DNA of 64,000 nucleotides, from sequence record OR455461.1; one strand, given 5' to 3'. The position numbers and the translations under genes were made by a program. The notes beneath the pieces are model-generated. The model made no database searches. It was not told the DNA's origin and saw nothing but the letters and a program-made list of their open reading frames with translations. Shown here piece after piece: positions 1 through 64,000 of this stretch; position 1 is the first letter of the stretch; every line of letters starts with the position of its first letter.

Positions 1-179
1 GATAGTACATCATTGATATCAATATTATCTTTACCATAGTAAGTTGATAATTCTTTATTGATATCTTCCTTTTTTTCTTCGATTTCTTTTTCTAATTTAT
101 CATTCTCTTCATCAAATTCTTCCATAGCATTTTGTAAATCTTTTTCTAGTTCTTCAACATATTTATTCTCTTCTACCAT
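1..179 (-). CDS. Hypothetical acidic coiled-coil protein, 3' end runs off window (MVEENKYVEELEKDLQ...)
   Basis: ATG at 177-179 with AAGGAG RBS; frame stays open to position 1; not in ORF track. Confidence 0.75.
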   Translation of the reverse strand, partial: MVEENKYVEELEKDLQNAMEEFDEENDKLEKEIEEKKEDINKELSTYYGKDNIDINDVL

Positions 180-194
180 TTTTGACAAATCTCC

Positions 195-995
195 TTATTT
201 ATATTTATTAATGAAATAATACTGTATTTCTCTAAATAATACATTATTATCTTCAAATGTGTCTCTTAATACATTAATAAGATTATTATCAAATCTAACA
301 TCAGTAATTGATTGTTCTACTAACATTTTATCAATTTGATAATTATTCAATTCAGATTCTTCATCTAGAATTACAGTTTCAATAATATCTTCATTATCTC
401 CAATATAAACTCCTTCAATAATATCTGGAATAGAATAAATCATTGCAGTGTATTCATTATCAATAGTTTTCTTTAAATTGTTATATGATAATGAAGTATT
501 AATATCATCATTTAAATTATCTTCATAAGTCTTAGATAAGTGTACAATATTTTTTTCAATATGATTAATAAATAGATTATTAATCATTTCTTTTTTATTT
601 AATACAAAGAAATAATATAATGATTTAATATACTGAGCTTTATCTTCAACTAAAATATCTTCTGAAAATTCAATAGATAATTGATAAGTATCTTGAATTG
701 ATTCTAATATTTCATTTAAAATATCATTATAAACTTCTTTAGTTCTATTTAAAATATCATTATCTTCTTTATATCTTTCTAATACAAAATTAAATCGGAT
801 TTCAAAATATTCAAAAAAATTCTTATGGTGTTGATCCGTATAAAACTGTTTTGTGTTAGATTCATGAATTTGATCTTTAATATTATCTACCATAATATCT
901 TCAGAGATATTCATAATAATCTCATCGTATTCCTCTTTAACCATTTCTAAATCATCTTTATCATCAATTAAGTATGTCTTAGTCAAAATTTTCAC
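195..995 (-). CDS. Hypothetical protein (266 aa)
   Basis: Long ORF with phage-like composition, no recognisable motif. Confidence 0.75.
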   Translation of the reverse strand: MKILTKTYLIDDKDDLEMVKEEYDEIIMNISEDIMVDNIKDQIHESNTKQFYTDQHHKNFFEYFEIRFNFVLERYKEDNDILNRTKEVYNDILNEILESIQDTYQLSIEFSEDILVEDKAQYIKSLYYFFVLNKKEMINNLFINHIEKNIVHLSKTYEDNLNDDINTSLSYNNLKKTIDNEYTAMIYSIPDIIEGVYIGDNEDIIETVILDEESELNNYQIDKMLVEQSITDVRFDNNLINVLRDTFEDNNVLFREIQYYFINKYK

Positions 996-1127
996 TTCCC
1001 ATTTATCTTTTTATTTTTATATAATATATTATTCTAACGAATAATTAAAATTTTCTTTTATCTTTTCTAAAATTAACTCTACTATACAACTTAGTTAATA
1101 CTATTTTTTAAAAATTTCCAATAAAAT

Positions 1128-1159
1128 AGAGTAATGACGAAGTTAATCATCATTACTCT
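1128..1159 (-). terminator. Intrinsic terminator after terminase
   Basis: AGAGTAATGA...TCATTACTCT stem followed by T-rich tract on the minus strand. Confidence 0.65.
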
Positions 1160-1167
1160 TATATATT

Positions 1168-3569
1168 TTATTTGAATAAATCCATAATACGTTTATTATT
1201 GTTGTCCATTGGTTTTTGTTGTTGACCAAATATAGAATTACTCATATCATTTCCTTCAATAACACTATTGATACGTTTTATTGAAGTAATATCTTTTCTT
1301 CTAGCTTCTTGTTCTTTTCTGATTCCTTCTGCATTTTCTCCGTTAGATGAGAGTTTAGAACCATATTTAATTTTTACAAATTTATTAATATCCTTTTCAT
1401 AATAATATGCATATAAACAGAATAAATAAGACATCATTAAGTCATCGTGACCTCCCGGTGGATGGTCAATACGTCCTTTAATCATTTGTAAAGATTTTAC
1501 TTCTTGGAAGAGTGCTTTATTATTAATTAAATATGGTTTTTCTTCAACAAGCATAGATAGTATTTCATTTAACATTATATCACGAGATTTTTTAGTTGTA
1601 TCAATACCATATCTACGAGTTTCTTTTTTAACTTTTTCATTTTTACCATATCTAGATACTTCATTAAATAAACCTTTATCTTCTACTTGTTTTTCAGCTA
1701 CACGAGTTTTAAGTGTATAGAATAGATTAGATTCTAAACCATCATAAGTTATCATATGATCAATTACTGTTAAACCTGCATAGTTACGTTCAGGTATTAA
1801 TATAGCGTTAGGTATATAGAAACTAACCAATTCTTTAATTAATTTTCTGAATGTAGGTCCATTAATTACGTTATTTTTAAATGTCATCACTGGTTCCAAA
1901 GTAGCTGGATCCACTACAGTAAATGCTGTATTATCTCGTCCTAAACCACCAGACATATCAATACCAATAAGCCAATTTTTCTCTGTAATATTATCCATAT
2001 ATTTAATCATATTTACATAATAAGTTTTTCCATCAATATTAAATTCAAGAGTATTATATACTTCCTTATTAGCATACATAGATATTTCAGACATTTGCTC
2101 TTCAGAGAATAATGAATCATCAGAACTATAAGCCCATTCCAATAATATTTCACGTTTAACTGCTTCTAAAGAACCAATTTGTCTTTTTTGTTTTGCTAAC
2201 CAATCTTCATCTTTACCTAATTCTTTATATGAATATTCTATATACATGAATTCATTATTTGAATTATCTTCCATGTATTTTTCTAATTTAGAAATTCCTT
2301 CTTCTTCACCATTAATGAAATAATCATATATTTTTTCATTCCATTGAGCTGCTTCATTCATTTGTTGAAAGAAAAATTGCCCATTGTCTTCATCAAGAGT
2401 ACTCAAATTTATTTATTCTTTATAATTATATAAAGTTTAGACTATATCACAATAATTATAATAATTATTATCCATTATTTAGTCGTTGAACATCATTTAG
2501 ATGATGCTGATTAATTTTATAATATTTCAGCAATTAAATAGAAAAGCCCAGTTAATTTTAGGCGTAGTTGTAATTAGAAGTCCATAAGGAGTTCCGTTTC
2601 TTTTAGCAATTGCAGAAGCTGTGGAGTTAGCTGGACGCATGGCCTCAAACATTGTTTGATTATGTTTAATAAATGCCCACTCATCTAGCCAGAATAATGG
2701 CACAGTACCACCTCTCATTTTTCGTTAACTATATGAATTTCATATAGATCAGACTATATCTTAACAATTTCAATGATATTAATATTTAGTCGTTGAACTA
2801 CTATTTTAAGTAGATGCTGATTTATTTAATGATTTTCTCAGCAATTAATTAATTTTATAGCGAGCTAAGGTTATAAATTAATTTTTAAAAATAATTTCCA
2901 TATATGCCATGGAATGATTTAACCCGCTTTATTTGCTTGCTCTTTATTGTTTGGAGGACTGACTGTCTTAATAGTGTTATTATTGGATGCTAATCTAAAT
3001 TCATTTTCAGCATCTTTATCATTCTTATCACCAAAATTTGCCATCACATAATCCGGTAAACATTTTTCTTTAAATAAGTTCTTAAGACGTTTTAAATTCT
3101 CCACTGTATCAGCATAAGCTTTATGTGTAAATAACATTGTATAGTTATTACCTACTAATAACATAATCCATGAATAATAACATACTGCAGAATATGTTTT
3201 ATAGTGCTGACGAGGTAACATTATTGCAGTATCTAAGTTATGCAACATACAGAATGTCATAGCCAAGTTACCTCTATGAAGTTCATACATTACTTTTCCA
3301 CCTGGAACAGGAACTCTAATAACTTCTCTTAAATAAAACCATATATTAAGTTTAGCTTCCCTAATAACACGAGTTTTCATTTCATTATCTAAATCTTCAT
3401 CCCAAGGATCAACACCAATTAATTTCTTATCATATAGAGTTAATGGTAAACCATAATTTTGTATATTATTGTCTTTAAGTTCTTTAGCAACTTTTAAAAA
3501 GCTTATATTATTAGTCTTATAATCGTAATAAACTTTTTTCTTTAATTTTGTTATAGCCATAATCTTCAT
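1168..3569 (-). CDS. terL: Terminase large subunit, 3 exons: join(3569..2922, 2715..2560, 2403..1168), about 679 aa
   Basis: Walker A-like PRQHYKT in exon 1. Junction KAG|RGGTVPLFWLDE restores the GRG/Walker B region. Junction LITTTP|STLD. Exon 3 has nuclease motifs IGIDMSGG..D and GGHDDL. Both junctions are in frame. Confidence 0.92.
2404..2559 (-). mobile_element. Group I intron terL-I2, 156 nt, no ORF
   Basis: P1 exon GCCU/GGGC with U-G at the splice site; P3 UCUAUU/AAUGGA; P4 UGCUG/CAGCA; R element GUUCAACGACUAAA; S element UGAUAUAGUCU; P9 hairpin; terminal G at 2404. Confidence 0.92.
2716..2921 (-). mobile_element. Group I intron terL-I1, 206 nt, no ORF, enlarged L1 loop
   Basis: P1 AGCGGGU/GCUCGCU; P10 ACCUU/GAGGU; P3 AUUAAU/AUUAAU; AAUUGCUG, AAUCAGCA, GUUCAACGACUAAA and AAGAUAUAGUCU core; terminal G at 2716. 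Confidence 0.93.
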
Positions 3570-3583
3570 TCACTTCTTTCTTA

Positions 3584-4753
3584 CTATCTTGTCTTAGTAT
3601 TAATTCTATTAGAATATTTTATTATTCTTTGAATTTCATCTAATTGTTTCTTGAGTTCTTTTTTAACTTCATTAGAATTATTATTGTTACTAATTTCAAA
3701 TTTTAATGTATTAATAACTGCATCAATTGAATCTGTTGGATAATCTTTATAACTTTTAATAAAACCACTCATAGGGTATAAAAGTCCTCTCATAGCTTTA
3801 GCTATTAAATTATTAGATCTTTTTTCAGATTTCATTCTAAATGCTTTATACACTAAATCATAAAATTTAACCATTTCTACAGAATATCCATAAAGAGCAG
3901 GTAATTGGTTAGCAGATCTTTCTGAAAGATTATAATCCATAGTAGTTTTTCTATTGAAACTTGCACTTGTTAGTAACATTCCTGTTCCCATAAATGAACC
4001 CATTGATAAGCTAGCACCTATAAACACAGCAGTTAAACACATTACTAATGTTGACATTGCAAGAATCATAGGAGCTGCTAATACTCTATTTCTTCTATTG
4101 TCAGTTTCTATTTCTTTAGTGTACTTAAACTGTACTGGTTTATTATCTCTATATTTGAGTTCGAATGTAGGAGTTTTGCCACCAGAGAGTACATTAATTT
4201 CTACAGGGAAAAATAAATTATGTCCTATTTCATGTAATAATAAAAAAGTATACATTCTACCATTAAGAGTAGTAAATTCTTTTTGACCTGATGCTTTCTT
4301 TTCGATAAAATATCTCAATGAAGATAATTCAATATTTACTTCAATTTCTCTAGGTTTAGAATAGTAAACACCATTCTTTTCTTCAATAACAATTTTAGTG
4401 ATTCCATCTGTAATATTTCTAATATCTTCAGGTTTAATTAATGTGTGTGCTACTGAACCTACTTTAAATTTATCTTTTCCACGTTTATCAGCTTCAATAA
4501 ATTTTAATTTCATATTAGTGTTAAATAATTTCTTAGTAATATCTGATATTCTTTTTGCAATATCATTATATTCATTCTTATCAATTACATCAAAATCAGA
4601 TTTTTCGAAGTTATATTTACTAATTAATGAATCAAATTCTTCATCTATTTCTCTAAGTAATGAAGTATTTTTACCAAAGTTAAAAGCATCTTCATTTAAA
4701 TTCATTACTTCTTTTATTTTTTTCATTTGCATTTCTTCTTGTAAAGATACCAT
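3584..4753 (-). CDS. Probable virion protein with HExxH zinc-peptidase motif and transmembrane segment
   Basis: LLHEIGH motif, downstream SERSANQ (E-x-x-A-N), hydrophobic stretch VLAAPMILAMSTLVMCLTAVFIG; located between capsid and terminase genes. Confidence 0.5.
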   Translation of the reverse strand: MVSLQEEMQMKKIKEVMNLNEDAFNFGKNTSLLREIDEEFDSLISKYNFEKSDFDVIDKNEYNDIAKRISDITKKLFNTNMKLKFIEADKRGKDKFKVGSVAHTLIKPEDIRNITDGITKIVIEEKNGVYYSKPREIEVNIELSSLRYFIEKKASGQKEFTTLNGRMYTFLLLHEIGHNLFFPVEINVLSGGKTPTFELKYRDNKPVQFKYTKEIETDNRRNRVLAAPMILAMSTLVMCLTAVFIGASLSMGSFMGTGMLLTSASFNRKTTMDYNLSERSANQLPALYGYSVEMVKFYDLVYKAFRMKSEKRSNNLIAKAMRGLLYPMSGFIKSYKDYPTDSIDAVINTLKFEISNNNNSNEVKKELKKQLDEIQRIIKYSNRINTKTR

Positions 4754-4781
4754 ATAATTTTCCTTTCTTTTTATAAAATAA

Positions 4782-4810
4782 ACCCATACACCTCAGAGAG
4801 ATGTATGGGT
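4782..4810 (-). terminator. Terminator after major capsid gene
   Basis: ACCCATACA..TGTATGGGT stem, TTATTTTAT tail on minus strand. Confidence 0.8.
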
Positions 4811-4837
4811 ATATAAATAACAAAAGTAAAGTTACTC

Positions 4838-6433
4838 TTAACGAGCGTATACTGAACCGTTGTTGTTTTTGATTGTAATACGTCCAATGATCGGAACGAA
4901 TGATTCAACTGTATATCTACGAGTCATCATCATGTTAGGAACATTAGGGTTACGAGTATTCAAGTATCCTCCACCATTTACAACATTGAATGTGTAAGGG
5001 TAGAACATGAATGTTTTATAGTTGTCTTGTTGAGGAATTGCAATAATAGTCAATTCACCTTGACGAACTAAGTCAGAACCGATAATACGGTAGTTAGCTG
5101 TACCAGAAGCAGCACCTAATGAATAGTTAATTTTAATTCCATTAGAGTAAGAATCTTCAGTACCACCATTAAATGTCCAAGAAACGTTAGGGATTAAACG
5201 AACGTCAACTGGGTTACCTACGATAACGAATTGTACATCGTAAAGTTTGTAATCATTTTTCATTGATTGAGTAGTATGGTCAATTACTTCACGTAGACCT
5301 TCTAACCAATCTTTAGGGTGAGCACTGTAATCACTATGTGGATAAACATCGAAGCTGAAGTGATATTTAGCGTCAGTTTCTCTGTATTCGTGATCTAAGA
5401 ATTCAATGATATCTAAGTCAACTTTTTGACTAGATAATTGAGACATTGTTTCAGATAAACGAGCAACTCCATCGATATCATAAGTAGCTTTCATATCTTG
5501 AATTACTTCAAGAGGTACTGTAGCCTCGATGTGTTGAGCTGTATCGATAGTGATATCTTTACGATCTAAACCAAGCTCGATGTTAGTAGCTGAAGTATGT
5601 TGTTCAGAAGCTACATAACCTTTAATTTTAATTGCTTCTAATTTACCAGAAGTTGAAGCTAAAGCTAAAGTACCGTTAGAAACGTCAACTTTACCTAATA
5701 CTGTATCAACAGCAACTTCACCGTCACCATTTGTAGGGTATTTAACTTCTGCCATTAGAGAGTCATTTTCCATTTTAATAACTTGAGAACCTAATTCAAC
5801 AAATCCTTTTTCATTTGTACGAACATCAAAAGAATCGCTCCATTTAGCTTCTACAACTTTGAATTTACGGTCAACACGATCAATGCCTTTACGAACTTCT
5901 TTACCTTCTTTTAAGCCATCGAATAAATCGTAAGCTTCAACTTTACCACCAGAAATTGCAACTTCTTCTTTAAGAGGAACTAATCCTACTAAAGTTTCAG
6001 GTGTGTTATTAATTGATTCAGGTAATGCATGTTTGTTTCCATCAGCATCTACAACGTAAGGTGTTAAGATTGGCACTGTGAATTGTGGTTTATTAGCAAC
6101 TTGAGTTGGTAAAGCTTCAGTTAAAGCTAAACGAGCCCAAAGTTTAACTAAGATAGGCATAGATAATGAAGCATAAGGTTGGATAGGCCCCATTGAAGAC
6201 TCTAATAAGATTTCTTCACGAGTGTTATCTAACATACTTTCTAAAGAAAGTTGCTCCTCTTCATCAAAACCTTCTAATAATTGATCTTTATAACTTTCAA
6301 ATACTACGTCATCAGTAGCAATTGAAGCGAAATCATTACCAACTGTACTTAATTTATATTGTTCGTTGATATTTTGTTCGATATCCTCTAAGAGTTTAGA
6401 GAATTCATCTTTAATTCTATTTGCACTCAACAT
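4838..6433 (-). CDS. Major capsid protein precursor (531 aa)
   Basis: Acidic N-terminal propeptide ending near LLES; strongly biased high-expression codons; dedicated late promoters and terminator; context near prohead protease; resembles AR9/phiKZ-type MCP from recall. Confidence 0.8.
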   Translation of the reverse strand: MLSANRIKDEFSKLLEDIEQNINEQYKLSTVGNDFASIATDDVVFESYKDQLLEGFDEEEQLSLESMLDNTREEILLESSMGPIQPYASLSMPILVKLWARLALTEALPTQVANKPQFTVPILTPYVVDADGNKHALPESINNTPETLVGLVPLKEEVAISGGKVEAYDLFDGLKEGKEVRKGIDRVDRKFKVVEAKWSDSFDVRTNEKGFVELGSQVIKMENDSLMAEVKYPTNGDGEVAVDTVLGKVDVSNGTLALASTSGKLEAIKIKGYVASEQHTSATNIELGLDRKDITIDTAQHIEATVPLEVIQDMKATYDIDGVARLSETMSQLSSQKVDLDIIEFLDHEYRETDAKYHFSFDVYPHSDYSAHPKDWLEGLREVIDHTTQSMKNDYKLYDVQFVIVGNPVDVRLIPNVSWTFNGGTEDSYSNGIKINYSLGAASGTANYRIIGSDLVRQGELTIIAIPQQDNYKTFMFYPYTFNVVNGGGYLNTRNPNVPNMMMTRRYTVESFVPIIGRITIKNNNGSVYAR

Positions 6434-6493
6434 AATTTTTTCTGCTCCTTTTCAAATATATTAGCGTGTAGTTTTATATTATTAATTTTATTA

Positions 6494-6505
6494 TATAAAT
6501 TTGTT
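6494..6505 (-). promoter_or_regulatory. Late-type promoter AACA-N6-TA upstream of MCP (second copy at 6550-6561)
   Basis: Minus strand AACAAATTTATA and AACAATAACATA; matches AR9 nvRNAP consensus. Confidence 0.65.
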
Positions 6506-6617
6506 AAGAAATAAAATAACCATTATATTCAAGGGTATTTTTACTTTCATATGTTATTGTTATTAAATTTAAAAAGAATAATAAAACTATTATTAAAAGT
6601 AATTAAAATCATTTATT

Positions 6618-7283
6618 TTACTTTTTACTACGCTTTTTTGTACTTTCTAATTTATTGTATTCTTTTAAATAATTGTCAAATATTTCTTTGTAAGTAGTTT
6701 CAAATTTTTTATATAACTTCTCAGATTTATCTACATCGACAATATTTATAAATTTATTGTTAAATAAATTTATATTATCTTTAAGTTGATCCAGAGATTT
6801 TGTAGTTAATTCAGTTATATCAAACATATCTTTTCTCTCTGAATCTGAAAAATTTTCCATATTTCTGTCATTGATAATGTAGTTAAATTTGTCCATTACA
6901 TCTTTTAATTCAATTAATTTATTAAATATTTGTAATTTTAAAAACTTATCTGAATTACTTTCTTTGGGTTCTTCTGGTGTTTCTTCTGGATTATCTGTAT
7001 CAGTTTCTTCAGATTCAGGTTGTTCAAGATCATTATCTAATCCATCTTCAGTTTCTTCTTGATCTTCCGTAGAATCGTCATTAGAATCATCATTAGAATT
7101 ATCTTCTTCAGTTTCTTCATTATTCTCTTCTTCTGATGAAGTTGATTCAGTATCATCTAATGAATTCTGATCTTGATCATTTTCATCATCTTCAGCTTCA
7201 TTAAGAATATTTTGTTTCATTAATTTATTTATTGATTCAGTGAGTAAATCTCTATTAATATCCATAGTCATTACCACTGTCAT
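6618..7283 (-). CDS. Acidic head-associated (scaffold/core-like) protein
   Basis: D/E/N-rich linker, LTES and LNEA putative protease sites, head gene cluster. Confidence 0.5.
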   Translation of the reverse strand: MTVVMTMDINRDLLTESINKLMKQNILNEAEDDENDQDQNSLDDTESTSSEEENNEETEEDNSNDDSNDDSTEDQEETEDGLDNDLEQPESEETDTDNPEETPEEPKESNSDKFLKLQIFNKLIELKDVMDKFNYIINDRNMENFSDSERKDMFDITELTTKSLDQLKDNINLFNNKFINIVDVDKSEKLYKKFETTYKEIFDNYLKEYNKLESTKKRSKK

Positions 7284-8289
7284 TTACATCTCCACGAGAG
7301 ATAGCATTTTTAGTTTTATCTATAGTTTTCTTTTGGAAATTTGCTTTTTTCAATTGACCTTCTAAATCTGATTTTAATATTCTTAATTCTTTTCTTTTAT
7401 TTTCATCATCAACTGTTTCTAATTTATCTTCTAATGATTGAATTCTTTCTTCTAGTACAATAATTAATCTATTAAGTTCACTATTTTTAGTACTATTATA
7501 CACAATAGCAACTAATAATCCTAATAATGCAGTTTTAGCTTTACCGATAACGCCAGAACTTACTTTTAATCCAATACAGAAGATTATTGCTGTTAAGATA
7601 GCTCTTACAAAACGAATTCTATTCGCTTTAGCTAATTGTTTATCATCCATATTTTTAGTTGAAGCAGTAGCTTTTTTAACAGAACCGATTAATTTATTTA
7701 AATTCTTTTCAGCAACTTTAGGTTCTTTAGATCGTTCAAAAGATGTATCAATATCATTAAGATAATCCTCATCATCATCTTCATAAGCTTCATTTAAATA
7801 ATTCATACTACCTTCCATTAAGAAATTAATAATTGCTTTTTTCTCTAAATTAGAATTAGAAGGTGTTTCAGCTAAAGCTACAGTTAATTGTTTAAAATTA
7901 AATTCTGCACTTTTATTTGAACTAAAGTCTTCTTTATATAAACTATCTATATAACCATTATTAGGAATACGATTATTAATATAAAGTGTATTATATCTAT
8001 CTTTAAGAGTTTCTATCTTATGAAGAACCATATTTATTGCCATTTCAGATTGTTCATTTTCAATTTCGTATCTTTCTAATGAATCTTTAATACCTACTAA
8101 ATATTTTACAATTTTTCTAATTTGATCATTTGTAAAACTATCAGTATTAGCATACTTCTCAATATCAACTAGATAATCATAAGCTTCATTAGGAAAAGAA
8201 TTTTCATCCGTTTGTTCTTTAATATTAAGTAATGTATCTTTTACTTCTTCAAAACTTTTCAAAGATTTTCCTCCTATCATATATTTCAT
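7255..8289 (-). CDS. Probable internal head/ejection protein with hydrophobic hairpin and C-terminal coiled coil
   Basis: Two hydrophobic segments (RAILTAIIFCIG, ALLGLLVAIVY), LMEG/LNEA sites, late promoter at 8298-8309. Confidence 0.45.
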   Translation of the reverse strand: MKYMIGGKSLKSFEEVKDTLLNIKEQTDENSFPNEAYDYLVDIEKYANTDSFTNDQIRKIVKYLVGIKDSLERYEIENEQSEMAINMVLHKIETLKDRYNTLYINNRIPNNGYIDSLYKEDFSSNKSAEFNFKQLTVALAETPSNSNLEKKAIINFLMEGSMNYLNEAYEDDDEDYLNDIDTSFERSKEPKVAEKNLNKLIGSVKKATASTKNMDDKQLAKANRIRFVRAILTAIIFCIGLKVSSGVIGKAKTALLGLLVAIVYNSTKNSELNRLIIVLEERIQSLEDKLETVDDENKRKELRILKSDLEGQLKKANFQKKTIDKTKNAISRGDVNDSGNDYGY

Positions 8290-8297
8290 TAATCTAA

Positions 8298-8335
8298 TAA
8301 AAGATTGTTAAATTCAGAAGAATAACATAGAAATA
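8298..8335. promoter_or_regulatory. Divergent pair of AACA-N6-TA late promoters (8298-8309 minus; 8324-8335 plus)
   Basis: AACAATCTTTTA on minus and AACATAGAAATA on plus within an 87-bp divergent spacer. Confidence 0.6.
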
Positions 8336-8376
8336 TTCTTAATTTACAATCAAAATTTGAAAGGAAGTATAAATAA

Positions 8377-9711
8377 ATGTCTAAAGATATTAAAGCTTAC
8401 ATTATTAATGAATCTAATACAACTTCTCAACCAGAAGTAGTTCAAGATAATAATAAATCAGTTAGATTCATTGCTGAGTTACAAGAAGCTGATAGACAAA
8501 ACCGTAATGGTCGTGTTTATCGTAAAGATGTTATCCAAAGTGGTTTAGATAGTCCAGTAGTACAAGAAAAATTAGCAAGAAGAACTTTTTATGGTGAGTT
8601 TTAGGTTAAAATGGCTCACGTTAAATTATATTAATTGCTGAAATCTTATTTAAAGTAATCAGCATCAACTTAATACAAGTTGTTCAACGACTAAATATAT
8701 AACCTAGATGATATAGTCTAATCTTTATTAAAATAATAAAGAATAATAATTTGCAGGTCATCCTTTAAGTGATGAACCTAAACGTCAAATGTATATTGAT
8801 CAACGTAATATTTCTCATATTATCACTAGAACTTGGTGGAATGGTAATAAATTAATGGGAGAAGTAGAAACAGCTCAAACATCAGCTGGTAAGGATATGA
8901 AAGGTTTAATTGGACAAAAATCTGATGTATCTTTCTCAATGCGTGGTTTTAGTAAAATAGAAAGAAAACCTAATGGTGAAGTAGAAGTTACTAAACCTTT
9001 AAGATTAATCTGTTAAATTATAGCAGCTTTATATAGTGATATATAATGAAAAAGAATATTAATTGCTAAGAAGTTTAATTAAGCCAATTAGCATCAACTT
9101 AATACAAGTTGTTCAACGACTAAATATATTCGCTCTTACTAAGAGTATGATATAGTCTCGTCTATATGGAAACCATATAGCTAAGATGTACGTATGACTG
9201 GGTAAAAAATTATTGCTTAGTATAAATAATATTAATTGCTGGAAATCTTTATTAAGATAATCAGCATCGGATTAAATTCCGTTCAACGACTAAATATATT
9301 ACCTAATATAAATTAGGAAGATATAGTCTCGTCTATATGAAAATCATATAGTTAAGATAACGTGTAATTCCATCACATCAAGATTCTTATATCCAAAATA
9401 TAATTTCAGAGAATCATAATAATTACAATACTAGTGATTTACAAATGGTTAATGAATCAATTGATATGTTTTCTAACGGTAAAGTTACAGAATTTTCTCC
9501 TAGAGAAGTTTTAACTTATATTAAAGAAAATTCAGATAATATCAAATATATCGCTGAAGATATGGGATTTGATAAAGCTGATGAATCTAATATCATTTAT
9601 GATAAAGGATCTCAAATAGCTTCAATTAAAGAAAGTAATAAAACTATTAAAGTTTTCTTAGAAGAATCTGTTCTTAATGGACTTGATGATTTCTATAGAA
9701 ACTTTAAATAA
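8377..9711 (+). CDS. Prohead core protease (T4 gp21-like), 4 exons: join(8377..8599, 8754..9013, 9193..9203, 9363..9711), 280 aa
   Basis: NRNGRVY; junction GE-S|GHP restores GExxHP (His); SFSMRG (Ser); LIC|YDWV|VIPSH restores DxVxxPS (Asp). Spliced length 843 nt = 281 codons. Confidence 0.92.
8600..8753 (+). mobile_element. Group I intron pro-I1, 154 nt, no ORF
   Basis: P1 GUGAGU/GCUCAC; P3 UUAUAU/AUAUAA; core AAUUGCUG, AAUCAGCA, GUUCAACGACUAAA, UGAUAUAGUCU; P9 CUUUAUUA/UAAUAAAG; terminal G 8753. Confidence 0.92.
9014..9192 (+). mobile_element. Group I intron pro-I2, 179 nt, no ORF
   Basis: P1 CUGU/GCAG; P10 UUAUA/UAUGA; P3 GAAUAU/AUAUUC; P4 UGCUA/UAGCA (compensatory change relative to the other six); P8 GCUCUU/AAGAGU; terminal G 9192. 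Confidence 0.92.
9204..9362 (+). mobile_element. Group I intron pro-I3, 159 nt, no ORF
   Basis: P1 ACUGGGU/GCUUAGU; P10 AAUUAU/GUAAUU; P3 UAAUAU/AUAUUA; P8 CCUAAU/AUUAGG; terminal G 9362 is the nearby G that restores the frame. Confidence 0.9.
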
Positions 9712-9734
9712 TATGTATGGAAGTGATATAGTTT

Positions 9735-10448
9735 ATGATAACTAATACAGAAGTACTTAATTATATAGAACGTGATACAGGATTTCTCTTTAATGAGTTA
9801 GAACTAAATCCTGATGAGATTATTAAAACAGTAGAAAGATTTACAATTCCTACTTTTAGTAAATTCCATCCTAAACAAGAAAGAATAGTAGTTAAACCTG
9901 AAGATAAAGTAGAAGGAACTCAGAATGTTTATTATATTGATTCACCAAACCCGATAGTTAATATTAATAGAGTGATTGGTGCTAATAACAATATTTCTAA
10001 TTTAACTGGTTATGCTGGGAGTATGAGTCCTTATGCAGGTTTTATGATGGGTTCACCTATTGACTCTCAAATGATGGCAGATTTAATGGCAATCAATTTA
10101 AATCCATCTACATTTAGATATCTTCATCCTAATAAAATAGAGATAATGAATGGATCTGTTATGAGTACAACTAATCTATTAATAATTGCAAATACTTATC
10201 ATGATAAACATTTTGGTTCAATACCAAATAATATGCATGATTACTTTTTAGAATTAGCTTCATATGATGTTCAAATGTCATTATACTCTATGAGAGGTAG
10301 ATTTCAAAATTTACAAACTACTTTTGGTGAATTGAATCTAAATATGGATGATTTAAGAGATGCTAGAGAAAAAAGAAGAGAATTAGTTGAAAAAATGGAA
10401 AATAACTCTATTTATAATTCCAATAGAAAAAAATTATTTTTCGGATAA
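9735..10448 (+). CDS. Putative neck / head-tail adaptor protein
   Basis: Co-transcribed with protease; C-terminal helix pattern loosely like T4 gp13-type neck proteins. Confidence 0.4.
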   Translation: MITNTEVLNYIERDTGFLFNELELNPDEIIKTVERFTIPTFSKFHPKQERIVVKPEDKVEGTQNVYYIDSPNPIVNINRVIGANNNISNLTGYAGSMSPYAGFMMGSPIDSQMMADLMAINLNPSTFRYLHPNKIEIMNGSVMSTTNLLIIANTYHDKHFGSIPNNMHDYFLELASYDVQMSLYSMRGRFQNLQTTFGELNLNMDDLRDAREKRRELVEKMENNSIYNSNRKKLFFG

Positions 10449-10452
10449 TAAA

Positions 10453-10484
10453 ATCCCAATACCTATTAATTTAGGTATTGGGAT
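10453..10484. terminator. Bidirectional terminator
   Basis: ATCCCAATACCT/AGGTATTGGGAT 12-bp stem between convergent genes. Confidence 0.8.
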
Positions 10485-10646
10485 ATATTTTTAGGATAAG
10501 GGAGTAATGGATATGGATAAAATTAAAGAACTTTGTATAAGTAATTTCATTATAACTATACGCTAATTTATTACTTAAAAAGGAATAAATTATAGAAAAA
10601 TAAATTTCTATAAAAATTTGTTACAATACTAATTTATATCATAAAT

Positions 10647-11231
10647 TTATTTCATTACATTATACGTGTTAAATTGATTTTTTAATCTTTGCTTATCAAA
10701 TTTAATCATTGATTTAGTTTCAAAACGATTTGTATTAAGTTTATCAATATAATCATCTGAATATATTTCATCTATTAATTTTATTTCATGAAAACTAAGT
10801 CTATGTCTTTTAGCTAAAGGAATTAATAATTTATCAGATAAATGTTTAAACATTCTAGTGTCAGGATTATATAAGCTAAAATCATCAGATATAGCTATTA
10901 GAATACTATTTCTATATTTTTGAGGTATGATACCCTTATCTGCTAATTCTTGTAAATAATAACTAGGTTTATAATCTGATAATCCTTCTATAACTACATA
11001 ATCCTTATCTATCAATTCAACAAAATAATGCATAGGTAAAGCTCTAATATTAGCATGTCTAATTAAATAATTCTGAACTTTACCCCAAGAATATTTATAA
11101 GATCCCTTTAATAGATTTCTATCATCAAACTTATTTTCTTTAAGTATTAAATTATTCATATGAGTAATAACTACATGAGTTTGAAATGTATTACTTCTTC
11201 TACGTCTATCTTGTTTTATATCATAATACAA
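10647..11231 (-). CDS. Amidase_2 / T7-lysozyme-like fold protein, probably degenerate
   Basis: Pattern VVITH...MHYFVE...NSILIAISDDF...LAKRHRL...IKLIDE follows the amidase_2 layout; the C-terminal Zn ligands appear absent. Confidence 0.45.
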   Translation of the reverse strand: MYYDIKQDRRRRSNTFQTHVVITHMNNLILKENKFDDRNLLKGSYKYSWGKVQNYLIRHANIRALPMHYFVELIDKDYVVIEGLSDYKPSYYLQELADKGIIPQKYRNSILIAISDDFSLYNPDTRMFKHLSDKLLIPLAKRHRLSFHEIKLIDEIYSDDYIDKLNTNRFETKSMIKFDKQRLKNQFNTYNVMK

Positions 11232-11255
11232 TATTTATTTCACTTCTTTCTAAAA

Positions 11256-11924
11256 TTAGCAATAACTAATTGAATTATATTTTTCTATTAATTTGTTAAA
11301 TGTAATCGGACCAACGTCTCCATCTTGTTTAAGATTATTATCACTCTGAAACTGTAATAAAGAACTTAACATAGTTCTATCAAATACATAGTTTTTACTA
11401 TCGTATTTATTAGCAGAATACCCCAAACCTGTCAGTGCGATACCAACTGTATTAACATCATTACCTTTCATATTATCTTCCCTATACATTAATAATCTGT
11501 AATAGCTTCCTTTAAGATTTCTATTATTTGAAATAGATGGTTCTTCAGGTTTATATTTTCTAGGTAAATGCATATCATAGTAATAAGGAAATTTAGGATT
11601 ACCATTATGGAATTTAAGTATAACTTTATCATAAAGGTTAGGTTTTCTTAAAGGTTTATCTAAATCATTATTCATTAATGGTTGACAAATTAAATAATTA
11701 CCTATGTCTACTTGACTTCTTACATCTAGATCTTCTATATTTATTATATTATTAATATTTAGGTTTCTTTTGATATTTCTTGGGGAATCCTGCAATTCAG
11801 TCATAATAAGTTCATACACAAATAGCTTTACTTCATATGTTTCATCGAAATCTGTATTATCTATAACTACAGCTTCAAAGTCTCGACCAAAATCAAATTC
11901 TTTAAACGATTCTTTATATTGCAT
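11256..11924 (-). CDS. Baseplate spike/hub-like protein (gp5-type OB fold) with C-terminal peptidoglycan-binding domain
   Basis: N-term AVVIDNTD...KPNLYDKVILKFHNGNPKFPYY; C-term GNDV...LTGLGY...FQSDNNLKQDGDVGPITFNKL typical of PG_binding_1. Confidence 0.65.
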   Translation of the reverse strand: MQYKESFKEFDFGRDFEAVVIDNTDFDETYEVKLFVYELIMTELQDSPRNIKRNLNINNIINIEDLDVRSQVDIGNYLICQPLMNNDLDKPLRKPNLYDKVILKFHNGNPKFPYYYDMHLPRKYKPEEPSISNNRNLKGSYYRLLMYREDNMKGNDVNTVGIALTGLGYSANKYDSKNYVFDRTMLSSLLQFQSDNNLKQDGDVGPITFNKLIEKYNSISYC

Positions 11925-11973
11925 GTGTTTTATGAGCTCCTTTCTATTTAAAATGCATTGAGGGGGAAATGTC

Positions 11974-12198
11974 TTGTTACAGTTAGTCTTGCTATGCCTC
12001 TTTATTTATTTTTTGATTTTTAGTTTTCCACTGATTTTAAGTTATTTTAGAATTACTAAACAGTTGAATTCTTTAAAAGAAAAAATAACAAAAATAGAAA
12101 AGGAAACGAATAATCAAAGAAATTTAATTTTCAGATTATCTAAGTTTAATGAAGCTCTTTTAGAAGAAATAAAAGAACAAGAAAAAGATAAGCAATAA
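11974..12198 (+). CDS. Small membrane-anchored coiled-coil protein
   Basis: Hydrophobic N-terminus, GAGGGGG RBS, followed by terminator. Confidence 0.55.
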   Translation: MLQLVLLCLFIYFLIFSFPLILSYFRITKQLNSLKEKITKIEKETNNQRNLIFRLSKFNEALLEEIKEQEKDKQ

Positions 12199-12202
12199 AA
12201 AT

Positions 12203-12230
12203 CCACAACGATAATAAAATATCGTTGTGG
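12203..12230. terminator. Bidirectional terminator
   Basis: CCACAACGATA/TATCGTTGTGG stem between convergent genes. Confidence 0.8.
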
Positions 12231-12241
12231 GAATTATTGCA

Positions 12242-13078
12242 CTAAATATAAATAATATATTCTATATCTAAACCATCAGATAGATTCTTTAATGAACGAC
12301 TATCAAATGTTAAACGTGTAGCTAATTCAGTTCCATCAAATTTATTAGTATCTTCATTATATTTAGCTAACCAAAGACCTAACTCATTAATAATACTTCC
12401 TCTACATTCATCTGGTTCTACAGACATTTTTAAAGAAAATGCAACTGAACCGTCTTCATTATCAATAATAAATCCTTTTGATTCACCTAACGGTTTATCT
12501 TTTGTAGCATTAGTAAATCTTTTACCATAAAAACTAGTAGTTCCATCTTGTTTATCTTCTGATAAATAATATTTTTTCTTTTGTTGTTCTGATAGTTCTT
12601 CTACCATACTAGGATTATTTGCAGTTAAATCAGAATTTTCTTTATCTGGATTTTCTACTACAAAAGGAACAGGACGATTTAATTTTTGATCAGAGAATTT
12701 TACAGTGTATGGAGTAAATGCAGAGTTATTTACATCAGCTCCACCTGAACCTACTGAAAATAAGCATATTGTTCTTCCTTCAGTTTCATCACCATTATAA
12801 TTAGACGGTATACCTTGACCGAATAGTTTTTCTAAAATCCAAACTCTAGTTCTCATTAAAACTAAATTTTCTTCTTGATGAATTAATTCACCTGTTTTAG
12901 GATTTGTAAATCTAACAATACCCTTAATATAATTATTTAAATTTTCTTTAAAACCAGATTTTACATCTATAGAATTTGAATCTCTTGTTTCAACTCTAGA
13001 ACTTATATCATCTATTTGATTTTGTTCCATAGCTCCATTTTCAACCAATTTACGTGAAAAACGTTCAAAATTGAACAT
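12242..13078 (-). CDS. Baseplate / tail-collar-type structural protein
   Basis: SVGSGG and INELGLW...ATRLTF...IEYIIYI pattern; late cluster. Confidence 0.45.
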   Translation of the reverse strand: MFNFERFSRKLVENGAMEQNQIDDISSRVETRDSNSIDVKSGFKENLNNYIKGIVRFTNPKTGELIHQEENLVLMRTRVWILEKLFGQGIPSNYNGDETEGRTICLFSVGSGGADVNNSAFTPYTVKFSDQKLNRPVPFVVENPDKENSDLTANNPSMVEELSEQQKKKYYLSEDKQDGTTSFYGKRFTNATKDKPLGESKGFIIDNEDGSVAFSLKMSVEPDECRGSIINELGLWLAKYNEDTNKFDGTELATRLTFDSRSLKNLSDGLDIEYIIYI

Positions 13079-15642
13079 TAGTTTTCCTCCCTTTTGATTA
13101 TTGAAATGTTAACTTTATCTTCCATTTCAATATTTTCTTTTCTGATGATCTTATCAGTTATATTTTTATTATCTAATGTATTAATCTTATCTACATATTT
13201 TGTAGTTCCAGTATATTTAATATTTCCTTCATCAATTAAATGGATACTATTTTCAAATTTATCATCTAATTTAAATAATAGACTTGTATAAATTAAATCA
13301 GTTGTATATGATTTGAATAGAGTTATCAATATAGTAATATAATCTCTAATAAAATTAACAATACCTACAAAATTACTATTTGTGAAATACTGTTCTTTAA
13401 GATTAAGATGATTATCAATACTGCTTACTAATTCGAATATTCTCTCTCTAAAAATATTTTCTCTATCAAAAATATCTTCATCATATATTTCACTTTCAAC
13501 GACTGTATAATAATACAAATCAGGTTCTTTAAATTTAAGATAATCTGAATAAGTTTTAAAACCTTTAAAAATATCGTTACTAGAATTAGTAATAAATAGC
13601 TGTTTATGAAGATTATTAAATTTTTTTCGTAAATGAGGATCATTTGAATTATATATTAACTCTTCTAATTCTTTACGAAATTCTTCATTATACTTATAAA
13701 TTTCAATAATATCATAAATGTTAATAAGATCTTTATCTGAATCACTGTAAGATAATATATCACTGATGTAAGAATTTAAAGCTGGATATCTAGTTATTTG
13801 CTTTTTAGGAGTGTATAATTTATTTTTAATTGAATAATCTATTGATCTTCTTATAGATGTTACTAGCTTATCTATATTTTCTTCATTTTTATTTTGTTTA
13901 TAATCTTGATAAGATTTACTTAAAAAATTAACATTCATAACTTTAACAAATTCATCAATATCTTTATCAATAGAATTATCTTCTATCATAATCAAATATA
14001 CATCTTCTTTATTTATACGACCATCACGAATCATTACATTTAAAAATTTTTTGTAAATTTCCATAAAGTTCTTATAGTAAGATATATTTTTGAAATCAAA
14101 TTCTCTTTCATGTTTAGATATTTGTGTCCATAAATATCTCATACCATCTATAATTAAATCATTTTCAATATAGTATTCTAATTGTGTAGAACCATTTATA
14201 CCAGTCATTATTTCTGAAATAAATTTAAATTGTCTCTGAGCTAAATCAGACATTTCATATTCTCTAACAATATCTTCATAGCTTAGTGTATTTCTATTTT
14301 TAAATTTCTTAATATTAAGGAAATTTAGTTCTCTAGCAAAATCAGTATAATCCGATTTATCAAATTGTCTAGAATAAATATAGTTACGAATATCATCTAC
14401 AGTTTCTTTAATATCTGAATTAAAATTATAACCATAAATATTCATATTCTTATCATTCTTGATTCTATCATTCCATTTAATATAATTTATGACAAGTGTA
14501 TTAAGTGTAACAATTCCGTCAAAAACATTAAACTTTCTAGAACTGATTCTTGAGTTAGTCATATTAAAACTATCATCTTCAATAATGTCTTCATCTTCCT
14601 TCATTAAGTTAATTAAACTGTATAAGAATGATAAAGATTTACTATTATTAATTATGTCTATAACTGCGTCTGTAGAGATATATTTAGTTTGTATTACATT
14701 AAATGCTTTATCCATAACCTCTTCTTTAGTGTTTCTCCAATATGGATCAAGATCAATGATTTCATTATAACCGTATTGATTATCATTATATACATCAAGG
14801 TTATCATTTACATTTGTTTTATAAAATTTTAGATCATCTTCATGTTTAGCCAAGTAATATTTATTAATATCTATTGAGTTAATGGAGAATATATCTTCTA
14901 TAATTGGAAATATCTCATTTGTACCTTTATTACGGATTAAATCATTTATGCGTTTGTATGTTCTTCTTTGATATTCTAAAGGGAAATCGTCAAAGTAATC
15001 AAGTCCATTAGAAATAAAAGCATTCTTTAAATCTCTTTTAGTATATCTATCAACATCAAATACTCTATACATTGTTTTATTTATATATCTATGTATAGTT
15101 GCGTTAATTAAATACATATAATACATTTCTCTATAATAGACTTGATTATTAAAAGCTCTAGTGTGTGTTACCTTTTTAAAATAATTAAGAGCTTCAGAAT
15201 AACTTTCTAATAATAAAGATTCTTCTTTTTTATCTAATGTATGGTTACTTATTTTAATGATATCAAAATCATTTGATGTACGTGATATATATGGATCAAT
15301 ATCATACATATTTTGTAATTTCCCATAGTATGGATTACGTTCTTTATAATTTCTTAAAATACTATCTTTATCAAATACTGAATAGTAATCATCTAACGTA
15401 TTTTCTTTAGCTCTAATATATAAATCTGACTCCATCATAGAATCATTAGATTCTAATCTATCTGCAAATTCTTGATCCTTTATTATTAAACCTTGACAGA
15501 ATTTAACTATATCGTCTAAATTTTCTATATCTTCTTCAGTAAAGGCTTTATAAAAATAAAGAGGATTGTATTTTCTTAAATCATCTTTACTGAAGTTCTT
15601 ATAATCAGTGAATTCTATGGCCATTGAAATCCTCTCTTTCAT
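13078..15642 (-). CDS. Baseplate wedge-like protein (854 aa)
   Basis: LIRNKGT motif typical of wedge subunits; AACA-N6-TA at 15656-15667. Confidence 0.5.
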   Translation of the reverse strand: MKERISMAIEFTDYKNFSKDDLRKYNPLYFYKAFTEEDIENLDDIVKFCQGLIIKDQEFADRLESNDSMMESDLYIRAKENTLDDYYSVFDKDSILRNYKERNPYYGKLQNMYDIDPYISRTSNDFDIIKISNHTLDKKEESLLLESYSEALNYFKKVTHTRAFNNQVYYREMYYMYLINATIHRYINKTMYRVFDVDRYTKRDLKNAFISNGLDYFDDFPLEYQRRTYKRINDLIRNKGTNEIFPIIEDIFSINSIDINKYYLAKHEDDLKFYKTNVNDNLDVYNDNQYGYNEIIDLDPYWRNTKEEVMDKAFNVIQTKYISTDAVIDIINNSKSLSFLYSLINLMKEDEDIIEDDSFNMTNSRISSRKFNVFDGIVTLNTLVINYIKWNDRIKNDKNMNIYGYNFNSDIKETVDDIRNYIYSRQFDKSDYTDFARELNFLNIKKFKNRNTLSYEDIVREYEMSDLAQRQFKFISEIMTGINGSTQLEYYIENDLIIDGMRYLWTQISKHEREFDFKNISYYKNFMEIYKKFLNVMIRDGRINKEDVYLIMIEDNSIDKDIDEFVKVMNVNFLSKSYQDYKQNKNEENIDKLVTSIRRSIDYSIKNKLYTPKKQITRYPALNSYISDILSYSDSDKDLINIYDIIEIYKYNEEFRKELEELIYNSNDPHLRKKFNNLHKQLFITNSSNDIFKGFKTYSDYLKFKEPDLYYYTVVESEIYDEDIFDRENIFRERIFELVSSIDNHLNLKEQYFTNSNFVGIVNFIRDYITILITLFKSYTTDLIYTSLLFKLDDKFENSIHLIDEGNIKYTGTTKYVDKINTLDNKNITDKIIRKENIEMEDKVNISIIKREEN

Positions 15643-16133
15643 TTATTTTTCTTAATATTTAGTTGTTACTTGAGAATTTATATTTTTATCAAATAAAAAT
15701 AATATATTATTATATTTCTATCAAAATATAATAATATATTTATTATGATTTTTAATTTTTTATATTAAAATTGGTATTAATAAATATATTAAATTGAAAA
15801 TCATAATGAAATTCATACAAATAAAATTAACTTAATAATATATTAATGAAGATTATTAAAACTAAAGAAATAAAATATTTATACAAATTTTTTTTGAAAA
15901 CCTCCAGAATATATTATTATATTTTAATATAAAATTATATAAATAATAAATAAATATTTTTTAGGGGAATAATTTTTAAGATTTTCTTTAATTTTAATTA
16001 ATATTATAAAAAATAATAGTAATTAAAAATATTATTAAAAATTAAGTAATATATTAAATTTAATAAAAGAAAATTTCAAAGAAAAAGTAATAATGAATTT
16101 GATATTAATTAATAAAAAGGAATTGAATAAAAA
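15643..16133. other. About 490-bp extremely AT-rich divergent intergenic region
   Basis: Hand count gives roughly 9% GC over 15721-16080; no ORF; gene orientation switches here. Confidence 0.7.
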
Positions 16134-16769
16134 ATGGATAATAAAAATATTGATATAAAATTCAATAACTTAAATAATAAAAAAGTAAAGTTAAATAAAA
16201 ATAATAAGATCAATAATGTATTAATAAAAAAAGATTCTAATAATAATACAATATTAGTAAATAAACAAAGTAAGTTTCAAATATCAAGTTTATATTTTGA
16301 AATAGAATCAGAAAATAGTTTAAAGAAATTTATTAAGAATGTAGAAGGATTAGTAAGAAGATCAAATGAATATAAAAAATATTTATCAATATTAAAAGAA
16401 GAATACAATTTGAAAAATGATATAATAATGTCAAATATTACAGAAGATATGGCAACTACAGAATATCATCACTTTCCTTTTACTCTTTATGAAATTGTTG
16501 AAATTGTTACAAATAAAGCTATTATGGAAGATGAACAGTTTACATCAATAGATATAGCTGAAAGAGTTTTAAAATTACATTTTGAGAATAAAGTAGGATT
16601 AGTATTATTAACAAAAACAAATCATCAATTAGCTCATGCAGGTAAAATAATAATTCCATTATCCTCTATATTTGGTAAAGTAAATGAATTTGTAAGTTAT
16701 TATAAAGACTATATACTTGATCATCAAATAGAACAATACAATGAACTTATAGAAGCTTCAGATATATAA
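16134..16769 (+). CDS. HNH-like (beta-beta-alpha-Me) nuclease-fold protein
   Basis: EYHHFP ... GLVLLTKTNHQLAH signature. Confidence 0.5.
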   Translation: MDNKNIDIKFNNLNNKKVKLNKNNKINNVLIKKDSNNNTILVNKQSKFQISSLYFEIESENSLKKFIKNVEGLVRRSNEYKKYLSILKEEYNLKNDIIMSNITEDMATTEYHHFPFTLYEIVEIVTNKAIMEDEQFTSIDIAERVLKLHFENKVGLVLLTKTNHQLAHAGKIIIPLSSIFGKVNEFVSYYKDYILDHQIEQYNELIEASDI

Positions 16770-16787
16770 ATTTTTAATATTTATTTT

Positions 16788-16800
16788 AAATATATATTAT
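16788..16800 (+). promoter_or_regulatory. Early-type promoter AAATATATATTAT
   Basis: Same 13-mer as nine minus-strand copies in 40.5-62.8 kb; sense to the gene at 16853. Confidence 0.65.
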
Positions 16801-16852
16801 ATAAATGTAAATCATTAAAGATTTATATAATATATAAAAATTAGGAGATGAA

Positions 16853-17644
16853 ATGGATATGACAGAAGAAGCTTTAATTAAGGCTATATATTTATTTAAG
16901 GAAGATAAGAACGATATTGAAATTGATATAGCTAAGAATATTATGGATGAACTTAAAGAAGAGGATAATCGAAAAGAATTTGATGATTTAGAAAGAAGAA
17001 TAATCAATATTGAAGATACAAAAACATTTAGAGATTTTTATAGCTTTAAAATGATTAGAAGAAAATCAGATTTTATTAAAGGAATTGCTTTTGATAATTT
17101 TAATGATTTCTTTTTAGATAGTTTAGAACTTAATAAAGATTATAACTTTGCTAAAAATATATTTGAGTTTTTAACAATCTTAAGAAAACAAGATAAATCA
17201 GAAATGTTTCCAGATGGAAAAGAAAATATTGAAGATAGATTAATTGCATTAATGTCTAGTTATATTACAGAAGAATATAATAAGAAATATAATTTAAATT
17301 ATTATAATATATATAATATTATGGTAGCTACTTATATCGATATGTATATTTTCTTCTATAAAGAAGAATTGATGAACGGTAACAATATTTTAGAATTAAA
17401 AGAAGAATCTAATGAAATTAAATTATTCTCTGAAAGTTATATTAATGATTTCTTAAATGAATCTATAAAAGCTACAGAAATATTTGATGAAATTAATAGT
17501 AATATATTAAAGAATTTTCCACCACAAGTTAAACCTGACATTAATAGTTTACTACATGAAATTAAGAAACAGGCAAATAAAATTGCTAGTGAAAATAATG
17601 TAGATATGTCACTAGTAAATACTCTAATTGAATATAAACAATAA
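16853..17644 (+). CDS. Hypothetical protein (263 aa)
   Basis: AGGAG RBS, long ORF. Confidence 0.75.
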   Translation: MDMTEEALIKAIYLFKEDKNDIEIDIAKNIMDELKEEDNRKEFDDLERRIINIEDTKTFRDFYSFKMIRRKSDFIKGIAFDNFNDFFLDSLELNKDYNFAKNIFEFLTILRKQDKSEMFPDGKENIEDRLIALMSSYITEEYNKKYNLNYYNIYNIMVATYIDMYIFFYKEELMNGNNILELKEESNEIKLFSESYINDFLNESIKATEIFDEINSNILKNFPPQVKPDINSLLHEIKKQANKIASENNVDMSLVNTLIEYKQ

Positions 17645-17655
17645 TTAATAAAATT

Positions 17656-17687
17656 GAGGTAATGATCATTAATTTGATCATTACCTC
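17656..17687 (+). terminator. Terminator (near-copy at 51889-51920)
   Basis: GAGGTAATGATC/GATCATTACCTC stem plus TAATATTTTTTTT. Confidence 0.8.
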
Positions 17688-17701
17688 TAATATTTTTTTT
17701 T

Positions 17702-18964
17702 CTAAAAGATATCCATTTTATGAATATCTTTTTTTCTTCCTTGATTAATTAATTCATTAATCATATTAATCTTTCTCATATCTGCATATAATACAAGTGT
17801 ATGAACTACATTAGATTGTGGTTCTTTAACAATCAATTCGAAATTATCATAGTCAATATAAAATTCACTTTTATCCATAGATTTATTATTTCTAAATAAT
17901 TTGAATTCAATGATTTTTTCTATATTTCCTCCAAGTTTATTAATTTCTTTAATAGATTTTATTATGTTTTTATCCATTATAGACTCTATTGGAGTACTAT
18001 CAAATTTAACATTCATTTCAGTATTGAAATTTCTTTCAAGTAATAATTTCATTCCTCTATCATTCTCTTTAGGAATCATATCTTGTAATATTGCAATATC
18101 AAATTGTAATATATCTTCTCCAGGGTTTTCTATCTCTCTTTGAATATTAAAGTCTTCTTCAATTTCCAATATATAACTACCAGGTACCCATAATTCAGCA
18201 GATATTGCATATTTGACTGCACTTTGTTTATTTATTAAATTACTTATTTCATTTTCATAATTAACTAAATCTGGATAATTTAAAAGTATATTAGTTGTAA
18301 AATCATAAGTATATTTTTCTTTACCATTGGCTAGATTTTTTTTGTTAGTTATTGGACCTAATCCATTAGACATCATATAATCATTTAACTTAAGTCTATC
18401 ATCATTATTATTAATATCTAAATTTAATTTCTTACATATATTTACAATAAATATTTCTGGTAATTGTGTTGGTATTCTTATTTCATTTGCAAAATTATAA
18501 CCACCAGATTCAAAAGTTTGATTAATATGATTAAGGGTATTCCAAGCACCCATTTGTGTTTGTAATAATATACCATAATTAAATACTATTTTATATCTTT
18601 GAGGTACCATGAATATTCTTATACCTCTTGTATCATCTTCAAATATCATTCTATAATTTCTTTTTAAATTCTTCATTACAAATCTATCTGTTTTATGCCA
18701 CATTGGTAAACTAGACATAAAACCATCACCCAATTCAAATTGTGTAGTCATAGCTAAATGGGGATATCCCTTTTTTAGATTCTTCATATCTTTTAAAGAA
18801 TTTGAATTCAAAGCTGTACTTACATAAGTTGAAGCAAAAAAATTGCTAGGGAACATTGATTTAAAATAATTCCACATAAATGACTGTACACCACTTATAA
18901 CACTTGATAATGAAGGCGATGCAGTACACATTGAATAATTACTATTTTCTCCTAATTGAGGCAT
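17702..18964 (-). CDS. Virion structural protein, possibly tail terminator/completion
   Basis: VPQRYKIVFNYGILL..MGAWNTLNHINQTF loosely resembles T4 gp15/gp3-type pattern. Confidence 0.35.
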   Translation of the reverse strand: MPQLGENSNYSMCTASPSLSSVISGVQSFMWNYFKSMFPSNFFASTYVSTALNSNSLKDMKNLKKGYPHLAMTTQFELGDGFMSSLPMWHKTDRFVMKNLKRNYRMIFEDDTRGIRIFMVPQRYKIVFNYGILLQTQMGAWNTLNHINQTFESGGYNFANEIRIPTQLPEIFIVNICKKLNLDINNNDDRLKLNDYMMSNGLGPITNKKNLANGKEKYTYDFTTNILLNYPDLVNYENEISNLINKQSAVKYAISAELWVPGSYILEIEEDFNIQREIENPGEDILQFDIAILQDMIPKENDRGMKLLLERNFNTEMNVKFDSTPIESIMDKNIIKSIKEINKLGGNIEKIIEFKLFRNNKSMDKSEFYIDYDNFELIVKEPQSNVVHTLVLYADMRKINMINELINQGRKKDIHKMDIF

Positions 18965-19074
18965 ATATTTACCTACTTTCTATTATCATTATAATAATAA
19001 AAATGTTGAGTAATTTTTTAAAGTCCATTATTAACTTTTATTATATATTATTAAAAATAAAGGAGAAATTTAAA

Positions 19075-19494
19075 ATGACTGAAACAATTGAAAGAGTAAA
19101 AATTAAAAATAAAGATCTTAATAAGGTATATGAAATTCTTTTCAATATCCCATTAAATGGTAATAAATCTAGACATCGTACTAAATTTATTAATAATATT
19201 AAAGAAGCTCATGAAGAGTTTGCTAAAGATAGAGAAGAAATGATAAATGAATTTTCTAAAAAAGATAATGAAGGAAATTTAATTCAAGATCCTAATGATC
19301 CTAATAGTATTATTCTTAATACTCAAGAATTCCCAAACGCTAAAGAAGATATACTCGCTATTGATGTTGAATATGCGTATATTCCTGTAAAAGATAGAGA
19401 AATATTATTAAATATTATCGATGGAATGGAAACTCAATTATCAGGAGAAACTGCAATTATTATTGATAGTGTAGCAGAGCAGTTAGAAGATTAA
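19075..19494 (+). CDS. DUF1617-like protein (139 aa)
   Basis: Start moved to ATG 19075 (AAGGAG RBS); L..I.LNGNKSRHRTKF..EFSKKDNEG pattern seen beside tail genes of Gram-positive phages. Confidence 0.55.
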   Translation: MTETIERVKIKNKDLNKVYEILFNIPLNGNKSRHRTKFINNIKEAHEEFAKDREEMINEFSKKDNEGNLIQDPNDPNSIILNTQEFPNAKEDILAIDVEYAYIPVKDREILLNIIDGMETQLSGETAIIIDSVAEQLED

Positions 19495-19538
19495 TAAAAC
19501 ACATTAATATCAATAAGACGGAAGGATGGTGAAAAAAT

Positions 19539-22500
19539 TTGATTAGTATTCTTAATACTGATAGAAATAGAATTGAAAATAAAATAATATCAGACACTTT
19601 TGAAAATGTATTATCTTATGAAAAATTAGTGTATGATTTTAAAAATAAAACTGAAGTAATTAACTTAACTTTTAAAAATAAAAATTATATTCCATTAAAT
19701 TCATATATAACTGTATTAGATGAAAGTAAAAATGAATCAGAATTTGTATGTATTAAAGAAAATGATAAAGATTCAATTTTAATTCCTGCTTATACTAAAG
19801 ATTTGAATAATAAATTTACTTCTTCAACTCAAGAATTAAAAGGTTCATTGAAATCAATTATACAAACTTTACTACTTAACACAGGGTATAAAGTTGAATT
19901 TAATGATTTAGTTCAAGATGAAGAAATAATTGTTAAAGAAAGCAAAAAAACTATATATGAGAAATTATTAGATATTTTATTTGAAAAAGATTTATCTATT
20001 AGACATAAATATGATTTAGATAAAAATGAAAGAACTTTAATAATTAATAAAGGTAAAGATTTAAGAAAATCTAATCCTAAAGAAATTAATGGTAGAATTC
20101 CTGGATTTGAATTTAATATCGATAAGTCTAATATTAAAACTGCTTTAATTGTCTATGATAAAACGAGCAAAGAATCAATCACAGTTAGAGATTCTATTAA
20201 TCAAAAACGTTTCATTAAAAATAATGAATATATCTTTGATACTATTGAAGTAGAAAATAAATCTAAAGAAGAAATGGAAGATATTGCTAATTTAAAACTT
20301 AAAGAGAGTTCTTTAAATTCTATTGAGTTAAAATTAACTGGTTTAGTTTTAAGACAATGGACAAATTGTCATTATAATAAATTTATTTCTAGTCAAATTT
20401 TCATCGATTATAAAATAGTTTCTCCTGAACTTATTTCAGGATTTCAAATAAATAAATTAGAGAGAAGTTTATTTGATTATAATATAGAAAGATTTAATTT
20501 TTTTGCTAGTTATAAGTCTTCTAATGAAGTTAATTCACCTGAACTTATATCTAATTATCTTAATGAAGGTAATACAAATATTATAATTGACGAAAATTCT
20601 TATTCAGATAGTAACGATATGAAATTATTAGAAAATTTAATTAATAAGAAAATGGAATCTATTAAAGAATATATAGATAATATTACTAATAATTCAAATA
20701 GTGAAGGTTCAATAGGATTAGGTAATTTAAAATCTAATAAAGAACTCAATTTCGATGCCATTATTTCTGATTATAATATAATTAAATCTCAAAAAGATAC
20801 TGTTAATAATCAATTAAAATCAATATTTGATTCATCTTATCTTAAAGAAGATTCAATTAAAATTCAGGTTAGAGATAAAATTAAAGAAATTGATAATGGT
20901 TTTGAGAACCTTAAGTCTAGTGTGAATACTCTTAATAGAGCTGATCAAGATGAAGAGTTAATGAAAAACATTAATAAAGATTTTATAAGCTTTTATAATA
21001 TCATAAAATCTACTAAAAATATTATCGAAATTTCTAATGAAGCAATTAATTTAGAAATGAATAAACTTCAAAATGAATATTCTCATGGTATTAAAGATAC
21101 TGTATTTAATGAAATTGCTAGAGTTTTAGGTTTAAGTTACGATAGTAAAACTCAAGTTCTTAAAGGTAATATTAATTTAATGTCAGATATAAATGATATT
21201 AGAAATTCAATGGACTTAATGAGAGATAAAGTAAGTAGAATTGAAAATGATCTAAGTGATTCAGGAGTTGTTTTAAGAGGTCAATTAGATAATCTTAAAG
21301 AAAATATAGCTAATGTATTAGGTTTACCTTTAAATTCTGAATCTGGTATGATTGATGGGTCTATTGACAATCAAGATTTAATAGATAAAATTAAACAACA
21401 AATTTCTGATGTAAAAGATAATATTGAAACTTCTAAAAATAATTTAATTGAAGTTAAAAAAGATTTAGAAACTCAACAAGATGAATTACAACAAAAATCA
21501 TTAGATATAGATTCTGTAATGGCAGAAGCTAACTTAGTTAGAGAAGAATTAACTCAAGAATTGGAAACTTCTCAAAAAGAATTTGATTACTATATGGATT
21601 CTCGTGGAGACAATTTAATATTCAATGGTAATGCGGATCAAGGTGATGAATCTAATTTCCCTGGTATGTATTATGATCGTAGTGATGCATTCCAGTCAGC
21701 CGCTTCTTTTAGAATGGATGGATTTAATACAACTACTCAAACAGAACGATTAATTCCAGTTAATCCAGAAAAAACTTATAAGCTTTCAATGTTCTTAAAG
21801 AATAATAATTCATTACCTTCTTCAATAGGTCATTTAAGTTATGATAAAGATGGACAATTAATTGAATCTCAACATGTAATGGGTTCTGAAAAACCAGTTA
21901 TAACTTTAGCACAAGAATTAAGACAAGGAGATAAAGTTATATATTTCAATAGTCTAGATGGTCTTGATGATACTTATAGATTCCAATCAGCATCTTTAGA
22001 TGAAGAAGATGACACACCTAATTATGATTATGATAGAGACGGTTCTGTAGAGATAACTCAAAATGATGATATGTTGTCTATAGACGATCCAAATGCTGTT
22101 CCAGATCCTGAAGAAGAAAATATTTTATATGCTGAAGATACATCTGTAGTTTCTCCGGAAGATGCTACCGACCCTGAAGATATAGATATCCCTATGAGCG
22201 AATCTGATACCCCTACAGAAACAAACTCAGAAGTTGTTGACGAAGATGAAGCAATTAAAAATATGTCAAATAATTATAACATATCTAACGCAGGGATAGT
22301 TAATAGAAATATTAATCCTAATTTAATTGATTATAATGATAATCATTCATTAGTTATTTGGGATTTTAGAAGTAATGACGGTTATAGATATGGAGAATCT
22401 ACTTATTCTAGAAACGTATTTATGAATGCTTGGGATTATGGAGCTATTGATAGAGAAAATAACTGTATTTATCTTAATAGACCTTTTGATTTAATTAACT

Positions 22501-25500
22501 ATGATTCTGAAGATGGAGCATTTCCTGCTGGTACTAAAGTATCTGGTACATTTACTGATGATAATGTACAATGGTCTTTAATTAAAGACGAAGATGTTCC
22601 TAATGAAGATAAAGATGATGATCCAGAAGAATTTAATGGTTGGTACCATAGACAAGCATTAATAACTAAAGAAAATATTAGAGGTACTAATGGATTCTTA
22701 TACGGTACATTCTATACTACGTTATTCTTTAAAGTAAACCAATCTGAAGATTCTGATATAGTTGAATTTGAAGATGGATCTGATGAACCTAAATTCTGGA
22801 TAACTAATTTAGAAATGTATGATGTTACTGGATTAGAATCTGTTAGAAAAACTGTAATAGATACTAATGAATTAGTAGCTACTATGATGACTAAAAAAGA
22901 AATGGATGATTACCGTAAGCAAGTTATAGAAGGTTTCTCTGAAGTTAGTCAAACAGTAGATATGATTCGTCAAGAAGTAACTAAAAAGATTAATGATCTT
23001 GATGATAAAGTTATTAATGAAGTTACTTCTCGCATAGAAACTATAGCAGGACAAATAGACTTAGTTTCTGAAGCTCAAAGGGTAGATAAAGAAGAAGTAG
23101 ATAAACAACTAGGTGAACTTAAAATAGAAACTGATAAGATTTCATCTATAGTTCAAAGAGTAACTTCCACTGAAAGTAGTTTTAGTGATTTATCAACTAA
23201 AGTTGATCAACTTAATGATAGTTATTCAATCACCGCTGAGAAAGTTACCAAACAAGGTGAAAATATAACAGATCTTACAGGTCAATTAACAGTAGCTAAT
23301 GATGCTATTTCACAAGAAGTCCAAGATAGAAAATCTGCAATTAATGATACTACTGAAACTTTAACTGGTAAAATAACAACCACTGCAGATTCTATTAGAC
23401 AAGAAGTATCTAAAGATTATGCAACTAAAAGTAGTGTTAATGAAACAGTTTCATCTTTAAACACTTCAATAACTGCAGAAATTGGTAGAATTGATCAACG
23501 TGTTACTTCTGAAACTAGTACTGAATCTATTTCTGGTAAAGTTAAAATTGGTGCCAAAAATATGATTGCTGGAACAGAAAAATTTGATTTACCTTTCTTA
23601 GCTAGTATTACTAAAAAAGATAATAATGGTATTACTTATGCTAATACCAAAACAAATTTAGCTGAAGTTTCCCAAATAGTTGCAGTTAAACCTAATACAA
23701 ATTATGTATTGAGTTATGATGCTTATTCAGCAGCTGCATCTCCAGTAATTAAAACACCTATTACGAAAGCTTCAACATTAACTACTGAAGTTTCTCCTAA
23801 AGACTATTTAATTACTTTAACTGAAAGTGCTAAAACATTAACTACTACACCTACTAGATATGAATTGAAATTTAACTCTAAAACTAATAATTTCCTTAAA
23901 ATTCAGTTCACTGCGGATAATACAACCAAGGATACTTATGTAGGTCATATTCAATTAGAAGAAGGTAATGTAGCATCTACATGGGATATTTCTCCAGAAG
24001 ATTATAAGAGTAGATTTGCTAAGAATGAAACTCGTATAACTCAAACTGAGAAGGATATTACACTTAATGCTTCTTCTATTACACAATTAGATACTAAAAC
24101 TACTAACCAATATAGTGAATTAAAAGTAGAAACTGATAAGATCACTTCCATTGTTAGTAAGCAAGACGAAATGGATGGTAAAATTGCATCTAATACTTCT
24201 AGCATTCAACAGTTACCAGGTCAAATAACATCACAAGTTTCTGCTGTTGAAAGTAGAGTTAATGAGAATATTAATAATATACAAGTCGGTGCTAGAAATT
24301 TATTAGAGGATAGTAGGTCTTATAATAAAGGAATTAATGATAATTCGAATAACACTTACACGCAATTATGGTATATCAATATCAATTCAATTAAAGATAA
24401 AGTCTCTCTAGATGATAATCTTACGATTTCATTTGATTTACAGATGCAAAAAGGACTATATTTTAGTATATATGATACTCAAAAACATGGAACGATTCAA
24501 TTTGGTAAAGTCACTAAAACTAATTTAGGAACTAATAAATTTAGATATTCTGCAACTATGAAATTAACTTCCGCTACTAAAAATAGTGATGATTGGTATA
24601 TTTATGCATATAATAATAATGCTACTGATGATAAATTTACTATTGAAAATATTAAGATAGAAAAAGGTAATAAAGCTACTGACTGGTCTCCAGCTCCTGA
24701 AGATATTAATTCACAAATCAATAATATACAAGTAGGGTCTAGAAATTTATTAAAAGATTCTAAAATAAATAAAACTACTAGTATTTATGAAATTAATGAT
24801 TTCTATCTAACAGAAAATATAGAAGAAGGAACCGAAGTCACATTCACTATGAAAGCTGATTTAGGTTCAGATAGAAAATACTTTTCTTTGTATAATTCCG
24901 GTGGTTTGGTTATGCAACAAGTTAATTTATATCCTTCTGATAAAAATAGTAGAGGTATATTCTCTAGAACATTTAAATGGAAAAAAACGAGAGATGGTGG
25001 GACTGTTGCATCCAATACTTTCTTAAGAGTATATCATATGGAAAAAACAAATACGAGTAATTCTACTATTTATTGGGCTAAACTTGAATATGGAAATAAA
25101 TCCACTGACTGGACTCCAGCACCAGAAGATATTGATAATAAAATAGATAATAGTGTAACTTCATTAACTACTTCTATCAATCAATTACCAGATCAAATAT
25201 TATTAGAAGCTAAGAAAACCACTATAACTGAAATTGGTAAAATTGAGGTTGGTGGTAGAAATTTATTAAATGATAGTAAACCATCTTCAAGTTCTTATTG
25301 GAGATTTACTGAATCTAGTAAAAGTAGTGATAATATTAATCATACTCAAATTAATGGTGAGTTACCTATTGTAAATAAACAGAATTCATGGAAACAGTGG
25401 CAAATATATAGTAATGATAAATTTAGTGATAAATATGTAGATAATTTGAATAAATTAGATGCCGGTTCCTTATATACACTATCAGTAGATATTAAAAAAA

Positions 25501-28169
25501 TAGACATTAATTCTACAGGTAATGCCCAAATAATGATTAGATTTGACTCTCCATCAGGAGCAACTAATAAACTTAGTAGAGATATAGATATAGAAAGTGA
25601 ATTAACTAGTAGCTGGAAGAGATTTTCCATAACTGATACAATAACATCTGAAGATTTAGCATCAAATACACTTGTAAGAATTATATTATCATATGCAGGT
25701 GGTAGTAAAACTAATAATGGTTCTATTTCTTTTAAAAATGTTAAATTAGAAAAAGGTAATAAAGCTACTGACTGGACACCGTCTACAGAAGATATAGAGA
25801 CTTCCATATCAACTGTATCATCTAAAATAGATCAACGAGCTGATTCAATTGAATTAAGCGTAAATAAAATTAATGATACGCTTAATGCAGACAATATATT
25901 AATAAATTCAGACTTGAGTAATGGATGGGAAGGCTGGACTCAAAGTGATACAGCTACTTCTAAAAGCTTAAATTACGTTGAAGAAGTGTCTAATGCATAT
26001 TGGATCTTTACTAATTCTGGAACTGAAGTTGCTGTTACTAATAAAGATCTTAAAGATCAAGATTATTTATCCTTAACTTCAAAATCAGAAGGTTGGAAAC
26101 AATGGCAAGTATCAGACATAGATTATAAAGATGGTAATGGTAGTCCTAAGATGTCTAAAATAACTGCTGGAACATATACAATGAGTATGCAAGTTAGAAA
26201 AGATGCTGGAAGTACTGGTATACTTAAACCTTTTATCAGAATTAATAAAGGATCTTCAACTACTGATCCATTAGTTTATGAAATGGATGTAGATAGTACT
26301 TTAGATACTGAATGGAAATGGATTACTGCTAAAGCTACAATAACTGCAGCTCAATTAACTGATAAAACACAAATTCGTTTTATTATAGTATATCAAGGTT
26401 CAGGAACAGGAACCGTTTATGCTAGAAATATTCGTCTAGATAAAGCGGACAATCCACAACCACCTAGATTTAGTATCCCTGAAGACAATGACTTCTCTAT
26501 AAATACAGATGGTAATATGGCAATTTCACCTAGATATAGAGACGATTTTATATCTAGAGGAGTTTATAAACGTACAGTAATTAATCTATCAAAACCTTTT
26601 GTAAAAGGTAAAACTTATAAATTTGCTTTTGATTATAGTATATTAACAGGAAGTAATTCTGCTAGTAAAATATCAATATTTCCTTATAGATATCCTTGGG
26701 GTGGAAATTTCCCAAATGAAGCTAGCTCTGCTAATAGAGTTGATTATTCTGTTAATATTAATTCTAGAAATATTATTGAATTTACTGTTAATGAAGAAGG
26801 ATGTAATCAATTATTATTATATGGTGCACCTGCTGGAAGCTCAGATAACTCAGGAATTAATGCATTATTCGAAAATATTAAACTGGTTGAAAAAGTTGAT
26901 GGAAATGAAGATATGACATTTAATCCAAGTGCTGTTAAAAGTGTTTTTAGATATAAGCATAATAACTTCGGCTCAAGTTGGCCTTCCATAATATCTAACT
27001 ATATATCTATTGGTAGAGGTAGTGACTTTAGTGTAGGTGATGAAATTACAATGTCAGCTTATATTTATGTACCTTCAAGTGCTAAATATAAAATGAAAGG
27101 TTCAATATATTTTGAAACTGCCACATATGAAAATGTAAATCAAAATGGAAATCCTATGTTTGGTAGGTATTCTTCTACTCAAAATCCTATACAATATGAT
27201 ACTTGGGTAAGATACAGTTTTACTGCAAAAATTCCTAGAACATCATCCAATGGTATTACTAACTATGTAAGAGTTCTATTAAGATATAATAATGGAACTG
27301 TGAGTAATGATGTTGATGATGATAATGTGTTTTATTATGCTTTACCTAAATTGGAGAAAGGTAATAAAACAGTAACACAATGGACTCCATCTACTTTAGA
27401 TAGATTTAGTACAGAATCAATGTCAAGTAAAATTGCAATGAATAGTGAAGCAATTAAAATGATTTCTAGAAATATTGATTTAAATACAGATAAAGTTAGA
27501 ATTTATAATGATAAAGGTAACTTAAGTTTCACTAATGATGTTCTGAGAATATCTAAAACTGCGTTAGATGCAGATAATTATGTAGAGATAAATTCAGCTG
27601 GATTAAACATTAGAAAAAATGGCGTAGACACTATGGTCGATGGAATGTTTAAAGGTGAGACTAACGTTCAAGCTACATTTCCTTCAGTAAGAAGTGCAAA
27701 CCCTCCAGGTTCAGGTTCATATGACGGTCTTTACCATATAGCAGAAGATCATGTTACTGGTGCATATTATATAGATGCAGCAATGTATAAATATAGTGCC
27801 GATAAAAAATATCTAGTTGAGAATGGTGGATCTCAGAATGCATTAGCTGGAACATATTCTTACTTTCATGATAAGAGATATTTAGTTGTAAGTTTAAGTT
27901 ATACTACTACTAAAAATGCAAACTTACACGTAACTGTTGCTGCAGGTGTTGGTTGGAAAACAGATTCAAAAACTGATCTACACTTTGATAAAAAATATAC
28001 AACTTCAAGCAATGGAGTCATTGTTGAATATATAGATATAGGAAAACCTACAAATATGTATAGAACACTAGTTATTGAATTAGGTGTAACAGGGACTACT
28101 ACTAAGGGTGAAGGCGGTTTCGTTCAATTTAAGAGACTTGCACTTAGCAATTTCAATTCAATATCATAA
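19539..28169 (+). CDS. Giant tail / receptor-binding protein (2876 aa) with coiled coils and repeated carbohydrate-binding modules
   Basis: Repeated GxRNLL...LEKGNKATDW(T/S)PAPED modules; heptad regions; AACA-N6-TA at 19498-19509. Confidence 0.85.
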   Translation: MISILNTDRNRIENKIISDTFENVLSYEKLVYDFKNKTEVINLTFKNKNYIPLNSYITVLDESKNESEFVCIKENDKDSILIPAYTKDLNNKFTSSTQELKGSLKSIIQTLLLNTGYKVEFNDLVQDEEIIVKESKKTIYEKLLDILFEKDLSIRHKYDLDKNERTLIINKGKDLRKSNPKEINGRIPGFEFNIDKSNIKTALIVYDKTSKESITVRDSINQKRFIKNNEYIFDTIEVENKSKEEMEDIANLKLKESSLNSIELKLTGLVLRQWTNCHYNKFISSQIFIDYKIVSPELISGFQINKLERSLFDYNIERFNFFASYKSSNEVNSPELISNYLNEGNTNIIIDENSYSDSNDMKLLENLINKKMESIKEYIDNITNNSNSEGSIGLGNLKSNKELNFDAIISDYNIIKSQKDTVNNQLKSIFDSSYLKEDSIKIQVRDKIKEIDNGFENLKSSVNTLNRADQDEELMKNINKDFISFYNIIKSTKNIIEISNEAINLEMNKLQNEYSHGIKDTVFNEIARVLGLSYDSKTQVLKGNINLMSDINDIRNSMDLMRDKVSRIENDLSDSGVVLRGQLDNLKENIANVLGLPLNSESGMIDGSIDNQDLIDKIKQQISDVKDNIETSKNNLIEVKKDLETQQDELQQKSLDIDSVMAEANLVREELTQELETSQKEFDYYMDSRGDNLIFNGNADQGDESNFPGMYYDRSDAFQSAASFRMDGFNTTTQTERLIPVNPEKTYKLSMFLKNNNSLPSSIGHLSYDKDGQLIESQHVMGSEKPVITLAQELRQGDKVIYFNSLDGLDDTYRFQSASLDEEDDTPNYDYDRDGSVEITQNDDMLSIDDPNAVPDPEEENILYAEDTSVVSPEDATDPEDIDIPMSESDTPTETNSEVVDEDEAIKNMSNNYNISNAGIVNRNINPNLIDYNDNHSLVIWDFRSNDGYRYGESTYSRNVFMNAWDYGAIDRENNCIYLNRPFDLINYDSEDGAFPAGTKVSGTFTDDNVQWSLIKDEDVPNEDKDDDPEEFNGWYHRQALITKENIRGTNGFLYGTFYTTLFFKVNQSEDSDIVEFEDGSDEPKFWITNLEMYDVTGLESVRKTVIDTNELVATMMTKKEMDDYRKQVIEGFSEVSQTVDMIRQEVTKKINDLDDKVINEVTSRIETIAGQIDLVSEAQRVDKEEVDKQLGELKIETDKISSIVQRVTSTESSFSDLSTKVDQLNDSYSITAEKVTKQGENITDLTGQLTVANDAISQEVQDRKSAINDTTETLTGKITTTADSIRQEVSKDYATKSSVNETVSSLNTSITAEIGRIDQRVTSETSTESISGKVKIGAKNMIAGTEKFDLPFLASITKKDNNGITYANTKTNLAEVSQIVAVKPNTNYVLSYDAYSAAASPVIKTPITKASTLTTEVSPKDYLITLTESAKTLTTTPTRYELKFNSKTNNFLKIQFTADNTTKDTYVGHIQLEEGNVASTWDISPEDYKSRFAKNETRITQTEKDITLNASSITQLDTKTTNQYSELKVETDKITSIVSKQDEMDGKIASNTSSIQQLPGQITSQVSAVESRVNENINNIQVGARNLLEDSRSYNKGINDNSNNTYTQLWYININSIKDKVSLDDNLTISFDLQMQKGLYFSIYDTQKHGTIQFGKVTKTNLGTNKFRYSATMKLTSATKNSDDWYIYAYNNNATDDKFTIENIKIEKGNKATDWSPAPEDINSQINNIQVGSRNLLKDSKINKTTSIYEINDFYLTENIEEGTEVTFTMKADLGSDRKYFSLYNSGGLVMQQVNLYPSDKNSRGIFSRTFKWKKTRDGGTVASNTFLRVYHMEKTNTSNSTIYWAKLEYGNKSTDWTPAPEDIDNKIDNSVTSLTTSINQLPDQILLEAKKTTITEIGKIEVGGRNLLNDSKPSSSSYWRFTESSKSSDNINHTQINGELPIVNKQNSWKQWQIYSNDKFSDKYVDNLNKLDAGSLYTLSVDIKKIDINSTGNAQIMIRFDSPSGATNKLSRDIDIESELTSSWKRFSITDTITSEDLASNTLVRIILSYAGGSKTNNGSISFKNVKLEKGNKATDWTPSTEDIETSISTVSSKIDQRADSIELSVNKINDTLNADNILINSDLSNGWEGWTQSDTATSKSLNYVEEVSNAYWIFTNSGTEVAVTNKDLKDQDYLSLTSKSEGWKQWQVSDIDYKDGNGSPKMSKITAGTYTMSMQVRKDAGSTGILKPFIRINKGSSTTDPLVYEMDVDSTLDTEWKWITAKATITAAQLTDKTQIRFIIVYQGSGTGTVYARNIRLDKADNPQPPRFSIPEDNDFSINTDGNMAISPRYRDDFISRGVYKRTVINLSKPFVKGKTYKFAFDYSILTGSNSASKISIFPYRYPWGGNFPNEASSANRVDYSVNINSRNIIEFTVNEEGCNQLLLYGAPAGSSDNSGINALFENIKLVEKVDGNEDMTFNPSAVKSVFRYKHNNFGSSWPSIISNYISIGRGSDFSVGDEITMSAYIYVPSSAKYKMKGSIYFETATYENVNQNGNPMFGRYSSTQNPIQYDTWVRYSFTAKIPRTSSNGITNYVRVLLRYNNGTVSNDVDDDNVFYYALPKLEKGNKTVTQWTPSTLDRFSTESMSSKIAMNSEAIKMISRNIDLNTDKVRIYNDKGNLSFTNDVLRISKTALDADNYVEINSAGLNIRKNGVDTMVDGMFKGETNVQATFPSVRSANPPGSGSYDGLYHIAEDHVTGAYYIDAAMYKYSADKKYLVENGGSQNALAGTYSYFHDKRYLVVSLSYTTTKNANLHVTVAAGVGWKTDSKTDLHFDKKYTTSSNGVIVEYIDIGKPTNMYRTLVIELGVTGTTTKGEGGFVQFKRLALSNFNSIS

Positions 28170-28219
28170 AAATATTTAAACATTCTCTTATAATATAAAA
28201 TGAAGGAGAATGTTTAAAT

Positions 28220-28582
28220 ATGATAAAATCAAATGGTGTTGTTCCTGTTTTTGATACAAAATATGATACGACTGGAAATTTAATTTCAGGAAGATTGTCT
28301 CTTGTTATTGATACCGATCAAATAAAGTCGAATGGTGAATTTAATGAATATAAAGCAGGTCAAGTATTTTCTTCTGGTCCTTCTATAGTATTTATCATAG
28401 ATATGAATACTTATAATCAAGTTGAAAAATTAAAAATTGCTTTTATAGATGGATTACCTAATCTGCTTGTAAAAGATGGAGAAGAATTTGAAGAAATTGA
28501 AGATCAAGAAACTCCTGAAGAAAAAGAAATTCGTGAACTTCAAGAGAAATTAGCTGCATTAATGGCTAGTAGAAGTAAATAG
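28220..28582 (+). CDS. Small protein downstream of tail fibre (possible assembly chaperone)
   Basis: Position; weak similarity to 35294 protein (YDTTGNLI vs VDKEGNII); promoter AACATTCTCTTA 28179-28190. Confidence 0.45.
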   Translation: MIKSNGVVPVFDTKYDTTGNLISGRLSLVIDTDQIKSNGEFNEYKAGQVFSSGPSIVFIIDMNTYNQVEKLKIAFIDGLPNLLVKDGEEFEEIEDQETPEEKEIRELQEKLAALMASRSK

Positions 28583-28597
28583 GAGGAATTTTAGATT

Positions 28598-29035
28598 ATG
28601 GAAATTAATAAAAAATCTTTTATAGTAACATTTCATGCATCTTTAGTTGCTAAAGGTGTATTGGAATTAGAAGAAGTATCTGTAAATAACAATTTACAAG
28701 GATTGGTTGAAGAAGTTTTAAATGAAGTTGGTTTTGGAGAAAAAGAAAATAATGATGGTGTGGATACATCTTCATTCCAATCTACAGATACAGTATTACC
28801 AAAATCTCTACCTAAATCTTTACCAGATTATGAATATTCAGATGCGGAACCAGTTCCTTCAAAACCTGAAAATACACCTGTTGAAGCTGAGATCGATCCG
28901 ATTGATGAAGAACATCGTGTAGAAGGTTTTAATGAAGATTCAGAAGTTCAAGGTATTGGTAGAGCTACTGAAGTTGAACCTCAAGAAGATTCTGAAAATG
29001 AAAATTCTGCTCGTGGAGGAATTTTACCTCAATAA
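28598..29035 (+). CDS. Acidic hypothetical protein
   Basis: AGGAGG RBS, E/P-rich. Confidence 0.65.
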   Translation: MEINKKSFIVTFHASLVAKGVLELEEVSVNNNLQGLVEEVLNEVGFGEKENNDGVDTSSFQSTDTVLPKSLPKSLPDYEYSDAEPVPSKPENTPVEAEIDPIDEEHRVEGFNEDSEVQGIGRATEVEPQEDSENENSARGGILPQ

Positions 29036-29190
29036 TAGAGTTCATTAAGTTAATAAAAATAGAACAAAAATATATGAAAGTTACTTACATAGTATTTAGC
29101 TTTCATACTAACTTTTTCTTTGTTCTTTTCTGAGTTGACTCTATAAAGCTTTATTCTTTTTCTATTAATTTTTGGCAAAGTCTTCAAAAT

Positions 29191-29219
29191 GTCCTAACAA
29201 TCTCAATGATTGTTAGGAC
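29191..29219 (+). terminator. Terminator upstream of lysis cassette
   Basis: GTCCTAACAATC/GATTGTTAGGAC stem plus TATTTATTT. Confidence 0.7.
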
Positions 29220-29326
29220 TATTTATTTGTAAGTTGATCAAATCTATCATAACTCTTGTTCATTCTATTGGAACAATGATTTATAAATAAATTAATTAAA
29301 TAGAAGAAAGGAAGGTAATTTATAAA

Positions 29327-29833
29327 ATGGAAAATAGTAAAGATAAAAATATTGTAGAAGATGAAAATGAAATTGACATTAATAATGATACTAATGAAAA
29401 TCTAATTGTAAAGATATACTACTATATTAAGCAATTTAAATTTTATTTAACCCCAATTTTCCTTTCTGTTTACGCAATAATTTACGGTATTCAATTTGTT
29501 TTTAGAACTAGAGAAGCGTATAGGACATCTGAATTATATATTGCGTTATCAAAATTTATGGATTTGCAAATATACGGTGTATTTTTATTAGTCTCGGGTT
29601 TTTGTATAGGTATTTCAATATTTTTAAATAAATATATAGGAAGACCTTTTTTAATTGTCGGTTCATTTATATCTTTTGTATTATTCTTCATATACGCTGT
29701 TATATCTTTAGATAGTGCAGGTATGCAATCTACTATGATTATTCGAATTGTATTTTCTTTTGTTAACTTATTCTTAGCAGTATTTACATTTTTAGAAATG
29801 AAAGTTGAGAATATTATAGATGAACGAAAATAA
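29327..29833 (+). CDS. Multi-pass membrane protein in lysis cassette
   Basis: About four hydrophobic segments; AACA-N6-TA at 29272-29283. Confidence 0.6.
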   Translation: MENSKDKNIVEDENEIDINNDTNENLIVKIYYYIKQFKFYLTPIFLSVYAIIYGIQFVFRTREAYRTSELYIALSKFMDLQIYGVFLLVSGFCIGISIFLNKYIGRPFLIVGSFISFVLFFIYAVISLDSAGMQSTMIIRIVFSFVNLFLAVFTFLEMKVENIIDERK

Positions 29834-30368
29834 ACATTTTCAAAATAACAAAAATATAACAGAATTAGACTTATATAAAGTTAATAATTCGTTAAAAGAG
29901 GAAATAGAAGAAAAATTCGATAAAAAGATTGAAGATATAAAAACAGACAATGTTAAAACTAATAGTACTTTAGTGAGAGTTGAAGTACTATTAGAGAATA
30001 TGGGAAAAAATACAGAAGAAATTAGAAAAGAAATGAAAGAAGATCGTGCAGTCAGAAAACTAGAAGAAGAAGACAGAATTAGAAGACATAATGATTTAGA
30101 AAAACAAATAATGTCTGTTAAAGATGAATTGAATGATAATGTAGAGACTGTAGAGAGAAAGCTTAGTGATGAAATTAAAGGAGTTAAATTAGGATTAGAT
30201 ACAAAACTTAATATTGATGATTTTGAGACTAAATTTGATAATATAGAAAAAGCTGAAAATGATAGTAACAAAGAGTCTAAAGCTTTTAGACGTAATGCTG
30301 CTTTAACTTTACTAACGGTATTACTATCACCTTCAGTTGTTTTATATTTAGTTCAAAAATTTTGGTAA
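29820..30368 (+). CDS. Coiled-coil protein with C-terminal membrane anchor (XhlA-like architecture)
   Basis: Heptads then AALTLLTVLLSPSVVLYLV; adjacent to holin. Confidence 0.5.
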   Translation: MNENKHFQNNKNITELDLYKVNNSLKEEIEEKFDKKIEDIKTDNVKTNSTLVRVEVLLENMGKNTEEIRKEMKEDRAVRKLEEEDRIRRHNDLEKQIMSVKDELNDNVETVERKLSDEIKGVKLGLDTKLNIDDFETKFDNIEKAENDSNKESKAFRRNAALTLLTVLLSPSVVLYLVQKFW

Positions 30369-30396
30369 CGATAACATAGAAAGTAGGAAAATTTTA

Positions 30397-30921
30397 ATGG
30401 CAAAGAATTTAAAAGTAGGTAAAGATAAATATATTAATGTATTAGTTAGATTTAAAAATAAAGCATGGACGGCTGCTTTATTAGTTCAATTAGTCAACGT
30501 AGTTATTTTCTTAATTCGTGCTTTTGGTGGAGAAGTTACTGGTGACACTGAAACTAATGTTTTAAGTATTGTTCAAGTTTTAGCAGGTGTTATATCTAGT
30601 TTAATTGGTCGTTTTATAGACAGTACTACTGAAGGATTAGCTGACTCTGAACGTAACCTAGTTAAAAGTAGACCTACTGTAAATAATGAAAAATCTCTTC
30701 AAGCAGTGGACTATGACGGTACAGTTCTTCCTCCAGTAAAGCCTTTTTTGGAGCAAGAGAACAGCCAAGAAACTACAAACTTACAAAACAATCAAAATTC
30801 AAATGAAAGTAATTTTGGCGGTGGATCAGTAGGTAGTGAAACTATTGATAATGAAGTTAATATAGATTCTAATTACAATCCAGAAATATTTGGTGGAGGA
30901 TCTTCTTCTGAAGATAATTAA
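30397..30921 (+). CDS. Holin, phi LC3 family
   Basis: IN.LVRFKNKAW..AL motif, two TM segments, ..DSTTEGLADSE. Confidence 0.8.
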   Translation: MAKNLKVGKDKYINVLVRFKNKAWTAALLVQLVNVVIFLIRAFGGEVTGDTETNVLSIVQVLAGVISSLIGRFIDSTTEGLADSERNLVKSRPTVNNEKSLQAVDYDGTVLPPVKPFLEQENSQETTNLQNNQNSNESNFGGGSVGSETIDNEVNIDSNYNPEIFGGGSSSEDN

Positions 30922-30942
30922 AATTAATAATAAACATAATTT

Positions 30943-30972
30943 ACGGTAACACTCTTAGTTGAGTGTTACCGT
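30943..30972 (+). terminator. Terminator after holin
   Basis: ACGGTAACACTC/GAGTGTTACCGT stem plus TATTTT. Confidence 0.8.
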
Positions 30973-31049
30973 TATTTTATAAAAATTTTTAATACATATA
31001 TAACGTTAATATTATAAATTAATGTGTTACTTAGAAAGGGAGTTTAGGG

Positions 31050-31679
31050 GTGGCAAAAAAGAAAAAAGAAGTTCCTAAGAAGATACTAGATAAAATTGAA
31101 GAAGCTAAAAAATGTAATATAGATATGAATAAAAAAGAAAATTCTATTATAATAAATATTGAAGACCATGAAGTTTATCAATATTTAAGACACCGTAGAA
31201 ATGGTTATAGAATGTATGATCCTCTACATGCTTATAAAAAAGTATTAGAAGATATGTTTAAAAATTTATTAATAATAAATGATGATGTAAATGAATTAAT
31301 TAAAGAAAATTTCAATAATGCAATAGATATAACTTTAATAGTAGAATGTAATCCAGTTAACAATACAGATTCTATTAAAAAAATATTATATAAATTATTA
31401 GGTAAAGTTTTTAGAGTTAAAACACCTGATACAGATAATTTTCAAAAAACTATATTCGATATTATGAATGATATATTTTGGAAAGATGATGCACAAATTG
31501 TTAAAATTAATGCAGAGAAAAAATACTCATATGATTTTAAAGATAAGACTTACATAAAACTAACTTATCATGAAGATCATAAAGATTATGAAAAAGGTTC
31601 ATTAACTAAAGAAGAAAAAGAGCAATATAAAGAATTAATCGAAAAAATTAAAATGTATAAAGAAAGAGGTATTTTATAA
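31050..31679 (+). CDS. rusA: RusA-family Holliday junction resolvase
   Basis: PDTDNFQKTIFD...WKDDAQIV catalytic signature. Confidence 0.85.
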   Translation: MAKKKKEVPKKILDKIEEAKKCNIDMNKKENSIIINIEDHEVYQYLRHRRNGYRMYDPLHAYKKVLEDMFKNLLIINDDVNELIKENFNNAIDITLIVECNPVNNTDSIKKILYKLLGKVFRVKTPDTDNFQKTIFDIMNDIFWKDDAQIVKINAEKKYSYDFKDKTYIKLTYHEDHKDYEKGSLTKEEKEQYKELIEKIKMYKERGIL

Positions 31680-31680
31680 A

Positions 31681-32196
31681 ATGGCTGAAATGAAAAATAG
31701 TAGAGATGTATTAATCGGAGAAGAAAAAGATATTAGAGATTTACAATTATTAATGAGAATTAGAAATAATATTATGAATTATGTAGATGTAGAAAATACA
31801 ATTGATATTATTCGAAATGTAATTAATGATTCTGAAAACTTTAGCTTTAGATCTAAACAGGCAGAAAAATTTATTGATGTTAAAAAACCTGTATTTGTTA
31901 TTAAATTAGATGATAGTGAATTATCTGCTAAGAACAAACAAAGCTTTGAAGGTAGTGAAAGTGATTATCAAAGTTATATAGATAATTATGAAAAAGATGT
32001 AGCTGATAAACTTGATAGAGAAGTTTTAAAATATATAGGTAAAGCTATTTTTGATTCTATTAAAGATGATAGTGAATTGGATAGATTATTAAAAGATAAT
32101 GAGCTAGAAATGAAAGATTTAATGATTACAAATATTTATGTGTATAAATTATCAGATCCTTATACTAATGCAATCAATCTTTCATTATTTATTTAA
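31681..32196 (+). CDS. Hypothetical protein (171 aa)
   Basis: Long ORF coupled to rusA. Confidence 0.7.
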   Translation: MAEMKNSRDVLIGEEKDIRDLQLLMRIRNNIMNYVDVENTIDIIRNVINDSENFSFRSKQAEKFIDVKKPVFVIKLDDSELSAKNKQSFEGSESDYQSYIDNYEKDVADKLDREVLKYIGKAIFDSIKDDSELDRLLKDNELEMKDLMITNIYVYKLSDPYTNAINLSLFI

Positions 32197-32275
32197 TACA
32201 TGAATACTATTAAAACTAGTAAAACATTCTCTTATAATAATAAAAATAAGAGCGAAAGTTTGGTGAATATTCATA

Positions 32276-35272
32276 ATGGAAGATAAAGATAAAAATCTCT
32301 TACAAATAAGTGAAGAGATGAACTCTATTAAGTCTAAAATAAATTCTTTAGTTCAAGATCAAGATAGTATTAAGAATTTATCAGAAGATAATAAGAATAA
32401 GATTAATGTACTCAATGAAAATTTGGATAATATTGATAAAGAAAATGATAACTTAATAGAAAAATTAAGAAATTTAGATGGTAGTCATGATATTGATTTA
32501 GATCTTTCTAATTATGTTACACTCGATACACTTAAAACAGAATTAAGAAAATATCAAAAATTAAGTATTGATTATATTGATAGATTAGCTGAAGGTGGTT
32601 GGGATTCTGATATTAAAGGTAATTTGGAAAACCTTAATGGCAGAGTCTCAGCTAATGAAGAATCAATTTCTTCAACTATGTCTAAAGTTAATAAGTATGA
32701 ATCATATATACAATATTTAAGCACTAAAGTTGAACAAACAGCTGAGTCTATTAAGAGTATTGCTACTGATTACACACTTAATGAAATCAATCAAAGTATT
32801 ACTAAATTAGAATCATTTAGAGAACAAACAGCTAGAGTTTTACAAGATACAGTTACTAGAGCTGACATAGACACTATGAATAATAAAGTAACTGAATTTG
32901 AAAGTCAAGTATCTCAGTTTGCAGATTTAATAGAACAAACTGTTTCTAAATCAGAAATTGATGGAATCACTATTGGTGGTAAAAACTTACTAGAGAATTC
33001 ATTAGCTATTAAAGGTAATTGGTTATTATATCCTGAAAGTTTATCTTCAACTAATGAAAATGCTTTAACGTTTGGTCAAGATAATAACGGTAAGAGTTAT
33101 TTTACTATTAATACAGATGGAATAGAAGGAGAAGTTGGAGCTATAAGCTATAATTCTTTCTCTTTAAAATATAATGAGACTTATACTATTTCATTTGATT
33201 TTAGATCAGATACATTTAATAGACTTGATCATTGTTACTTCATTGATCCTTCAGGTAATTATACTACACCTATTGCTGAAAAATATTTAGATATTGATGA
33301 AGAATGGCATAGATACTCATTTGTATATAAACAAACTTTAACTGGAAGAAATAGTACAAAATTATTAATTGGTGTAGATACTGATTTAAACCAATTAAAT
33401 GGTACATTTGATATATCTAGTGTTAAAGTTGAAAGAGGTAGTGTATCATCTGACTGGACTCCTGCACCAGAAGACTTTGATAATATGTTAGAGAATTATA
33501 ATAAAGATATCAATAGTAAAATAATTAATATTGAAGAGAATGCCATTGGATTAGGAGATACTGTTACTGAAGCTTTTAAAGATGGTATTATATCTAATGC
33601 AGAAAAAATAGCTATTGAAAAGCAAAAGAATATTATTGATAAAGATAAAAAAGAAATAGATCAAATATTTAATTCATTATATGCAAATAAAATGATGACA
33701 AATAGTGTTAAAACTGAATTGAAAAATAATTACGATTTATTCAATGAAAAATATAATATACTATTACAAGATATAACTAATACAATTTCAGATGGAATAG
33801 CTACTAAAGAAGAAGTAGCTCAATTTAATACAAATTTCTTAAGATATAATGAATCTCAATCAAATATTAAAGCATCCATTCAAAAGGCAGTAGATAATAT
33901 TTCTAATGGCTATGCAGTTGATGAAGCTAGTAAAATCACTGTAGGTGGAATGAACTTAGTAAGTTATGCAAATATTTTAGCTATAGGATCTGCAACTTTA
34001 AATAAGACTACTTATAAAGAGAACGGTGAAATGAATATAGCTTTAACTGCTAACGGACAAGGTATTAAATTTAAATTAGATAAAGTGAGAAATAGACGTG
34101 AACATGTATTAGGTTTTAATTTAGAAAAGAAAACTGGTACACTGGCAAATGTTGATATTAATATTCCTAATGCTTCTGTAACTTCTTGTTCTGTTAATGG
34201 TAATAAAATTGGAAGTGATTCTAGAAGTATTACATTTAACGATACATCATCATTGACATTTATTGAAGTTGTATTTATACCTAATGACAGTTTTACAACT
34301 AGTTCTCTTATAGAAATGGTTATTAATCGTAATGGTTCATTCCCATTATCTGTAGATATAGAAGGATTAAAAGTAGAAGAAGGTAATAAAGCTACTGCTT
34401 GGCAACCTTCAATAAATGATAGTAATGCTAGAATAACTAATATGGAAAGTAGAATTAGTCAAACTGAATCTAAAATAGACTTATCTGTAACAAAAGAGAC
34501 ATATAATGCAGATAAATCTAAAATGGAAAAAATGGGTTCTGCATTATCTATATTAGCAAATGGTATTTCTATGTCATCTAGTTCAAATGATAAACTATCT
34601 ACTTTTGATATTGATCCTAATAGTATTGCTCTTAAATCTAATATGGTTAATATTAATGATGGAGACGTTATTATTCAAAATGGTAGAGCTACTATTAAAG
34701 AAGCTTCTATTACTAATTTGATGTCTAAAAATATAGTTGTTCAAACTATGTTAGATGCAATGGGACAAGTTAAAGGCGGTATGACAATAAAACGTCCAGA
34801 TGGAGGTTATATTATATACAATGGTATGCCTCAGTTTGCTACAGCTTATGTACGTTCAGAACCAGGTGTACAAGATTTAATGTCTAATGGTACTCCTAGA
34901 TTTAAAAATGTTGGTAACGCATTTATGTTTAGTGACAAAACTACAGGAAGTTATTTCAGACGTGCAATGACTCTATACGGTCAACATGAAACTAGATGGT
35001 TGCATATAGGTATTTGGTATGCTACTCCACAATGTGGAATAGATATTAAGGTGGATTCATTTAATGAACAAAATGGAGTTATCTTTGATAAAACTATCTC
35101 TATAGCTAAAGATACTTCAACTAGTGTAACTAAAACTAAATTTAAAGAAATAAGAGTAGATATGGGAACTCCTCAACAATCTATAGCATCCATTGCTATT
35201 AGAGCTAGAGTAAAACCTGGTCAAAAAGGTAATGCTTGGTTCTTAAACTCTTATATTTATGGTAGAAATTAA
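32276..35272 (+). CDS. Second tail fibre / receptor-binding protein (998 aa)
   Basis: IGGKNLL..VERGSVSSDWTPAPED and VGGMNLV..EEGNKATAWQP modules; promoter AACATTCTCTTA 32223-32234. Confidence 0.8.
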   Translation: MEDKDKNLLQISEEMNSIKSKINSLVQDQDSIKNLSEDNKNKINVLNENLDNIDKENDNLIEKLRNLDGSHDIDLDLSNYVTLDTLKTELRKYQKLSIDYIDRLAEGGWDSDIKGNLENLNGRVSANEESISSTMSKVNKYESYIQYLSTKVEQTAESIKSIATDYTLNEINQSITKLESFREQTARVLQDTVTRADIDTMNNKVTEFESQVSQFADLIEQTVSKSEIDGITIGGKNLLENSLAIKGNWLLYPESLSSTNENALTFGQDNNGKSYFTINTDGIEGEVGAISYNSFSLKYNETYTISFDFRSDTFNRLDHCYFIDPSGNYTTPIAEKYLDIDEEWHRYSFVYKQTLTGRNSTKLLIGVDTDLNQLNGTFDISSVKVERGSVSSDWTPAPEDFDNMLENYNKDINSKIINIEENAIGLGDTVTEAFKDGIISNAEKIAIEKQKNIIDKDKKEIDQIFNSLYANKMMTNSVKTELKNNYDLFNEKYNILLQDITNTISDGIATKEEVAQFNTNFLRYNESQSNIKASIQKAVDNISNGYAVDEASKITVGGMNLVSYANILAIGSATLNKTTYKENGEMNIALTANGQGIKFKLDKVRNRREHVLGFNLEKKTGTLANVDINIPNASVTSCSVNGNKIGSDSRSITFNDTSSLTFIEVVFIPNDSFTTSSLIEMVINRNGSFPLSVDIEGLKVEEGNKATAWQPSINDSNARITNMESRISQTESKIDLSVTKETYNADKSKMEKMGSALSILANGISMSSSSNDKLSTFDIDPNSIALKSNMVNINDGDVIIQNGRATIKEASITNLMSKNIVVQTMLDAMGQVKGGMTIKRPDGGYIIYNGMPQFATAYVRSEPGVQDLMSNGTPRFKNVGNAFMFSDKTTGSYFRRAMTLYGQHETRWLHIGIWYATPQCGIDIKVDSFNEQNGVIFDKTISIAKDTSTSVTKTKFKEIRVDMGTPQQSIASIAIRARVKPGQKGNAWFLNSYIYGRN

Positions 35273-35293
35273 TATATGAAAGGATGAAGAACT

Positions 35294-35728
35294 TTGTCAG
35301 AAGAAAATAAAGAAGAAGTTATGTTAGATTTAGCAGTAACAGTTGATAAAGAAGGAAATATTATTGACTATGAAACTCTTCAATATGAAGATGAACCTAC
35401 AACTTTACATTTAAAAACAAAAATACCTTTTAAATATAAAGATCAAATAGATAAATTTTATGTAGTTATGGAAGGATTTAAACCTGTAACTAAATTAAAA
35501 GAAAATGAAGAAATTGATGAAAATAGATTAATGTCAGAATCTGATATTGAAGATCATCAAAGACGTAAAATAGATCGTATTAAGAATATGAATCTTATGA
35601 GTGAAGAGTTATCTAAAGGTGTAGATACAAACTTTAAAGGAACTTATGGCGGAGATGATTTTCAGTCATTAGGTAGCAAAACAAACCCTTTAGATGGTAT
35701 TGATGCTTTTGGTAATCGTATATATTAA
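35294..35728 (+). CDS. Small protein downstream of second fibre (possible chaperone)
   Basis: Same position as, and weak similarity to, 28220 protein. Confidence 0.45.
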   Translation: MSEENKEEVMLDLAVTVDKEGNIIDYETLQYEDEPTTLHLKTKIPFKYKDQIDKFYVVMEGFKPVTKLKENEEIDENRLMSESDIEDHQRRKIDRIKNMNLMSEELSKGVDTNFKGTYGGDDFQSLGSKTNPLDGIDAFGNRIY

Positions 35729-35745
35729 AAAAAAAATAATAAAAT

Positions 35746-35775
35746 TCCCCTAACCTAAATTAATAGGTTAGGGGA
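35746..35775. terminator. Bidirectional terminator
   Basis: TCCCCTAACCTA/TAGGTTAGGGGA stem between convergent genes. Confidence 0.8.
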
Positions 35776-35793
35776 TATATTTTTAAATTTTAA

Positions 35794-36420
35794 TTAACCG
35801 AAAATACGATCTAATGATTCTTCTAATGATTCGTTTGTGCTTTCTTCATCTTCTGAATCTTCTTCTTCGTCTTCATCTTCTTTAGTAATTTTATCTACAT
35901 CTTCTTCAGGTTTTTCTTTAGAATCTAGAGATTTTTCTGAATTCATTTTGTTAGCTTTAGTTGTCTGCTTATCCACATCCATCTCAGGCTTTTCATTTTC
36001 TTCGAATAGACGTTCTAATTCTTCTTCTAATGAATCTTCATCATCTTCAGAATCTTCATCTTCGTCTTCATCTTCATCTTCTTCTTCAGAATCATCTTCG
36101 TCAGACTCTTCAACTGAATCTTCATCTTCTTCAGAATCATCTTCGTCAGACTCTTCAACTGAATCGTCTTCATCTTCATCTTCTTCAGAATCTTCTTCAT
36201 CTGCCGATTCAATGAGGTTTTCAAATTGTTCTTCTACTGAAGTTTCCTCTGAATCTTCATCATCTTTTTTATCAGATTTTGTTTCAGAATCTTCTTTAGA
36301 TTCACTTTCATCTTCATCTGCTGATTCAATGATACTTTCGAATTGTTCTTCAAGAGCTTCTTCCTGAGCTTGCTCGAAAAGTTGTTCTAACTCTTCTTGA
36401 ATTGCATTTTGTTTTTCCAT
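35794..36420 (-). CDS. Extremely acidic protein, scaffold/internal-head-like
   Basis: D/E/S-rich with many LEE, IIES and LIES motifs. Confidence 0.55.
   Translation of the reverse strand: MEKQNAIQEELEQLFEQAQEEALEEQFESIIESADEDESESKEDSETKSDKKDDEDSEETSVEEQFENLIESADEEDSEEDEDEDDSVEESDEDDSEEDEDSVEESDEDDSEEEDEDEDEDEDSEDDEDSLEEELERLFEENEKPEMDVDKQTTKANKMNSEKSLDSKEKPEEDVDKITKEDEDEEEDSEDEESTNESLEESLDRIFG
36081..36165. repeat. 45-bp-period tandem duplication (DSVEESDEDDSEE x2)
   Basis: Identical 40-mers at 36081-36120 and 36126-36165. Confidence 0.9.
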
Positions 36421-36560
36421 AATAAGTAATTCTCCTTTTTCAAAATATTTATATAATGATATAAAAATTATGTTTTGTTATTTTTCTAAATACGTGTACA
36501 GATTAATAAAAAATTGTTCATATTAATCTAAAAAATACAATTTCTGATAAAAAAAAAATA

Positions 36561-36596
36561 AATCACATATCTTAAAATTAATTAAGATATGTGATT
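36561..36596 (-). terminator. Terminator ending early gene block
   Basis: AATCACATATCTTAA/TTAAGATATGTGATT stem plus poly-T on minus strand. Confidence 0.8.
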
Positions 36597-36610
36597 GTTA
36601 TTAATAAATA

Positions 36611-37309
36611 TTAAATAAATGCATTTTTAATTTTTGCTTTTCTTTCTATATCTTTGAATTCATCTTCTTCTATAAAATCAAAATTATAATTAGACATTAA
36701 TGCATAAGTTAATGTATTAAAAATAGGACTTTCCTTACAATATTTTTCTCCTAAATTACTTATCAAATATATTATAGAACAAGTGTCTTCATCATTATAA
36801 TTCTTTATATTAATTATTATTCTATCTCGTTTTCTATTTTTAGGTTTACTTAATGTAAATATATAGGTATACTTATCCCTTAAATATTTTATTTCTTTAT
36901 GAATATTTTTTATTAATAATTCAGCTTGTTCTTTTTGTTCTTTATTACTAATCATGAATTCAAAGCTCATATTTAATAATGCTCTTTCATCATTAGGATT
37001 ATAAGGTCTATTGTAATTACTTTTATATAACACTATATTTAAAAAATCTTCATTGTTATAATAATCCATATTATTATAATCATTTAAAGATTTCAGTATA
37101 TCAACTATAGTTTCTTTATTTATAAAAGTTTTTAAATAGTCTATATTCATATCACTTAATCTTACTGATTTATCAAAATTGTTAACCATGTTTGGTATTC
37201 TTAAATAAACTGGGTTATCTTTATATAAATCACATAATTGATTAAAACTTAAAGGAATTACTCTAGGACCTATTAGTTCTTTTTCTTTAATTATTCTAAT
37301 ATCAATCAC
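36611..37309 (-). CDS. Hypothetical protein, variant C-terminal tag (...EFKDIERKAKIKNAFI)
   Basis: Long ORF; tail resembles shared tag with altered spacing. Confidence 0.7.
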   Translation of the reverse strand: MIDIRIIKEKELIGPRVIPLSFNQLCDLYKDNPVYLRIPNMVNNFDKSVRLSDMNIDYLKTFINKETIVDILKSLNDYNNMDYYNNEDFLNIVLYKSNYNRPYNPNDERALLNMSFEFMISNKEQKEQAELLIKNIHKEIKYLRDKYTYIFTLSKPKNRKRDRIIINIKNYNDEDTCSIIYLISNLGEKYCKESPIFNTLTYALMSNYNFDFIEEDEFKDIERKAKIKNAFI

Positions 37310-37322
37310 TTTCTTTCTATTA

Positions 37323-37985
37323 TTATATAAATAATTCTTTAGTTAATATTGAATTATATTCTTTTTTATCTATAATTTCTACAAAATTTCTATGATCCAA
37401 AAGAACTTTTATCTCATTATTGAATTTATTATAATCATCTGCATACACTGCAATATTATCCAAAATGAATTGAATGATCTTAATATAGTTTGAATAAAAT
37501 AAATTCTCTATAAATTCATCTATTTTATTTTTATCTATTAAAAATATTAATGTCAAATCTAGTACATACTCTCTATTGTAATGATCCAGAGAAACAGATT
37601 TTAAAAAATCTAGATCAATTTCATGTATACTATCTATAAATTCTTTTTGGTTTTCAATTAAATCTGTATAGCTTTTTAAACTGAAATACATATTCATTAT
37701 ATATCTATTTTTAGATGTTTTACTAATAAAGAATTCCAATTTACTATTAAAGAAATCCATATGAACTACTTTCATATTTTCTCTATTAAGAATTTCAAAT
37801 ATTTTATTAGCTATACATTTAGATGCTTTTTCCATATTATTAATTTCTTCATCAGAATTAATTAAATAAATTGATCTGTCTTTATTATCATTAAAGTCAT
37901 AGATCTTTTTATTACCGTTGGCACTTTTTTTATGATAAAATATATTTACATTTTCTTTGTTAAAACGATATAAGTAGTTAACCAT
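37323..37985 (-). CDS. Hypothetical protein with C-terminal tag (IDKKEYNSILTKELFI)
   Basis: ORF plus tag. Confidence 0.75.
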   Translation of the reverse strand: MVNYLYRFNKENVNIFYHKKSANGNKKIYDFNDNKDRSIYLINSDEEINNMEKASKCIANKIFEILNRENMKVVHMDFFNSKLEFFISKTSKNRYIMNMYFSLKSYTDLIENQKEFIDSIHEIDLDFLKSVSLDHYNREYVLDLTLIFLIDKNKIDEFIENLFYSNYIKIIQFILDNIAVYADDYNKFNNEIKVLLDHRNFVEIIDKKEYNSILTKELFI

Positions 37986-38061
37986 AAAAGCATCTCATCC
38001 ATTTCTATATTATAATATAATAAAAAGTTACTATATTACTATGGATGAGATGTTATATAAT

Positions 38062-38904
38062 CTATTTAAAACTTTCTTTTACTGCTATCTTCTTATATTC
38101 ATCTTCTTGTACAAAAGTTATTTTTTCTTTATTTTTATTAATAATATCTTTATACGATATAGAATCTAAATTATCTAGTACTTCATCTTTAAAATATAAA
38201 GAATATAATTCGATACCTTTTTTATCTCTAAAGAAATTACAATTTAGTATTTGGTAATTATATTTTCTCATTAAAACTGATAAGAAATTATTTAATTCTT
38301 CTTTATTAGGAATTAAAAAGAATTTCATATTTTTCATTTCTTTATCATTTATACGATCTCTCCTAGATATATTGATATATGAAGTTATTGTTTTTGAAAT
38401 AACTTCATATAATTTATTTGGAGATGAATAATTATTAAAAAGATAAGGATTGATTTGCTTTCTATTTTTACCTTTTACATAATTATCTAATTTAAATTGA
38501 TACTCTTTAAATCTATTTAATATTTTTCTATTTACTTTATTAGATAAAATTAAATAATAACCTTCTTTAGTACCACGATTTTCTATATATAATATATCTA
38601 TTCTATTATCTATATCTTTTTTAACATGTCTAAATAATTTTTTATTAAATAATTGCATTACTTCATTTATATTAAAATAATTGTCACTATATCTTTCATC
38701 TTCAGGTGTAATATCATGTACAAATATTGTACCTACTTGTGGCATAAATTTTCCATCATTTTTATAATTTGAATTATAATTTACAACAGAATTGATAAAG
38801 AATTTATAAAAATTTTCATCTTCATTATTTTTATATAGCATATTGAATTTTATACTCTCATTATTCTTCTTAGTTAGTCTTTTATCTATTTTAATGATTT
38901 CCAT
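38062..38904 (-). CDS. Hypothetical protein with C-terminal tag (VQEDEYKKIAVKESFK)
   Basis: ORF plus tag. Confidence 0.75.
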   Translation of the reverse strand: MEIIKIDKRLTKKNNESIKFNMLYKNNEDENFYKFFINSVVNYNSNYKNDGKFMPQVGTIFVHDITPEDERYSDNYFNINEVMQLFNKKLFRHVKKDIDNRIDILYIENRGTKEGYYLILSNKVNRKILNRFKEYQFKLDNYVKGKNRKQINPYLFNNYSSPNKLYEVISKTITSYINISRRDRINDKEMKNMKFFLIPNKEELNNFLSVLMRKYNYQILNCNFFRDKKGIELYSLYFKDEVLDNLDSISYKDIINKNKEKITFVQEDEYKKIAVKESFK

Positions 38905-38922
38905 AATATCAATTTCCTCTCC

Positions 38923-39462
38923 TTATTTAAATGTCTCTTTTACTATAAATTTCTTGTATTCTTCTTTAGACATATCATCTATATATCCTTTATATTCATA
39001 TAAATTATAATCAGAACTATAGAAAATAACGTCTTCTTCTTCTCCATCATGTTCTGGAAGAAAATCAAAATTGTATGAAAAAACTATATACATATCTTCT
39101 TTAATATTACGTATATAACTATTAAAAATAAATTTATTCATATTTTTACTTTTTAAGAAACTAATATTTTTAGTATATTCTTCTCCATTTTCATGAACGT
39201 GAATTATATTATTTAAATGATTATCTTCAACCCATTCAGGGCTATTCTCAAATGATATGTGTTTAACTACTTCATTATTCATATTTATCAATTTAAAATT
39301 AATCAATACGTTTCCTGGTGTAGTTTCTACATTATGTTTAAATCTATAAGACATATAAGTGTCGATGATTTCCTTATTTGAAATTTCTCCTTCATCTCTT
39401 ATTAAATGAAATATGTCAAAGTGACCGTCTTGTTCTATTCTAAATTTTTTAATGATTTCCAT
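38923..39462 (-). CDS. Hypothetical protein with C-terminal tag (MSKEEYKKFIVKETFK)
   Basis: ORF plus tag. Confidence 0.75.
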   Translation of the reverse strand: MEIIKKFRIEQDGHFDIFHLIRDEGEISNKEIIDTYMSYRFKHNVETTPGNVLINFKLINMNNEVVKHISFENSPEWVEDNHLNNIIHVHENGEEYTKNISFLKSKNMNKFIFNSYIRNIKEDMYIVFSYNFDFLPEHDGEEEDVIFYSSDYNLYEYKGYIDDMSKEEYKKFIVKETFK

Positions 39463-39463
39463 T

Positions 39464-40090
39464 TTATTTAAATCCCCTTTTTATTAATTCATTTTTATAT
39501 TCTTTTTCATTAATTTTATTTATTCTAGTATTTATAATATTCATAAAATTATATAACCTCATATTATTAACTTTATACATTCTTGCATTATTTCCATTAT
39601 CATACCCAATATTATTATTTATAGGTTCGATAATTTCTTTAGAGTTACAATGTGAAATTAATTCAAATACAATATTTCTATTTTCACTTATATCGATAAT
39701 TAATTCTAGGTTTGAAAATTCTAAATCTAAATTATTAATATCCTCTTTAATTAGATTAAATATATTTTTAGAATTTTCTATATCATGGGTCAACCTATAA
39801 TAATCTCCATATACGTCTTCTCTAAATAAACCTATATTACCTTTTGATATTATATGGTATTTAAATTCTATAATATTTCTTAAACTATTCAATTCAATAG
39901 TGATTGTGTTATATTTAATTATTTTTCTCATTCTATCAGTATAAAATTCATTGAAAAATTGTTCAAATAAAATAATATTTAATTCTTGAGAATCAATACT
40001 ATCTTTATTCTGTTTATATGGTAATTTTAGTGTATCAATATTTTTAAAATTTCTTAACAAACCTCTAAAATCCAACATGAAATAATTCAT
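39464..40090 (-). CDS. Hypothetical protein with C-terminal tag (INEKEYKNELIKRGFK)
   Basis: ORF plus tag. Confidence 0.75.
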   Translation of the reverse strand: MNYFMLDFRGLLRNFKNIDTLKLPYKQNKDSIDSQELNIILFEQFFNEFYTDRMRKIIKYNTITIELNSLRNIIEFKYHIISKGNIGLFREDVYGDYYRLTHDIENSKNIFNLIKEDINNLDLEFSNLELIIDISENRNIVFELISHCNSKEIIEPINNNIGYDNGNNARMYKVNNMRLYNFMNIINTRINKINEKEYKNELIKRGFK

Positions 40091-40133
40091 CTATCATTTT
40101 CATCTCCTTCAAATAAAAAAATTAATTATAATA

Positions 40134-40163
40134 GAGATGATACTTTAATTAAAGTATCATCTC
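40134..40163 (-). terminator. Terminator hairpin
   Basis: GAGATGATACTTT/AAAGTATCATCTC stem. Confidence 0.7.
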
Positions 40164-40171
40164 ATATTTTA

Positions 40172-40486
40172 TTAAATTACATTTTTATAGATAGTTTCAG
40201 GTACAAATTCTTCATCATAATCATGAATAGTTAATAATACACCTTCATGAGAATATTCTAAAGTATACATGTCATTTTCATCATTAACATTAACTACTGA
40301 ATAAGAGAAAATACTTGAATCTTGGTCTAATCCTAATTCTTCAATTAAACCTGATTCAGTTCCATAACCTTCATCTACACCTATTTCATTACTTTCTAGT
40401 ACTTCATACTCTCCGTCTACTTCGCCTCTAAGTTGTAAATCTCTTAATACTTCTTCGTTTAATTTTGTCATAATAAATTCCTCCAT
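40172..40486 (-). CDS. Acidic hypothetical protein
   Basis: GGAGG RBS; follows promoter cassette; likely start at the second Met. Confidence 0.7.
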   Translation of the reverse strand: MEEFIMTKLNEEVLRDLQLRGEVDGEYEVLESNEIGVDEGYGTESGLIEELGLDQDSSIFSYSVVNVNDENDMYTLEYSHEGVLLTIHDYDEEFVPETIYKNVI

Positions 40487-40530
40487 TAATTTTATTAGAA
40501 AGATATATGATAATATCTTTCTTCATTATT

Positions 40531-40543
40531 ATAATATATACTT
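40531..40543 (-). promoter_or_regulatory. Early-type promoter AAGTATATATTAT (other copies at 41772, 46351, 50162, 50856, 51843, 53873, 61054, 62788)
   Basis: Perfect 13-mer, always sense to the next gene and just upstream of it. Confidence 0.7.
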
Positions 40544-40548
40544 AATCT

Positions 40549-40854
40549 TTATTTCGTTTCAAACTTTTCAATGCCTTTTTCTTCAATAACTACATCTGCA
40601 TTTAATACTTGTAAACGTTTACCATCTACATTAATAACAATGTAACTACCGCCTGCTTCATCACTATATTTAGTTCTGATTTTCTTTCCTTCATATTGAT
40701 GTAATACTTTACCATCTTTACTATATATAGTTACTTTTCTTTCTAGACCTGATGTATCTGATTTATGATCTTTAGTAGCATCATCAAACCATGTACAACC
40801 TGCTAACACTGTTGTTAATAATAAAACTCCAAATAACATTAAAATCTTTTTCAT
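40549..40854 (-). CDS. Phage lipoprotein (DUF5052-like)
   Basis: Lipobox VLAGC; GLERKVTIYSKDGK...YEGK pattern. Confidence 0.7.
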   Translation of the reverse strand: MKKILMLFGVLLLTTVLAGCTWFDDATKDHKSDTSGLERKVTIYSKDGKVLHQYEGKKIRTKYSDEAGGSYIVINVDGKRLQVLNADVVIEEKGIEKFETK

Positions 40855-40871
40855 AATTTATTTTCTCCATT

Positions 40872-41357
40872 CTATTCTAGATAATATATTCCTTCACTAA
40901 TATCAATTCCATGCTTTTTTAAATCAGAAGATTTGACTAAATTATTTTTACATACTAATTGTCCATCAAATCTATTTGTAATAATTCCTTTATTATTTAC
41001 TTTTTTAGCAATTGCATGATCTGAAATTCTAATGAATTTAAAATTATTATTTTTTACATATATTGATATAGACCTTTTATTACCGGAAAAATTAGTTATA
41101 TAACCACTTCTAACTAATTCATTTGTTAAACTTCCTTTTACATTACCTAATTCTAAAATACTTTCATTTGTTTTAGAATTAATAAATTTCTTCTTAATAT
41201 CTTCCCCTAACATCACATGGTCATTAATCTCTTTTACTATAGGCATCGTATTAAAGTTGTTCTTCTGTGAGTAGTCTAGAAGAAAGAATAATAAATCTTC
41301 AATTCCTTCTTCTGTGACTGGAAAGACCTCCTTATTTTTATTCTCTAAATACTTCAT
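40872..41357 (-). CDS. Hypothetical protein (IRISDH motif)
   Basis: ORF with RBS. Confidence 0.7.
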   Translation of the reverse strand: MKYLENKNKEVFPVTEEGIEDLLFFLLDYSQKNNFNTMPIVKEINDHVMLGEDIKKKFINSKTNESILELGNVKGSLTNELVRSGYITNFSGNKRSISIYVKNNNFKFIRISDHAIAKKVNNKGIITNRFDGQLVCKNNLVKSSDLKKHGIDISEGIYYLE

Positions 41358-41384
41358 CCGTTTAATCTCCTTTAATTATATTAT

Positions 41385-41717
41385 TTATACAAAACTATTT
41401 AATTCTTTCATATGATAACTTCCTAACTCTAATTTAAGATGGAAATTCTCTATCATTTTATAATTTAAACCATGTTCTTCTAATAATTCTACATTGATAG
41501 TTTCTTCATCAATTTCTAATATTTCTTTTAATGTAAATATATCTGAAGATACTACTGTTAGAGAATCTGCTAAATTATCAAGATCTTTTTCTCTAGAATC
41601 ATCTATATTATAGACGAAACTTTCTTCCATTAAATGCTTGCAATTAGATATAACAATTAAGTCTCCTACAATTTTATCATAAATTCTATCTATAACTTTT
41701 TTACTATCTTTTAACAT
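41385..41717 (-). CDS. Hypothetical protein
   Basis: ORF with AGGAG RBS. Confidence 0.7.
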   Translation of the reverse strand: MLKDSKKVIDRIYDKIVGDLIVISNCKHLMEESFVYNIDDSREKDLDNLADSLTVVSSDIFTLKEILEIDEETINVELLEEHGLNYKMIENFHLKLELGSYHMKELNSFV

Positions 41718-41788
41718 TATCCATTCACTCCTATTATTTTAATTGATATGAAGTTTATCAACTTCATTTATATAATATATACTTATAA

Positions 41789-42259
41789 TTAATTTAAATA
41801 GATATTTTTATTGTAACTATCCTTACCTAATTTATTACTTATATTAATATCAAATATTAAATCTCCAGTTACAGATTTATCTTTACTATTAATACTTTTT
41901 ACTAACATCATTGTAATTGAATTATTGTAAGTTAAAGTTTCTATAGTTGTATATATTTTAATATCTTTACTTATATCATCTTTTTTAATATTCCTTACTA
42001 ATTTTAAATCTCCATTGTCTATTAAAGTACCCACTTCTGTATCTAATAGTTCAATAATGCAATCAATAAAATCTTCTGCTTTATGAAACAGATTGTGTTT
42101 TTCATTAAGAATATAAGTTCTATTTGGTTTAACTTCAGTTTCTTTATTAATTGTATTTAATGATTTGTATATGAAATTATTAATATAATTTTGTGTAACT
42201 TCAACTGGTAATTTTAAATTATTATTTATTAATTTGTCTATATTCTTTTTATTCTTCAT
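41789..42259 (-). CDS. Hypothetical protein
   Basis: ORF coupled to upstream gene. Confidence 0.65.
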   Translation of the reverse strand: MKNKKNIDKLINNNLKLPVEVTQNYINNFIYKSLNTINKETEVKPNRTYILNEKHNLFHKAEDFIDCIIELLDTEVGTLIDNGDLKLVRNIKKDDISKDIKIYTTIETLTYNNSITMMLVKSINSKDKSVTGDLIFDINISNKLGKDSYNKNIYLN

Positions 42260-42711
42260 TATACAAAATTATCCTTTACTAAATTATTTTTATACTCTTT
42301 CTCTGTTATATCTTTTAAATTAAAATCCATTGAATTATGATATTCTTCATTGAGATTATTTTTAATAATTAATAGTACTTTGTCTATTATTTTTATTAAT
42401 CCTTCTTCATCTTCTGGAATAAGTATCGTATCATCATAATATTGTTCATATTCAAATTCATTTTTTAATTTACTTATAATTAAATTATTATCATCTTTAA
42501 CTATTAAACCATCATCTTCTTCACCATAAAAGAAAAATATAGTATTTTCAGATAAATTTTCGATACCAAAAGATATTTCACTGGATAGTTTTAATCCAAA
42601 ACTATTCACCTTAAATATTTCACTTTTTATTAATTCATCAAAGACTATTTCTTTACTTTTACCTTGAAAATAACATTCTTTTCCTCTTAAAATTGTTTTA
42701 AAGTATTCCAT
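42259..42711 (-). CDS. Hypothetical protein with C-terminal tag (ITEKEYKNNLVKDNFV)
   Basis: ORF plus tag. Confidence 0.75.
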   Translation of the reverse strand: MEYFKTILRGKECYFQGKSKEIVFDELIKSEIFKVNSFGLKLSSEISFGIENLSENTIFFFYGEEDDGLIVKDDNNLIISKLKNEFEYEQYYDDTILIPEDEEGLIKIIDKVLLIIKNNLNEEYHNSMDFNLKDITEKEYKNNLVKDNFV

Positions 42712-42723
42712 ATTGAGATCTCC

Positions 42724-43188
42724 TTAAATTTCATTAATAATATTAGCTAAATATTCATTGTGATTTAATTCTATACGTCTAGATTCATCTACATTATTTT
42801 CTATATCATCTATAAAGCTATCGAAAAGATTATCAAGTAATTCAATAAATTTCTCATCAGAACCTCTTTCTTTATATCTATTTAGATAAATTTCTTTGTC
42901 AGATCGTTTAGGATAAACCACTACAAATTCTAAACCACTATCATTTAATCCTTGAATAACTTCTTTATGAGTAGATACAAAGATATAATCCATTACATTC
43001 TTAAAGTATAAGTCTCTAATGTAAGTTAAATAATTCTTTGGAAATCTAGGATCTCTAACTTTTTCTCCATCTTTTACTAACCATGAGAAGCTAGTTGAAT
43101 CTGAATCGGATGTTCTTAAGAATGTGATATTATTTTTAATATAAGATTTACCTGTACCTGGAAATGCTGCGATTATTTTAGTATTCAT
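42724..43188 (-). CDS. P-loop nucleotide kinase-like protein
   Basis: IIAAFPGTGKS Walker A. Confidence 0.75.
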   Translation of the reverse strand: MNTKIIAAFPGTGKSYIKNNITFLRTSDSDSTSFSWLVKDGEKVRDPRFPKNYLTYIRDLYFKNVMDYIFVSTHKEVIQGLNDSGLEFVVVYPKRSDKEIYLNRYKERGSDEKFIELLDNLFDSFIDDIENNVDESRRIELNHNEYLANIINEI

Positions 43189-43799
43189 TTTTTAATTTCT
43201 CCTTTAATATTTAAGTTAAAGTAATCCTGAAATTCTTTTATATTATTATCAATTTCTTTATATTCTCTTGATTCTAATTTACTACTTTCATATTTGAGAA
43301 ATTCTCCATAAGTAAGTAATCTATTAGTATCAATACTGTTCTTCCAATGTTTTCTTTTCTTTCTTTCTTCAAGTTTTACTATTTTAGTAGCATCTATAAA
43401 TGATTCTCCTAGTAAAATTCCTGTTAAGTTTTTTATATTATAATACTCTATATACCAGTTTTTTTCATTTTTAAAATTATTAAAAGCTTCTTTAAAAATC
43501 TCATTATTCCCATTTAATTCAATATACCATAGAGAATAATATTTACCCTTAATTTTATATGATTGATTTAAAGCTCTATATTCTTTCATAATATTATTAT
43601 TAAAGAATATTATAGAGATAATTATCATTGGTATAAATATTAATAAAGATAATAATGCTAATTTAGTATTAATTGACGATATAAAAATAAATAATGTTAT
43701 CAGTACTGAAAATAAAATTGCATTAAATAAAAAAGGAAATATTGTTGAATTTCCATTTTTATAGATGCACCAATCAAATAGGTTTATTTTATTTTTCAT
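43185..43799 (-). CDS. Membrane protein, tandem paralogue 1 of 3
   Basis: NLFDW, two TM segments, NRLLTY.EFLKY. Confidence 0.75.
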   Translation of the reverse strand: MKNKINLFDWCIYKNGNSTIFPFLFNAILFSVLITLFIFISSINTKLALLSLLIFIPMIIISIIFFNNNIMKEYRALNQSYKIKGKYYSLWYIELNGNNEIFKEAFNNFKNEKNWYIEYYNIKNLTGILLGESFIDATKIVKLEERKKRKHWKNSIDTNRLLTYGEFLKYESSKLESREYKEIDNNIKEFQDYFNLNIKGEIKK

Positions 43800-43806
43800 T
43801 TTATTA

Positions 43807-44424
43807 TCATTCCCCTTTAGTGTTTAAATTATAGTAATCTTGAAATTCTTTTATTTCTCGTTCCATATCATTTAATTTTTCAATTTTAAGTTTATTCTTT
43901 TTATATTTAAGGAATTCTCTATAAGTGAGTAATCTATTAGTATCAATATTGTTCTTCCAATGTTCTCTATTTTCTCTGACTGCATATTCCACTATTTTAG
44001 TATCTTTTATAAAGAATCCTTCTAGTAAAATTCCTGATAAGTTTTTTATATTATGATCCTCTATATACCAGTTTTTTTCATTTTTAAAATTATTAAAAGC
44101 TTCTTTAAATAACTCATTATTTTCATTTAAACTAATATACCATAGAGAATAATATTTACCTTTGATTTTATATGATTGATTTAAAGCTGTATATTCTTCC
44201 GAATTTTCATCATTTATACACTTAATCATTTTACGTGATATTATAAATATTATTAAAGATATTAAAGGTGAAAATAGAATTACACTTATATTAAAACTAA
44301 ATATAGAAATTATAGGTATAACTATTGCTAAAGATGTTAATAAAATATCTAAGTATTCGACTATTTTGAAAATCTCATTTCTTGTATATAAATTCCAATC
44401 AAATCTATTTACTGTATTTTTCAT
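43807..44424 (-). CDS. Membrane protein, tandem paralogue 2 of 3
   Basis: C-terminal half nearly identical to paralogue 1. Confidence 0.75.
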   Translation of the reverse strand: MKNTVNRFDWNLYTRNEIFKIVEYLDILLTSLAIVIPIISIFSFNISVILFSPLISLIIFIISRKMIKCINDENSEEYTALNQSYKIKGKYYSLWYISLNENNELFKEAFNNFKNEKNWYIEDHNIKNLSGILLEGFFIKDTKIVEYAVRENREHWKNNIDTNRLLTYREFLKYKKNKLKIEKLNDMEREIKEFQDYYNLNTKGE

Positions 44425-44974
44425 TTAGTGTATCACCTCTTATTTTTAAATTAAGATGTTCTTTAAATTCTTTTATATACTTATCCAACTTAATATTTTC
44501 TTCTAATTTTAACATATTCTTTCTATATTTAATAAATTCTCTATAAGTTAGTAATCTATTTTTACCTGTATTATTTTTCCAGTTATATCTATCCAATTCC
44601 CTTAAATTAAATTTACTAATATTGAAAATAATTTTATTCAATTCGTGAAGTTCTTTTTCAGTTTCAATAACTCCTGTCATGTTAAAAAACCATCTAGAGT
44701 AATAATTTCCTTTTATTTCATAAGAAAAATTTATAAATTTGTATTCTGACATAATCTCATCATTAAAATATTTCAAGTATATAAATGTAGAAATTATTAA
44801 TATAGGGATAAAAATTGATAAAGATAATAAAAATAGATTGATACTATATAGTAAAGATAAAAAGGATATTAAAATTGACAAAATAAATATTGATGTGAAA
44901 CATCTGAAGGGGATTATTGCATCTTTACCTTTTCTATAAATATGCCAATCAAATAGATTCACTGTTTTTCTCAT
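44405..44974 (-). CDS. Membrane protein, tandem paralogue 3 of 3 (start revised to MRKTVNLFDW)
   Basis: Alignment with paralogues; AGGTGAG RBS before 44974. Confidence 0.7.
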   Translation of the reverse strand: MRKTVNLFDWHIYRKGKDAIIPFRCFTSIFILSILISFLSLLYSINLFLLSLSIFIPILIISTFIYLKYFNDEIMSEYKFINFSYEIKGNYYSRWFFNMTGVIETEKELHELNKIIFNISKFNLRELDRYNWKNNTGKNRLLTYREFIKYRKNMLKLEENIKLDKYIKEFKEHLNLKIRGDTLNEKYSK

Positions 44975-44981
44975 TTTATTA

Positions 44982-45176
44982 TCACTCACCTTTCTTTTTT
45001 CTATAAAATGTTCTTCCATGCATTGTTTCGTAGTATTTAATAATATTAGTAATGCATCCCCTACTCACATTAAATCTTTTTGCAAATTGATCTAATGTTT
45101 TCCAATTATTATGAACTATATATTGCATTATTTCTTTTCTTTCTTTAGGTGTGAATTTATAATTTCTTCCAGACAT
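44982..45176 (-). CDS. Small helix-turn-helix DNA-binding protein
   Basis: TLDQFAKRFNVSRGCITNII. Confidence 0.7.
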   Translation of the reverse strand: MSGRNYKFTPKERKEIMQYIVHNNWKTLDQFAKRFNVSRGCITNIIKYYETMHGRTFYRKKKGE

Positions 45177-45191
45177 AATTAAACTTCTCCT

Positions 45192-45698
45192 TTAATAAGC
45201 AATATATAATTTCTTAGCCTGTTTATTACTGATATTGTATTTATCTTTGAGTCTATTAACTTCATCCATTAATAAATTAATCGTATCCATATCAAGATCA
45301 TGGCCCTTCTTATTTACTTTCTTAAAATATTCAAATTCAATAACAGATTTAATAATTTCACAAGCTCTTTCATCATCAGCTTTCTTAATCATGAAAGTCT
45401 CTAACATATCTTGAATGTCTTCATTAAGCGTATACTTGATTTCTTTTTCATTATTAACTTTAAAAATTAATTTTATTTTCAATGAAGGATCATAGAATTT
45501 TTCTATTTCTTTAAATTCAGCTGTATTATTTTCAAACTCCCATCCAGATAATAGATTATCTTTTAAAAATCTTAAATTGATTACTAGATCTTGATTTAAC
45601 ACTTTTAACATCGCCTCTTCCATATATTTTGTTTTCATTAATTCGTTATTAATAATATCTTGGTTAATTTCAATATCTTTATTTTTTAACATATCCAT
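45192..45698 (-). CDS. Hypothetical protein
   Basis: ORF with AGGAG RBS. Confidence 0.7.
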   Translation of the reverse strand: MDMLKNKDIEINQDIINNELMKTKYMEEAMLKVLNQDLVINLRFLKDNLLSGWEFENNTAEFKEIEKFYDPSLKIKLIFKVNNEKEIKYTLNEDIQDMLETFMIKKADDERACEIIKSVIEFEYFKKVNKKGHDLDMDTINLLMDEVNRLKDKYNISNKQAKKLYIAY

Positions 45699-45725
45699 TT
45701 CAACTCCTGATTAAGTAATTAAATA

Positions 45726-45758
45726 ATCCCAATGAGAATAATACATCTCATTGGGATA
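45726..45758 (-). terminator. Terminator hairpin
   Basis: ATCCCAATGAGA/TCTCATTGGGAT stem. Confidence 0.75.
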
Positions 45759-45764
45759 TTATAT

Positions 45765-46295
45765 TTATAATTTTTTATATTCCTTAAATAATTCATCTAA
45801 TTCATTATCTTTATATTCACTTACTCTTTCTTTTAAGTTCTTTTCTTTATTTAATTTCTCCATTCTTATTTTCATTAATTTTTCTAATTTTTCTTTTTTG
45901 TTATCTTTAGAAATATATTCAACATGTGTTGTTAATTCATTATCAAAGAATGTTATAATATTTTTATATTCAAAAGATTCACCTTCTTGATTAATTCTTT
46001 GATCTAAATCGTCTACAGAGTTTACATATTCTGATTGTATAAATTCTTCTTCATCCATAATTTTTAATACTTTAACAGCTTTAACTGAACTTGCAAATTT
46101 TTCTAAATCTTCTTTATAAACTCCCTCACCATTTAAATTAACTTCACTTAAATTTAAATTAGAAACCAATGCATATTTATGGAAATAAGAATTTTCTTTT
46201 TCTAATAAATATTCTGGTATTTTATAAATATACTCTCTTCCTTTAAACTCTTTTTGACTTTGAAATTGTACTACTCCATAATAGTTATTTTCCAT
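45765..46295 (-). CDS. Hypothetical protein
   Basis: ORF downstream of early promoter 46351. Confidence 0.7.
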   Translation of the reverse strand: MENNYYGVVQFQSQKEFKGREYIYKIPEYLLEKENSYFHKYALVSNLNLSEVNLNGEGVYKEDLEKFASSVKAVKVLKIMDEEEFIQSEYVNSVDDLDQRINQEGESFEYKNIITFFDNELTTHVEYISKDNKKEKLEKLMKIRMEKLNKEKNLKERVSEYKDNELDELFKEYKKL

Positions 46296-46361
46296 GATAA
46301 AAACTCCTTTAATTTTTTTTGAGTAATATCAATTAATATTACTCATTTTTATAATATATAT

Positions 46362-47033
46362 TTAAATTTGAGATAATAGAAAGTATATAGTTAATAATCC
46401 CATTATAATATGAAAATAGAATAATTTTTTATTTATTCTTTCTTCATATACTTTAAATATTATGCTATCTAAATACTTTTCTAAGTCCTTATTATCTTTA
46501 AAATTTTCTATAAGTTCTTCAAATTTAATTATATTTCCATCTTTATCTTTCATTTCTAAATTACTAAATACATATTTCTTATTTTCAAAACTTAAATTTC
46601 CATCACTTTCTTTTATTAATTCATATTGAAATAATGTATGTCTTATCATAGGTATTAGACTCATTATAATTATAATGAATATACCCATATAAGTAATATC
46701 AGTTATCTCATAGTTTGCATTCACTATATATAAAGAGTAAAATATTATTGTATAAATAATTACATCATACCCTTTCAAAATTTTTCTTATAATTATATTT
46801 ATTATAAGTATTATAAAGAAATAATATACGATATATGATTCAACTACTTCATGGTTAAATACAAGTGAAACTATTGGAAATACTAAGCATGATAATGTTA
46901 ATACAGTTGGTAAAAACTTCTTATCTAATTTTTCTTTATATGCTGCTATAAGAATTTTAAATAAAGAAAAATAAGTAATGTATACCATTATTACAGTTAA
47001 AATTGTTACTATGATTTCTTCCACTTTATACAC
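46362..47033 (-). CDS. Multi-pass membrane protein
   Basis: Five to six hydrophobic segments. Confidence 0.7.
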   Translation of the reverse strand: MYKVEEIIVTILTVIMVYITYFSLFKILIAAYKEKLDKKFLPTVLTLSCLVFPIVSLVFNHEVVESYIVYYFFIILIINIIIRKILKGYDVIIYTIIFYSLYIVNANYEITDITYMGIFIIIIMSLIPMIRHTLFQYELIKESDGNLSFENKKYVFSNLEMKDKDGNIIKFEELIENFKDNKDLEKYLDSIIFKVYEERINKKLFYFHIIMGLLTIYFLLSQI

Positions 47034-47062
47034 TTCTTTCTTGTAAAAAAATAATTAATGAA

Positions 47063-47092
47063 GATCATGGATCTATGAAAAGATCCATGATC
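47063..47092 (-). terminator. Terminator hairpin
   Basis: GATCATGGATCT/AGATCCATGATC stem. Confidence 0.7.
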
Positions 47093-47099
47093 AAATAAT

Positions 47100-47342
47100 T
47101 TAAATGCCTTTTGTTATATTGAGAAATAAGTCTAGATCATCATTGTATTCATCTATAATAACTACTTTGGTTAATTCACTATGATGATTTTTATACACTT
47201 CAATTTCATCAAATTCATTTAATTTAATAAATTTAGGACCTGATGGTACATGTATAATGAAACTATCATATACGCTAGTTAAACCTAAATTTGAAATAAA
47301 TCTATTAAATACTTCTTCTTTTCTAGTTAATGTTTTAATCAT
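47100..47342 (-). CDS. Hypothetical protein
   Basis: ORF with AGGAG RBS. Confidence 0.65.
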   Translation of the reverse strand: MIKTLTRKEEVFNRFISNLGLTSVYDSFIIHVPSGPKFIKLNEFDEIEVYKNHHSELTKVVIIDEYNDDLDLFLNITKGI

Positions 47343-47366
47343 TTTTTTTCTCCTTTATAATTTATA

Positions 47367-47798
47367 TTATTCTTCTTCAAATAATTCTGGGTCTGTTTCT
47401 GGAGTGATTTCTCTTGAAGTGCTTCCTGGTTCACCTGGTGATTTAACTTCACCTTCTGCTGCTAACTCTTCTTCACGACCATTAGCTGAATATACTGGCT
47501 CTTCTGTTGTTTCATTTTGTTGAACTTCATTACTAGTGTCTACATTGTTATTTTCTTCTACATTGTTATTTGTAGTTTGTTGATTATTTTCATTTGTAAC
47601 TTGTTGTTGAGATTCTGTATTTTGCTGTTGTTCTTTTTCTTTCTTATTCTCTTTTTCCTTTTTAACTTCTTTTTGTTCAGTTTGTAATTTTTGTTTTTCT
47701 AATTGTAAATCCTTATAACTTGTATATGCGAATAAAGCTACTACGAATAATGCTGCTACTAATACAATTGCACCTAAACTTATTAATAATTTTTTCAT
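47367..47798 (-). CDS. Signal-anchored acidic surface protein, paralogue 1 of 3
   Basis: MKKLL.. TM helix ..Y..YKDL then E/N/Q/T-rich tail. Confidence 0.75.
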   Translation of the reverse strand: MKKLLISLGAIVLVAALFVVALFAYTSYKDLQLEKQKLQTEQKEVKKEKENKKEKEQQQNTESQQQVTNENNQQTTNNNVEENNNVDTSNEVQQNETTEEPVYSANGREEELAAEGEVKSPGEPGSTSREITPETDPELFEEE

Positions 47799-47825
47799 AA
47801 TAATTTCCTCTTTTCTAATTTATTT

Positions 47826-48299
47826 TTAGTTTGCCCATTCTTTAATGATGTCTGGGTTATTGTTTACTTCTTCTCTGATACTATCTACATATTCATTACC
47901 ACGTTGTGCTTCTACTTTCCCTTCAGTAATAGCTCTGTCGTTTTCATCCATGTAAGTCATATAGTATTCCATTAATTCTTCATCACTCATAGTACCAATA
48001 TCTGTATTAACTTCATTACTAGTGTCTACATTATTATTTTCTTCTTGACTTGGAGTTTCTTCTTGACTTGGAGTTTCTTCTTGAGCTACTTGTTCTTGAT
48101 CGTTATTTGTTTGTGTGTTACTTACTGTTTCTTGATTTTTACTTTCTTCAGAATCTTTTTGATTATTTTCTTGAGATACTTTATTTTGCTCTTCTTGAGT
48201 TTCATTTAGATCTTTATATACTGAATAACCAAATAATACTGTTGCTCCCAATACTGCTAATAATACTAATACACCTAATACACCTAATAATTTTTTCAT
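47826..48299 (-). CDS. Signal-anchored acidic surface protein, paralogue 2 of 3
   Basis: Same N-terminus; QEETPS repeat; NNNVDTSNEV shared with paralogue 1. Confidence 0.75.
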   Translation of the reverse strand: MKKLLGVLGVLVLLAVLGATVLFGYSVYKDLNETQEEQNKVSQENNQKDSEESKNQETVSNTQTNNDQEQVAQEETPSQEETPSQEENNNVDTSNEVNTDIGTMSDEELMEYYMTYMDENDRAITEGKVEAQRGNEYVDSIREEVNNNPDIIKEWAN

Positions 48300-48337
48300 A
48301 ATAATTTTCCTCTTTTCATTTTATTTATTTTATTTAA

Positions 48338-48946
48338 TTAAATACCTTCGCCTGGTTCTGGAATTTCTCCTCTTGATGCTTTTTCATACATCTCTTTTTG
48401 CTTTTCATATTCTTCATCCATGTCTTCTTCTTCATCACCACTATGTTTTTCTTCTTCGCTTAATTCATATTTTTTATGGTTTTCAGGGTTTGCCATCTCA
48501 GGTGAAATTGGTTGGAACTTACCTTCTTCAGTTAATCTATTTAACTCTGGAGTCATTTCATCTGTTGTAGCAATTCCATCTCCATTTTTATCAGCCTTAC
48601 GAATTGCTTCACTTACGATTTCAACGTCATCTTCTTTTGGTTGATCAACGTTATCACTGTTATCTACTTCTTGAGTATCTTCAACGCTAATATTATCCTC
48701 TGTTGAATCTGAACTTTGTTCTGTTTCTAAAGATTGATTCTCTTCGTTGTTTACTTCATTGTTTACTTCGTTGTTTACTTCCTTTTTATTTTTATTAGGT
48801 TTTTCTTTAACTTCTTGTTTTTGTTCTGTTTTTAATTCTTTATCGTTACTTTTTATATTCTTATATTGACTGTATCCAAATAAAACTGTTACACCTAATA
48901 CTGCTAATAATACTATTACACCTAATACACCTAATAATTTTTTCAT
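48338..48946 (-). CDS. Signal-anchored acidic surface protein, paralogue 3 of 3
   Basis: Same N-terminus; NNEV repeats; EF-hand-like DKNGDGIATTDE. Confidence 0.75.
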   Translation of the reverse strand: MKKLLGVLGVIVLLAVLGVTVLFGYSQYKNIKSNDKELKTEQKQEVKEKPNKNKKEVNNEVNNEVNNEENQSLETEQSSDSTEDNISVEDTQEVDNSDNVDQPKEDDVEIVSEAIRKADKNGDGIATTDEMTPELNRLTEEGKFQPISPEMANPENHKKYELSEEEKHSGDEEEDMDEEYEKQKEMYEKASRGEIPEPGEGI

Positions 48947-49017
48947 AATAATTCCACCTTTACCTTTTAATTTTTAATATGTAGAGTGGATCATAGAAAT
49001 AATCTACTCTTTTAAAT

Positions 49018-49128
49018 CTATTTATCTTCATTGTTATTATTGAAGACTTCTTTCATAAATTTGAAACAACCTGTTGCTTTCATGAATACAAGTAACACGA
49101 TGATTGTAATAAAGTTTGCGATTAACAT
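49018..49128 (-). CDS. Small hydrophobic peptide (36 aa), not in ORF track
   Basis: GGAGGTG RBS; MLIANFITIIVLLVFMKATGCFKFMKEVFNNNNEDK. Confidence 0.55.
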   Translation of the reverse strand: MLIANFITIIVLLVFMKATGCFKFMKEVFNNNNEDK

Positions 49129-49158
49129 ATCCGATACACCTCCTTATAGTTTAATTGA

Positions 49159-49356
49159 TTATTTCCAAAAATTTCCTTTTCTAATTTCTCCTACTGTATA
49201 ATTAATTAATAATGATATTGCTGCTAGTACTAATCCAAGTGCTAAAGATTTTCCTTCTACGTATCCAATCATTTCTCCTATGATAAAACCAAGTATAAGA
49301 GTAAACCAAAATAATATCCATGGCTTTAGTTTCAATAATCTTTTTTCTTCATTCAT
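49159..49356 (-). CDS. Small two-TM membrane protein
   Basis: Hydrophobic; similar to neighbour (end INYTVGE vs INYVIGD). Confidence 0.65.
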   Translation of the reverse strand: MNEEKRLLKLKPWILFWFTLILGFIIGEMIGYVEGKSLALGLVLAAISLLINYTVGEIRKGNFWK

Positions 49357-49592
49357 TATCTAAACACATCTCCTTTATCATTATTCACTCTAATATAATA
49401 CACTTTATTACTTTCTTGGATTTTAGATTTTCTTTCATCTCCAATTACATAATTAATTGCTATAGTAATTAATGGTGTTAACATAGAAATTGTAGCTCCT
49501 ACAAAGAAATCATTTGACATTAAACCAATAGTTGAACCTAATATCATACCTACAACTAACGCCCATTCAGTTTTTAATCTTAAAATTTTCAT
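49356..49592 (-). CDS. Small two-TM membrane protein
   Basis: GGAGG RBS, hydrophobic. Confidence 0.65.
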   Translation of the reverse strand: MKILRLKTEWALVVGMILGSTIGLMSNDFFVGATISMLTPLITIAINYVIGDERKSKIQESNKVYYIRVNNDKGDVFR

Positions 49593-49613
49593 AATAATTT
49601 TCCTCCATTTATA

Positions 49614-49937
49614 TTATTGAATTACTAATTCTTCTTCTTTCCATAGATTATGCTCTTCTTTACCTTGGAAAGATTGATGTAATCTTCCAGCTTTAGAATA
49701 ATCACTTTTACTTTTATACTCTTTAATTTTATTCTTTTTGACATTTCTCAGATATCTTTCTGATCTAATGTCAAATCTTAATTTGTCTATTTGTTTCATT
49801 AAATTTAATTTCTTTTCAAAATCTTTATTTGAAATTGTTTTGCCATTAGACCTGATTTCTTTGTCTCGTATCACTTGTAATTCTTTTTTTAGTTGTTTAA
49901 TTTTTTCTTCTCTCACCATTTTAATTACACCCCCCAT
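49614..49937 (-). CDS. Basic coiled-coil protein, SKAGRLH paralogue A
   Basis: Shares SKAGRLH..Q..E.H with 50214 protein. Confidence 0.7.
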   Translation of the reverse strand: MGGVIKMVREEKIKQLKKELQVIRDKEIRSNGKTISNKDFEKKLNLMKQIDKLRFDIRSERYLRNVKKNKIKEYKSKSDYSKAGRLHQSFQGKEEHNLWKEEELVIQ

Positions 49938-50101
49938 TTTCTTAATCCGAAAGCTGTAGTATCAAAGCTCTCAATCATTGAATCTATTTCTCTATAAGCC
50001 TGTTCTGATGGATATCTTACTTCATCATAGTAATTGATTAAATCCTCTTCGTTAATTTTAGTTTCCTTTTCAAATTCAATTCCATTTAATAATTCTAACA
50101 T
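49925..50101 (-). CDS. Small acidic protein (58 aa), not in ORF track
   Basis: AAGGAG RBS in promoter cassette; MLELLNGIEFEKETKINEEDLINYYDEV... Confidence 0.6.
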   Translation of the reverse strand: MLELLNGIEFEKETKINEEDLINYYDEVRYPSEQAYREIDSMIESFDTTAFGLRKWGV

Positions 50102-50213
50102 AATAATTTCTCCTTTTAATTTTATTAGAAAGAGATTATGATAATCTCTTTCTTCATTATTATAATATATACTTATTTTAATATACGTTACGCTTTTTCA
50201 AATTCAATTGATT

Positions 50214-50522
50214 CTATGAATTATTGAATATTCTGTGTTTCTCTTGTTTCTGATATTTTCTATGAAGTCTACCTGCTTTAGAAAATTCATCTGAACCTTT
50301 GTAGATATTATCTTCATAATTTTGATCTTTAACTTTCGCTATATGTTTTTCTCTATCGAAGATGTTTTGTTCCTGTTCTACTAGTTCATTAATTTCTTTA
50401 ATTAGTCTTTCTTTTTCTTTGTAAAGTCTTTCTGTTATAGTGCTTGTTCTACTTACTCCCATATCAGAATATATGTTTTTTAATTCTTTTCTTAATTCTG
50501 CTAATTTAGTTTTGTTATTCAT
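50214..50522 (-). CDS. Basic coiled-coil protein, SKAGRLH paralogue B
   Basis: Shared motif; AAGGAG RBS. Confidence 0.7.
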   Translation of the reverse strand: MNNKTKLAELRKELKNIYSDMGVSRTSTITERLYKEKERLIKEINELVEQEQNIFDREKHIAKVKDQNYEDNIYKGSDEFSKAGRLHRKYQKQEKHRIFNNS

Positions 50523-50627
50523 TGATTTTAGCTCCTTTTTATTGTTGGATCATAGAAAATTATAGACTTAATGAACTTGATACATTATATTCATTAAGTC
50601 TTTAAAACAATTATCCTCTTTCCTCCT

Positions 50628-50795
50628 CTATCCTAAATTAGAAAACGGATGTCCAAACTTTATTTCTGAAGCTCTTTTAAGAACTTGTTTTTCCATTTCC
50701 TTTTCCATGATTAATTCGTCAATTTTATTGTTTAATATACCTAATACAATCCCTACTCCAAATCCTACTAATGTTTTTAATACTAATTTTTTCAT
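50628..50795 (-). CDS. Small membrane-anchored protein (55 aa), not in ORF track
   Basis: AAGGAG RBS in promoter cassette; MKKLVLKTLVGFGVGIVLGILNNKID... Confidence 0.6.
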   Translation of the reverse strand: MKKLVLKTLVGFGVGIVLGILNNKIDELIMEKEMEKQVLKRASEIKFGHPFSNLG

Positions 50796-50881
50796 AATAA
50801 TTTCTCCTTTAATTTTTATTAGAAAGATATTAATATTCTATCTTTCTTCATTATTATAATATATACTTATTTTAGTATACA

Positions 50882-51514
50882 TTACGCTTTTTCTAATATA
50901 CCTAAATCATATAAATGGTTAACCATAATATAGAATTCATCTTTATCTATATTTTCATTATTTGGTATCATTTCAAATAAATCATATTTATTTATATTAA
51001 TAATATCTACATTATCCTTATTTTTATCTAAAATACTCTCTATACGAATTGTATTGTGTAATAGATTATTTAGTTCAGGTAGATAAAAATAGATATTTTG
51101 ATACTTACAATTATCTGAATTTAACTCTATAATTAATCCATCTAGTTTGTCTTTAATGTATTTGATAACTCTATCAAATGTGCTACCGTTTGTTAATTTA
51201 AAACCAGTAGATCTGATTACTTCTTTAGTATCAAAAATATTAGATTTAACAATATCATTTAACATCATTAAATCTTCTTTCAATAATTTGATATTTAAAT
51301 TAGATTCATTAAAGTTGTTAGATTTTAATGCTTGATATCTAGATTTTTCTAAATAGTAAATAATGAAATTGTAATAATCTTTTAACGGTTTATAAGATAT
51401 ATATTCTTCATTAATAATATCCATATACTCATTTATTAGTTTTGTATAACTATCATTCGTTTTTATTTCTTTAATATTTGTTACTAGTTCATTGACTTTA
51501 ATCATACATACCAC
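50882..51514 (-). CDS. Hypothetical protein
   Basis: Long ORF. Confidence 0.7.
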   Translation of the reverse strand: MVCMIKVNELVTNIKEIKTNDSYTKLINEYMDIINEEYISYKPLKDYYNFIIYYLEKSRYQALKSNNFNESNLNIKLLKEDLMMLNDIVKSNIFDTKEVIRSTGFKLTNGSTFDRVIKYIKDKLDGLIIELNSDNCKYQNIYFYLPELNNLLHNTIRIESILDKNKDNVDIININKYDLFEMIPNNENIDKDEFYIMVNHLYDLGILEKA

Positions 51515-51545
51515 ACCTTTATTTTTATTGTTGGATCATAGAAAA

Positions 51546-51788
51546 TTACATACCTAGAAAACTAGATATAACATTTACTCGCATTTCAACTATTGATTTT
51601 ACTGTTGATGATAACATAACAAGTGATATCGCTAATATAAGTTTTGTCCTTAAGCTTAATTTTCTTTTAAATATATAATTCTCTAAATAAGTAGATAAGT
51701 ATTTAGAAATTTCAAAAGATCCAAAAGCTATCGCTATTGGTATTAGCGTGTAATATAACAAAGCGATTATTATATCTAATATAAACAT
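51546..51788 (-). CDS. Small membrane protein
   Basis: Two hydrophobic segments. Confidence 0.65.
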   Translation of the reverse strand: MFILDIIIALLYYTLIPIAIAFGSFEISKYLSTYLENYIFKRKLSLRTKLILAISLVMLSSTVKSIVEMRVNVISSFLGM

Positions 51789-51888
51789 TGATTCATCTCC
51801 TTTTTATTTATTTAAAATATATTATTATATATCTTCATTATTATAATATATATTTAAATTAATGATAATTACGAAAAAAAAAATATTA

Positions 51889-51920
51889 GAGGTAACGATC
51901 ATTAATTTGATCGTTACCTC
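51889..51920 (-). terminator. Terminator, near-copy of 17656-17687
   Basis: GAGGTAACGATC/GATCGTTACCTC stem plus poly-T on minus strand. Confidence 0.8.
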
Positions 51921-52639
51921 AATTTTATTAATTCTTTTATTACTGTATAAATATTAATATTGAAACCTTTAAATATAATTACAATCATATTCCATATTAA
52001 TAATAATATTTGAACTGATATAATTATATATTTTTCATTGATATTGTTATTAATATTGTAATGTGATAATTCAAAATTTATTGTATTCATATTTAAAATT
52101 AATATTGAAAATATTAATGGAAATAAAGAAAAGAATGAGGCAAAAGTAACTCTCATACTTTTATCTTTATAAATTCCATAATCTGAAGAATAATGTAATA
52201 CCGTTATTATAAGCAGTATCATTATAAAAAACATAAATACTGAATTTAATATAGAAGAATCTGATATTAATAAACCAAATAAAAATATATTAGCAACAAT
52301 AAATATTCTTAAAATACTTTTCATTTTAATAAAGCCAACAAATACTAAACCTAATATTGTATCAATAAGTATTGCACTTAATATTACGATTAAAATACTC
52401 CAATCCCATATTAAATTTCCATATGAAGATATATCATCAATTATAATTTGTAAAAATATTATTAATAATAAACTTAAATAAACTGTAAAAGAAACTGGAG
52501 TAATGTCATATATACTACTCTTTTTATCTTTTATACTCTTATAGGTATAAAAATAAAATGTAATATATACTGATATTAATAAGAAAGGTATATTCAATAT
52601 CAATGATATAAAATTTAATTTATTTATTAAATCCATCAT
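51914..52639 (-). CDS. Multi-pass membrane protein (about 7 TM)
   Basis: Very hydrophobic ORF. Confidence 0.7.
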   Translation of the reverse strand: MMDLINKLNFISLILNIPFLLISVYITFYFYTYKSIKDKKSSIYDITPVSFTVYLSLLLIIFLQIIIDDISSYGNLIWDWSILIVILSAILIDTILGLVFVGFIKMKSILRIFIVANIFLFGLLISDSSILNSVFMFFIMILLIITVLHYSSDYGIYKDKSMRVTFASFFSLFPLIFSILILNMNTINFELSHYNINNNINEKYIIISVQILLLIWNMIVIIFKGFNINIYTVIKELIKLR

Positions 52640-52658
52640 AATTTAAAACACATTCTTT

Positions 52659-53276
52659 CTATTCTGATTTACTAAATTCATTAATAAAATTATATTCTTG
52701 ATCAATATCTTTAAAGTATTCATCTATAATTTTACTCTGTTTAGATAGTATATTAATCTCTGTTACACTTGGTTTAAGATTAAGAACTTTCTGATTCACT
52801 GTCTCTGATTTAAAAACATCATTTAAACGTTTATTCATAAGAGTAGTATCTATTTTAGAAATATATTCATTTAATTCAATTGTATCAATATCAACAGGTA
52901 TAATAAAGTATAGGTTGGTCTTAATTATTTCATTATCTTCTGTTTTATTTCCTGTATAAATAATATTAACTTTATCAACTGATTTTAATTCAGAATTCAT
53001 AATATTATCAATAATTTTAGCATTTGAATTTTTAAAGTCTTTATCAATATTATCTAAATAATTGTAAAACTCATCAAATCTAACGATATGACCTGTATGG
53101 AAATCAAATCTCATTTTAAACTGATTTTTTCCTTTTTTATTGAATTTAACAACTTCATTAATGTCTTTTATATCATGTGTGTAATCTGGTTTAACTTTTT
53201 TATTAAATTCAAAATTAGACAATAATAAATAATTATTATTGTCTTTATCTTGAAATATTAGAAATTTATTTTTCAT
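52659..53276 (-). CDS. Hypothetical protein
   Basis: Long ORF. Confidence 0.7.
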   Translation of the reverse strand: MKNKFLIFQDKDNNNYLLLSNFEFNKKVKPDYTHDIKDINEVVKFNKKGKNQFKMRFDFHTGHIVRFDEFYNYLDNIDKDFKNSNAKIIDNIMNSELKSVDKVNIIYTGNKTEDNEIIKTNLYFIIPVDIDTIELNEYISKIDTTLMNKRLNDVFKSETVNQKVLNLKPSVTEINILSKQSKIIDEYFKDIDQEYNFINEFSKSE

Positions 53277-53290
53277 AATTCATTTCATCC

Positions 53291-53818
53291 TTATCTGTTT
53301 TTAATTTTGTCAAATCCGTCCATTAATTTAAGTAATTTATATGATATTAATGTTATTGATAAATTATTATAAGTTGATACATAAAGTTCTTTAAGTTCTT
53401 TATTATTAAATTCATCTTCATTAAGTTTATTAATAATTTCATCTAAAGATGTTTCTAATATTAATACTGATTTATAATCATCTTTATTAATATTTGTCTT
53501 AATATCATTTGATGTTTTTAATATAGTACTAATATTCTCTTTATCAGTTCCATTAACTTCATTATTTTTAAATATATCAATTATATTATCTTCAATATTC
53601 TTTAATTCTTTTAGTGAATTGTTAATATTGATACTTATATACATTTTATTATTTTCTAAATCTCTCTTATTACTGATATTCTCTAATATACCTTTTAAGA
53701 TATTCTTATTAGGAAATTCTTCCAATTTACTACTTGTTTGAAAATCCGTTAATTCTTTAAATATTTCTTCAAATGTAAAAACTTCTTGTTTATTTGACAT
53801 ATCCATTTCACTCTCCAT
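53291..53818 (-). CDS. Hypothetical protein
   Basis: Long ORF downstream of early promoter 53873. Confidence 0.7.
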   Translation of the reverse strand: MESEMDMSNKQEVFTFEEIFKELTDFQTSSKLEEFPNKNILKGILENISNKRDLENNKMYISININNSLKELKNIEDNIIDIFKNNEVNGTDKENISTILKTSNDIKTNINKDDYKSVLILETSLDEIINKLNEDEFNNKELKELYVSTYNNLSITLISYKLLKLMDGFDKIKNR

Positions 53819-53890
53819 TTTAATAATTTAATATAGGTAATGAGCGTTATAATATTTGCTCATTACCTATTTATAATATATACTTATTTC

Positions 53891-54952
53891 TTATTTAATA
53901 CTACTGAATAATATTGGATCTGATATTTTAATTCTGTCTTTAGGTACTCCAAAATCTTTTTCTTCTTCATGTAAATTGTAATAAATATTAGCATCATTAA
54001 GTTTAACTGCAATTGAATTACCTAACATTCTATAACTTTTATAATCTGATAATTTAACATCCTTATCAGAATAAATATTTATATTCATATTAAGTAAACC
54101 TAATTTACTTAAATAATCAAATACAAATTTATATCCTTTTCCATTATTAGCTATAAATAAATCATTATCATTTATCTCCCTATTATGAATATGATTAAAT
54201 ACAGATATAATGTCAAAGAAACCTTCTGCTATGTGAACATTATAAACATTTTGGTCTAATACCAAATTATTTGTGATTGAATAAAATCTATTACTTTCTT
54301 CTGCTAAATTTTTAAATATCTTTTGTTTAAAGTGTTTTTTACCAGTAACTTCATTAAACATCTTTCTACAATTTATAGTGTTTCTATCATTTAACATATA
54401 ACTAAAATAATTTTGATTTAATGTATTTATTTGAAGCTTATTATCCATATCAAAATTATTCTTTCTATAGAAATCATTTATATTTAATATTAGTTTATAT
54501 AAACTAATATCTGCTTTACTAATAGTAATTCCTAATCTTTCATTGATATAATTAATTTTTCCTATTTCTAATTCATTGTATTGATCTGGATAGTAATCTA
54601 ATATTTTAGTATTTCTATCTATAAAACTTTTACCGTATTTTCTATTTAAGTTAGATAAGTAATTATTATATTCACTATTAATATAACTACCAATATCTGC
54701 TTGATTAGAGTTTAACATTTCTAGTACTTTACTATTCATAACTCCTGAAGCATTACATCTTTGACAGAAATATTTGAATGGTGTATTATTTTGAATATAC
54801 ATATGTGTTGATTTATTAGATTTTTTAGAATCACCACAAAATGGACATCTAACCATTGTTTCATCTTGAGAAGAAGTTAATCTACATGGATTAACATTCT
54901 GTTTTAGATGATGATATAAAGTTAAATCGTATTTACTCATGTAGATTAACAC
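53891..54952 (-). CDS. DNA primase (T4 gp61-like)
   Basis: Zn finger RCPFCGDS...FCQRCNASG; TOPRIM IAEGFFD; YSDKD...KDFG. Confidence 0.88.
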   Translation of the reverse strand: MLIYMSKYDLTLYHHLKQNVNPCRLTSSQDETMVRCPFCGDSKKSNKSTHMYIQNNTPFKYFCQRCNASGVMNSKVLEMLNSNQADIGSYINSEYNNYLSNLNRKYGKSFIDRNTKILDYYPDQYNELEIGKINYINERLGITISKADISLYKLILNINDFYRKNNFDMDNKLQINTLNQNYFSYMLNDRNTINCRKMFNEVTGKKHFKQKIFKNLAEESNRFYSITNNLVLDQNVYNVHIAEGFFDIISVFNHIHNREINDNDLFIANNGKGYKFVFDYLSKLGLLNMNINIYSDKDVKLSDYKSYRMLGNSIAVKLNDANIYYNLHEEEKDFGVPKDRIKISDPILFSSIK

Positions 54953-54966
54953 TTCTTTCTTTTATA

Positions 54967-55611
54967 TTATAATAAACTAATAATTTTTCGAACGATTTTA
55001 TCAAAGATAGATTCTTGTTTTCCTGCTTTTTTAATATCTACATTATCACGATATTCTTTACCTGTTTCAGGATCTTTTTGAACATTTTGCATTTTATCTT
55101 TAATATTTTTAGCTTTTTCTTCTGTTTTATTTTTAAGACCTTCTGCTGCTTCTTTTGTTTTCTCTACTGTAGGTGATTCAACTACAGTTTCCACAGCTAA
55201 TTCTACTTTACTTGGTTTAACATCATCTCCACGTAAAATTTTCTTATATTCGTTAAATGTAGGATAACCTTCTTTAGCAAATCTATAATCTTCAGTTAAA
55301 TGTCCAAAATATTCAGCTCTACGAATATGAGTAATAGTGTGAGTTTTTCTTTCAGTTCCATATTTTTCTTTGAATTCTTTTAAGATGTAAGTATTACCAT
55401 GTCCTTTATCGATTAAACCAGCAATGAAGTGAACTTGCTCTTTAGTTAATTTTGGTGTACCTTTAGTAGTTGTTTGTTTTTTAGTCATTTTTGAATCATC
55501 CTTTTTATTATTTTTTGACAAATCTATAATTTTTTCGTTATTTGAGTTTTCTAATTTAATTTCTTTTTCTAACTTTTTTCTTTGTCGTTTATTCATGTCG
55601 CATTTCTCCAT
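54967..55611 (-). CDS. Basic protein with possible HTH
   Basis: LTKEQVHFIAGLI...TITHIRR; K/T-rich. Confidence 0.5.
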   Translation of the reverse strand: MEKCDMNKRQRKKLEKEIKLENSNNEKIIDLSKNNKKDDSKMTKKQTTTKGTPKLTKEQVHFIAGLIDKGHGNTYILKEFKEKYGTERKTHTITHIRRAEYFGHLTEDYRFAKEGYPTFNEYKKILRGDDVKPSKVELAVETVVESPTVEKTKEAAEGLKNKTEEKAKNIKDKMQNVQKDPETGKEYRDNVDIKKAGKQESIFDKIVRKIISLL

Positions 55612-56187
55612 TCAATTTAATAGTCTATCAATAAAAATATTATTGTTAAATGTATAAGCACCAGTATTATCTAATTTTTTATAATTAAAATTACTTCTAA
55701 TATATTTTCTAATTCTACTTTTAATGACATTTTCTAAGAAATTAGTTGTATTATATATTTCTGAAATTAATTCGTTTCTCCACTTATTAATTCCATCGGT
55801 TATATCATAAGTGCCAGTTATTCCTAATGATTCATTTTCATATTTATGTCCTAAATTTCCTCTATTAACGCTATATAAAGTATTTAAAACCATATTAAGT
55901 CTTTCAGCAAAAGTGTTACATAAAAATCTAGATATTTCATAATGTGTTGTAGTTAAAGTTACACTTACAACTTTATTAATATCATTGTTAACAATCTTTT
56001 TAATATGTTTTTTAGAATTATCTTTAAAACTGTTAGATTCTTTTATAATATCATTAATAATATCTTGATTAATATAATCCTGATCAATCTTAAGTAATTC
56101 TTTATAAATTTCTTCATAAAATATATCTAACGATTTTTCAGCCATATCGATTAAATTCTTTTCATTATTCTTTTTATATTTTATCAA
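55612..56187 (-). CDS. Hypothetical protein
   Basis: Long ORF. Confidence 0.7.
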   Translation of the reverse strand: MIKYKKNNEKNLIDMAEKSLDIFYEEIYKELLKIDQDYINQDIINDIIKESNSFKDNSKKHIKKIVNNDINKVVSVTLTTTHYEISRFLCNTFAERLNMVLNTLYSVNRGNLGHKYENESLGITGTYDITDGINKWRNELISEIYNTTNFLENVIKSRIRKYIRSNFNYKKLDNTGAYTFNNNIFIDRLLN

Positions 56188-56254
56188 TTCTATAAACCCT
56201 CCATATTTATAAAGTATAATAAGAATGGATAATCATAAAGATTATCCATTAAAA

Positions 56255-56455
56255 TTACTTATTCACTTTGATTGCATAATCATAAAGTATCAAAGCAGTA
56301 TTAAAAGCTATATTATCTAATTTATTAATTCCCCTTTTAATTCTACCAATTTTAGCTCTACTTATTCCAGTACATTTTTCAATTTCATAATTACTAATCT
56401 CTTTATTATTTAATAGTTTTTCTATCTCATATTTAACTTCTTCAGCTTTATTCAC
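56255..56455 (-). CDS. Small XRE-like HTH regulator
   Basis: ISNYEIEKCTGISRAKIGRIKRG. Confidence 0.7.
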   Translation of the reverse strand: MNKAEEVKYEIEKLLNNKEISNYEIEKCTGISRAKIGRIKRGINKLDNIAFNTALILYDYAIKVNK

Positions 56456-58120
56456 TAGCTTTAATACCTACATTTTTTGATTTAGGGTTATTTAGTAAAT
56501 AAACAGCTATTTGTGAGTCTTTATTAAGCGAGTAAGTTCTATTAAATAATCCATCATTATATGAAATTAATTGATTTACTGGATCTTGGACTTTTAACTG
56601 TTCGTATTGTTCTTCTGAAAATAGTGCTATGATGTTTAAAGTGTCACCATCATACGTTTATCTTAATCTATATAAATATTATCATATAGACGAGACTATA
56701 TCATTACCATTTAAGGTAGAATATATTTAGTCGTTGAACAAATTATATTAATTTGATGCTGATTAATTTAATAATCTTCTCAGCAATTAATATTCTTTTC
56801 TATAAATCTCTCAATTTAAAGCGACTATTATTTAATCGGCCATTTGTATTAACTTCATAGAGATTTTTCTATAAAGATTAGACTATATCAAACTCATATT
56901 AGTGAGTGAATTTATTTAGTCGTTGAACAATCATCTTGATTGATGCTGATTAATTTAATAATCTTCTCAGCAATTAAAATTCTTTTGACATTATATTACT
57001 ATAATGAAAGGCTACCTTTATAACCCATACCAGCAAGTATATTATTACTAATACCTACTACTGATGATTCTATATCTTGAATTATATCTTTAATTTTCAA
57101 TATTTGAACAGAGCTTTCACTAATTGAGGGATTTCTATTTAAAATAACTCTCATTCCATTTTCAGTTTTATCAACTAGTTCTCTCATATATTTATATACT
57201 TTAGGATTAAATGTATCTAATGCTCTGTCTAATATTTCTTCACCTTTAGCTAAAGGAATATTTTCTGTTACATACATTAAATTTGCTAAGATAGGTTTAT
57301 ATACTTCTAAGAAGATAGTGTAATTTAATCTGATTTCATTTAATTTAAGGTCAGGTGCTGGAACAATTACTGAACGTGCAGAGAAACCAACACGACTACC
57401 CATTAGTAATTTACGAATAGTTCCACCTTTACCTTTAATATTCTCATTAATTACACGATCACTAATATTAATACTATCATTCTGAATTTTACTTAATAGA
57501 TTTAATTTTTGTAACTCCACTGAATCATCTGTATAATGTCTATCAAGTTCTTTAATACTATTACTATGTGCAATTAATAAATTATAATCTTTATTAATTT
57601 CAGAATGTCTAAAAGTTTTAGTAGCTTTGTTAACTGTAGCAGGTCTTAATTTAGGACTAAATACAGTTACATAATTTTGGAATAGTAAATCAGATAAATA
57701 CCATTGTACTACTCTATTGTAATCTTTAGTTTTACGTTTATCACGTTTAACTTCTTCTTTAAGAATTTTTAAGAAATTCTTTCTAAATTCAATTAAACCA
57801 ATATAAGAGTTATGATCATCTTCAGGTTCAATTACATTACCATTCTCATCAATAGGTTTTTCAGAACTAATAATTTCTTGGAATCTTTTATTACCAATTA
57901 ATTTTTTAACACGTTCATATCCTAATGGATTTAATATATAATTATTACCTAAATCTACAATAGCTTCATTAGTAATATTATCTGCTTCTGAATCAGGACC
58001 GAAGATTTTTTCACTGAAAATACCATCTTCAGTGAAATCTCCTTTTTTATCTATTGATTCATGATTAGTTACAACTGGAACATTTTCTAAATCCTTTTTC
58101 TTGAGTAAAAATCTAACCAT
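56448..58120 (-). CDS. rpoC: Non-virion RNA polymerase beta' subunit, N-terminal part, 3 exons: join(58120..57023, 56840..56835, 56654..56448), 436 aa
   Basis: DGIFSEKIFG, MGSRVGFSARSVI, LNRNPS. Splicing gives LAGMG|AD|YDGDTLNII, the catalytic DxDGD motif. Close to AR9 nvRNAP beta'N from recall. Confidence 0.93.
56655..56834 (-). mobile_element. Group I intron rpoC-I2, 180 nt, no ORF
   Basis: P1 CGAU/GUCG; P10 AUAAUA/UAUGAU; P3 AGAAUAU/AUAUUCU; conserved core; terminal G 56655. Confidence 0.92.
56841..57022 (-). mobile_element. Group I intron rpoC-I1, 182 nt, no ORF
   Basis: P1 GGGU/GCCU; P2 CAUUAUA-GUAA-UAUAAUG; P3 GAAUUU/AAAUUC; conserved core; terminal G 56841. Confidence 0.92.
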
Positions 58121-58123
58121 AAC

Positions 58124-59746
58124 TTAATCTTCTCCCTCTTCTACAATTTCTTTAATGTCCATAACAACTTCTTGATCATCATTTTCTTTCTCTAATTTAT
58201 CAATATTTTCAATATCTTCAATTTCTTTGATATTAGGTTTATTTTCAAAATAGAATGAACCATTTTCACCAGGATCTTTAACTTCACAGAAAGGTGTTAA
58301 AGTACGAGTAATACCTGGATTATTTGATGAAGTAGCAATCAAATCAATTCTACCGAAATAAGTGTTATTGATATTGATTGTTCTAATAGATGGTTTACTA
58401 GTGTCTACAGCTGATTGTGGACCTGCTTTAGTCATTTTAAGAATTCTAGTAAATAAGTCAATTGTATTAACTGCATTAGAATAACGTATACCGTCAGAAG
58501 TTCCAATAGTCTTCAATAGATAATCTCTAGGTACTCCTGAGAATAATCCTTTAAGATTTTTAATTGTACGTTTTTTATCTGAGAAGTTAATCATACGATA
58601 TGAAGTATCAGAGTTTTTTCTATTCAGTGGATAAGTTAAATATTCTAATACTCTTAAACGTTTATTAGCTAAATCTGTATTATCTAATAAGTTAAGATTA
58701 TCAAAGTTCTTAAACATGTATTTAACCACATGATAAGTTGATTCTTTATCTTCTGATTCTAATCGTGATATAGCTTGAGTACGACTATCTAATATACGAT
58801 CAAATGAAAGTATCATTGAATTCGCTTTATCTATTTTAGTGTCAATATTAGTTGAACCACTGAAGATAGAACCTAAAGCTTTTAACCAGAATTCTCTATC
58901 GTATATTTTATCTAATCCCGCTCTCATTCCTTTGAATAAATCTTTAATACAAAGGATCATAGAATTTCTATAACGATCATCAACGTCTAACCATTCTTTT
59001 TCAACTTTTAAAGAAAGTTTATTATTAATTTTAAAGTAATAGTAATTATCTTCTTTTTCATCATTAATATCTATTACTTTACAATGGTCTTTAATTTCTA
59101 AGAATTCAAATGTTTCATCAAATCCCATTTTTGCAACAAAGAACATAAATGCTGGAACACTCTTATTTTTATTGAACACTTCTAGATATAGAGTTCTTCC
59201 TCTTTGGACATTATTCATCTTATTATCGTCATCCATAATAGTATCTTTTTTAGAACCATTGACTGATAGTGGTTGCAATAAGTTTTTCATTACTACAGTA
59301 CTAGCTTTTGGTTTATAAAATTCAGCATCTGCTAATTGTAGAATTGGGAAAAATTTGTTATTATTAATATAGTAGTATTGACCTTCAATAAGTTCAGGGA
59401 AATCTAATTTGTGTGTATATTCTTCTTTATTACCTTCTGAATCTTCAAATTCTACTGTAATTTGAACTTCTAGTAATTTAGATTCCTCAACATTAATTTT
59501 TCTGTAATCTTTAGATTTAAGTTGTTTATCTGTCATTTGATTAAATTCATAAACCTGACTTGGTGAAACGACTTTACAATCTAAGAATTTAATTCCTTTA
59601 ATAAATTCTACTGATCTATAAATGTCTGAAATGATTTTTTCTAAACTTTCATTTTGTCTGAAATAGATTACGTCTTCGTTAAATGGTTCTTTTTTGCTAA
59701 TGTCTTCGTTGATGTTCTTTGTAACTTTACTTAAGTATTTACTCAA
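58124..59746 (-). CDS. rpoB: Non-virion RNA polymerase beta subunit, N-terminal part (540 aa)
   Basis: FPELIEGQYYYINNNKFFPILQL, LANKRLRVLEYL, FGRIDLIATSSNNPGITRTLTPF; adjacent to beta'. Confidence 0.85.
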   Translation of the reverse strand: MSKYLSKVTKNINEDISKKEPFNEDVIYFRQNESLEKIISDIYRSVEFIKGIKFLDCKVVSPSQVYEFNQMTDKQLKSKDYRKINVEESKLLEVQITVEFEDSEGNKEEYTHKLDFPELIEGQYYYINNNKFFPILQLADAEFYKPKASTVVMKNLLQPLSVNGSKKDTIMDDDNKMNNVQRGRTLYLEVFNKNKSVPAFMFFVAKMGFDETFEFLEIKDHCKVIDINDEKEDNYYYFKINNKLSLKVEKEWLDVDDRYRNSMILCIKDLFKGMRAGLDKIYDREFWLKALGSIFSGSTNIDTKIDKANSMILSFDRILDSRTQAISRLESEDKESTYHVVKYMFKNFDNLNLLDNTDLANKRLRVLEYLTYPLNRKNSDTSYRMINFSDKKRTIKNLKGLFSGVPRDYLLKTIGTSDGIRYSNAVNTIDLFTRILKMTKAGPQSAVDTSKPSIRTININNTYFGRIDLIATSSNNPGITRTLTPFCEVKDPGENGSFYFENKPNIKEIEDIENIDKLEKENDDQEVVMDIKEIVEEGED

Positions 59747-59834
59747 TTATCCGACACTCTCCCTCTTGGTAATAAAAACTTTATAAGATATGAGTTATTT
59801 CTGGTTTTTATTTTTTTACAAAATGAAAACTCAT

Positions 59835-59846
59835 AACAATATTATA
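59835..59846 (+). promoter_or_regulatory. AACA-N6-TA promoter upstream of HU-like gene
   Basis: AACAATATTATA. Confidence 0.5.
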
Positions 59847-59907
59847 TCATAAAACTTAGAAAAATGCTAGGAAAATAATACTATTTTTCTAAAAATTTTA
59901 AAAATAA

Positions 59908-60240
59908 ATGAAAGAAAGGAATCTAAAAATGAATAGACAAATTCAAGATCAAAAACATTTCTTCCGTGAATGGTCTAAACGAACTGGTTTATCTCAAAGA
60001 GAATTAGTCGATGCTTATTCAGAAATGATCGATATTTTAGTTGAATCAGCTAATGATTCAGATCAAACTAAAACTATTATTCCTGAAATTGGTGTTTTAG
60101 AAGTTAAACCTGAAGATATGCGTAAACGTAGAAATCCAAGAACTAATCAAATTGTAGTTACTGAACCTACACGTAAAGCACACATTCGTTTATATCCTAG
60201 ACTTAAAAATAGATTTAAACCTGAAGAACTAGAAAAATAA
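59908..60240 (+). CDS. hup: HU/IHF-like DNA-binding protein
   Basis: RTGLSQRE..., IPEIGVLEVK..RKRRNPRTNQIV pattern of HU family; start may be the second Met. Confidence 0.85.
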   Translation: MKERNLKMNRQIQDQKHFFREWSKRTGLSQRELVDAYSEMIDILVESANDSDQTKTIIPEIGVLEVKPEDMRKRRNPRTNQIVVTEPTRKAHIRLYPRLKNRFKPEELEK

Positions 60241-60253
60241 AAATAATTCAAAA

Positions 60254-60283
60254 GCCATAATATACTTATTTGTATATTATGGC
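60254..60283. terminator. Bidirectional terminator
   Basis: GCCATAATATAC/GTATATTATGGC stem. Confidence 0.8.
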
Positions 60284-60290
60284 AATTTTA

Positions 60291-60569
60291 TTATTCATTT
60301 TCATTAATGTCTTCTTTAGTTTCTTTTCTTTTAATAGTTAAATTAAGTACTTTTCTGAAAAATTTAATTTTAAGATTTAATAAGAAATTACTATCTGATT
60401 TAATCTTAACATCAAACTTCTGCTCTTTATCTTCTTCAGTTTCAGGTAAAGTAACAAATTCAAAGTCTACTCTTTCTAAGTCTTCTCTAGATAATAATTC
60501 TTTCTTTTGACTTTCATTAAGTTTTAACCCTAATCTTTTTTCTAATTTCTTTTGATTTCTTTTATTCAT
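60291..60569 (-). CDS. Hypothetical protein
   Basis: ORF with GGAG RBS. Confidence 0.65.
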   Translation of the reverse strand: MNKRNQKKLEKRLGLKLNESQKKELLSREDLERVDFEFVTLPETEEDKEQKFDVKIKSDSNFLLNLKIKFFRKVLNLTIKRKETKEDINENE

Positions 60570-60598
60570 ATTAATAAGTCATCTCCATATTATAATTA

Positions 60599-60982
60599 TT
60601 AATCTTTATAGTCTGGTTTAGCTGGAATCCACATCTTAGGATTATAATTAATTTCATATTGATATTTGCTAACATTCTTAGTTGTAACGTCTTCAACAGT
60701 ATATGAAACATTATCAGATAGACCAATGATGTGTTTTTGATATTTACCATTTTCATTTTCTACAACTATTTCCAACTGATTATCATCTTTATCTGCTTTG
60801 ATAGACATACGTCCAGACATCTGAAAAATAATATCATTCTTAATAGCATTTATAACAGTTACTTTTCTAACTACATTAAAATTATCTGACTCTTCAGACA
60901 TATTCTGACTAACCTTATCTGCTTGAGAACACCCTGTTAATAATAAAACGAATAATAATGGTAGTACTAAAAATTTCTTCAT
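60599..60982 (-). CDS. Phage lipoprotein
   Basis: Lipobox LLTGC; ADKVSQN..EESDNFNVVRKVTVIN..YEINYNPKMWIP family common in Gram-positive phages. Confidence 0.8.
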   Translation of the reverse strand: MKKFLVLPLLFVLLLTGCSQADKVSQNMSEESDNFNVVRKVTVINAIKNDIIFQMSGRMSIKADKDDNQLEIVVENENGKYQKHIIGLSDNVSYTVEDVTTKNVSKYQYEINYNPKMWIPAKPDYKD

Positions 60983-61064
60983 GATTGTTTTCTCCTTTGA
61001 TTGTCTTAATATATTAGAGGTAATGACAAATTGTATGTCATTACCTCATTTTTATAATATATAT

Positions 61065-61286
61065 TTAAATAATATCTTCCTCATAATTAGGAATAATTAA
61101 TTCTTGTTCTAATAAATTATCTAACTTACTTTTTTCTAATACAAATCCATTACCATCTTTATCTGAATATAAAAGTAATTCAGATTCACCATCAATAAAG
61201 TTTTTTAAACCTCTACGGTGTAAAAAGAATTTTCTTTCGTTCTTCTTATATTCAAATGAGAATGGTATTTTTCCTTCTTCCATCAT
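61065..61286 (-). CDS. Hypothetical protein
   Basis: ORF coupled to upstream gene. Confidence 0.6.
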   Translation of the reverse strand: MMEEGKIPFSFEYKKNERKFFLHRRGLKNFIDGESELLLYSDKDGNGFVLEKSKLDNLLEQELIIPNYEEDII

Positions 61287-61576
61287 GCTACAACATCTCC
61301 ATCTTTAGTTTCAACATTCTTTGAATTTAATTCAATACTAAAATTCTTAATATGATTCAAGTGATTTAATTTTAATTTACTTCTAAAACTTTCCTTATCA
61401 ATACTTTCGATATTATAAGTATTCAATATCATTTGCATTGTAGTAAAGTTTTCTGAATCATATATTTCTAATAACGTAATCTCCAATTTATTAATAGCTT
61501 CTTCAAACGTATCAAACGTAAATGATTCAACTATTCTTCTATTGAATTTTAATTTAAATCCATATACTCTTTTCAT
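61283..61576 (-). CDS. Hypothetical protein
   Basis: AGGAG RBS. Confidence 0.65.
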   Translation of the reverse strand: MKRVYGFKLKFNRRIVESFTFDTFEEAINKLEITLLEIYDSENFTTMQMILNTYNIESIDKESFRSKLKLNHLNHIKNFSIELNSKNVETKDGDVVA

Positions 61577-61596
61577 TTAAATTCTCTCCTTTCTAT

Positions 61597-62247
61597 TTAA
61601 CTAAATAAAGAATTTATAAATATAGATCTATATTCTTTAATTGTAATTTCTTTATTATAATTGAAGAATATATTTTTAGACTGCTTTAAAGTTAAAAAGA
61701 ATTCAGCTAATGTTAATGCTTTAAGATATTGCTTTTCATTGTCTCTATTTTGTTTAAATAAATTAATGAATATATCTTCAATTCCTATTTCTTTAAAATT
61801 GTCTATATAGAATTCTTCTTTAATATCCTTCTCTACATATGGTACTTTAGTTATTGTAAAATATGAATTATTAGTTTTAACTAAATTATTTGAATCTAAT
61901 AAATCATCTATTTCTGGTTCAGTAAGACTATTAATTTCTTTAAAATCTCTGAAATTATTTACTTTTTTAATATTCTCTTTTATTAAATTTAATGTCTGAT
62001 GATTTACTATTTTACTATAAAAATTCATAGTAGTTCTTTCATTTGAGAATATATTTTCCTCCAATATTAAAGAATAACTAGCATTATTAATCATTAAAGC
62101 ATTACTATTTTCTGTAATATCCAATTGCTTTTCAATTTGTTCCATTATATCTTTATCGTAATCTATAAGTAGAACAATTGTGTTTAAATTCTTTTTATAC
62201 GTATTCCTAGATCTTTTTTGAAAATTAATTAAGTACATTATAACCAA
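61597..62247 (-). CDS. Hypothetical protein with C-terminal tag (ITIKEYRSIFINSLFS)
   Basis: ORF plus tag. Confidence 0.72.
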   Translation of the reverse strand: MVIMYLINFQKRSRNTYKKNLNTIVLLIDYDKDIMEQIEKQLDITENSNALMINNASYSLILEENIFSNERTTMNFYSKIVNHQTLNLIKENIKKVNNFRDFKEINSLTEPEIDDLLDSNNLVKTNNSYFTITKVPYVEKDIKEEFYIDNFKEIGIEDIFINLFKQNRDNEKQYLKALTLAEFFLTLKQSKNIFFNYNKEITIKEYRSIFINSLFS

Positions 62248-62310
62248 CTATATCACCACACTTATATATTAATGAATTTATAATAATTACACGTTAGTTT
62301 CATTCATTAA

Positions 62311-62715
62311 TTATTTAAATGAATTCGTTATAATTAAATTTTTAAATTGCTTTTCAGTTAATATATCTTTTAAATATCGATGGATAGTTTCTTTAAAATC
62401 ATATATTATATAATTATCATTTTCTTTTATTAAAGCACATAAATTATCACTACCATTATTATATTTCTTCAATATTTTATTTATAGTATAGTAGTCAATC
62501 TTATTATTTTCAAATATTATTGATGATAAAGCTGGTTTAATAATCACTTCATAAAAATTACTAAATGATTTTGTATAAGATTCTACATCATCTTTATCAT
62601 CAATGTGACTGAAAAATATTTGTCTTATTACAGGATAAGTATATGATCTCAATACATTATACTTAATTATTTGACTTGACAATTCATCATAATCAAATTT
62701 ATTTAATTTTTTCAT
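62311..62715 (-). CDS. Hypothetical protein with C-terminal tag (LTEKQFKNLIITNSFK); paralogue of 63227
   Basis: Shared YE.II.P..S.IIFE and AL.K....Y.IYD blocks. Confidence 0.72.
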   Translation of the reverse strand: MKKLNKFDYDELSSQIIKYNVLRSYTYPVIRQIFFSHIDDKDDVESYTKSFSNFYEVIIKPALSSIIFENNKIDYYTINKILKKYNNGSDNLCALIKENDNYIIYDFKETIHRYLKDILTEKQFKNLIITNSFK

Positions 62716-62811
62716 TATCTAACACCTCCTCATATAATAAATATATTTAAGACAACGTATATATTTAGTATACATTTTCTCATTTTAATAATATATATTT
62801 AAATCATATTT

Positions 62812-63213
62812 TTATTTAAATGTATTTTTTATTTTATTATTCATATATTCTTTTCTTGTGACTTCAGTATAATAATTTTCATCAGATATATCAAAATCCA
62901 TTTCAGATACAGTTCTAATAAATATATGATGTATATCATCTAAATCTTTCTTTTTACTTCTTTTTATTTTTACTTCAAGTCCTTGATAACTATTATATTT
63001 TATCTTAATATTTAATAATACAGCTAAACCCTTTCTTATTTTACCTATAGAAATAGTATTATAAAAATCAAAATGAGTTAGTATATCCATTATAGATAAA
63101 TTTTCATCTTCACTAAAATAAATATTATATCTATTAAAATCTGATAAGTTTACACGTTCTTCTATATTAAGATTTTTTACTATCCCTATAGGTGTTAATT
63201 TATAATATTTCAT
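62812..63213 (-). CDS. Hypothetical protein with C-terminal tag (VTRKEYMNNKIKNTFK)
   Basis: ORF plus tag. Confidence 0.75.
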   Translation of the reverse strand: MKYYKLTPIGIVKNLNIEERVNLSDFNRYNIYFSEDENLSIMDILTHFDFYNTISIGKIRKGLAVLLNIKIKYNSYQGLEVKIKRSKKKDLDDIHHIFIRTVSEMDFDISDENYYTEVTRKEYMNNKIKNTFK

Positions 63214-63226
63214 ATCAATTCCTTAT

Positions 63227-63658
63227 TTATATTATTGATTTATAGAAATCTAAATCTTCAGATAATAAATTTTTTATTGCTTTTGTTACATACGTTTGTT
63301 TATCGTATATTTTATACTCACCATCAATTTTAACTAAAGCAAATAAATCACTAGCAAAATCTGGTTCTAGTAAGATGGAAACCATCTTTTTGTTTAAAAC
63401 ACTTTCTTCATAATGATCTTCGAAGATAATGTCCGATATTGAAGGTAGTATAATTTCTTCATAATAATCTTTTATGTCATCCATTTCATTATAAGCTTCT
63501 TCTGTTCCAATATCATAATCGTCACTAAAAAATAATTCTCTTAGAACTAAATAACTATTTGACTTTAATTCTTTAGGAACACTCACCATATTTTCTTGTG
63601 TAATTTTTATTGAATCTTTTAGACTGTCTGAATCAAATAAATTGAAAAACTCATCCAT
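63227..63658 (-). CDS. Hypothetical protein, paralogue of 62311
   Basis: AGGAG RBS; shared blocks; tag degenerate. Confidence 0.7.
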   Translation of the reverse strand: MDEFFNLFDSDSLKDSIKITQENMVSVPKELKSNSYLVLRELFFSDDYDIGTEEAYNEMDDIKDYYEEIILPSISDIIFEDHYEESVLNKKMVSILLEPDFASDLFALVKIDGEYKIYDKQTYVTKAIKNLLSEDLDFYKSII

Positions 63659-63675
63659 TTTATATCTACTCCTTT

Positions 63676-64000
63676 TTATTTAAAATTTTCTTTAATTTTA
63701 TTATTTCTATATTCTTTTTCAGTTATTTTTATATAATCTTCATTAATTATTAATCCCATTTTATTAATACCTTCTGCATTGAATGTGAATTTATCGTTAT
63801 ACCCATGATTTCTTATATTATCATATATTTCATTCAAAGTTTCTTCACCAGTTAAATGCATACTATCTTCCCATATTTCATAACCTTTAAGATCAATCCA
63901 GTAATTCACGTACGTGTTTTCTTCTTCATCTCTTAAAAAATTAGTTTCTATTTTTATAGGAAAATCTTTAATTAAATCAATTAATATAATTTCTTCATCT
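63676..64000 (-). CDS. 5'-truncated hypothetical protein with C-terminal tag (ITEKEYRNNKIKENFK)
   Basis: Frame stays open past the GTG at 63909 to the window edge (DEEIILIDLIKDFP...ENTYVNYWIDL). Confidence 0.7.
   Translation of the reverse strand, partial: DEEIILIDLIKDFPIKIETNFLRDEEENTYVNYWIDLKGYEIWEDSMHLTGEETLNEIYDNIRNHGYNDKFTFNAEGINKMGLIINEDYIKITEKEYRNNKIKENFK

Follow-up and report, generated by a model that had tools for sequence, protein, structure and literature searches.

Probable compact ORF-less group I introns in the terminase, prohead protease and RNA polymerase genes of Staphylococcus jumbo phage AH12

Related introns in phages and other systems

The group I introns of phages T4, SPO1 and Twort are typical of subgroup IA2, which has the extra helices P7.1/P7.2, and the ORF-less Twort introns of this subgroup measure about 240-250 nt or more. 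Landthaler and Shub reportedly described introns I1-I3 of Twort orf142 together with those of nrdE, and a crystal structure of a Twort ribozyme is said to exist. The 205-nt intron of Azoarcus pre-tRNA-Ile (subgroup IC3), which is G+C rich and very stable, is the one commonly cited as the smallest group I intron in nature that self-splices. To our knowledge, micro-exons of 6-14 nt have no precedent in phages. In the Bacillus jumbo phage AR9, intron splicing is said to have been shown experimentally by Lavysh et al. in 2016. Closer to the phage studied here, Korn et al. found the prohead protease, terminase and RNA polymerase subunits of sister phages to be disrupted by introns, which they inferred from protein alignments only, with TerL not reconstructed. 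An Rfam search for introns in the published DC4 genome paper found none.

The window analysed here, a 64,000-nt stretch of Staphylococcus jumbo phage AH12 (OR455461.1, 62001-126000), contains seven group I inserts of 206, 156, 154, 179, 159, 182 and 180 nt within three genes, two in the terminase gene, three in the prohead protease gene and two in the gene for the N-terminal subunit of nvRNAP beta'. Their places and lengths all match those given in a sequence-only reading of this DNA. To judge from their sequences, the seven inserts very probably form one compact, ORF-less family of group I intron ribozymes that splice in cis. The AH12 introns are genuine and compact, new examples of an already known kind. 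The novelty first claimed for them has to be narrowed, as Korn et al. had published introns in the sister-phage versions of these genes; the ribozyme class, the family, its structure and the micro-exons are absent from that account and are given here.

The introns of Twort, which PMC10136302 and PMC3984707 cite, come from a phage of the same host genus. They lie several to a gene and are in part ORF-less, and their tandem arrangement raises the same exon-skipping question. The Twort introns also have the same R and S elements and the same U.G/terminal-G chemistry, whereas the AH12 family is shorter (154-206 nt), present in 31 copies per genome and without P7.1/P7.2. AR9 and PBS1 belong to a related lineage in which the same beta' N-terminal gene is interrupted near the catalytic motif; the AR9 intron, however, has an HNH endonuclease gene inside and matches our family model weakly (22.9 bits, E 0.009). 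The Azoarcus intron is likewise a minimal self-splicing ribozyme without peripheral elements, but six of the seven AH12 introns are shorter still (154-182 nt), about 75-80% A+U and located in protein-coding genes. A crowding of introns within conserved motifs, with exons of a few bases, is described for mitochondrial cox1 of fungi and placozoans in PMC5436844 and PMC12308204, although these are organelle genomes with introns that are mostly large and ORF-bearing.

Interrupted genes and their junctions

The terminase large subunit gene is on the minus strand. Exon 1 (2922..3569) has 216 codons from an ATG at 3569, as against a start at 3560 in the GenBank record, and ends in ...NKAG; it matches the PHROG terminase large subunit (E 1.4e-55) and its 3' end aligns to terL of DC4 and SA1. 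Intron T1 (2716-2921, 206 nt) follows at KAG|RG, with the Walker B LDE 11 codons on. The 52 codons of exon 2 (2560..2715, RGGTVPLFWLDE...ITTTP) align in frame to the Walker B and TTT motifs of T4 gp17 by way of the DC4 homologue. Intron T2 (2404-2559, 156 nt) lies at TTTP|ST, immediately past the ATPase coupling motif, and exon 3 (1168..2403, 411 codons and a stop) is identified by PHROG terminase and by the junction alignment.

The prohead protease gene is on the plus strand. Its exon 1 (8377..8599), assigned to the PHROG head maturation protease, ends in ...FYGE and the first base of a Ser codon. Intron P1 (8600-8753, 154 nt), the shortest of the seven, is inserted there at GES|GHP, two codons ahead of the His aligned with T4 gp21 His85. 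Exon 2 (8754..9013) holds the Ser aligned with gp21 Ser140 and is followed at LIC|YD by intron P2 (9014-9192, 179 nt). Next comes a micro-exon of 11 nt (9193..9203, TATGACTGGGT) encoding YDW and two bases of a Val codon, which aligns without gaps within the protease genes of DC4 and SA1 and which holds the entire 7-bp P1 target of the following intron. This is intron P3 (9204-9362, 159 nt; YDWV|VIPS), after which exon 4 (9363..9711) runs to the stop.

The beta' gene, on the minus strand, begins with an exon of 366 codons (57023..58120) that ends in ...LAGMG and matches Pfam RNA_pol_Rpb1_2 and PHROG RNA polymerase. Intron R1 (56841-57022, 182 nt; MG|AD) and intron R2 (56655-56834, 180 nt; AD|YDGD) enclose a micro-exon of just 6 nt, GCCGAT (56835..56840), which encodes the Ala-Asp of the metal-binding ADYDGD motif and holds the 4-bp P1 target of R2. 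DC4 and MarsHill align to it without gaps, and in PB50 this stretch is uninterrupted. Exon 3 (56448..56654, 68 codons and a stop) is missing from the annotation of the AH12 record.

As proposed, in-frame genes result when the seven inserts are removed: the joined flanks, micro-exons included, give gap-free alignments with intact terL, protease and beta' genes from DC4, SA1 and MarsHill. The exons add up to 2040, 843 and 1311 nt, compared with 2034, 843 and 1311 nt in the uninterrupted genes, the protease sum being that of DC4 and the beta' sum that of both DC4 and MarsHill. Intact genes of intron-free relatives encode 677, 280 and 436 aa; the predicted spliced AH12 products are a terminase of 679 aa, a prohead protease of 280 aa and a beta' N-terminal subunit of 436 aa, and a predicted junction-spanning peptide would read, for example, ...GMGADYDGDTLN... 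The placement of the inserts in catalytic cores is borne out as well, as they adjoin the T4 gp17-like AVRG/Walker B, the TTT coupling motif, the gp21-like protease His and the beta' DxDGD motif.

A non-intron explanation would be that the inserts are a dispersed non-coding repeat, either a regulatory RNA or a miniature mobile element, that breaks the genes into pieces that are separate polypeptides or dead. RNA polymerase subunits split into separate genes do occur in this phage family (Korn et al.), and the pieces are annotated as separate CDS in GenBank. However, micro-exons of 6 and 11 nt are untranslatable alone, the downstream pieces have no start codons at the junctions, and the catalytic ADYDGD motif would fall into three pieces. 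The junctions are moreover base-exact and in frame, and the inserts have the covarying structure of a group I core described below. We therefore regard the repeat explanation as highly improbable.

Core structure and predicted splicing

The presumed introns share a 15-mer, GTTCAACGACTAAAT, which occurs exactly seven times in the window, a count that at up to three mismatches was reached by none of 100 shuffles. A second sequence, GATATAGTCT, also occurs exactly seven times, each time shortly 3' of the 15-mer. The P/Q/R/S elements UAAUUGCU, AAU(C/U)AGCAUC, GUUCAACGACUAAAU and GAUAUAGUCU are present in the same order in all seven introns, exactly as first read from the letters. All seven AH12 sites have an exon T at -1, where the same sites in intron-free DC4 have A, G, T, C, T, T and C, and all seven introns have a 3'-terminal G (omega G) and a P1 helix of 4-7 bp with U.G at the 5' splice site, again in line with the initial description. 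The guide G is at intron position 10-15 except in T1, where a long L1 loop, with 56 nt ahead of the guide sequence, places it at 57. The P1 helix is AGCGGGU/GCUCGCU (7 bp) in T1, GCCU/GGGC in T2, GUGAGU/GCUCAC in intron P1, ACUGGGU/GCUUAGU (7 bp) in intron P3, GGGU/GCCU in R1 and CGAU/GUCG in R2; it has just 4 bp in four introns. P10 is missing in three introns and is of 3 bp in T2 and R2.

Each intron has the architecture P1, optional P2, P3, P4, P5, P6, P7, P8, P9 and P9.0, with 130-144 nt from P3 to the terminal G. A P2 hairpin is present in intron P2, R1 and R2, and lacking in T1, T2, intron P1 and intron P3. Intron P1 also lacks P8; in its place is a 7-nt linker, whereas the PB50 counterpart at this insertion site has a P8 of 7 bp. 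The sequences of the six-pair helix P3 differ and the pairing is kept in one register in all seven, as had been proposed, once the misplacement of gaps by MAFFT in T2 and R2 is taken into account; this helix also covaries in the 31 copies of the genome. P4 has one compensatory change, from G-C to A-U, in intron P2. In the 31-copy AH12 alignment, which was itself fitted to the model, 93.6% of paired cells are complementary against 28-45% with the partners slid, and double-sided changes, present in 28 of 41 pairs, number 224 against 67 in shuffles, none of 500 shuffles reaching the observed value. The covarying helices are P3, P6, P8, P9 and P9.0; P4 and P7 are invariant or almost so. The P9.0 pairs just upstream of the terminal G are G-C in 7 copies, A-U in 20 and U-A in 4. 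Together with the core elements, the splice-site features and the full-length Rfam alignment, this covariation upholds the original assignment to group I. Subgroup IA2 was considered and rejected, since the 3' strand of P3 begins right after the R element (ACUAAAU) and the seven introns have no space for P7.1/P7.2 between the two.

That the introns splice, and do so autocatalytically, we infer from their presence in essential genes of a viable phage and from established group I chemistry. After transcription, the guide sequence near the intron 5' end would pair with the last 4-7 exon bases, the terminal U standing opposite G. Next, a free guanosine docked in P7 would attack the bond after this U, and the terminal intron G, placed by P9.0, would enter the guanosine site so that the exons are joined. 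Two such events would be required for the terminase, three for the prohead protease and two for the beta' N-terminal subunit. Autonomous catalysis is uncertain because intron P1 is without P8, a core helix. The introns may be too reduced to self-splice, their removal in the cell then depending on an RNA chaperone or maturase-like protein from phage or host. The intron RNAs are extremely A+U rich and their predicted folding stability barely exceeds that of shuffles (z -1.4 and -2.6), P1 helices are short, intron P1 and three further AH12 copies in its cluster have no P8, and P9 is missing in members from LY01 and MarsHill. Against a need for help, the core junctions are complete and the guanosine-binding P7 is invariant, the P8-less form is found in four copies and must be viable in some way, and neither Pfam (64 ORFs) nor the PHROG matches listed (25 of 40 matched families) yield a maturase candidate in the window. 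On balance, dependence on a protein seems to us rather unlikely.

Trained on the seven introns, a covariance model recovers exactly these seven in the window, with 119.5 bits for T1, 72.8 for T2, 106.9 for intron P1, 147.5 for intron P2, 133.8 for intron P3, 124.9 for R1 and 124.2 for R2 (range 72.8-147.5), the next match scoring 20.9 bits (E 0.14). The sequence-only reading had suggested searching with Rfam Intron_gpI as well as a custom model, and here the outcome was divided. When short stretches (0.4-0.8 kb) are scanned, the alignment to RF00028 spans model positions 1-253 in all seven introns (E 2.9e-10 to 0.098), but the scores, 16.5 bits for T1, 27 for T2, 32.6 for intron P1, 45.5 for intron P2 (E 2.9e-10), 41.6 for intron P3, 24.8 for R1 and 36.9 for R2, are all below the gathering cut-off of 50 (range 16.5-45.5), and nothing is reported when RF00028 is run over the whole window. 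Annotation pipelines miss the introns because their Rfam scores fall below this cut-off. As had been predicted, the intron-bearing genes are annotated as fragments, in separate CDS, in the AH12 GenBank record. The Machias record joins the protease from three pieces though three introns are present, and gives beta' as a single truncated CDS. The PHROG families phrog_32359 and phrog_31489 cover little beyond single exons. Similar compact cores are found in many uncultivated huge-phage contigs, and at five metagenomic loci with 34 family-like cores none is reported at the Rfam gathering cut-off.

Copies in relatives and possible routes of spread

The family was first described as one of seven introns; the AH12 genome has 31 copies. 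Smaller members exist, of 144 nt elsewhere in AH12 and of 127 nt in MarsHill terL. Machias shares with AH12 all three protease introns and both beta' introns. MarsHill has an intron at the T1 site with a compensatory change in P1 (exon GCG to GCA, guide GCUCGCU to GCUUGCU) and an empty T2 site, and in PB50 the R1 and R2 sites are empty. No family copies were found in DC4 by BLAST or by a model search of two DC4 loci. The family-specific model gives exact junctions and resolves MarsHill TerL, which its authors left incomplete. The proposal that the family has no homing endonuclease of its own holds for the seven introns, which contain no ORF (the longest ATG-started frame is 26 aa), but not for the relatives, as the L1 loop of a PB50 member contains an endonuclease-like ORF of 504 aa.

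How the copies multiplied may be asked of their target sites. Spread could have occurred by guide-directed reverse splicing into RNAs with a matching 4-6 nt, followed by DNA copying and without an endonuclease of the introns' own, a recognised hypothesis that needs 4-6 complementary bases (PMC3984707). GGGT precedes 6 of the 22 boundary-mapped AH12 copies and represents 0.13% of T-ending tetramers (binomial 4e-13), and CGAT precedes 4 of the 22 with 0.30% (6e-7). The AH12 genome has only nine GCCGAT hexamers, and three of them, each in a different gene, have an intron. Core identity is 68.1% between non-orthologous introns that share a target tetramer and 61.7% between those that do not, a difference reached in 23 of 5000 permutations; examples are T2 with intron C of MarsHill terL, and R2 with a PB50 protease intron, this second pair sharing the guide GUCGCUU. 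The bias may, however, reflect selection after insertion for a stable G+C-rich P1, or Gly/Asp codons in conserved motifs, and the sample is small with members that are mutually related. The R2 site of intron-free DC4 is GCTGAC, not GCCGAT, so that flanking bases changed along with the intron, in the manner of DNA-level co-conversion. Endonuclease-bearing relatives also exist. Reverse splicing is a tentative suggestion, which we consider somewhat unlikely.

The other route is DNA-level homing in trans, by endonucleases that are free-standing or encoded in sister introns of co-infecting phages, the gene having later been lost to leave copies without an ORF. Collaborative homing in T7-like phages and cyanophages, in which ORF-less introns spread via an endonuclease encoded outside them, is an established precedent (PMC3984707). 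The endonuclease-bearing PB50 member is 9 nt from the R2 site, an endonuclease ORF is found among the terminase introns of Machias and PB50, and AH12 has one endonuclease homologue (genome 135343-136686) beside an intron cluster. The 56-nt L1 loop of T1 could be an ORF remnant, and base changes between AH12 and PB50 are concentrated right at the insertion sites. On the other hand, more than 25 different sites are unlikely to be recognised by one or a few endonucleases, and long protein recognition sites do not predict a tetramer bias. The window also counts against this route: Pfam detects no endonuclease family among its 64 ORFs, the PHROG matches listed (25 of 40 matched families) include none, the relatives' endonucleases have no match as tblastn queries, and, unlike in collaborative homing, no gene of a recognised endonuclease family was found adjoining any of the seven introns. 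We consider homing in trans quite possible, if short of probable.

A broader proposition combines several of these points: that these are the smallest natural self-splicing group I ribozymes, with viable sub-lineages lacking P2, P8 or P9, that about 30 copies per genome arose by guide-directed reverse splicing into GGGU/CGAU sites without an endonuclease of their own, and that such swarms, missed at the Rfam gathering cut-off, are common in huge phages. As a whole we think this doubtful.

In these Staphylococcus jumbo phages, which are candidates for therapy, the terminase, the head protease and a catalytic RNA polymerase subunit stand in GenBank as fragments or truncated proteins. The family provides dozens of natural, covarying and very small group I cores, some without P8 or P9, and its strong target-site bias makes the long-standing reverse-splicing hypothesis testable in a tractable phage-host pair.

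A family of compact group I introns

The window matches bases 62001-126000 of Staphylococcus phage AH12 (OR455461.1) identically. AH12 is a 264.7-kb jumbo phage, with the relatives Machias, PB50, MarsHill, Madawaska, LY01, DC4, S6, PALS_2 and SA1, and the G+C content across the window is about 19-31%. The 15-mer GTTCAACGACTAAAT has exactly seven copies in the window, each followed 16-32 nt downstream by an exact GATATAGTCT and preceded by UAAUUGCU... and AAU(C/U)AGCAUC. The seven inserts lie in the terminase gene terL (introns T1 and T2), the prohead protease gene (introns P1, P2 and P3) and the nvRNAP beta' gene (introns R1 and R2). With borders set from reading frame and homology, we confirmed the lengths given in the sequence-only reading (206, 156, 154, 179, 159, 182 and 180 nt). 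All seven have an exon T before the insert and a terminal G. That they are ORF-less, as had been claimed, was also borne out, the longest ATG-started frame within any of them being 26 aa.

A covariance model of the family, built on the portion from P3 to the terminal G (130-144 nt), scored the seven introns at 72.8-147.5 bits and everything else in the window at 20.9 bits or less. By this search, R-like sites with three mismatches at 13494, 23151 and 42943 are not family members, and around 20 additional weak matches from a lenient BLAST comparison of the introns with the window are A+T-rich noise. On stretches of 0.4-0.8 kb the Rfam model Intron_gpI, which like a custom model had been proposed as a check, produced end-to-end alignments of all seven, scoring 16.5-45.5 bits with E from 2.9e-10 to 0.098; these scores lie below the Rfam gathering score of 50 and arise only with stretches shorter than 1 kb. 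Whole-window Rfam scans, at the gathering cut-off and at E<=10, gave no group I match. Scans for tRNAs and tandem repeats found nothing relevant to the introns; tandem repeats of 18, 27 and 45 nt at 36023-36202 encode an acidic stretch rich in Asp, Glu and Ser within an ORF at 35794-36420 (minus strand).

All structural hallmarks of group I introns are present. Hand folding and alignment gave every insert P3, P4, P5, P6, P7, P8, P9 and a two-pair P9.0 beside the terminal G, with P3 and P7 in the usual pseudoknot; the exception is intron P1 (154 nt), where a linker of just 7 nt takes the place of P8. The PB50 intron at the site of AH12 intron P1, between GES and GHP, matches it exactly in the 5' half and has a P8 of 7 bp. 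A P2 hairpin is present in introns P2, R1 and R2, while in the other four the guide sequence runs directly into P3; the extra length of T1 is accounted for by a 56-nt L1 loop. P7.1/P7.2, the hallmark of subgroup IA2, is absent from the seven. In minimum-energy folding P1, P4, P5 and P9 came out, as did P8 in introns that possess it; P6 appeared in one minimum-energy and one centroid structure. Folding stability is only modestly better than in shuffled sequences (z -1.4 and -2.6).

Every intron has a P1 helix of 4-7 bp in which the exon U faces a G located at intron position 10-15, or 57 in T1; P10 has 0-5 bp. In intron P3 the P1 helix lies entirely within an 11-nt micro-exon and in R2 entirely within a 6-nt micro-exon, so that the 5' splice site of each tandem intron can be specified by that intron itself. 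At the T1 site MarsHill has an intron whose exon reads GCA against GCG in AH12 and whose guide reads GCUUGCU against GCUCGCU, which is a compensatory change in P1. Uninterrupted genes of 677 (terminase), 280 (protease) and 436 (beta') codons are found in DC4, SA1 and, for beta', MarsHill, and the family model has no match in these intact loci. The claim that excision restores the reading frame was upheld: across each of the seven junctions the joined AH12 flanks align without gaps to the intact genes, the micro-exons TATGACTGGGT and GCCGAT included, and the AH12 exons sum to 2040 (terminase), 843 (protease) and 1311 nt (beta'). The base before the insertion point, T at all seven AH12 sites, is A, G, T, C, T, T and C in intron-free DC4. 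The R1 and R2 sites are empty in PB50, as is the T2 site in MarsHill.

Further copies and the mode of spread

The count of seven holds for the window, but in the whole AH12 genome the family model finds 31 copies (30 at 55 bits or more). The 24 outside the window lie in nrdE, gyrB, RNA polymerase beta-like genes and others, and most are grouped in tandem, two to four together; their positions are L009 11099-12056 and 17038-17583, L010 9495-9635, L011 8632-9399, 11367-12245, 27742-28330 and 40082-40958, and L013 6476-6782, 11040-11997 and 37416-37551 (L009, L010, L011 and L013 being AH12 loci outside the window). In an alignment of the 31 copies that was fitted to the family model, and so favours the structure, 93.6% of cells pair, against 28-45% with the partners slid, and double-sided changes are seen in 224 cells, compared with 67 in shuffles (0/500 shuffles reach the observed value). 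The covarying helices are P3, P6, P8, P9 and P9.0, with P4 and P7 invariant or nearly so; the same changes in P3, P6 and P9 are seen when the seven are aligned independently with MAFFT. Four AH12 copies lack P8 (window 8600-8753; L009 11375-11506; L011 28208-28330 and 40082-40207). They are one another's closest relatives (70-74% identity), and the form without P8 is thus a small sub-lineage rather than a single accident.

By spliced alignment with the entire DC4 genome, 22 copies of 144-212 nt could be placed; the automatic alignment mis-split several tandem clusters, leaving 9 of the 31 without exact borders. For two copies in L009 (AH12 genome 11546-11726 and 11382-11530) it gives no placement with T before and G at the end; these could carry a C at position -1, or the alignment could be misplaced by one or two bases. 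The target sites, among them AH12 genome 118835, 166997 and 237009, are strongly biased: GGGT precedes 6/22 copies (binomial 4e-13) and CGAT 4/22 (6e-7). The hexamer GCCGAT occurs nine times in the genome, and three of these occurrences, each in a different gene, stand just before an intron. Non-orthologous introns with a common target tetramer have a core identity of 68.1% versus 61.7% (23/5000 permutations). This relatedness of target and core fits the hypothesis of guide-directed reverse splicing, a mode of spread still lacking direct proof (PMC3984707), and it fits selection for a stable P1 as well.

The family is also found in other phages. In MarsHill, terL (L003 3279-3805) has three members, a 127-nt P9-less intron at the T1 site, a second, and a third between MRP and AV, with the 14-nt micro-exon CGTGGTTCTACTGT between the first and second. 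Reading them out yields the junction KAGRGSTVPMVWLDE, which matches DC4 and supplies the TerL reconstruction left open by the MarsHill authors. LY01 has a 161-nt P9-less member between NR and NP of beta'. The PB50 protease gene (L002 12345-12529) has a single intron between CYD and WVV, in the middle of the 11-nt micro-exon of AH12, so that across the phages an 11-nt stretch of the protease gene contains three distinct insertion points, as does a 15-nt stretch of beta'. The guide of this PB50 intron, GUCGCUU, is that of AH12 R2 and of the AH12 gyrB intron. The AR9 intron in the same beta' gene, at 22.9 bits, is not a family member. In IMG/VR the exact R...S pattern occurs in at least 119 stretches, many on contigs of 230-400 kb, and the model has 107 matches in 80 of them. 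Compact cores with this architecture are frequent on these uncultivated contigs (L019-L098) and also on some giant-virus bins. Rfam at the gathering cut-off had no match in five such loci, and the DC4 terL, protease, beta' and capsid proteins had no homologues in the IMG/VR loci examined.

The claim that the family has no homing endonuclease of its own stands for the seven introns, none of which carries one, but not for a PB50 relative. This member (L005 4535-6260) has a 504-aa endonuclease-like ORF, with a Pfam DUF4379 treble-clef zinc finger, in L1 between the 5' splice site and the guide; it is inserted between YDG and D of beta', 9 nt from the AH12 R2 site. Machias and PB50 also have an endonuclease ORF amid their terminase introns. 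In view of these ORFs, spread by homing in trans is as plausible as reverse splicing. No endonuclease was found in the 64-kb window by Pfam on 64 ORFs, among the 25 PHROG families listed of 40 matched, or by tblastn with the endonucleases of the relatives. The sole AH12 homologue of the PB50 and Machias ORFs, at genome 135343-136686 (L011 9343-10686), adjoins both a cluster of three more introns and a degenerate family copy that scores 32.9 bits and lacks P4-P6. One IMG/VR RNA polymerase beta-like gene (L025 295-11777) has about 10 model matches, with five HNH endonuclease genes in 14 kb. A link to the reverse transcriptase of these phages was dropped, since the enzyme is also present in SA1, intron-free at the loci examined. 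Elsewhere in the window, a 127-aa ORF (60599-60982, minus strand) shares 83% DNA identity with a gene of phiSA_BS1/BS2 whose annotation is recombination directionality factor. These are unrelated Staphylococcus phages, and the match suggests gene exchange between phage groups.

Records, host genes and a proposed dependence on splicing

Introns disrupting the prohead protease, terminase, RNA polymerase subunit, DNA polymerase and gyrase B genes of MarsHill, Madawaska and Machias were reported from protein alignments by Korn et al., who did not achieve a TerL reconstruction and gave neither ribozyme class nor family. In the DC4 paper a search for introns with Rfam was negative, and a 2025 study of introns in Bastillevirinae points out that phage group I introns may escape the Rfam and GISSD models. 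Our literature search found no paper on AH12, PB50 or LY01 and nothing usable on the smallest known group I intron. Both the observation and its reading as group I introns hold: these are elements of an ordinary kind, yet unusually small, numerous and tightly packed, and the literature anticipates them only partly.

Annotation of the genes as fragments, as the sequence-only reading had predicted, is what the records contain. The AH12 record has no introns and omits beta' exon 3; its pieces are annotated as hypothetical proteins, with the exception of beta' exon 1, which is called an RNA polymerase subunit. The Machias protease has the same three introns as AH12, yet its CDS is joined from three pieces, and its beta' is one truncated CDS. 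Two PHROG families, phrog_32359 (210 positions, 'terminase large subunit'; window 2922-3569) and phrog_31489 (91 positions, 'head maturation protease'; 8377-8598), cover little beyond single exons, and it seems that gene fragments split by introns have become database families.

PHROG and Pfam searches with the exons and the intact DC4 homologues identify a terminase large subunit, a head maturation protease and an RNA polymerase subunit with Rpb1 domain 2. That the inserts split conserved motifs is supported by alignment to T4 proteins, which places T1, T2 and intron P1 near catalytic motifs. Against gp17, T1 lies between AV and RG, with the Walker B DE 11 residues downstream, and T2 immediately 3' of the TTT motif; against gp21 (5jbl), intron P1 lies two codons upstream of a His aligned with the mutated catalytic His. 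YDWV is flanked by introns P2 and P3, and R1 and R2 flank the Ala-Asp of ADYDGD, the metal-binding motif of beta'. In AR9 late transcripts are made by the non-virion polymerase (PMC5312081), and we therefore infer that late transcription, DNA packaging and head maturation would all depend on these seven splicing events.

Follow-up and report, generated by a model that had tools for sequence, protein, structure and literature searches.

The window, the whole 64,000-nucleotide stretch of record OR455461.1 that we analysed, matched the genome of the Staphylococcus jumbo phage AH12 with 100% identity and contained seven inserts of 154, 179, 159, 206, 156, 182 and 180 nt. DC4 and SA1 lack exactly positions 8600-8753, where their prohead protease gene runs uninterrupted, and the other six window inserts are likewise absent, to the exact base, from intron-free alleles in these related phages, with the joined exons at the empty sites in frame when compared with the DC4 and SA1 alleles. 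Precise empty sites were found for each of the seven introns in the window, as well as for a further 15 AH12 introns outside it. We took boundaries from these alignments to intron-free genomes instead of from P1 pairing combined with open-frame continuity, a procedure that returned multiple candidates for each intron and erred on a 194-nt intron.

Three of the inserts lie on the plus strand in the prohead protease gene: pro-I1 (8600..8753, 154 nt), pro-I2 (9014..9192, 179 nt) and pro-I3 (9204..9362, 159 nt), the latter two separated by an 11-nt mini-exon (UAUGACUGGGU, 9193..9203) that aligns to TATGATTGGGT in the DC4 and SA1 genes. In pro-I2, GUGA caps P2, GAAA is the loop of P9 and P8 forms a helix; in pro-I3, P8 is present and P2 absent. 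The large terminase gene, on the minus strand, holds terL-I2 (2404..2559, 156 nt), in which P8 consists purely of A-U pairs, and terL-I1 (2716..2921, 206 nt), whose surplus length is a 56-nt P1 loop (P1, AGCGGGU/GCUCGCU); both are without P2 and have empty sites in DC4. Also on the minus strand, the non-virion RNA polymerase beta' gene carries intron 1 (56841..57022, 182 nt, GUAA-capped P2) and intron 2 (56655..56834, 180 nt, GAGA-capped P2, downstream exon 56654..56448), between which a 6-nt mini-exon (GCCGAU, 56835..56840) encodes the Ala-Asp of the beta' catalytic loop ADYDGD; the DC4 gene reads GGT GCT GAC TAT GAT GGA GAC at this site without interruption. The figures of the original prediction proved exact for pro-I1, pro-I3 and terL-I2 (2559..2404 in the direction of the minus strand), and its 179-182-nt class comprises pro-I2 and the two beta' introns (57022..56841 and 56834..56655). 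terL-I1 (2921..2716) is the seventh member in the window.

The mini-exons bear on whether the inserts are removed from the RNA at all. Inserts that stayed in place, with the gene fragments translated separately or with ribosomes bypassing the gaps as in T4 gene 60, would be in keeping with the natural division of RNA polymerase coding among several genes in jumbo phages (PMC7598289) and with the AH12 record, which lists the exons as separate hypothetical proteins. However, mini-exons of 6, 11, 15 and 18 nt are untranslatable alone yet encode conserved residues, such as the catalytic-loop Ala-Asp, and downstream exon starts are unrelated to start codons. The exons also join in frame exactly after the U and after the final G that bound each insert, in every case tested, and a complete, covarying group I core is present in each insert. 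We therefore consider retention of the inserts very improbable.

pro-I1 has a G+C content of 22%, helices composed almost wholly of A-U pairs, and no reading frame of at least 40 aa inside 8600-8753 on either strand, exon read-through aside. Protease exon 1 closes with GUGAGU (8594..8599), in which U8599 is the 5' splice-site U; these six bases form the 5' strand of P1 and pair across a 14-nt loop (8600-8613) with the internal guide sequence GCUCAC (8614..8619), including the wobble U8599·G8614; the helix was recovered in the centroid fold. A 6-nt linker (GUUAAA, 8620..8625) joins P1 to P3 and occupies the position of P2, where P2-bearing members have a hairpin of 25-28 nt. P3 pairs UUAUAU (8626..8631) with AUAUAA (8697-8702), in a register established by comparing the seven introns of the window for compensatory changes, and 91% of its cells pair across 81 sequences. 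Between the strands of P3 lie the P4-P5 arm (8632..8664; J3/4 UAAU at 8632-8635, P4 at 8636-8641/8659-8664, P5 at 8645-8647/8653-8655, no P5abc), the P6 hairpin (CAACUU AAUAC AAGUUG, 8666..8682), which shows compensatory changes in each family member, and the R element (8683..8696), composed of J6/7, the P7 5' strand (A8687, bulged C8688 and GACUA at 8689-8693) and J7/3 AAU. The R element is invariant in sequence across the family, and the pair G8689-C8718 stands at the position of the guanosine-binding site. Seven unpaired nucleotides (CCUAGAU, 8703..8709) replace the P8 hairpin and are followed by the S element (8710..8719; J8/7 GAUA, P7 3' strand UAGUC at 8714-8718, and U8719), which is also invariant in the family. 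The P9 hairpin (CUUUAUU AAAAU AAUAAAG, 8723..8741), with 97.9% of cells pairing in relatives, is recovered by the centroid fold and has a non-GNRA loop, with no P9.1 or P9.2. The 3' tail (8742..8753) ends in the terminal guanosine G8753, and the P9.0 pair is A8721-U8752.

Most of the reduction that had been described from the letters alone was borne out: P2, P5abc, P7.1/7.2 and P9.1/9.2 are all absent from the 154-159-nt introns, and the P8 of pro-I1, said to be cut to a few bases, comprises just the 7 nt at 8703-8709. P8 is present in the six other window introns, pro-I1 alone being without it. The P1-to-P3 linker, put at 4-6 nt, measured 6, 5 and 3 nt, the third lying outside that range. The P2 hairpin of the 179-182-nt members (6-7 bp) is there as proposed, and GNRA loops, ascribed to two of them, cap all three (GUGA, GUAA and GAGA).

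Assignment of these introns to group I, also part of that proposal, is upheld by the splice-site rules, the P/Q/R/S core, full-length Rfam matches, covariation and the precise empty sites. The introns have U·G at the 5' site and a terminal G at the 3' site. A scan of the 22 introns with mapped empty sites, which put the guide 2-6 nt ahead of P3 or immediately before P2, returned a P1 of 3-8 bp ending in U·G in 21/22 (one row, g17624, was apparently mis-parsed); in the 22nd (pol-154) a P1 of at least 7 bp was set by hand. The last base is G in every mapped intron once ambiguity in the empty-site alignment is resolved. In two introns beyond this set and the window, C·A seemingly replaces U·G. 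P3, P4, P5, P6, P7 and P9 are present in canonical order with the P3/P7 pseudoknot. pro-I1 lacks the P8 hairpin of the textbook P3-P8 domain; its architecture departs from the textbook one in this respect, but its group I ancestry is not called into question.

A default Rfam scan of the whole window returned no match at the gathering threshold nor at E <= 10. Full-length matches to RF00028 appeared solely when a short stretch was searched under laxer filters, with 45.5, 41.6 and 32.6 bits for pro-I2, pro-I3 and pro-I1 (E 3e-10, 4e-9 and 2e-6) and 27.7 bits for a 144-nt member of the family (E 2e-5). All of these scores are below the curated gathering threshold of 50 bits, so that default scans miss the family. 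Our own covariance model, R1, made from the hand-built structure, matched the seven introns in the window at E 1e-10 to 1e-23 (pro-I1, 108.8 bits) and nothing else there. The R-element 17-mer occurred 8 times with at most 3 mismatches, against 1.2 expected, and the occurrence at 27074 is no intron.

Among 81 distinct relatives, 94.2% of cells paired, compared with 38-45% when partners were slid by 1-3 columns, and both-side changes were found in 34/34 pairs (covariation score 0.77, vs. ~0.1 in controls), the pair counts being somewhat inflated because the alignment was fitted to R1 itself. Covariation was strong in P3, P4, P5, P6, P8, P9 and P9.0; the share of cells pairing was 99.8% in P4 and 85% in P5, and P9.0, which covaries between A-U and G-C, was formed in 94.9% of cells. 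P7, counted separately, was near-invariant with rare compensatory changes among relatives. The AH12 family of 31 introns is young, which explains why P4 and P7 barely vary within it; in the Madawaska orthologue the P5 sequence is wholly swapped and the hairpin kept. Thermodynamic folds recovered P1, P4, P5, P6 and P9 (z-scores −3.2 and −2.3), and the minimum-free-energy fold of the 144-nt member predicted P7 directly. Predicted stabilities of the minimal members were low (−31 and −24 kcal/mol).

The genes interrupted by the family encode the prohead protease, the large terminase, RNA polymerase beta and beta', GyrB, NrdE and an Exo-motif protein that we read as DNA polymerase; they are single-copy and called essential. 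By BLAST, the family is confined to six Staphylococcus jumbo phages. AH12, Machias, LY01, PB50, Madawaska and MarsHill are isolated, propagating phages, and the isolation of phages of this clade has been described, as has a LAGLIDADG gene within an intron of the same protease gene in MarsHill (10.1101/2020.12.14.422802). Introns had already been reported in the clade from protein alignments alone, and a published analysis of MarsHill-like phages failed to reconstruct terL; the miniature architecture was described nowhere in the literature that we searched. Homing endonucleases are numerous in the clade, and a 'cold shock protein' gene is annotated in the AH12 record. These phages fail to grow at 37 °C. 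The idea that this temperature sensitivity stems from weak introns is not supported, since S6, which has no family match by BLAST, is also temperature-sensitive.

Missing P2 and P8 helices and sub-threshold Rfam scores might also be expected of decayed, non-functional remnants, in host copies that are pseudogenes or assembly errors. Such decay is scarcely credible here, as the same introns recur at matching positions in phages sequenced independently; AH12, Machias, Madawaska and LY01, for instance, share pro-I1 with 92-100% identity. Their core is invariant, helices change only in compensatory fashion, the single-copy host genes are essential in viable phages, and P8-less copies have spread to further genes. 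With high confidence, 8600-8753 is a genuine ORF-less group I intron in the AH12 prohead protease gene and a miniaturised member of its family. The comparisons above fix the boundaries of the introns, their secondary structure, their family and its miniaturisation, and since viable phages depend on the interrupted, essential genes, we infer that the introns would be spliced in vivo.

The census of AH12 gave ~31 family members, all of at most 212 nt and none with a reading frame, compared with 0 in the closely related DC4. Two architectures are represented: P2-less introns measure 144-165 nt, with a single exception of 206 nt, and P2-bearing ones 173-212 nt. P2 is missing from ten AH12 members, four of which (144, 147, 149 and 154 nt) are also without P8, and the three shorter ones have 7 unpaired nt in its place, as in pro-I1. 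The 154-159-nt introns are thus small, as the original prediction held, but not the smallest of their family, which in AH12 includes members of 144, 147, 149 and 151 nt. A GNRA-capped P2 occurred in 0/19 cores without P8 vs. 14/69 cores with P8, and the type of L2 tracked the P8 motif (GYRA with CU:AG in 7/9, GRRA with CC:GG in 5/5; hand-calculated Fisher p ~0.005). P8 in the larger members looks like a receptor for the GNRA loop L2. In the tetraloop-clamp comparison, a GAAA L9 was confined to pro-I2.

P8-less copies form two clades, each present in at least two genes. The family would have shrunk stepwise, with P2 lost first, P8 decaying next and P8 lost last; this final loss would have happened at least twice, after which P8-less copies would have colonised further essential genes. 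Of the P2-less introns, 8/10 follow GGGU or GAGU and retain the guide GCUCNN or a one-base variant, and these shared sites and guide may point to spread via reverse splicing and not by an endonuclease. A reverse transcriptase as the driver of spread was rejected, as an RVT_1 protein is encoded in both AH12 (31 introns) and DC4 (none) and thus shows no correlation.

Splicing of pro-I1 would follow the standard group I route, in which P1, with its splice-site U·G, would dock into the core of P3, P4-P6 and P7, free guanosine held in P7 would attack after U8599, and G8753, placed by P9.0, would then replace the guanosine, leading to exon ligation. Judged from its sequence, pro-I1 is a candidate ribozyme. 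To our knowledge, no characterised active group I intron is without P8, which belongs to the textbook conserved core. The minimal members have 19-26% G+C, weak A-U helices, no GNRA L9 and no peripheral domains, and the lack of a recognisable tetraloop-receptor clamp, together with their low predicted stability, makes unaided folding doubtful. We see about an even prospect that G-dependent self-splicing would occur in vitro at raised Mg2+, the minimal members otherwise needing a protein or chaperone. The stronger proposition is that the P2- and P8-less members (144-154 nt) are autonomous and the smallest natural complete group I self-splicers, with a core that has neither a stacking partner for P3 in P8 nor a clamp, and in addition that the guide sequence determines target choice; this we regard as possible but rather unlikely.

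Alternatively, the minimal members may be group I introns that need a trans-acting protein in place of the lost P2-P8 clamp. The factor might be phage-encoded (a maturase or a relative of the homing endonucleases), an RNA chaperone of the cold-shock or another type, or the ribosome during translation; CYT-18 and LAGLIDADG maturases assist fungal mitochondrial introns in this way. Besides the missing P2, P8, GNRA L9 and peripheral domains, such dependence would fit the wealth of homing endonucleases in the clade, including the LAGLIDADG protein in the MarsHill protease-gene intron, the cold shock gene of AH12, and the finding that some Bastillevirinae introns inert in vitro were spliced in vivo (PMC11878797). 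Yet no candidate cofactor is tied to the introns by position or co-occurrence, and the introns are without reading frames and have fully conserved catalytic core sequences. Moreover, the engineered sunY miniribozymes of ~180 nt and the 205-nt Azoarcus intron demonstrate that a small core can be active by itself. We rate a requirement for a trans-acting factor slightly below an even chance.

Group I introns are a main model for RNA folding and catalysis and are used in circular-RNA production and trans-splicing. With a natural core of 144-154 nt that dispenses with P2 and P8, the lower size limit of the canonical fold would move down and the dispensable parts of the scaffold would become apparent, and the graded series within one genome (P2 and P8, no P2, neither) amounts to a ready-made deletion experiment. 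Because default Rfam scans miss the family, essential genes appear fragmented in the genome records of these phages. Using the exon maps, the AH12 protease, terL and RNA polymerase beta' genes can be restored, and the same annotation problem probably affects many A+T-rich jumbo-phage genomes.

Putative compact introns of a similar kind are common in metagenomic jumbo phages. P8 was missing in 12/61 IMG/VR cores with a measurable segment, or 13/68 when the seven window cores, and hence pro-I1, are included. Several related introns lie in contigs of 360-400 kb, the size reported for 'Jug' gut phages, to which these contigs presumably belong. By covariance model, the Jug and IMG/VR jumbo-phage introns are the closest relatives of the AH12 family: like it they are A+T-rich, many per genome, often in tandem in RNA polymerase, terL and nrd genes, and apparently mostly ORF-less, a few matches being halves of endonuclease-bearing introns. 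They differ in that their sequences are unrelated outside the core. Gut jumbo phages have already been reported to hold ORF-less compact group I introns, with a mean of ~206 nt, whose splicing is supported by metatranscriptomes, and 37/76 predicted group I introns of Jug phages had splice junctions in metatranscriptomes (PMC12880540). Unlike the present analysis, that study used covariance-model matches only and gave no structural dissection. Compact group I introns of this sort are therefore less isolated than had first been assumed. Model matches of 88-120 nt in IMG/VR were rejected as smaller introns on inspection: L017:11682-11777 is the 3' half of an HNH endonuclease-bearing intron, and the intron matched at L048:7586-7701 has its true end 20 nt beyond the match, contains both P2 and P9, and measures 175 nt. 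These cases imply that model end-points do not equal splice sites. The full lengths worked by hand were 163 and 175 nt, neither below the 144 nt of AH12. A search of 185,579 bacterial species genomes for the P/Q/R pattern gave one match, which R1 did not confirm.

Among natural introns with a normal group I core, those of 144-154 nt may be the smallest, and the AH12 introns are smaller than any canonical-core group I intron known to us or found in our searches; the usual small benchmarks measure ~205 nt (Azoarcus) and 212 nt (psbA of cyanophage S-PM2). Searching the literature for smallest or minimal group I introns, we found only fungal degenerate introns, and a database paper on 42,459 group I introns states no minimum length in its text. 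The fungal rDNA introns are 'degenerate' putative group I introns of 56-81 nt, one of which reportedly splices in vitro (PMC3160393). As they are without the canonical core, 'smallest' must be read as 'smallest with a canonical core'. Those of Phialophora (PaSSU), Porpidia and Arthonia resemble the AH12 introns in being claimed as natural and far below 200 nt, but they lie in nuclear SSU rDNA and have putative P1, P7 and P10 only, with P3-P6, P8 and P9 missing (PMC3160393). pro-I1, in contrast, keeps all of P3-P7 and P9, and the hosts of its family are protein-coding phage genes.

The pre-tRNA-Ile intron of Azoarcus sp. BH72, an IC3 intron of ~205 nt, is the standard benchmark for the smallest self-splicing intron. 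It is likewise compact and ORF-less, with P1 and P3-P9, no P5abc and no large peripheral domains, and the 173-212-nt AH12 members share with it a GNRA-capped P2, which apparently docks on P8. The Azoarcus intron differs in being G+C-rich, in interrupting a tRNA anticodon loop and in having two tetraloop-receptor clamps (L2-P8 and L9-P5), neither of which is found in pro-I1. pro-I1 and the 144-149-nt members have no P2, P8 or GNRA L9, have ~22% G+C and are 50-60 nt shorter.

The classical phage introns, such as those of T4 td, nrdB and sunY, SPO1, Twort orf142 and the Bastillevirinae (mostly IA2), share with the AH12 family a phage-borne location in essential genes for DNA metabolism or structure and the same P/Q/R/S-type core consensus, and genes with more than one intron, separated by short internal exons, occur both here and in phiNIT1 (PMC11878797). 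What sets them apart is the presence of P2, P7.1/P7.2 and P9 extensions and, in most cases, of a homing-endonuclease gene. Without coding sequence they measure ~250-350 nt, with 350 ± 108 nt given for Bastillevirinae (PMC11878797), whereas the AH12 family spans 144-212 nt and is ORF-less, with no P7.1/7.2. The endonuclease reading frame in a peripheral loop that marks mobile introns is absent from the AH12 members.

Engineered minimal ribozymes, namely sunY and Tetrahymena deletions, are the remaining comparison, and reportedly include sunY 'miniribozymes' of ~180 nt made by Doudna and Szostak in 1989. They agree with the AH12 introns in that a core of P1 and P3-P9 below 200 nt can be active, and differ in being artificial and, reportedly, in retaining P8. 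The AH12 introns, by contrast, are natural and smaller, and they persist in essential genes of viable phages.

The window matches positions 62001-126000 of Staphylococcus phage AH12 (OR455461.1) at every base. Insert boundaries were set by alignment with uninterrupted homologues. Against the 843-nt protease genes of phages DC4 and SA1, the AH12 prohead protease gene (+ strand) showed three clean gaps, at 8600-8753 (pro-I1, 154 nt), 9014-9192 (pro-I2, 179 nt) and 9204-9362 (pro-I3, 159 nt). Exon 1 ends in ...GGUGAGU at 8599, reading on into the insert meets an in-frame stop after three codons, and the reading frame picks up again at 8754. Between pro-I2 and pro-I3 lies an 11-nt mini-exon (9193-9203, +) that is conserved in the intact DC4 and SA1 genes. 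Alignment against DC4 gave inserts of 206 and 156 nt in the large terminase gene, terL, and of 182 and 180 nt in the non-virion RNA polymerase β′ gene; judged by these gaps against DC4 and SA1 genes, all originally predicted lengths were exact. AH12 terL (1168-3569, − strand) was fully rebuilt on the intact 2034-nt DC4 gene from exons 3569..2922, 2715..2560 and 2403..1168, which the AH12 record annotates as separate hypothetical proteins. The two β′ inserts are separated by a 6-nt mini-exon, GCCGAU (56835-56840, −), encoding Ala-Asp of the catalytic ADYDGD loop; only 6 nt thus lie between the 3′ splice site and the P1 of the next intron, a spacing that implies that the two splicing events are ordered or coupled. 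Tandem introns outside the window flank mini-exons of 18 nt (AH12 genome 154190-154207) and 15 nt (11530-11544).

The relatives of AH12 are Machias, PB50, LY01, Madawaska, MarsHill, S6, DC4, PALS_2 and SA1. ‘Intron-disrupted’ genes, including prohead protease, large terminase and RNA polymerase subunits, were already known in MarsHill, Madawaska and Machias from protein alignments only, without RNA classification, and reconstruction of terL failed there for MarsHill-like phages (Korn et al., 10.1101/2020.12.14.422802). The DC4 paper reported no introns by Rfam (PMC10638138). In the Machias record the protease gene is joined from three pieces, so that one intron apparently stands there for pro-I2, the mini-exon and pro-I3 together. 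In MarsHill, the same gene holds a much larger intron with a LAGLIDADG homing-endonuclease gene inside it (fetched locus L003:1035-1775), and endonuclease-bearing and ORF-less miniature introns therefore alternate at the protease locus within the clade.

All seven window inserts have the conserved classical elements P (AAUUGCUGA), Q (AAUCAGCA), R (GUUCAACGACUAAAU) and S (GAUAUAGUC) in common. Searched over its full length, the window gave no Rfam match at the gathering threshold, nor at E<=10; with laxer filters on 8560-9400 only, each of the three protease introns aligned with RF00028 from end to end of the model, at 45.5 bits (E 3e-10), 41.6 bits (E 4e-9) and 32.6 bits (E 2e-6), below the 50-bit threshold. 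We wrote the P3-P4-P5-P6-P8-P9-P9.0 structure by hand, with the P3 register set by compensatory substitutions between the seven copies, and built from it a covariance model, R1, which found exactly these seven copies in the window and 118 matches in 99 IMG/VR loci pre-fetched with an R...S sequence pattern. Across 81 distinct sequences of the R1 alignment, standard pairs occupied 94.2% of cells vs 38-45% with partners slid 1-3 columns, in all 34 pairs both positions varied, and the covariation score was 0.77 vs ~0.1, figures biased towards R1 because the alignment was fitted to it, though the margin is still large. P7, a pseudoknot partner that R1 cannot represent, was near-invariant, with a few compensatory changes. 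The 155-nt Madawaska orthologue of pro-I1 keeps the P5 hairpin with a wholly different sequence (AGAU/AUCU vs CUU/AAG). Thermodynamic folding of pro-I1 gave P1, P4, P5, P6 and P9 (-30.6 kcal/mol, z -3.2), and that of a 144-nt relative also gave P7 (-23.6 kcal/mol, z -2.3).

Along pro-I1 (+ strand throughout), P1 pairs the exon end GUGAGU (8594-8599) with GCUCAC (8614-8619) across a 14-nt loop, with U·G at the splice site. A 6-nt linker (8620-8625) stands at the P2 position, followed by P3 (8626-8631/8697-8702), P4 (8636-8641/8659-8664), P5 (8645-8647/8653-8655), P6 (8666-8671/8677-8682) and P7 (8689-8693/8714-8718, plus A8687-U8719, with C8688 bulged). The P8 position (8703-8709) holds seven unpaired bases, CCUAGAU, and the intron closes with P9 (8723-8729/8735-8741), P9.0 (A8721-U8752) and its last base, the terminal G8753. 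P5abc, P7.1/7.2 and P9.1/9.2 are absent and there is no space for any of them, so the original structural description, which also had no P2 and only a few bases of P8 in pro-I1, was right.

The rest of the AH12 genome and the whole of DC4 were scanned with R1, giving 31 matches in AH12 and 0 in DC4, which are ~80-85% identical with shared gene order in every region compared. Exact lengths came from empty-site alignment with DC4 or SA1 for 22 of the 31, and one more was mapped by hand. The mapped members fall into two architectures. In class A, P1 runs to P3 via 3-6 nt, so the short linker predicted earlier is present with a slightly wider range than 4-6 nt; members measure 144 (gyrB), 147 (virion RNA polymerase β), 149 (a β′ gene), 151, 154 (pro-I1), 154 (an Exo-motif gene that we read as a DNA polymerase), 156, 159, 162 (nrdE) and 165 nt, and one reaches 206 nt through a large P1 loop. 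Class B (173-212 nt) carries a 25-28-nt segment forming a P2 of 6-8 bp capped by a GNRA loop; the 179-182-nt members do add P2, as expected, with GNRA loops on all three (GUGA, GUAA, GAGA) rather than two. P8, too, is absent from four of the class A introns, those of 144, 147, 149 and 154 nt. Since the family goes down to 144 nt, the three introns first singled out at 154-159 nt are not the smallest; the Rfam alignment of the 144-nt member (27.7 bits, E 2e-5) still spans the entire model, with deletions at P2 and P8.

Among 88 distinct cores, a GNRA-capped P2 occurred in 0 of 19 without P8 vs 14 of 69 with P8. Within those 14, GUAA/GUGA/GCGA loops went with a CU:AG step in P8 in 7 of 9 cases and GAAA/GAGA loops with CC:GG in 5 of 5 (hand-calculated Fisher p ~0.005), a tracking that is the signature of a predicted tetraloop-helix contact. 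A contact of this L2/P8 kind is known from Azoarcus, and such contacts were reportedly described by Costa and Michel. The G/C steps are gone from most P8-keeping class A introns. In the simplest history, P2 would have been lost first, the receptor would then have drifted and P8 would have followed. On a short, overall weakly supported tree of the 31 AH12 cores, P8-less copies formed two clades (SH-aLRT 98 and 81), each in two genes, so at least two losses of P8 took place. These copies may either have invaded further essential genes or have lost P8 in parallel; either way, the P8-less form is tolerated in genes indispensable to the phage.

At AH12 5′ exon ends (e.g. 8594-8599, 9197-9203, 2922-2928), 8 of 10 introns without P2 lie directly downstream of GGGU or GAGU, with the guide kept as GCUCNN or altered by one base. 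Two unrelated genes are interrupted at the target ACUGGGU and three genes at UUGGGU, and GCCGAU precedes introns in three different genes. Judging by these motifs, the introns seem to choose targets through RNA pairing, as reverse splicing does, or to home between paralogous motifs. Two introns in a second RNA polymerase β′ gene outside the window (AH12 ~11380-11715, −; locus L127) seem to follow GGC and, from the uninterrupted DC4 sequence GGT GCA GAT TTT GAC GGT GAT, appear to place a C·A opposition where U·G is near-universal at the 5′ splice site. A ~500-aa RVT_1 reverse-transcriptase protein, the ‘retron-like’ enzyme noted by Korn et al. (10.1101/2020.12.14.422802), is encoded in AH12 (L129:1982-3535, −; E 5e-20) and DC4 (L135:25252-26754, +; E 6e-21), and in both an unannotated stretch of ~1.1-1.3 kb precedes it; with 31 introns in AH12 and none in DC4, occurrence of the enzyme is not correlated with the intron family.

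Elsewhere in the window, a ~50-nt A+T-rich repeat (families D10 and D13; 40490-40554, 50121-50185, 50815-50879, 51802-51866, 53848-53896) holds on its reverse complement TATATTAT, which Korn et al. (10.1101/2020.12.14.422802) quote as the consensus of AR9-type early promoters, and probably represents early promoters for minus-strand genes. A 2876-aa reading frame (19539-28169, +) contains internal repeat modules (families D5, D9 and D20) whose 53-104-nt units recur every ~430-660 nt, and may encode a repetitive tail-fibre or structural protein; two more D5 copies lie at 33412-34441. Long GAA/GAT-rich tracts at 35800-36400 (−) and 7037-7201 (−) (families D1, D2, D7, D12) are read on the minus strand as low-complexity protein segments rich in Asp and Glu.

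By BLAST, the exact family occurred only in six Staphylococcus jumbo phages, at 10-33 places each, and in 185,579 genomes of bacterial and archaeal species the P/Q/R pattern returned one contig, unconfirmed by R1. Introns of similar compact structure were plentiful in IMG/VR, many on contigs of 200-400 kb with up to 13 matches per fetched locus, often in tandem within RNA polymerase genes; hand-mapped examples measure 163 nt (L018:427-589, without P2 and P8) and 175 nt (L048:7740..7566). P8 was absent in 13 of 68 cores from IMG/VR relatives and the window, pro-I1 among them. Several matching contigs, at 360-400 kb, have the length given for ‘Jug’ gut phages, which we infer them to be; Jug phages carry 2513 group I introns averaging ~206 nt, with metatranscriptome support for 37 of 76 (PMC12880540, a 2026 paper).

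The boundaries, fold and family history of the AH12 introns are thus shown, and we infer that they are spliced in vivo because they lie at conserved residues of essential single-copy genes, 6-18-nt mini-exons are not separately expressible, and the intron-carrying phages are propagated isolates. Given splicing in vivo, the chemistry would be the ordinary group I pathway. The minimal members keep every catalytic element (P1 wobble, J4/5, J8/7, the P7 G-C pair with its bulge, P9.0 and the terminal G); both usual long-range clamps are gone and the helices are A-U-built. As judged from sequence, the chances are about equal that they self-splice protein-free at raised Mg2+, the alternative being that they depend on a chaperone or maturase. 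The candidate near-minimal natural group I ribozyme of the original prediction is supported at this level and now extends to 144 nt, with recurrent P8 loss and a graded series in one genome. In the literature searched, which leaves out most subscription journals, neither canonical-core group I introns of <=160 nt nor natural group I introns without P8 are described. The usual small benchmarks are the Azoarcus intron (~205 nt) and the S-PM2 psbA intron (212 nt). In introns of Bastillevirinae phages, the non-coding RNA measures 350 +/- 108 nt (PMC11878797). Shorter still, at 56-81 nt, are the ‘degenerate’ putative group I introns of fungal rDNA, one of which was reported to splice in vitro, but these consist of P1, P7 and P10 only (PMC3160393).

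Follow-up and report, generated by a model that had tools for sequence, protein, structure and literature searches.

The prohead protease gene of the Staphylococcus jumbo phage AH12 is very probably interrupted by three small, ORF-less group I introns of a dispersed family, two of which lie only 11 nt apart within the codons of the conserved motif that carries the predicted catalytic Asp (C-Y-D-W-V-V-I-P-S-H). Both of these introns would have to be removed to give the mRNA of an active His-Ser-Asp protease.

The stretch of DNA analysed here (the window) comprises 64,000 nucleotides and corresponds by coordinates to positions 62001-126000 of AH12; window positions 8300-9800, which contain the protease gene, are 100% identical to positions 70300-71800 of OR455461. 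Across this protease region the phage Machias is 99.7% identical to AH12, and eight other Staphylococcus jumbo phages from the AR9/PBS1-like group carry the gene as well, at very different lengths. The allele of phage UFV_DC4 (DC4) is intron-free and encodes 280 aa. In the records of AH12 and LY01 the protease is annotated only as fragments, under the name 'hypothetical protein'.

Structure of the protease gene

Four plus-strand pieces in the ORF listing, with three similar inserts between them, belong to one gene of the gp21/S77 type (8377-9711, plus strand). Its exon junctions were placed by alignment with the intron-free DC4 allele, and its parts are as follows.

8377-8599, plus strand: exon 1, from the ATG to the U before intron 1 (ORF listing and alignment with DC4, GESGHP being present in both phages)
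8600-8753, plus strand: intron 1, an ORF-less group I intron of 154 nt in the catalytic-His motif, between G-E-S and G-H-P; absent from DC4
8754-9013, plus strand: exon 2, with GHP (His) and FSMRG (Ser), ending ...LIC (partial match to PF03420; alignments with 5JBL and DC4)
9014-9192, plus strand: intron 2, a group I intron of 179 nt; its guide consists of the P10 strand at 9018-9022 and the P1 strand GCAG at 9023-9026
9193-9203, plus strand: micro-exon TATGACTGGGT, 11 nt, encoding Tyr-Asp-Trp and the first two bases of a Val codon
9204-9362, plus strand: intron 3, a group I intron of 159 nt without P2; its P1 guide GCUUAGU lies at 9215-9221
9363-9711, plus strand: exon 4, from the third base of the Val codon through VIPSH... 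to the stop codon (ORF listing and alignment with DC4)

When joined, the four exons form an ORF of 843 nt with a single, terminal stop; its 280 aa equal the length of the DC4 protein, to which the spliced AH12 protease is identical at 260 of 280 positions (93%). In all three introns the 5' exon ends in U and the intron in G (U9013 and G9192 for intron 2, U9203, the last base of the micro-exon, and G9362 for intron 3). Without splicing, translation would meet an in-frame stop 3-22 nt into each intron, and intron 2 opens with one, its first three bases being TAA. Precise removal of the introns restores the host gene, as seen from the intron-free alleles of DC4, SA1, MarsHill and S6 and from the 280-aa spliced ORF.

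The intron-free DC4 orthologue matches Pfam family PF03420 (Peptidase_S77) with 39.4 bits (cut-off 27, E-value = 6e-10). When the AH12 exons were searched separately, exon 2 alone gave 18.8 bits, and exons 1 and 4 gave no score against Pfam. The DC4 protein also aligns with the structure of T4 gp21 (PDB 5JBL), at an E-value of 0.004 that indicates distant similarity. In this alignment His77 and Ser136 (DC4 numbering) fall on the two mutated residues of 5JBL, which correspond to T4 H85 and S140, and Asp163 falls on the Asp of VDAVWGPS. These three residues are invariant in 10 of 10 homologues, whose identity to the DC4 protein is 31-49%; Val165, Ser169 and His170 are invariant too. The T4 enzyme has a three-residue His-Ser-Asp triad, which has been aligned to H77, S153 and D178 of SPN3US gp245 (PMC5694885). 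An earlier reading of this DNA, made from the sequence only, had assigned the Asp to the triad of a gp21-type protease, and the assignment is supported: given the invariance of Asp163, its alignment with 5JBL and the triad of gp21, the label 'predicted catalytic Asp' is reasonable. The His (GHP), Ser (FSMRG) and Asp (YDWV..PS) motifs of the AH12 protein thus all have counterparts at aligned gp21 positions; the phage protease differs from gp21 in a C-terminal extension of about 100 aa, and its gene differs from T4 gene 21, which is not known to contain introns.

Group I identity of the introns

In a focused scan of 1.5 kb, to which the following E-values refer, Rfam model RF00028 matched all three introns over its full length: intron 2 (9004-9180, 45.5 bits, E-value = 5e-10), intron 3 (9194-9351, 41.6 bits, E-value = 8e-9) and intron 1 (32.6 bits, E-value = 4e-6). 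All three scores fall short of the gathering score of 50 bits, and scans of the whole window with Rfam returned no match, whether the cut-off was the gathering threshold or E <= 0.01. The low scores result from the absence of peripheral elements (P2, a long P5, and the P8 and P9 insertions), which is visible as deletions in the alignments.

The common structure was examined in an alignment of 13 members of the family, drawn from the window, LY01 and Madawaska. RNAalifold, unaided, recovered P4, P6, P7 and P9 from it. In a hand-drawn P3-P9 core with the P3/P7 pseudoknot, 97.8% of the cells were paired in the 13 members, against 29-42% in controls with slid partners. Compensatory changes occur in 20 of the 37 pairs, located in P3, P4, P5, P6, P8 and P9, and for each of five measures the observed value was attained in none of 500 shuffles. 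The elements of a group I core, namely the P3-P9 helices, the P3/P7 pseudoknot and the joining segments J6/7 and J8/7, are therefore all represented. A guide G at intron position 10-15 pairs with the final U of the exon in 10 of 10 introns analysed, and P1 comprises 4-7 exon base pairs across these ten. One family member outside the window has a C at position -1.

Under a family covariance model built from this alignment of 13 sequences, intron 1 scores 143 bits and intron 2 185.8 bits, both being training sequences of the model. Intron 1, whose P1 is GUGAGU/GCUCAC, has no P8 hairpin and may for this reason need a protein cofactor. No endonuclease ORF was found in the three protease introns (154-179 nt), the sole ORF being a 30-aa TTG frame at 9063-9155. 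The protease introns are predicted to be self-splicing, each acting as an independent ribozyme guided by a sequence of its own. Intron 2 would use P1 (CUGU/GCAG) to recognise where exon 2 ends and a weak P10 to recognise where the micro-exon begins, and intron 3 would use P1 to recognise the last seven bases of the micro-exon.

The 11-nt micro-exon

At the position of the micro-exon DC4 reads TGC TAT GAT TGG GTA GTA ATT, which fixes the exact position of the 11 nt; the two alleles differ there by a single synonymous change. DC4, SA1, MarsHill and S6 are all intron-free through the Asp-motif site and read LICYDWVVIPSH uninterrupted, with TATGATTGGGT or TATGACTGGGT at the place of the micro-exon. 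The predicted spliced product joins CUGU, UAUGACUGGGU and UGUAAUU in this order. Because the intron-free alleles read through and the joined exons match the length of the DC4 protein, the 11-nt exon is regarded as real. The analysis thus shows what the introns are, where exactly the predicted junctions lie and that the micro-exon is real; the proposal that two back-to-back group I introns flank a true 11-nt exon, Y-D-W-(V), is thus upheld by the Rfam matches on both sides and by the DC4 alignment.

Pairing at the micro-exon and the order of splicing

The two helices drawn in the sequence-only reading are both present. P10 of intron 2 pairs 9193-9197 (UAUGA) with 9018-9022 (UUAUA) over 5 bp, P1 of intron 3 pairs 9197-9203 (ACUGGGU) with 9215-9221 (GCUUAGU) over 7 bp, including a U.G pair at the splice site, and the two overlap by one base, A9197. 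The P10 at this insertion site covaries between phages, UAUGA/UUAUA in AH12 being replaced by UACGA/UUGUA in LY01 through a double change from U-A to C-G. As an isolated duplex, P10 of intron 2 has a free energy of +0.4 kcal/mol, whether formed with the micro-exon or with exon 4, and P1 of intron 3 one of -5.3 to -7.3 kcal/mol. Since UGUAA, with which exon 4 begins, offers the intron 2 guide a partner as good as the micro-exon, P10 cannot select the correct 3' splice site. The strength of P10 was considered as a determinant of 3' splice-site choice or of splicing order, and was rejected on the same value of +0.4 kcal/mol for both partners.

The same reading had gone on to suggest that the overlapping helices may impose a splicing order, and in its strict form this would mean that the order is obligatory, one intron remaining inert until the other has been removed. 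We consider this unlikely. It draws on the fact that A9197 is common to both helices, on the larger overlap at 6-nt exons elsewhere (P10 UACGA and P1 CGAU in LY01; P10 GCC and P1 CGAU in the RNA polymerase beta-prime gene of AH12), and on the consideration that two folded cores of about 160 nt would hardly be able to dock together on an 11-nt segment. However, only a single base is shared on the 11-nt exon, a P10 of +0.4 kcal/mol faces a P1 of -5.3 to -7.3 kcal/mol, and both orders are chemically valid pathways that are workable on paper; a weak P10 is, moreover, generally tolerated by group I introns. With a negligible P10, a guide that fits exon 4 equally well and a stable P1 in intron 3, we see no reason to think that pairing dictates the order. 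Because the same 11 nt serve both ribozymes, steric reasons make it most likely that introns 2 and 3 are spliced successively and not simultaneously. The order would not be fixed by base pairing, and transcription order, if anything, would favour the removal of intron 2 first.

Exon skipping and other explanations

If the micro-exon is skipped, the frame shifts, as had been predicted, and translation ends at codon 180, in a product that lacks the Asp. Such skipping might block capsid maturation. Some exon skipping may nevertheless occur, given the very low stability of P10 and its equal fit to exon 4. A stronger version holds that a hybrid ribozyme, combining the 5' portion of intron 2 with the 3' portion of intron 3, or the use of the distal 3' splice site skips the micro-exon and yields a frameshifted by-product or a brake on the protease, as has been reported for Twort orf142. 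This is conceivable because the P3 and P7 strands are the same in introns 2 and 3, and because UGUAA at the start of exon 4 is as good a partner for the intron 2 guide as the micro-exon. Skipping is also documented for the 23-nt exon of Twort and for engineered tandem Tetrahymena introns (PMC10136302), and about 47% skipping has been reported in phage SIOphi (PMC11878797). But the two introns have different P4, P5, P6, P8 and P9 elements, and a product that stops at codon 180 without the Asp cannot be a functional mRNA, so that we regard this version as improbable.

In the deposited protease of Machias (QQO92457.1; 3 exons, 277 aa) the micro-exon is omitted and the protein reads LICR---VIPSH. 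This annotation amounts to a single intervening sequence of 349 nt, with exon 2 joined near 9361 and the 11 nt counted as intron. Such a junction would remove the invariant Y-D-W and place the 3' splice site after A instead of G; each half of the 349 nt is a complete group I intron in itself. The intron-free alleles contain the 11 nt, and in Madawaska and LY01 an intron lies inside them, both halves still being needed as exon; the single-intron structure can hardly be correct. It is just as implausible that the gene is a decaying pseudogene broken by repeats, with another protein maturing the head, as the fragments called 'hypothetical protein' in AH12 and LY01 might suggest, since removal of the three elements gives a full-length, stop-free ORF 93% identical to the DC4 protein, mass spectrometry has detected the DC4 protein in virions (PMC10638138), the cores of the introns are intact and covary, and the phages are plaque-forming isolates.

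A second micro-exon and other short exons

The arrangement of two adjacent introns around a very short exon recurs on the other strand of the window, in the gene of the RNA polymerase beta-prime subunit, with a still shorter exon.

56841-57022, minus strand: upstream intron, a group I intron of 182 nt of the same family
56835-56840, minus strand: 6-nt exon GCCGAT (Ala-Asp), completing GMG-AD-YDGD in the DxDGD motif
56655-56834, minus strand: downstream intron, a group I intron of 180 nt of the same family (148.7 bits under the family model, of which it is a training sequence)

The intron-free DC4 gene reads GGT GCT GAC TAT GAT GGA GAC at this site, GCTGAC corresponding to the exon. The spliced AH12 beta-prime protein has 436 aa, the same length as in DC4, and its peptide spanning the 6-nt exon is GMGADYDGDTLN. 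In the Machias record the gene is labelled a 'non-viral' RNA polymerase, and its CDS ends at the first intron. Outside the protease gene and the 6-nt case, comparison of AH12 with DC4 revealed further short internal exons.

15 nt, AH12: ADFDG of a second beta-prime-like gene
16 nt, AH12: third beta-prime-like gene, homologue of DC4 67143-68369
18 nt, AH12: homologue of DC4 UFVDC4_00134
24 nt, AH12: RNA polymerase beta subunit gene, homologue of UFVDC4_00067

A dispersed family of small introns

A motif census counted 30 copies of the family in AH12, of 154-206 nt, seven of them in the window. The covariance model found 27 non-overlapping matches in AH12 at E <= 3e-9; the difference of three is accounted for by tandem partners masked by overlapping flanks. 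In the whole DC4 genome the same model found no copy at E <= 1. Core identity among the members ranges from 64 to 94% (mean 79%), and the guides differ at every site. Full-length blastn matches were confined to six phages (Machias, AH12, LY01, PB50, Madawaska and MarsHill), each with 8 to 31 matching places, and the J8/7-P7-P9 segment of a window intron gave short blastn matches in Staphylococcus and Enterococcus myophages of about 91-150 kb. Two further members in the window interrupt the large terminase gene.

2716-2921, minus strand: terminase intron of 206 nt; its junctions fit the DC4 TerL and the joined frame is open
2404-2559, minus strand: terminase intron of 156 nt, of the same family

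The Asp motif is a hotspot of insertion: across the clade, three insertion sites fall within the 11 nt of the micro-exon, and at least five within the two catalytic motifs of the protease. Those in the Asp motif are the following.

Site A, after CUGU: occupied in AH12, Machias and LY01
Site B, after UACGAU: occupied in Madawaska and LY01
Site C, after UGGGU: occupied in AH12 and Machias

In LY01 the introns at A and B leave a protease exon of 6 nt, UACGAU. The His motif has two sites 4 nt apart, one occupied by intron 1 and the other, 4 nt upstream, by a LAGLIDADG-encoding intron in MarsHill and S6; an Rfam scan of the MarsHill LAGLIDADG intron gave no match. The idea that tandem neighbours have diverged, 'orthogonalised' helices that keep them from mispairing was examined and found no support: core identity averages 0.782 over the six tandem pairs and 0.790 over all 435 pairs, and 36% of random sets were at least as low.

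One might go further and view the introns as actively proliferating, MITE-like minimal ribozymes that are retargeted by a change of guide alone, for example through reverse splicing, and that pile onto the catalytic-motif codons of essential genes, where exons of 6-24 nt would force ordered or cooperative splicing. We offer this view tentatively, and its truth appears doubtful. If it were true, there might be a splicing-level checkpoint on the protease and the RNA polymerase, or a protection of these genes in co-infection.

Comparison with known systems

The closest known case is orf142 of the Staphylococcus phage Twort, which, in the account of Landthaler & Shub 1999 given in PMC10136302, has three group I introns and a 23-nt exon that lies between two similar IA2 introns and is subject to skipping. 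Both are late structural genes of Staphylococcus phages with three ORF-less group I introns, of which a related tandem pair surrounds a very short exon, and AH12, with introns 2 and 3 77% identical over the core and an exon of 11 nt, shows the tandem arrangement of the Twort type. The differences are that the 23-nt Twort exon is longer than the 11-nt exon of the AH12 protease and the 6-nt exons of the window's beta-prime gene and of LY01; that the introns here are much smaller (154-184 nt); and that the host gene encodes a prohead protease here and the tail tube in Twort, skipping here destroying the frame. With exons of only 11 and 6 nt, the P10 and P1 strands overlap, unlike in Twort.

In the mitochondrial cox1 of placozoans a 1-nt micro-exon lies between two group IB introns, with RNA-seq support (PMC5436844). 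As in AH12, a second group I intron beside the first makes a micro-exon that holds part of the codon of an essential residue and was missed by the first annotation; in contrast to the phage case, the gene is that of an animal organelle and the intron lineages are unrelated. Because the cox1 exon is shorter than a P1 or a P10 and is still spliced, the phage case is no mechanistic first. The 23S rRNA of Coxiella burnetii has a 34-nt exon between two group I introns, again with exon skipping (PMC10136302). This, too, is a bacterial-type group I tandem with a short exon, but the rRNA gene has no reading frame, the exon is longer and the introns that flank it come from different subgroups.

Korn et al., in their passages on introns and exons, report that the genes for the prohead scaffold/protease, RNA polymerase subunits, TerL, GyrB and DNA polymerase are disrupted by introns in MarsHill, Madawaska, Machias and AR9-like phages (bioRxiv 10.1101/2020.12.14.422802). 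The junctions given in those passages come from protein alignment only, that of TerL is left unresolved there, and the passages make no mention of micro-exons or of a repeated intron family. A search of the searchable literature for micro-exons together with group I introns and bacteriophages returned nothing relevant. The AH12 case adds a further, more extreme phage example to the known tandems of group I introns that enclose a short exon, and does not constitute a novel type of system.

Significance

The findings bear on annotation in the first place. Public records lack the Asp motif of the protease (Machias) or give fragments of the gene (AH12 and LY01), and the Machias beta-prime record is without the DxDGD motif; the exact junctions correct all of these. 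As the seven introns of the 64-kb window were missed by the standard Rfam scan, genomes of the AH12 kind seem to be under-annotated for introns. Where an exon measures only 11 or 6 nt, the P10 of one ribozyme would compete with the P1 of its successor for the same bases, and the 349-nt cassette may serve as a small natural substrate for studying how tandem group I ribozymes avoid exon skipping. Finally, these near-identical phages, with 30 copies of the family in one genome and none in sister genomes, would provide a clean system for following the spread of ORF-less introns.

Copy number and detection of the mini-introns

The mini-intron family is present 30 times in the genome of AH12 (L011-L015 together with the window), over 13 gene clusters, with hosts that include the genes of RNA polymerase subunits, TerL, the prohead protease, NrdE and GyrB, and no copy was found in the genome of the relative DC4 (L016-L021). 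A standard Rfam scan of window positions 1-64000 (gathering threshold or E <= 0.01) reported no introns, although seven are present; Rfam reveals them only if the scan is restricted to a short stretch.

Large terminase and RNA polymerase genes

The large terminase gene carries two mini-introns:

Window 2404-2559, minus strand: mini-intron in the large terminase gene
Window 2716-2921, minus strand: mini-intron in the large terminase gene

The junctions agree with the intron-free DC4 TerL, and the frame is open once the exons are joined. The second site reads CCT in the allele that carries the intron and CCG in DC4; the CCT places a U before the splice site. Reconstruction of this gene was not achieved by the Machias/MarsHill authors, according to their preprint (bioRxiv 10.1101/2020.12.14.422802).

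Very short exons were found in two polymerase genes:

Window 56655-57022, minus strand: two mini-introns around a 6-nt exon, RNA polymerase beta-prime gene
AH12 L011, about 11540-11560, minus strand: 15-nt exon GCTGACTTTGATGGC, encoding ADFDG in a beta-prime-like gene

The 6-nt exon encodes the Ala-Asp of the GADYDGD catalytic loop, and the Machias beta-prime CDS as deposited terminates at the first intron (373 aa versus 436). The intron 3' of the 15-nt exon has its 5' splice site after C instead of U, and its guide, ACCAUCA, places an A opposite this C; the sequence thus suggests that a C.A pair may replace the usual U.G. Counting this 15-nt exon, the other short internal exons in AH12 are of 15, 16, 18 and 24 nt.

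Some cores are reduced: window intron 1 (8600-8753, protease gene) has only six bases at the P8 position, and the LY01 polymerase intron (L010:468-628) ends 10 nt past P7, with the P9 hairpin absent. Both stripped-down cores lie within essential genes, and the phages are viable.

Catalytic motifs of the protease

The intron 1 junction (window 8599/8754) yields GESGHP by the U/...G/ rule (slashes marking splice sites) and DC4 DNA; the deposited Machias and Madawaska proteins have GEAGHP, one residue off. Introns in sister phages are as follows:

MarsHill L004, about 565-1745; also S6 (L006): LAGLIDADG endonuclease-encoding intron, roughly 1.2 kb, after TATGGT
LY01 L005:986-1166: protease intron, site A (after CUGU)
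LY01 L005:1173-1356: protease intron, site B (after UACGAU)

The LAGLIDADG intron interrupts the catalytic-His motif 4 nt upstream of the intron 1 site; it does not resemble the mini-intron family, and an Rfam search with it gave no match. In the Asp motif, a 6-nt exon, TACGAT (Tyr-Asp), remains between the two LY01 introns, and Madawaska has a single intron, at site B only (L002:991-1174), so that across the sister phages three insertion sites lie inside 11 nt.

Follow-up and report, generated by a model that had tools for sequence, protein, structure and literature searches.

The question raised by this locus is why one short sequence should close the C-termini of many phage proteins whose bodies are otherwise dissimilar. 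The window analyzed, a stretch of 64,000 nucleotides that comprises positions 62001-126000 of Staphylococcus jumbo phage AH12 (OR455461.1), encodes ten such proteins, and the ten C-termini quoted in a first-pass annotation are real, each lying directly before the stop codon of a minus-strand ORF where it had been reported. Genes are designated below by their first coordinate in the window.

Extent and conservation of the C-terminal tail

The initial count of about ten tagged proteins recognized a real tail and was too low. The HMM scan of the genome and its relatives that the annotation had proposed yields about 30 tagged proteins per genome, in AH12 about 30 of 242 ORFs (~1 in 8 proteins, ~12% of the proteome), and 75 unique tagged proteins in six related phages. 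Across the whole of AH12 the pattern [ILVM][KRT]xxFx forms the C-terminus of 25 of 285 long ORFs where 0.74 would be expected by chance, an expectation derived from the internal frequency of the same pattern, and the C-terminal enrichment of the motif is ~30-fold. The tail regular expression matched eight C-termini and no internal position of any six-frame ORF in the window, and a tail profile built without the last residue and applied to the six related phages gave no internal match in 163,940 residues. The assertion that Phe is always penultimate and strictly C-terminal also held, exactly one residue following the Phe in 75/75 unique proteins from the six phages. Ordinary domain ends are ragged, yet here the chain stops at a single fixed distance, which points to the terminus itself being recognized.

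The tail comprises about 20 residues ending in Phe-X-stop. Among 25 tails Phe(-2) is invariant (25/25), Val/Ile is found at -6 in 24 and Lys/Arg at -5 in 23, 22 have Asn, Gly, Thr or Ser at -3, and the last residue is usually Lys; the net charge of the tail is about +1. The tail is better conserved than the body to which it is attached: identity in 30 orthologue pairs is 0.56 for the tail vs 0.39 for the body, with the tail higher in 26 of the 30, and invariant columns make up 39% of the last 20 residues vs 26% in the middle of the proteins (p 9e-4). Orthologue bodies can be as low as 26-33% identical with the tail still kept; it is likewise retained in orthologues of 38062 (bodies 28-34% identical) and of 37323 (66-75% identical), and the variant tail of 36611 is kept in its orthologues from S6, SA1, MarsHill and LY01. 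Tagged genes diverge faster than their neighbors, with a median identity to S6 of 35% vs 60% (p 0.003). At the nucleotide level, Val(-6) is encoded by GTA, GTT, GTC and GTG and Lys/Arg(-5) by AAA, AAG and AGA, the stop codons TAA, TGA and TAG are all found after the tail, the next 30 nt downstream are without conservation, and the distance to the next start codon is variable. With four Val codons, three stops and an unconserved downstream sequence, selection thus acts at the protein and not the DNA level. The tail is accordingly a real unit under protein-level selection, and it marks a larger set of fast-evolving early proteins without assigned function than was first noted.

By sequence comparison the tagged set appears to be specific to the clade of Staphylococcus jumbo phages. 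A tblastn search of the tail against all phage records matched only the ten Staphylococcus jumbo phages, and the tail is absent from Listeria phage LPJP1, a low-G+C relative, and from 100 kb of AR9. Homologues in LPJP1 were found for 0/30 tagged genes vs 91/212 untagged genes. Against 1.84 billion representatives the tail profile recovered only clusters of 5/10 query proteins at E 1e-3, and absence of the tail elsewhere is weak evidence because so short a motif lacks power in a database of that size. Matches of the profile to PDB sequences were internal and at chance level only, Pfam and PHROGs scans of 20 tagged proteins, the ten of the window and ten others, gave nothing above cut-offs, and three word-seeded protein searches returned only near-identical relatives that did not deepen the alignments.

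Early operons of tagged genes

The AH12 genome is ~24% G+C. The tagged genes had been termed early, and this is borne out by their operons, which begin at early promoters of the AR9 type (Table 1). These were located with a 13-mer matrix drawn from 17 early promoters marked in the AR9 annotation. The full 13-mer matrix was effective where an octamer search allowing one mismatch gave pure noise; a sigma-70 scan was uninformative in such AT-rich DNA, and no Rfam family or tRNA was detected when the window was scanned for them. The two clusters originally described, at 36.6-42.7 kb and 61.6-64 kb, arise because the window cuts through two of the arrays of tagged genes; elsewhere in AH12, at 194-10974, three consecutive operons consist of tagged genes only. 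The 77-residue product first assigned to 63676 is similarly an artefact of the window end. The body of 62311 resembles that of its untagged neighbor 63227-63658 (E 1e-5), whose tail has decayed, since its S6 and SA1 relatives carry one.

Table 1. Tagged genes and associated signals in the window (all on the minus strand)
Feature	Coordinates	Strand	Length (aa)	Remarks
Tagged gene	36611..37309	-	232	Spaced tail variant, ~4 extra helix residues, ends Phe-X
Tagged gene	37323..37985	-	220	Tail profile 24-29 bits
Tagged gene	38062..38904	-	280	
Tagged gene	38923..39462	-	179	AlphaFold2-modelled
Tagged gene	39464..40090	-	208	First of five-gene tagged run bounded by hairpins
Tagged gene	42259..42711	-	150	AlphaFold2-modelled
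Tagged gene	61597..62247	-	about 213-216	Tail variant ending ..SLFS
Tagged gene	62311..62715	-	134	73 nt downstream of AR9-type early promoter 13-mer
Tagged gene	62812..63213	-	133	Body paralogous to 63676 and to AH12 126172
Untagged paralogue of 62311	63227..63658	-		
Tagged gene	63676..64000	-	157 (full gene)	Cut by window end; full gene AH12 125676-126149
AR9-type early promoter 13-mer	40531..40543	-		Nearest upstream of five-gene tagged run; one gene and hairpin intervene
AR9-type early promoter 13-mer	46351..46363	-		Nearest upstream of unit containing 42259
AR9-type early promoter 13-mer	62788..62800	-		Heads 62311 and 61597
Terminator-like hairpin	36561..36596	-		Just downstream of 36611; closes five-gene tagged run
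Terminator-like hairpin	40134..40163	-		Upstream of five-gene tagged run

Relatedness of the bodies and fold of the tail

The bodies had been called otherwise unrelated, a doubtful description that is only partly correct. Most of them indeed have no detectable similarity, even when profile is compared with profile, but the genes are arranged in tandem arrays and some bodies are demonstrably paralogous. A jackhmmer comparison of 103 tail-stripped proteins left 30 components, ~24 of them in AH12, and transitive profile searches merge some families, such as four genes of the left array, and 62812 with 63676 and AH12 126172. A search for remote paralogy among the bodies thus yielded a few links such as that of 62812 with 63676, whereas hhalign probabilities for tail-stripped bodies were all < 1%; with the tails kept, matches cover only the last 17-23 residues. 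Comparisons of N-terminal profiles among the tagged proteins gave no match. An N-terminal aromatic strand motif, xY[YF]K, is found in 14/30 tagged vs 17/212 untagged ORFs, by a regular expression that was written after the data had been seen. The tagged proteins range from 92 to 616 aa with the end motif in both extremes. In Pfam the 92-aa protein matches coiled-coil families only, and none of them above cut-off. The tandem arrays, the few paralogues, the N-terminal motif and the shared ends of the structure models described below hint at one rapidly diverging expansion, and common descent of the tagged proteins is plausible.

AlphaFold2 models of two products place the tail in a similar setting. 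In the 38923 product (pLDDT 76) a strand at 161-164 and a helix at 166-177 are followed by Phe178-Lys179, and in the 42259 product (pLDDT 75) a strand at 133-135 and a helix at 137-148 are followed by Phe149-Val150. Both models start with an N-terminal hairpin-helix-hairpin and end with strand-helix, and DSSP assigns the residues ahead of the tail helix to a strand in both. These are moderate-confidence models from shallow alignments, with pLDDT of 69-93 in the tail and, in the 150-aa model, highest confidence at both ends of the chain. The tail was originally taken to be an amphipathic helix; a free helix of this kind is probably not what it forms, because both models end in strand-helix, a feature shared along with the N-terminal start. 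The hydrophobic positions -11, -8, -7, -6 and -2 do not lie on one face of a helical wheel read by hand, and the models have a structured strand plus helix. A membrane-targeting amphipathic helix of the MinD/FtsA type, which would have one continuous hydrophobic face and no structure in solution, found no clear support in the column counts. A SAP or HeH helix-extended-helix motif, two helices with an extended linker between them, was considered and rejected: both modelled chains stop at the first helix, and Pfam gave no match. Foldseek comparison of both models with the PDB gave no match with E < 0.03 or TM > 0.27.

The main rival to recognition of the chain end is that the tail is purely structural. 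The tagged proteins would then be remote paralogues of one fold, with an N-terminal hairpin and C-terminal strand-helix forming the core around a hypervariable insert, and the tail would be conserved for closing the fold with no need of a binder. The tandem arrays of similar-sized genes, the families merged by profile searches, the enrichment of xY[YF]K, the common start and end architecture of both models and the high confidence at both ends of the 150-aa model are all consistent with one diverged fold, and given the strand ahead of the helix and the tail pLDDT in the models the tail may be an ordinary part of the buried core. The Asn or Gly that precedes the Phe is also what a helix cap would show, and such a Schellman-type cap (Asn/Gly -3, Phe -2) could account for the invariant Phe without any partner. 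However, the tail-stripped and N-terminal profile comparisons were empty, the Foldseek search of BFVD with the 42259 model returned its own orthologues and one weak match (TM 0.35) only, the range of sizes and the sub-threshold coiled-coil matches of the 92-aa protein are awkward for one fold, the N-terminal motif was composed after the fact, and the end of the chain exactly one residue past Phe is left unexplained. A purely structural tail is less likely than not, yet the strongest of the alternatives.

Proposed recognition of the free C-terminus

Most likely the tail marks a previously undescribed element by which all these proteins are docked or anchored. In its specific form, a strand-helix-Phe-X-COOH module carried by diversified early effectors whose free C-terminus is recognized by a common putative partner, the proposal is the leading one and falls just short of an even prospect. 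Most of the ~30 early accessory proteins per genome were probably produced by tandem duplications, after which the copies diverged very rapidly. Each keeps a ~20-residue C-terminal module in which a short strand (hydrophobic-x-E-hydrophobic-T) leads into a 12-residue helix (-14 to -3) with a capping Asn or Gly at -3, and the invariant Phe at -2 is followed by a single final residue. The module would be held on the body by the strand together with one helix face, and Val/Ile(-6), Lys/Arg(-5), Phe(-2) and the free carboxylate may present a constant surface for a single partner to read, be it a phage protein of the clade or a protein conserved in the Staphylococcaceae. Many diversified, mostly acidic bodies would thereby be linked to one hub. 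More tentatively, it is possible that the tails constitute a new C-terminal addressing system in which a single phage or host receptor reads ..[VI][KR]xxF[K]-COOH and so recruits, localizes or regulates ~30 early effectors.

Other roles for a terminal signal are improbable. Many bacterial protease recognition signals are C-terminal, and a degron or timing signal, with Phe-X-COOH read by a host or phage protease or adaptor that clears early proteins after use, would suit a strictly terminal motif in early operons; it is an improbable reading because the tail bears no likeness to known Staphylococcus ssrA-type ends and, at ~20 residues with predicted structure, is unlike short unstructured degrons. 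Very improbable is a packaging signal by which, in the manner of the T4 capsid targeting sequence, the proteins would enter the capsid and be injected along with the DNA. A terminal tag shared across many small proteins is the expected look of such a signal, and the virion RNA polymerase is among the proteins that related phages package (PMC10638138; bioRxiv 10.1101/2020.12.14.422802), but the tagged genes lie behind early promoters and not among late structural genes. In addition 0/15 DC4 virion proteins, from a shallow published LC-MS list, were placed in a tagged array; this comparison covered those arrays that could be matched to locus tags, with UFVDC4_00019 checked directly and the other hypothetical entries assigned by gene order or unchecked. 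That the tail reflects a nucleic acid signal, be it a promoter, a terminator or an element for translational coupling, or merely follows from AT-rich codon usage is barely credible, since, although ~24% G+C makes Lys, Asn, Phe, Ile and Tyr codons common, a DNA-level signal is contradicted by the codon, stop, downstream and spacing variation given above, the motif is absent internally and in other frames, and low-G+C LPJP1 has no tail.

Docking by a common tail would have counterparts in known systems. The T4 capsid targeting sequence (IPI-III, Alt) is likewise a short terminal peptide with an address role shared by otherwise dissimilar phage proteins; unlike the tail it is N-terminal, cleaved by the prohead protease and found on virion proteins, and identity with it is rejected by position, the tail being at the extreme C-terminus throughout and on early-operon genes. 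The C-terminal tether peptides that are read through the free carboxylate, HbYX of proteasomal ATPases, the SspB XB tail for ClpX and the HslU tail, also occur strictly at the terminus and place an aromatic or hydrophobic penultimate residue at a set distance from the carboxylate. However, these are peptides of 3-8 residues with a hydrophobic -3, and the hydrophobic-Tyr-X pattern of HbYX, which docks into pockets of a proteasome-type ring, was rejected, the penultimate aromatic being present as Phe but -3 being of another character in 22/25 tails. A sliding-clamp motif (QL[SD]LF type), a pentapeptide with Gln first and hydrophobic residues at positions 4 and 5, was rejected also, as the last five-residue window reads Val/Ile, Lys, Glu/Asn, Asn/Gly, Phe, so that Gln is missing and the residue ahead of the Phe is not hydrophobic. 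The poxvirus ankyrin-repeat/PRANC proteins are arrayed, fast-evolving paralogues of a large virus whose variable bodies are joined to a short conserved C-terminal element that docks them all to one hub, the arrangement proposed for the tagged set; but PRANC is recognizable as an F-box-like fold, is covered by a Pfam model and has a eukaryotic ubiquitin-ligase adaptor as its binding partner, whereas the host here is bacterial, and no PRANC or F-box-like match above cut-off was found in the 20 tagged proteins scanned. The multigene families (MGFs) of ASFV and the ~35-copy Zn-ribbon expansion of Bacillus phage G (PMC7824862) are comparable in that accessory genes of giant viral genomes have expanded in tandem within one lineage and diverge rapidly, but those families are recognizable over their full length and the tagged set only over the last ~20 and, weakly, the first ~10 residues.

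The uracil-DNA Staphylococcus jumbo phages are candidates for therapy of S. aureus, and most of their early genes are uncharacterized. One signature on ~12% of the proteome brings dozens of orphan genes together as a single functional class, and the ~20-residue profile is a simple handle by which tagged genes can be found and annotated. Even if the tail is only part of a fold core, the set merits annotation as a lineage-specific expansion of unusual size and speed. As a docking element the tail predicts one partner protein at the center of the early program, and if such a hub exists its identity would explain many uncharacterized genes together. It would also provide a bacterial-virus example of the poxvirus-type strategy of adaptors with a common tail, and the addressing system, if true, would correspond in a bacterial virus to the tails with which large DNA viruses of eukaryotes dock proteins to a hub.

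The C-terminal tail and its distribution

The window (~24% G+C) is 100% identical to positions 62001-126000 of Staphylococcus phage AH12 (OR455461.1, 264,661 bp), one of the uracil-DNA jumbo phages of the S6/MarsHill/Machias group, which have two multisubunit RNA polymerases; ten genomes of this group are included in the phage collection. Positions of the whole record are prefixed AH12. The ten tagged genes of the window, i.e. those whose products carry the ~20-residue tail ending Phe-X-stop, are annotated in the record only as hypothetical proteins. The first-pass annotation described the tail on about ten proteins; each C-terminus that it quoted lies, at the position it gave, directly 5' of the stop codon of a minus-strand ORF, but the set of carriers is larger. 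A scan of the whole record, in pieces, marked 30 of the 242 non-overlapping AH12 ORFs of at least 90 aa with the tail profile at 12 bits or above. Three operons in succession outside the window consist exclusively of tagged genes, and more are found singly or in small groups at AH12 15.8, 19-22, 31.5, 126.2, 131-134 and 163 kb.

The tail is strictly terminal. Within the window a regular expression for it matched the ends of eight ORFs and, in all frames, nothing inside an ORF, and the shorter pattern [ILVM][KRT]xxFx ends 25 of 285 long AH12 ORFs against 0.74 expected from its internal frequency. Counted back from the C-terminus over 25 tails, the columns are Phe(-2) (25/25), Asn/Gly/Thr/Ser at -3 (22), Lys/Arg(-5) (23), Val/Ile(-6) (24), Lys/Arg(-10) (20), a hydrophobic residue at -11 (23), Glu(-12) (18) and Lys(-13) (19). 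A profile omitting the last residue, run on loci from six related phages (163,940 residues), found 75 unique proteins and no internal match, and in every one of the 75 a single residue follows the Phe; the shared tail with its penultimate Phe is thus borne out. Scanning the genome and loci of its relatives, as had been proposed, located matching tagged arrays in AH12, S6, SA1, MarsHill, LY01 and DC4.

Beyond this group the tail was found at none of 341 ORF ends of Listeria phage LPJP1, the closest outgroup in the collection (top score 9.7 bits), nor in the first 100 kb of Bacillus phage AR9, which includes 17 annotated early promoters. One tail searched by tblastn against all phage records returned ten Staphylococcus jumbo phages and nothing else, and the profile, of low power because the motif is short, retrieved nothing but the clusters of five of the ten queries at E 1e-3 from 1.84 billion protein representatives. 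No tagged AH12 protein (0/30) has an LPJP1 homologue, as compared to 91 of 212 untagged ORFs (p 3e-7) and 40 of 136 size-matched untagged ones. The tail goes unmentioned in the literature searched on S6/MarsHill/Machias-group phages and on jumbo phages generally. LPJP1 has two ORFs with a common, different ending, ..INK[IL]KSI, so other jumbo phages may own separate terminal signatures.

Features of the window and related loci (bare coordinates, window)
Position	Strand	Feature
19539-28169	+	2876-aa ORF upstream of a 998-aa tail-fibre homologue
35794-36420	-	protein with very acidic Glu/Asp/Ser-rich C-terminal half; between tail-fibre module and tagged operon, hairpins on either side
36611, 37323, 38062, 38923, 39464, 42259, 61597, 62311, 62812, 63676 (lower coordinates)	-	tagged genes
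36611-40090	-	run of five tagged genes, terminator-like hairpin on either side
40531-62800	-	AA[AG]TATATATTAT 13-mers (also AH12 genome-wide), matching AR9 annotated early promoters
43185-45019	-	three tandem paralogues of ~204 aa
56451-58120	-	non-virion RNA polymerase beta-prime homologue in two pieces, one interruption
60599-60982	-	127-aa protein, Pfam Phage_VG64 (E 4.5e-48)
63227-63658		untagged gene
AH12 194-10974		three tagged operons
LPJP1, L013 31237-31605, 35930-36991		two ORFs with a different common ending

Selection on the tail and relatedness of the bodies

The conserved signal sits in the protein. Codon usage contradicts a nucleic-acid signal, with GTA, GTT, GTC and GTG all serving for Val(-6) and AAA, AAG and AGA for Lys/Arg(-5). 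Stops are of all three kinds (TAA, TGA, TAG), and the 30 nt that follow show no conservation, with the next gene's ribosome-binding site at a variable distance. Identity across 30 orthologue pairs is 56% over the last 16 residues and 39% over the remainder, the tail being the better conserved in 26, and the motif is kept where several bodies have fallen to 26-33% identity. Invariant alignment columns make up 39% of the last 20 residues versus 26% of the middle (p 9e-4). Divergence is quicker in tagged genes than in the untagged genes beside them (median identity to S6 35% vs 60%, p 0.003), and within these otherwise very fast-evolving proteins constraint is strongest on the tail.

The remainders of these proteins, here the bodies, had been taken to be unrelated, a claim that is now weakened. 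The sequence evidence for relatedness is mostly negative. Within AH12, blastp and jackhmmer link bodies in two small groups only, and hhalign of tail-stripped orthologue profiles gave a probability below 1% for 28 of 28 pairs; with tails kept, the top alignments cover exactly the last 17-23 residues. The lengths of tagged proteins (92 to 616 aa) count against a single fold, as do the Pfam matches of the 92-aa protein, which are all under cut-off and all to coiled-coil families. When the tails were removed from 103 unique proteins of six phages, jackhmmer merged some families, namely four genes of the left array, and also 62812, 63676 and AH12 126172, leaving 30 components, ~24 of them in AH12. 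The untagged gene 63227-63658 is a relative of 62311; its relatives in S6 and SA1 carry the tail, so its own tail has decayed. The tandem arrays of similarly sized genes also hint at common descent, and an N-terminal xY[YF]K strand motif, by a regular expression written after inspection of the data, occurs in 14 of 30 tagged versus 17 of 212 untagged ORFs (p 6e-7).

AlphaFold2 models of the 179-aa (38923) and 150-aa (42259) proteins, built on alignments of 6 and 11 orthologues, have pLDDT 76 and 75 and pTM 0.68 and 0.72. Both start hairpin-helix-hairpin and finish strand-helix, with the tail helix spanning -14 to -3. The residues preceding it are assigned as strand by DSSP, so part of the tail would be sheet-bonded in the models rather than a free peptide, which weakens the idea that the amphipathic helix of the first-pass annotation is free. 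Foldseek found no relative of either model in the PDB; in BFVD the 150-aa model matched only its own orthologues and, weakly, one 202-aa protein (E 0.01, TM 0.35).

AR9-type early promoters and other loci

The AR9 record annotates early promoters of 13 nt, and the 17 extracted share AA[AG]TATATATTAT; in the MarsHill preprint, 29 genes are reported to have this core upstream. A matrix built on the 17 AR9 sites finds 41 in AH12, mostly 45-78 nt 5' of start codons, including nine on the window minus strand (40.5-62.8 kb), each 45-73 nt 5' of a start. Such sites stand directly at the head of 62311 and of tagged operons at AH12 4180, 8607, 10993 and 22268, and all but five of 32 tagged genes checked have one on the same strand within 4 kb upstream; the five-gene run lacks a perfect 13-mer of its own. 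Promoter similarity thus supports an "early" class for the tagged genes.

Several other loci merit mention. The two beta-prime pieces together span 434 of the 436 residues that form one continuous protein in S6, LY01 has two adjoining ORFs annotated in place of one, and no Rfam intron family reaches gathering score. The Phage_VG64 protein, whose gene has its own 13-mer 72 nt upstream, shares 98% identity with S6 and 85% with SA1, a higher conservation than that of the RNA polymerase beta subunit (84%), and may reflect recent transfer or unusually strong constraint. The three tandem paralogues find their best match in one same gene of S6, and likewise of SA1, an indication that the gene was triplicated in the AH12 lineage; their common C-terminal ending differs from the tail. 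The last ~12 residues of the acidic protein are nearly identical in S6 and SA1 (remainder 58-67%). In MarsHill the counterpart of the 2876-aa ORF bears the annotation of a putative tail fibre that has a galactose-binding-like domain; the length of this ORF differs widely among relatives, up to 11,034 nt in SA1.

What the tail may do

The tagged proteins have no Pfam, PHROG, PDB-sequence or fold match to indicate function; their bodies are mostly acidic (median net charge -8) and their tails ~+1. The distance of the tail to the free C-terminus never varies, which is unexpected for an ordinary domain end and typical of motifs read with the carboxylate. Together with the strong constraint on the tail this favors, tentatively, a module for docking or anchoring that diversified early effectors have in common. 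The "modular address" proposed earlier survives as a hypothesis. The main rival, less likely, is that the tail is purely structural and belongs to the core of one diverged fold. This rival would be suited by a helix cap, with which the Asn/Gly(-3)-Phe(-2) pattern is consistent, but a structural role alone does not predict the fixed distance to the terminus. A degron is conceivable, unsupported and improbable, and a packaging signal, likewise unsupported, is more improbable still. Tagged arrays matched to DC4 locus tags are absent from its published, shallow virion proteome (15 proteins), where none lies in a placeable tagged array, other hypothetical entries are placed by gene order at best, and the small UFVDC4_00019 lies outside the arrays on the opposite strand.

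A docking or anchoring tail would resemble in logic the adaptor families with a common tail that large eukaryotic viruses have, from which it differs in sequence and fold. At present the tail is a well-defined puzzle rather than a mechanism. It is a real, large, clade-specific and unannotated feature of these phages, and from the promoter 13-mers the early transcription units of the unannotated AH12 genome can readily be mapped.
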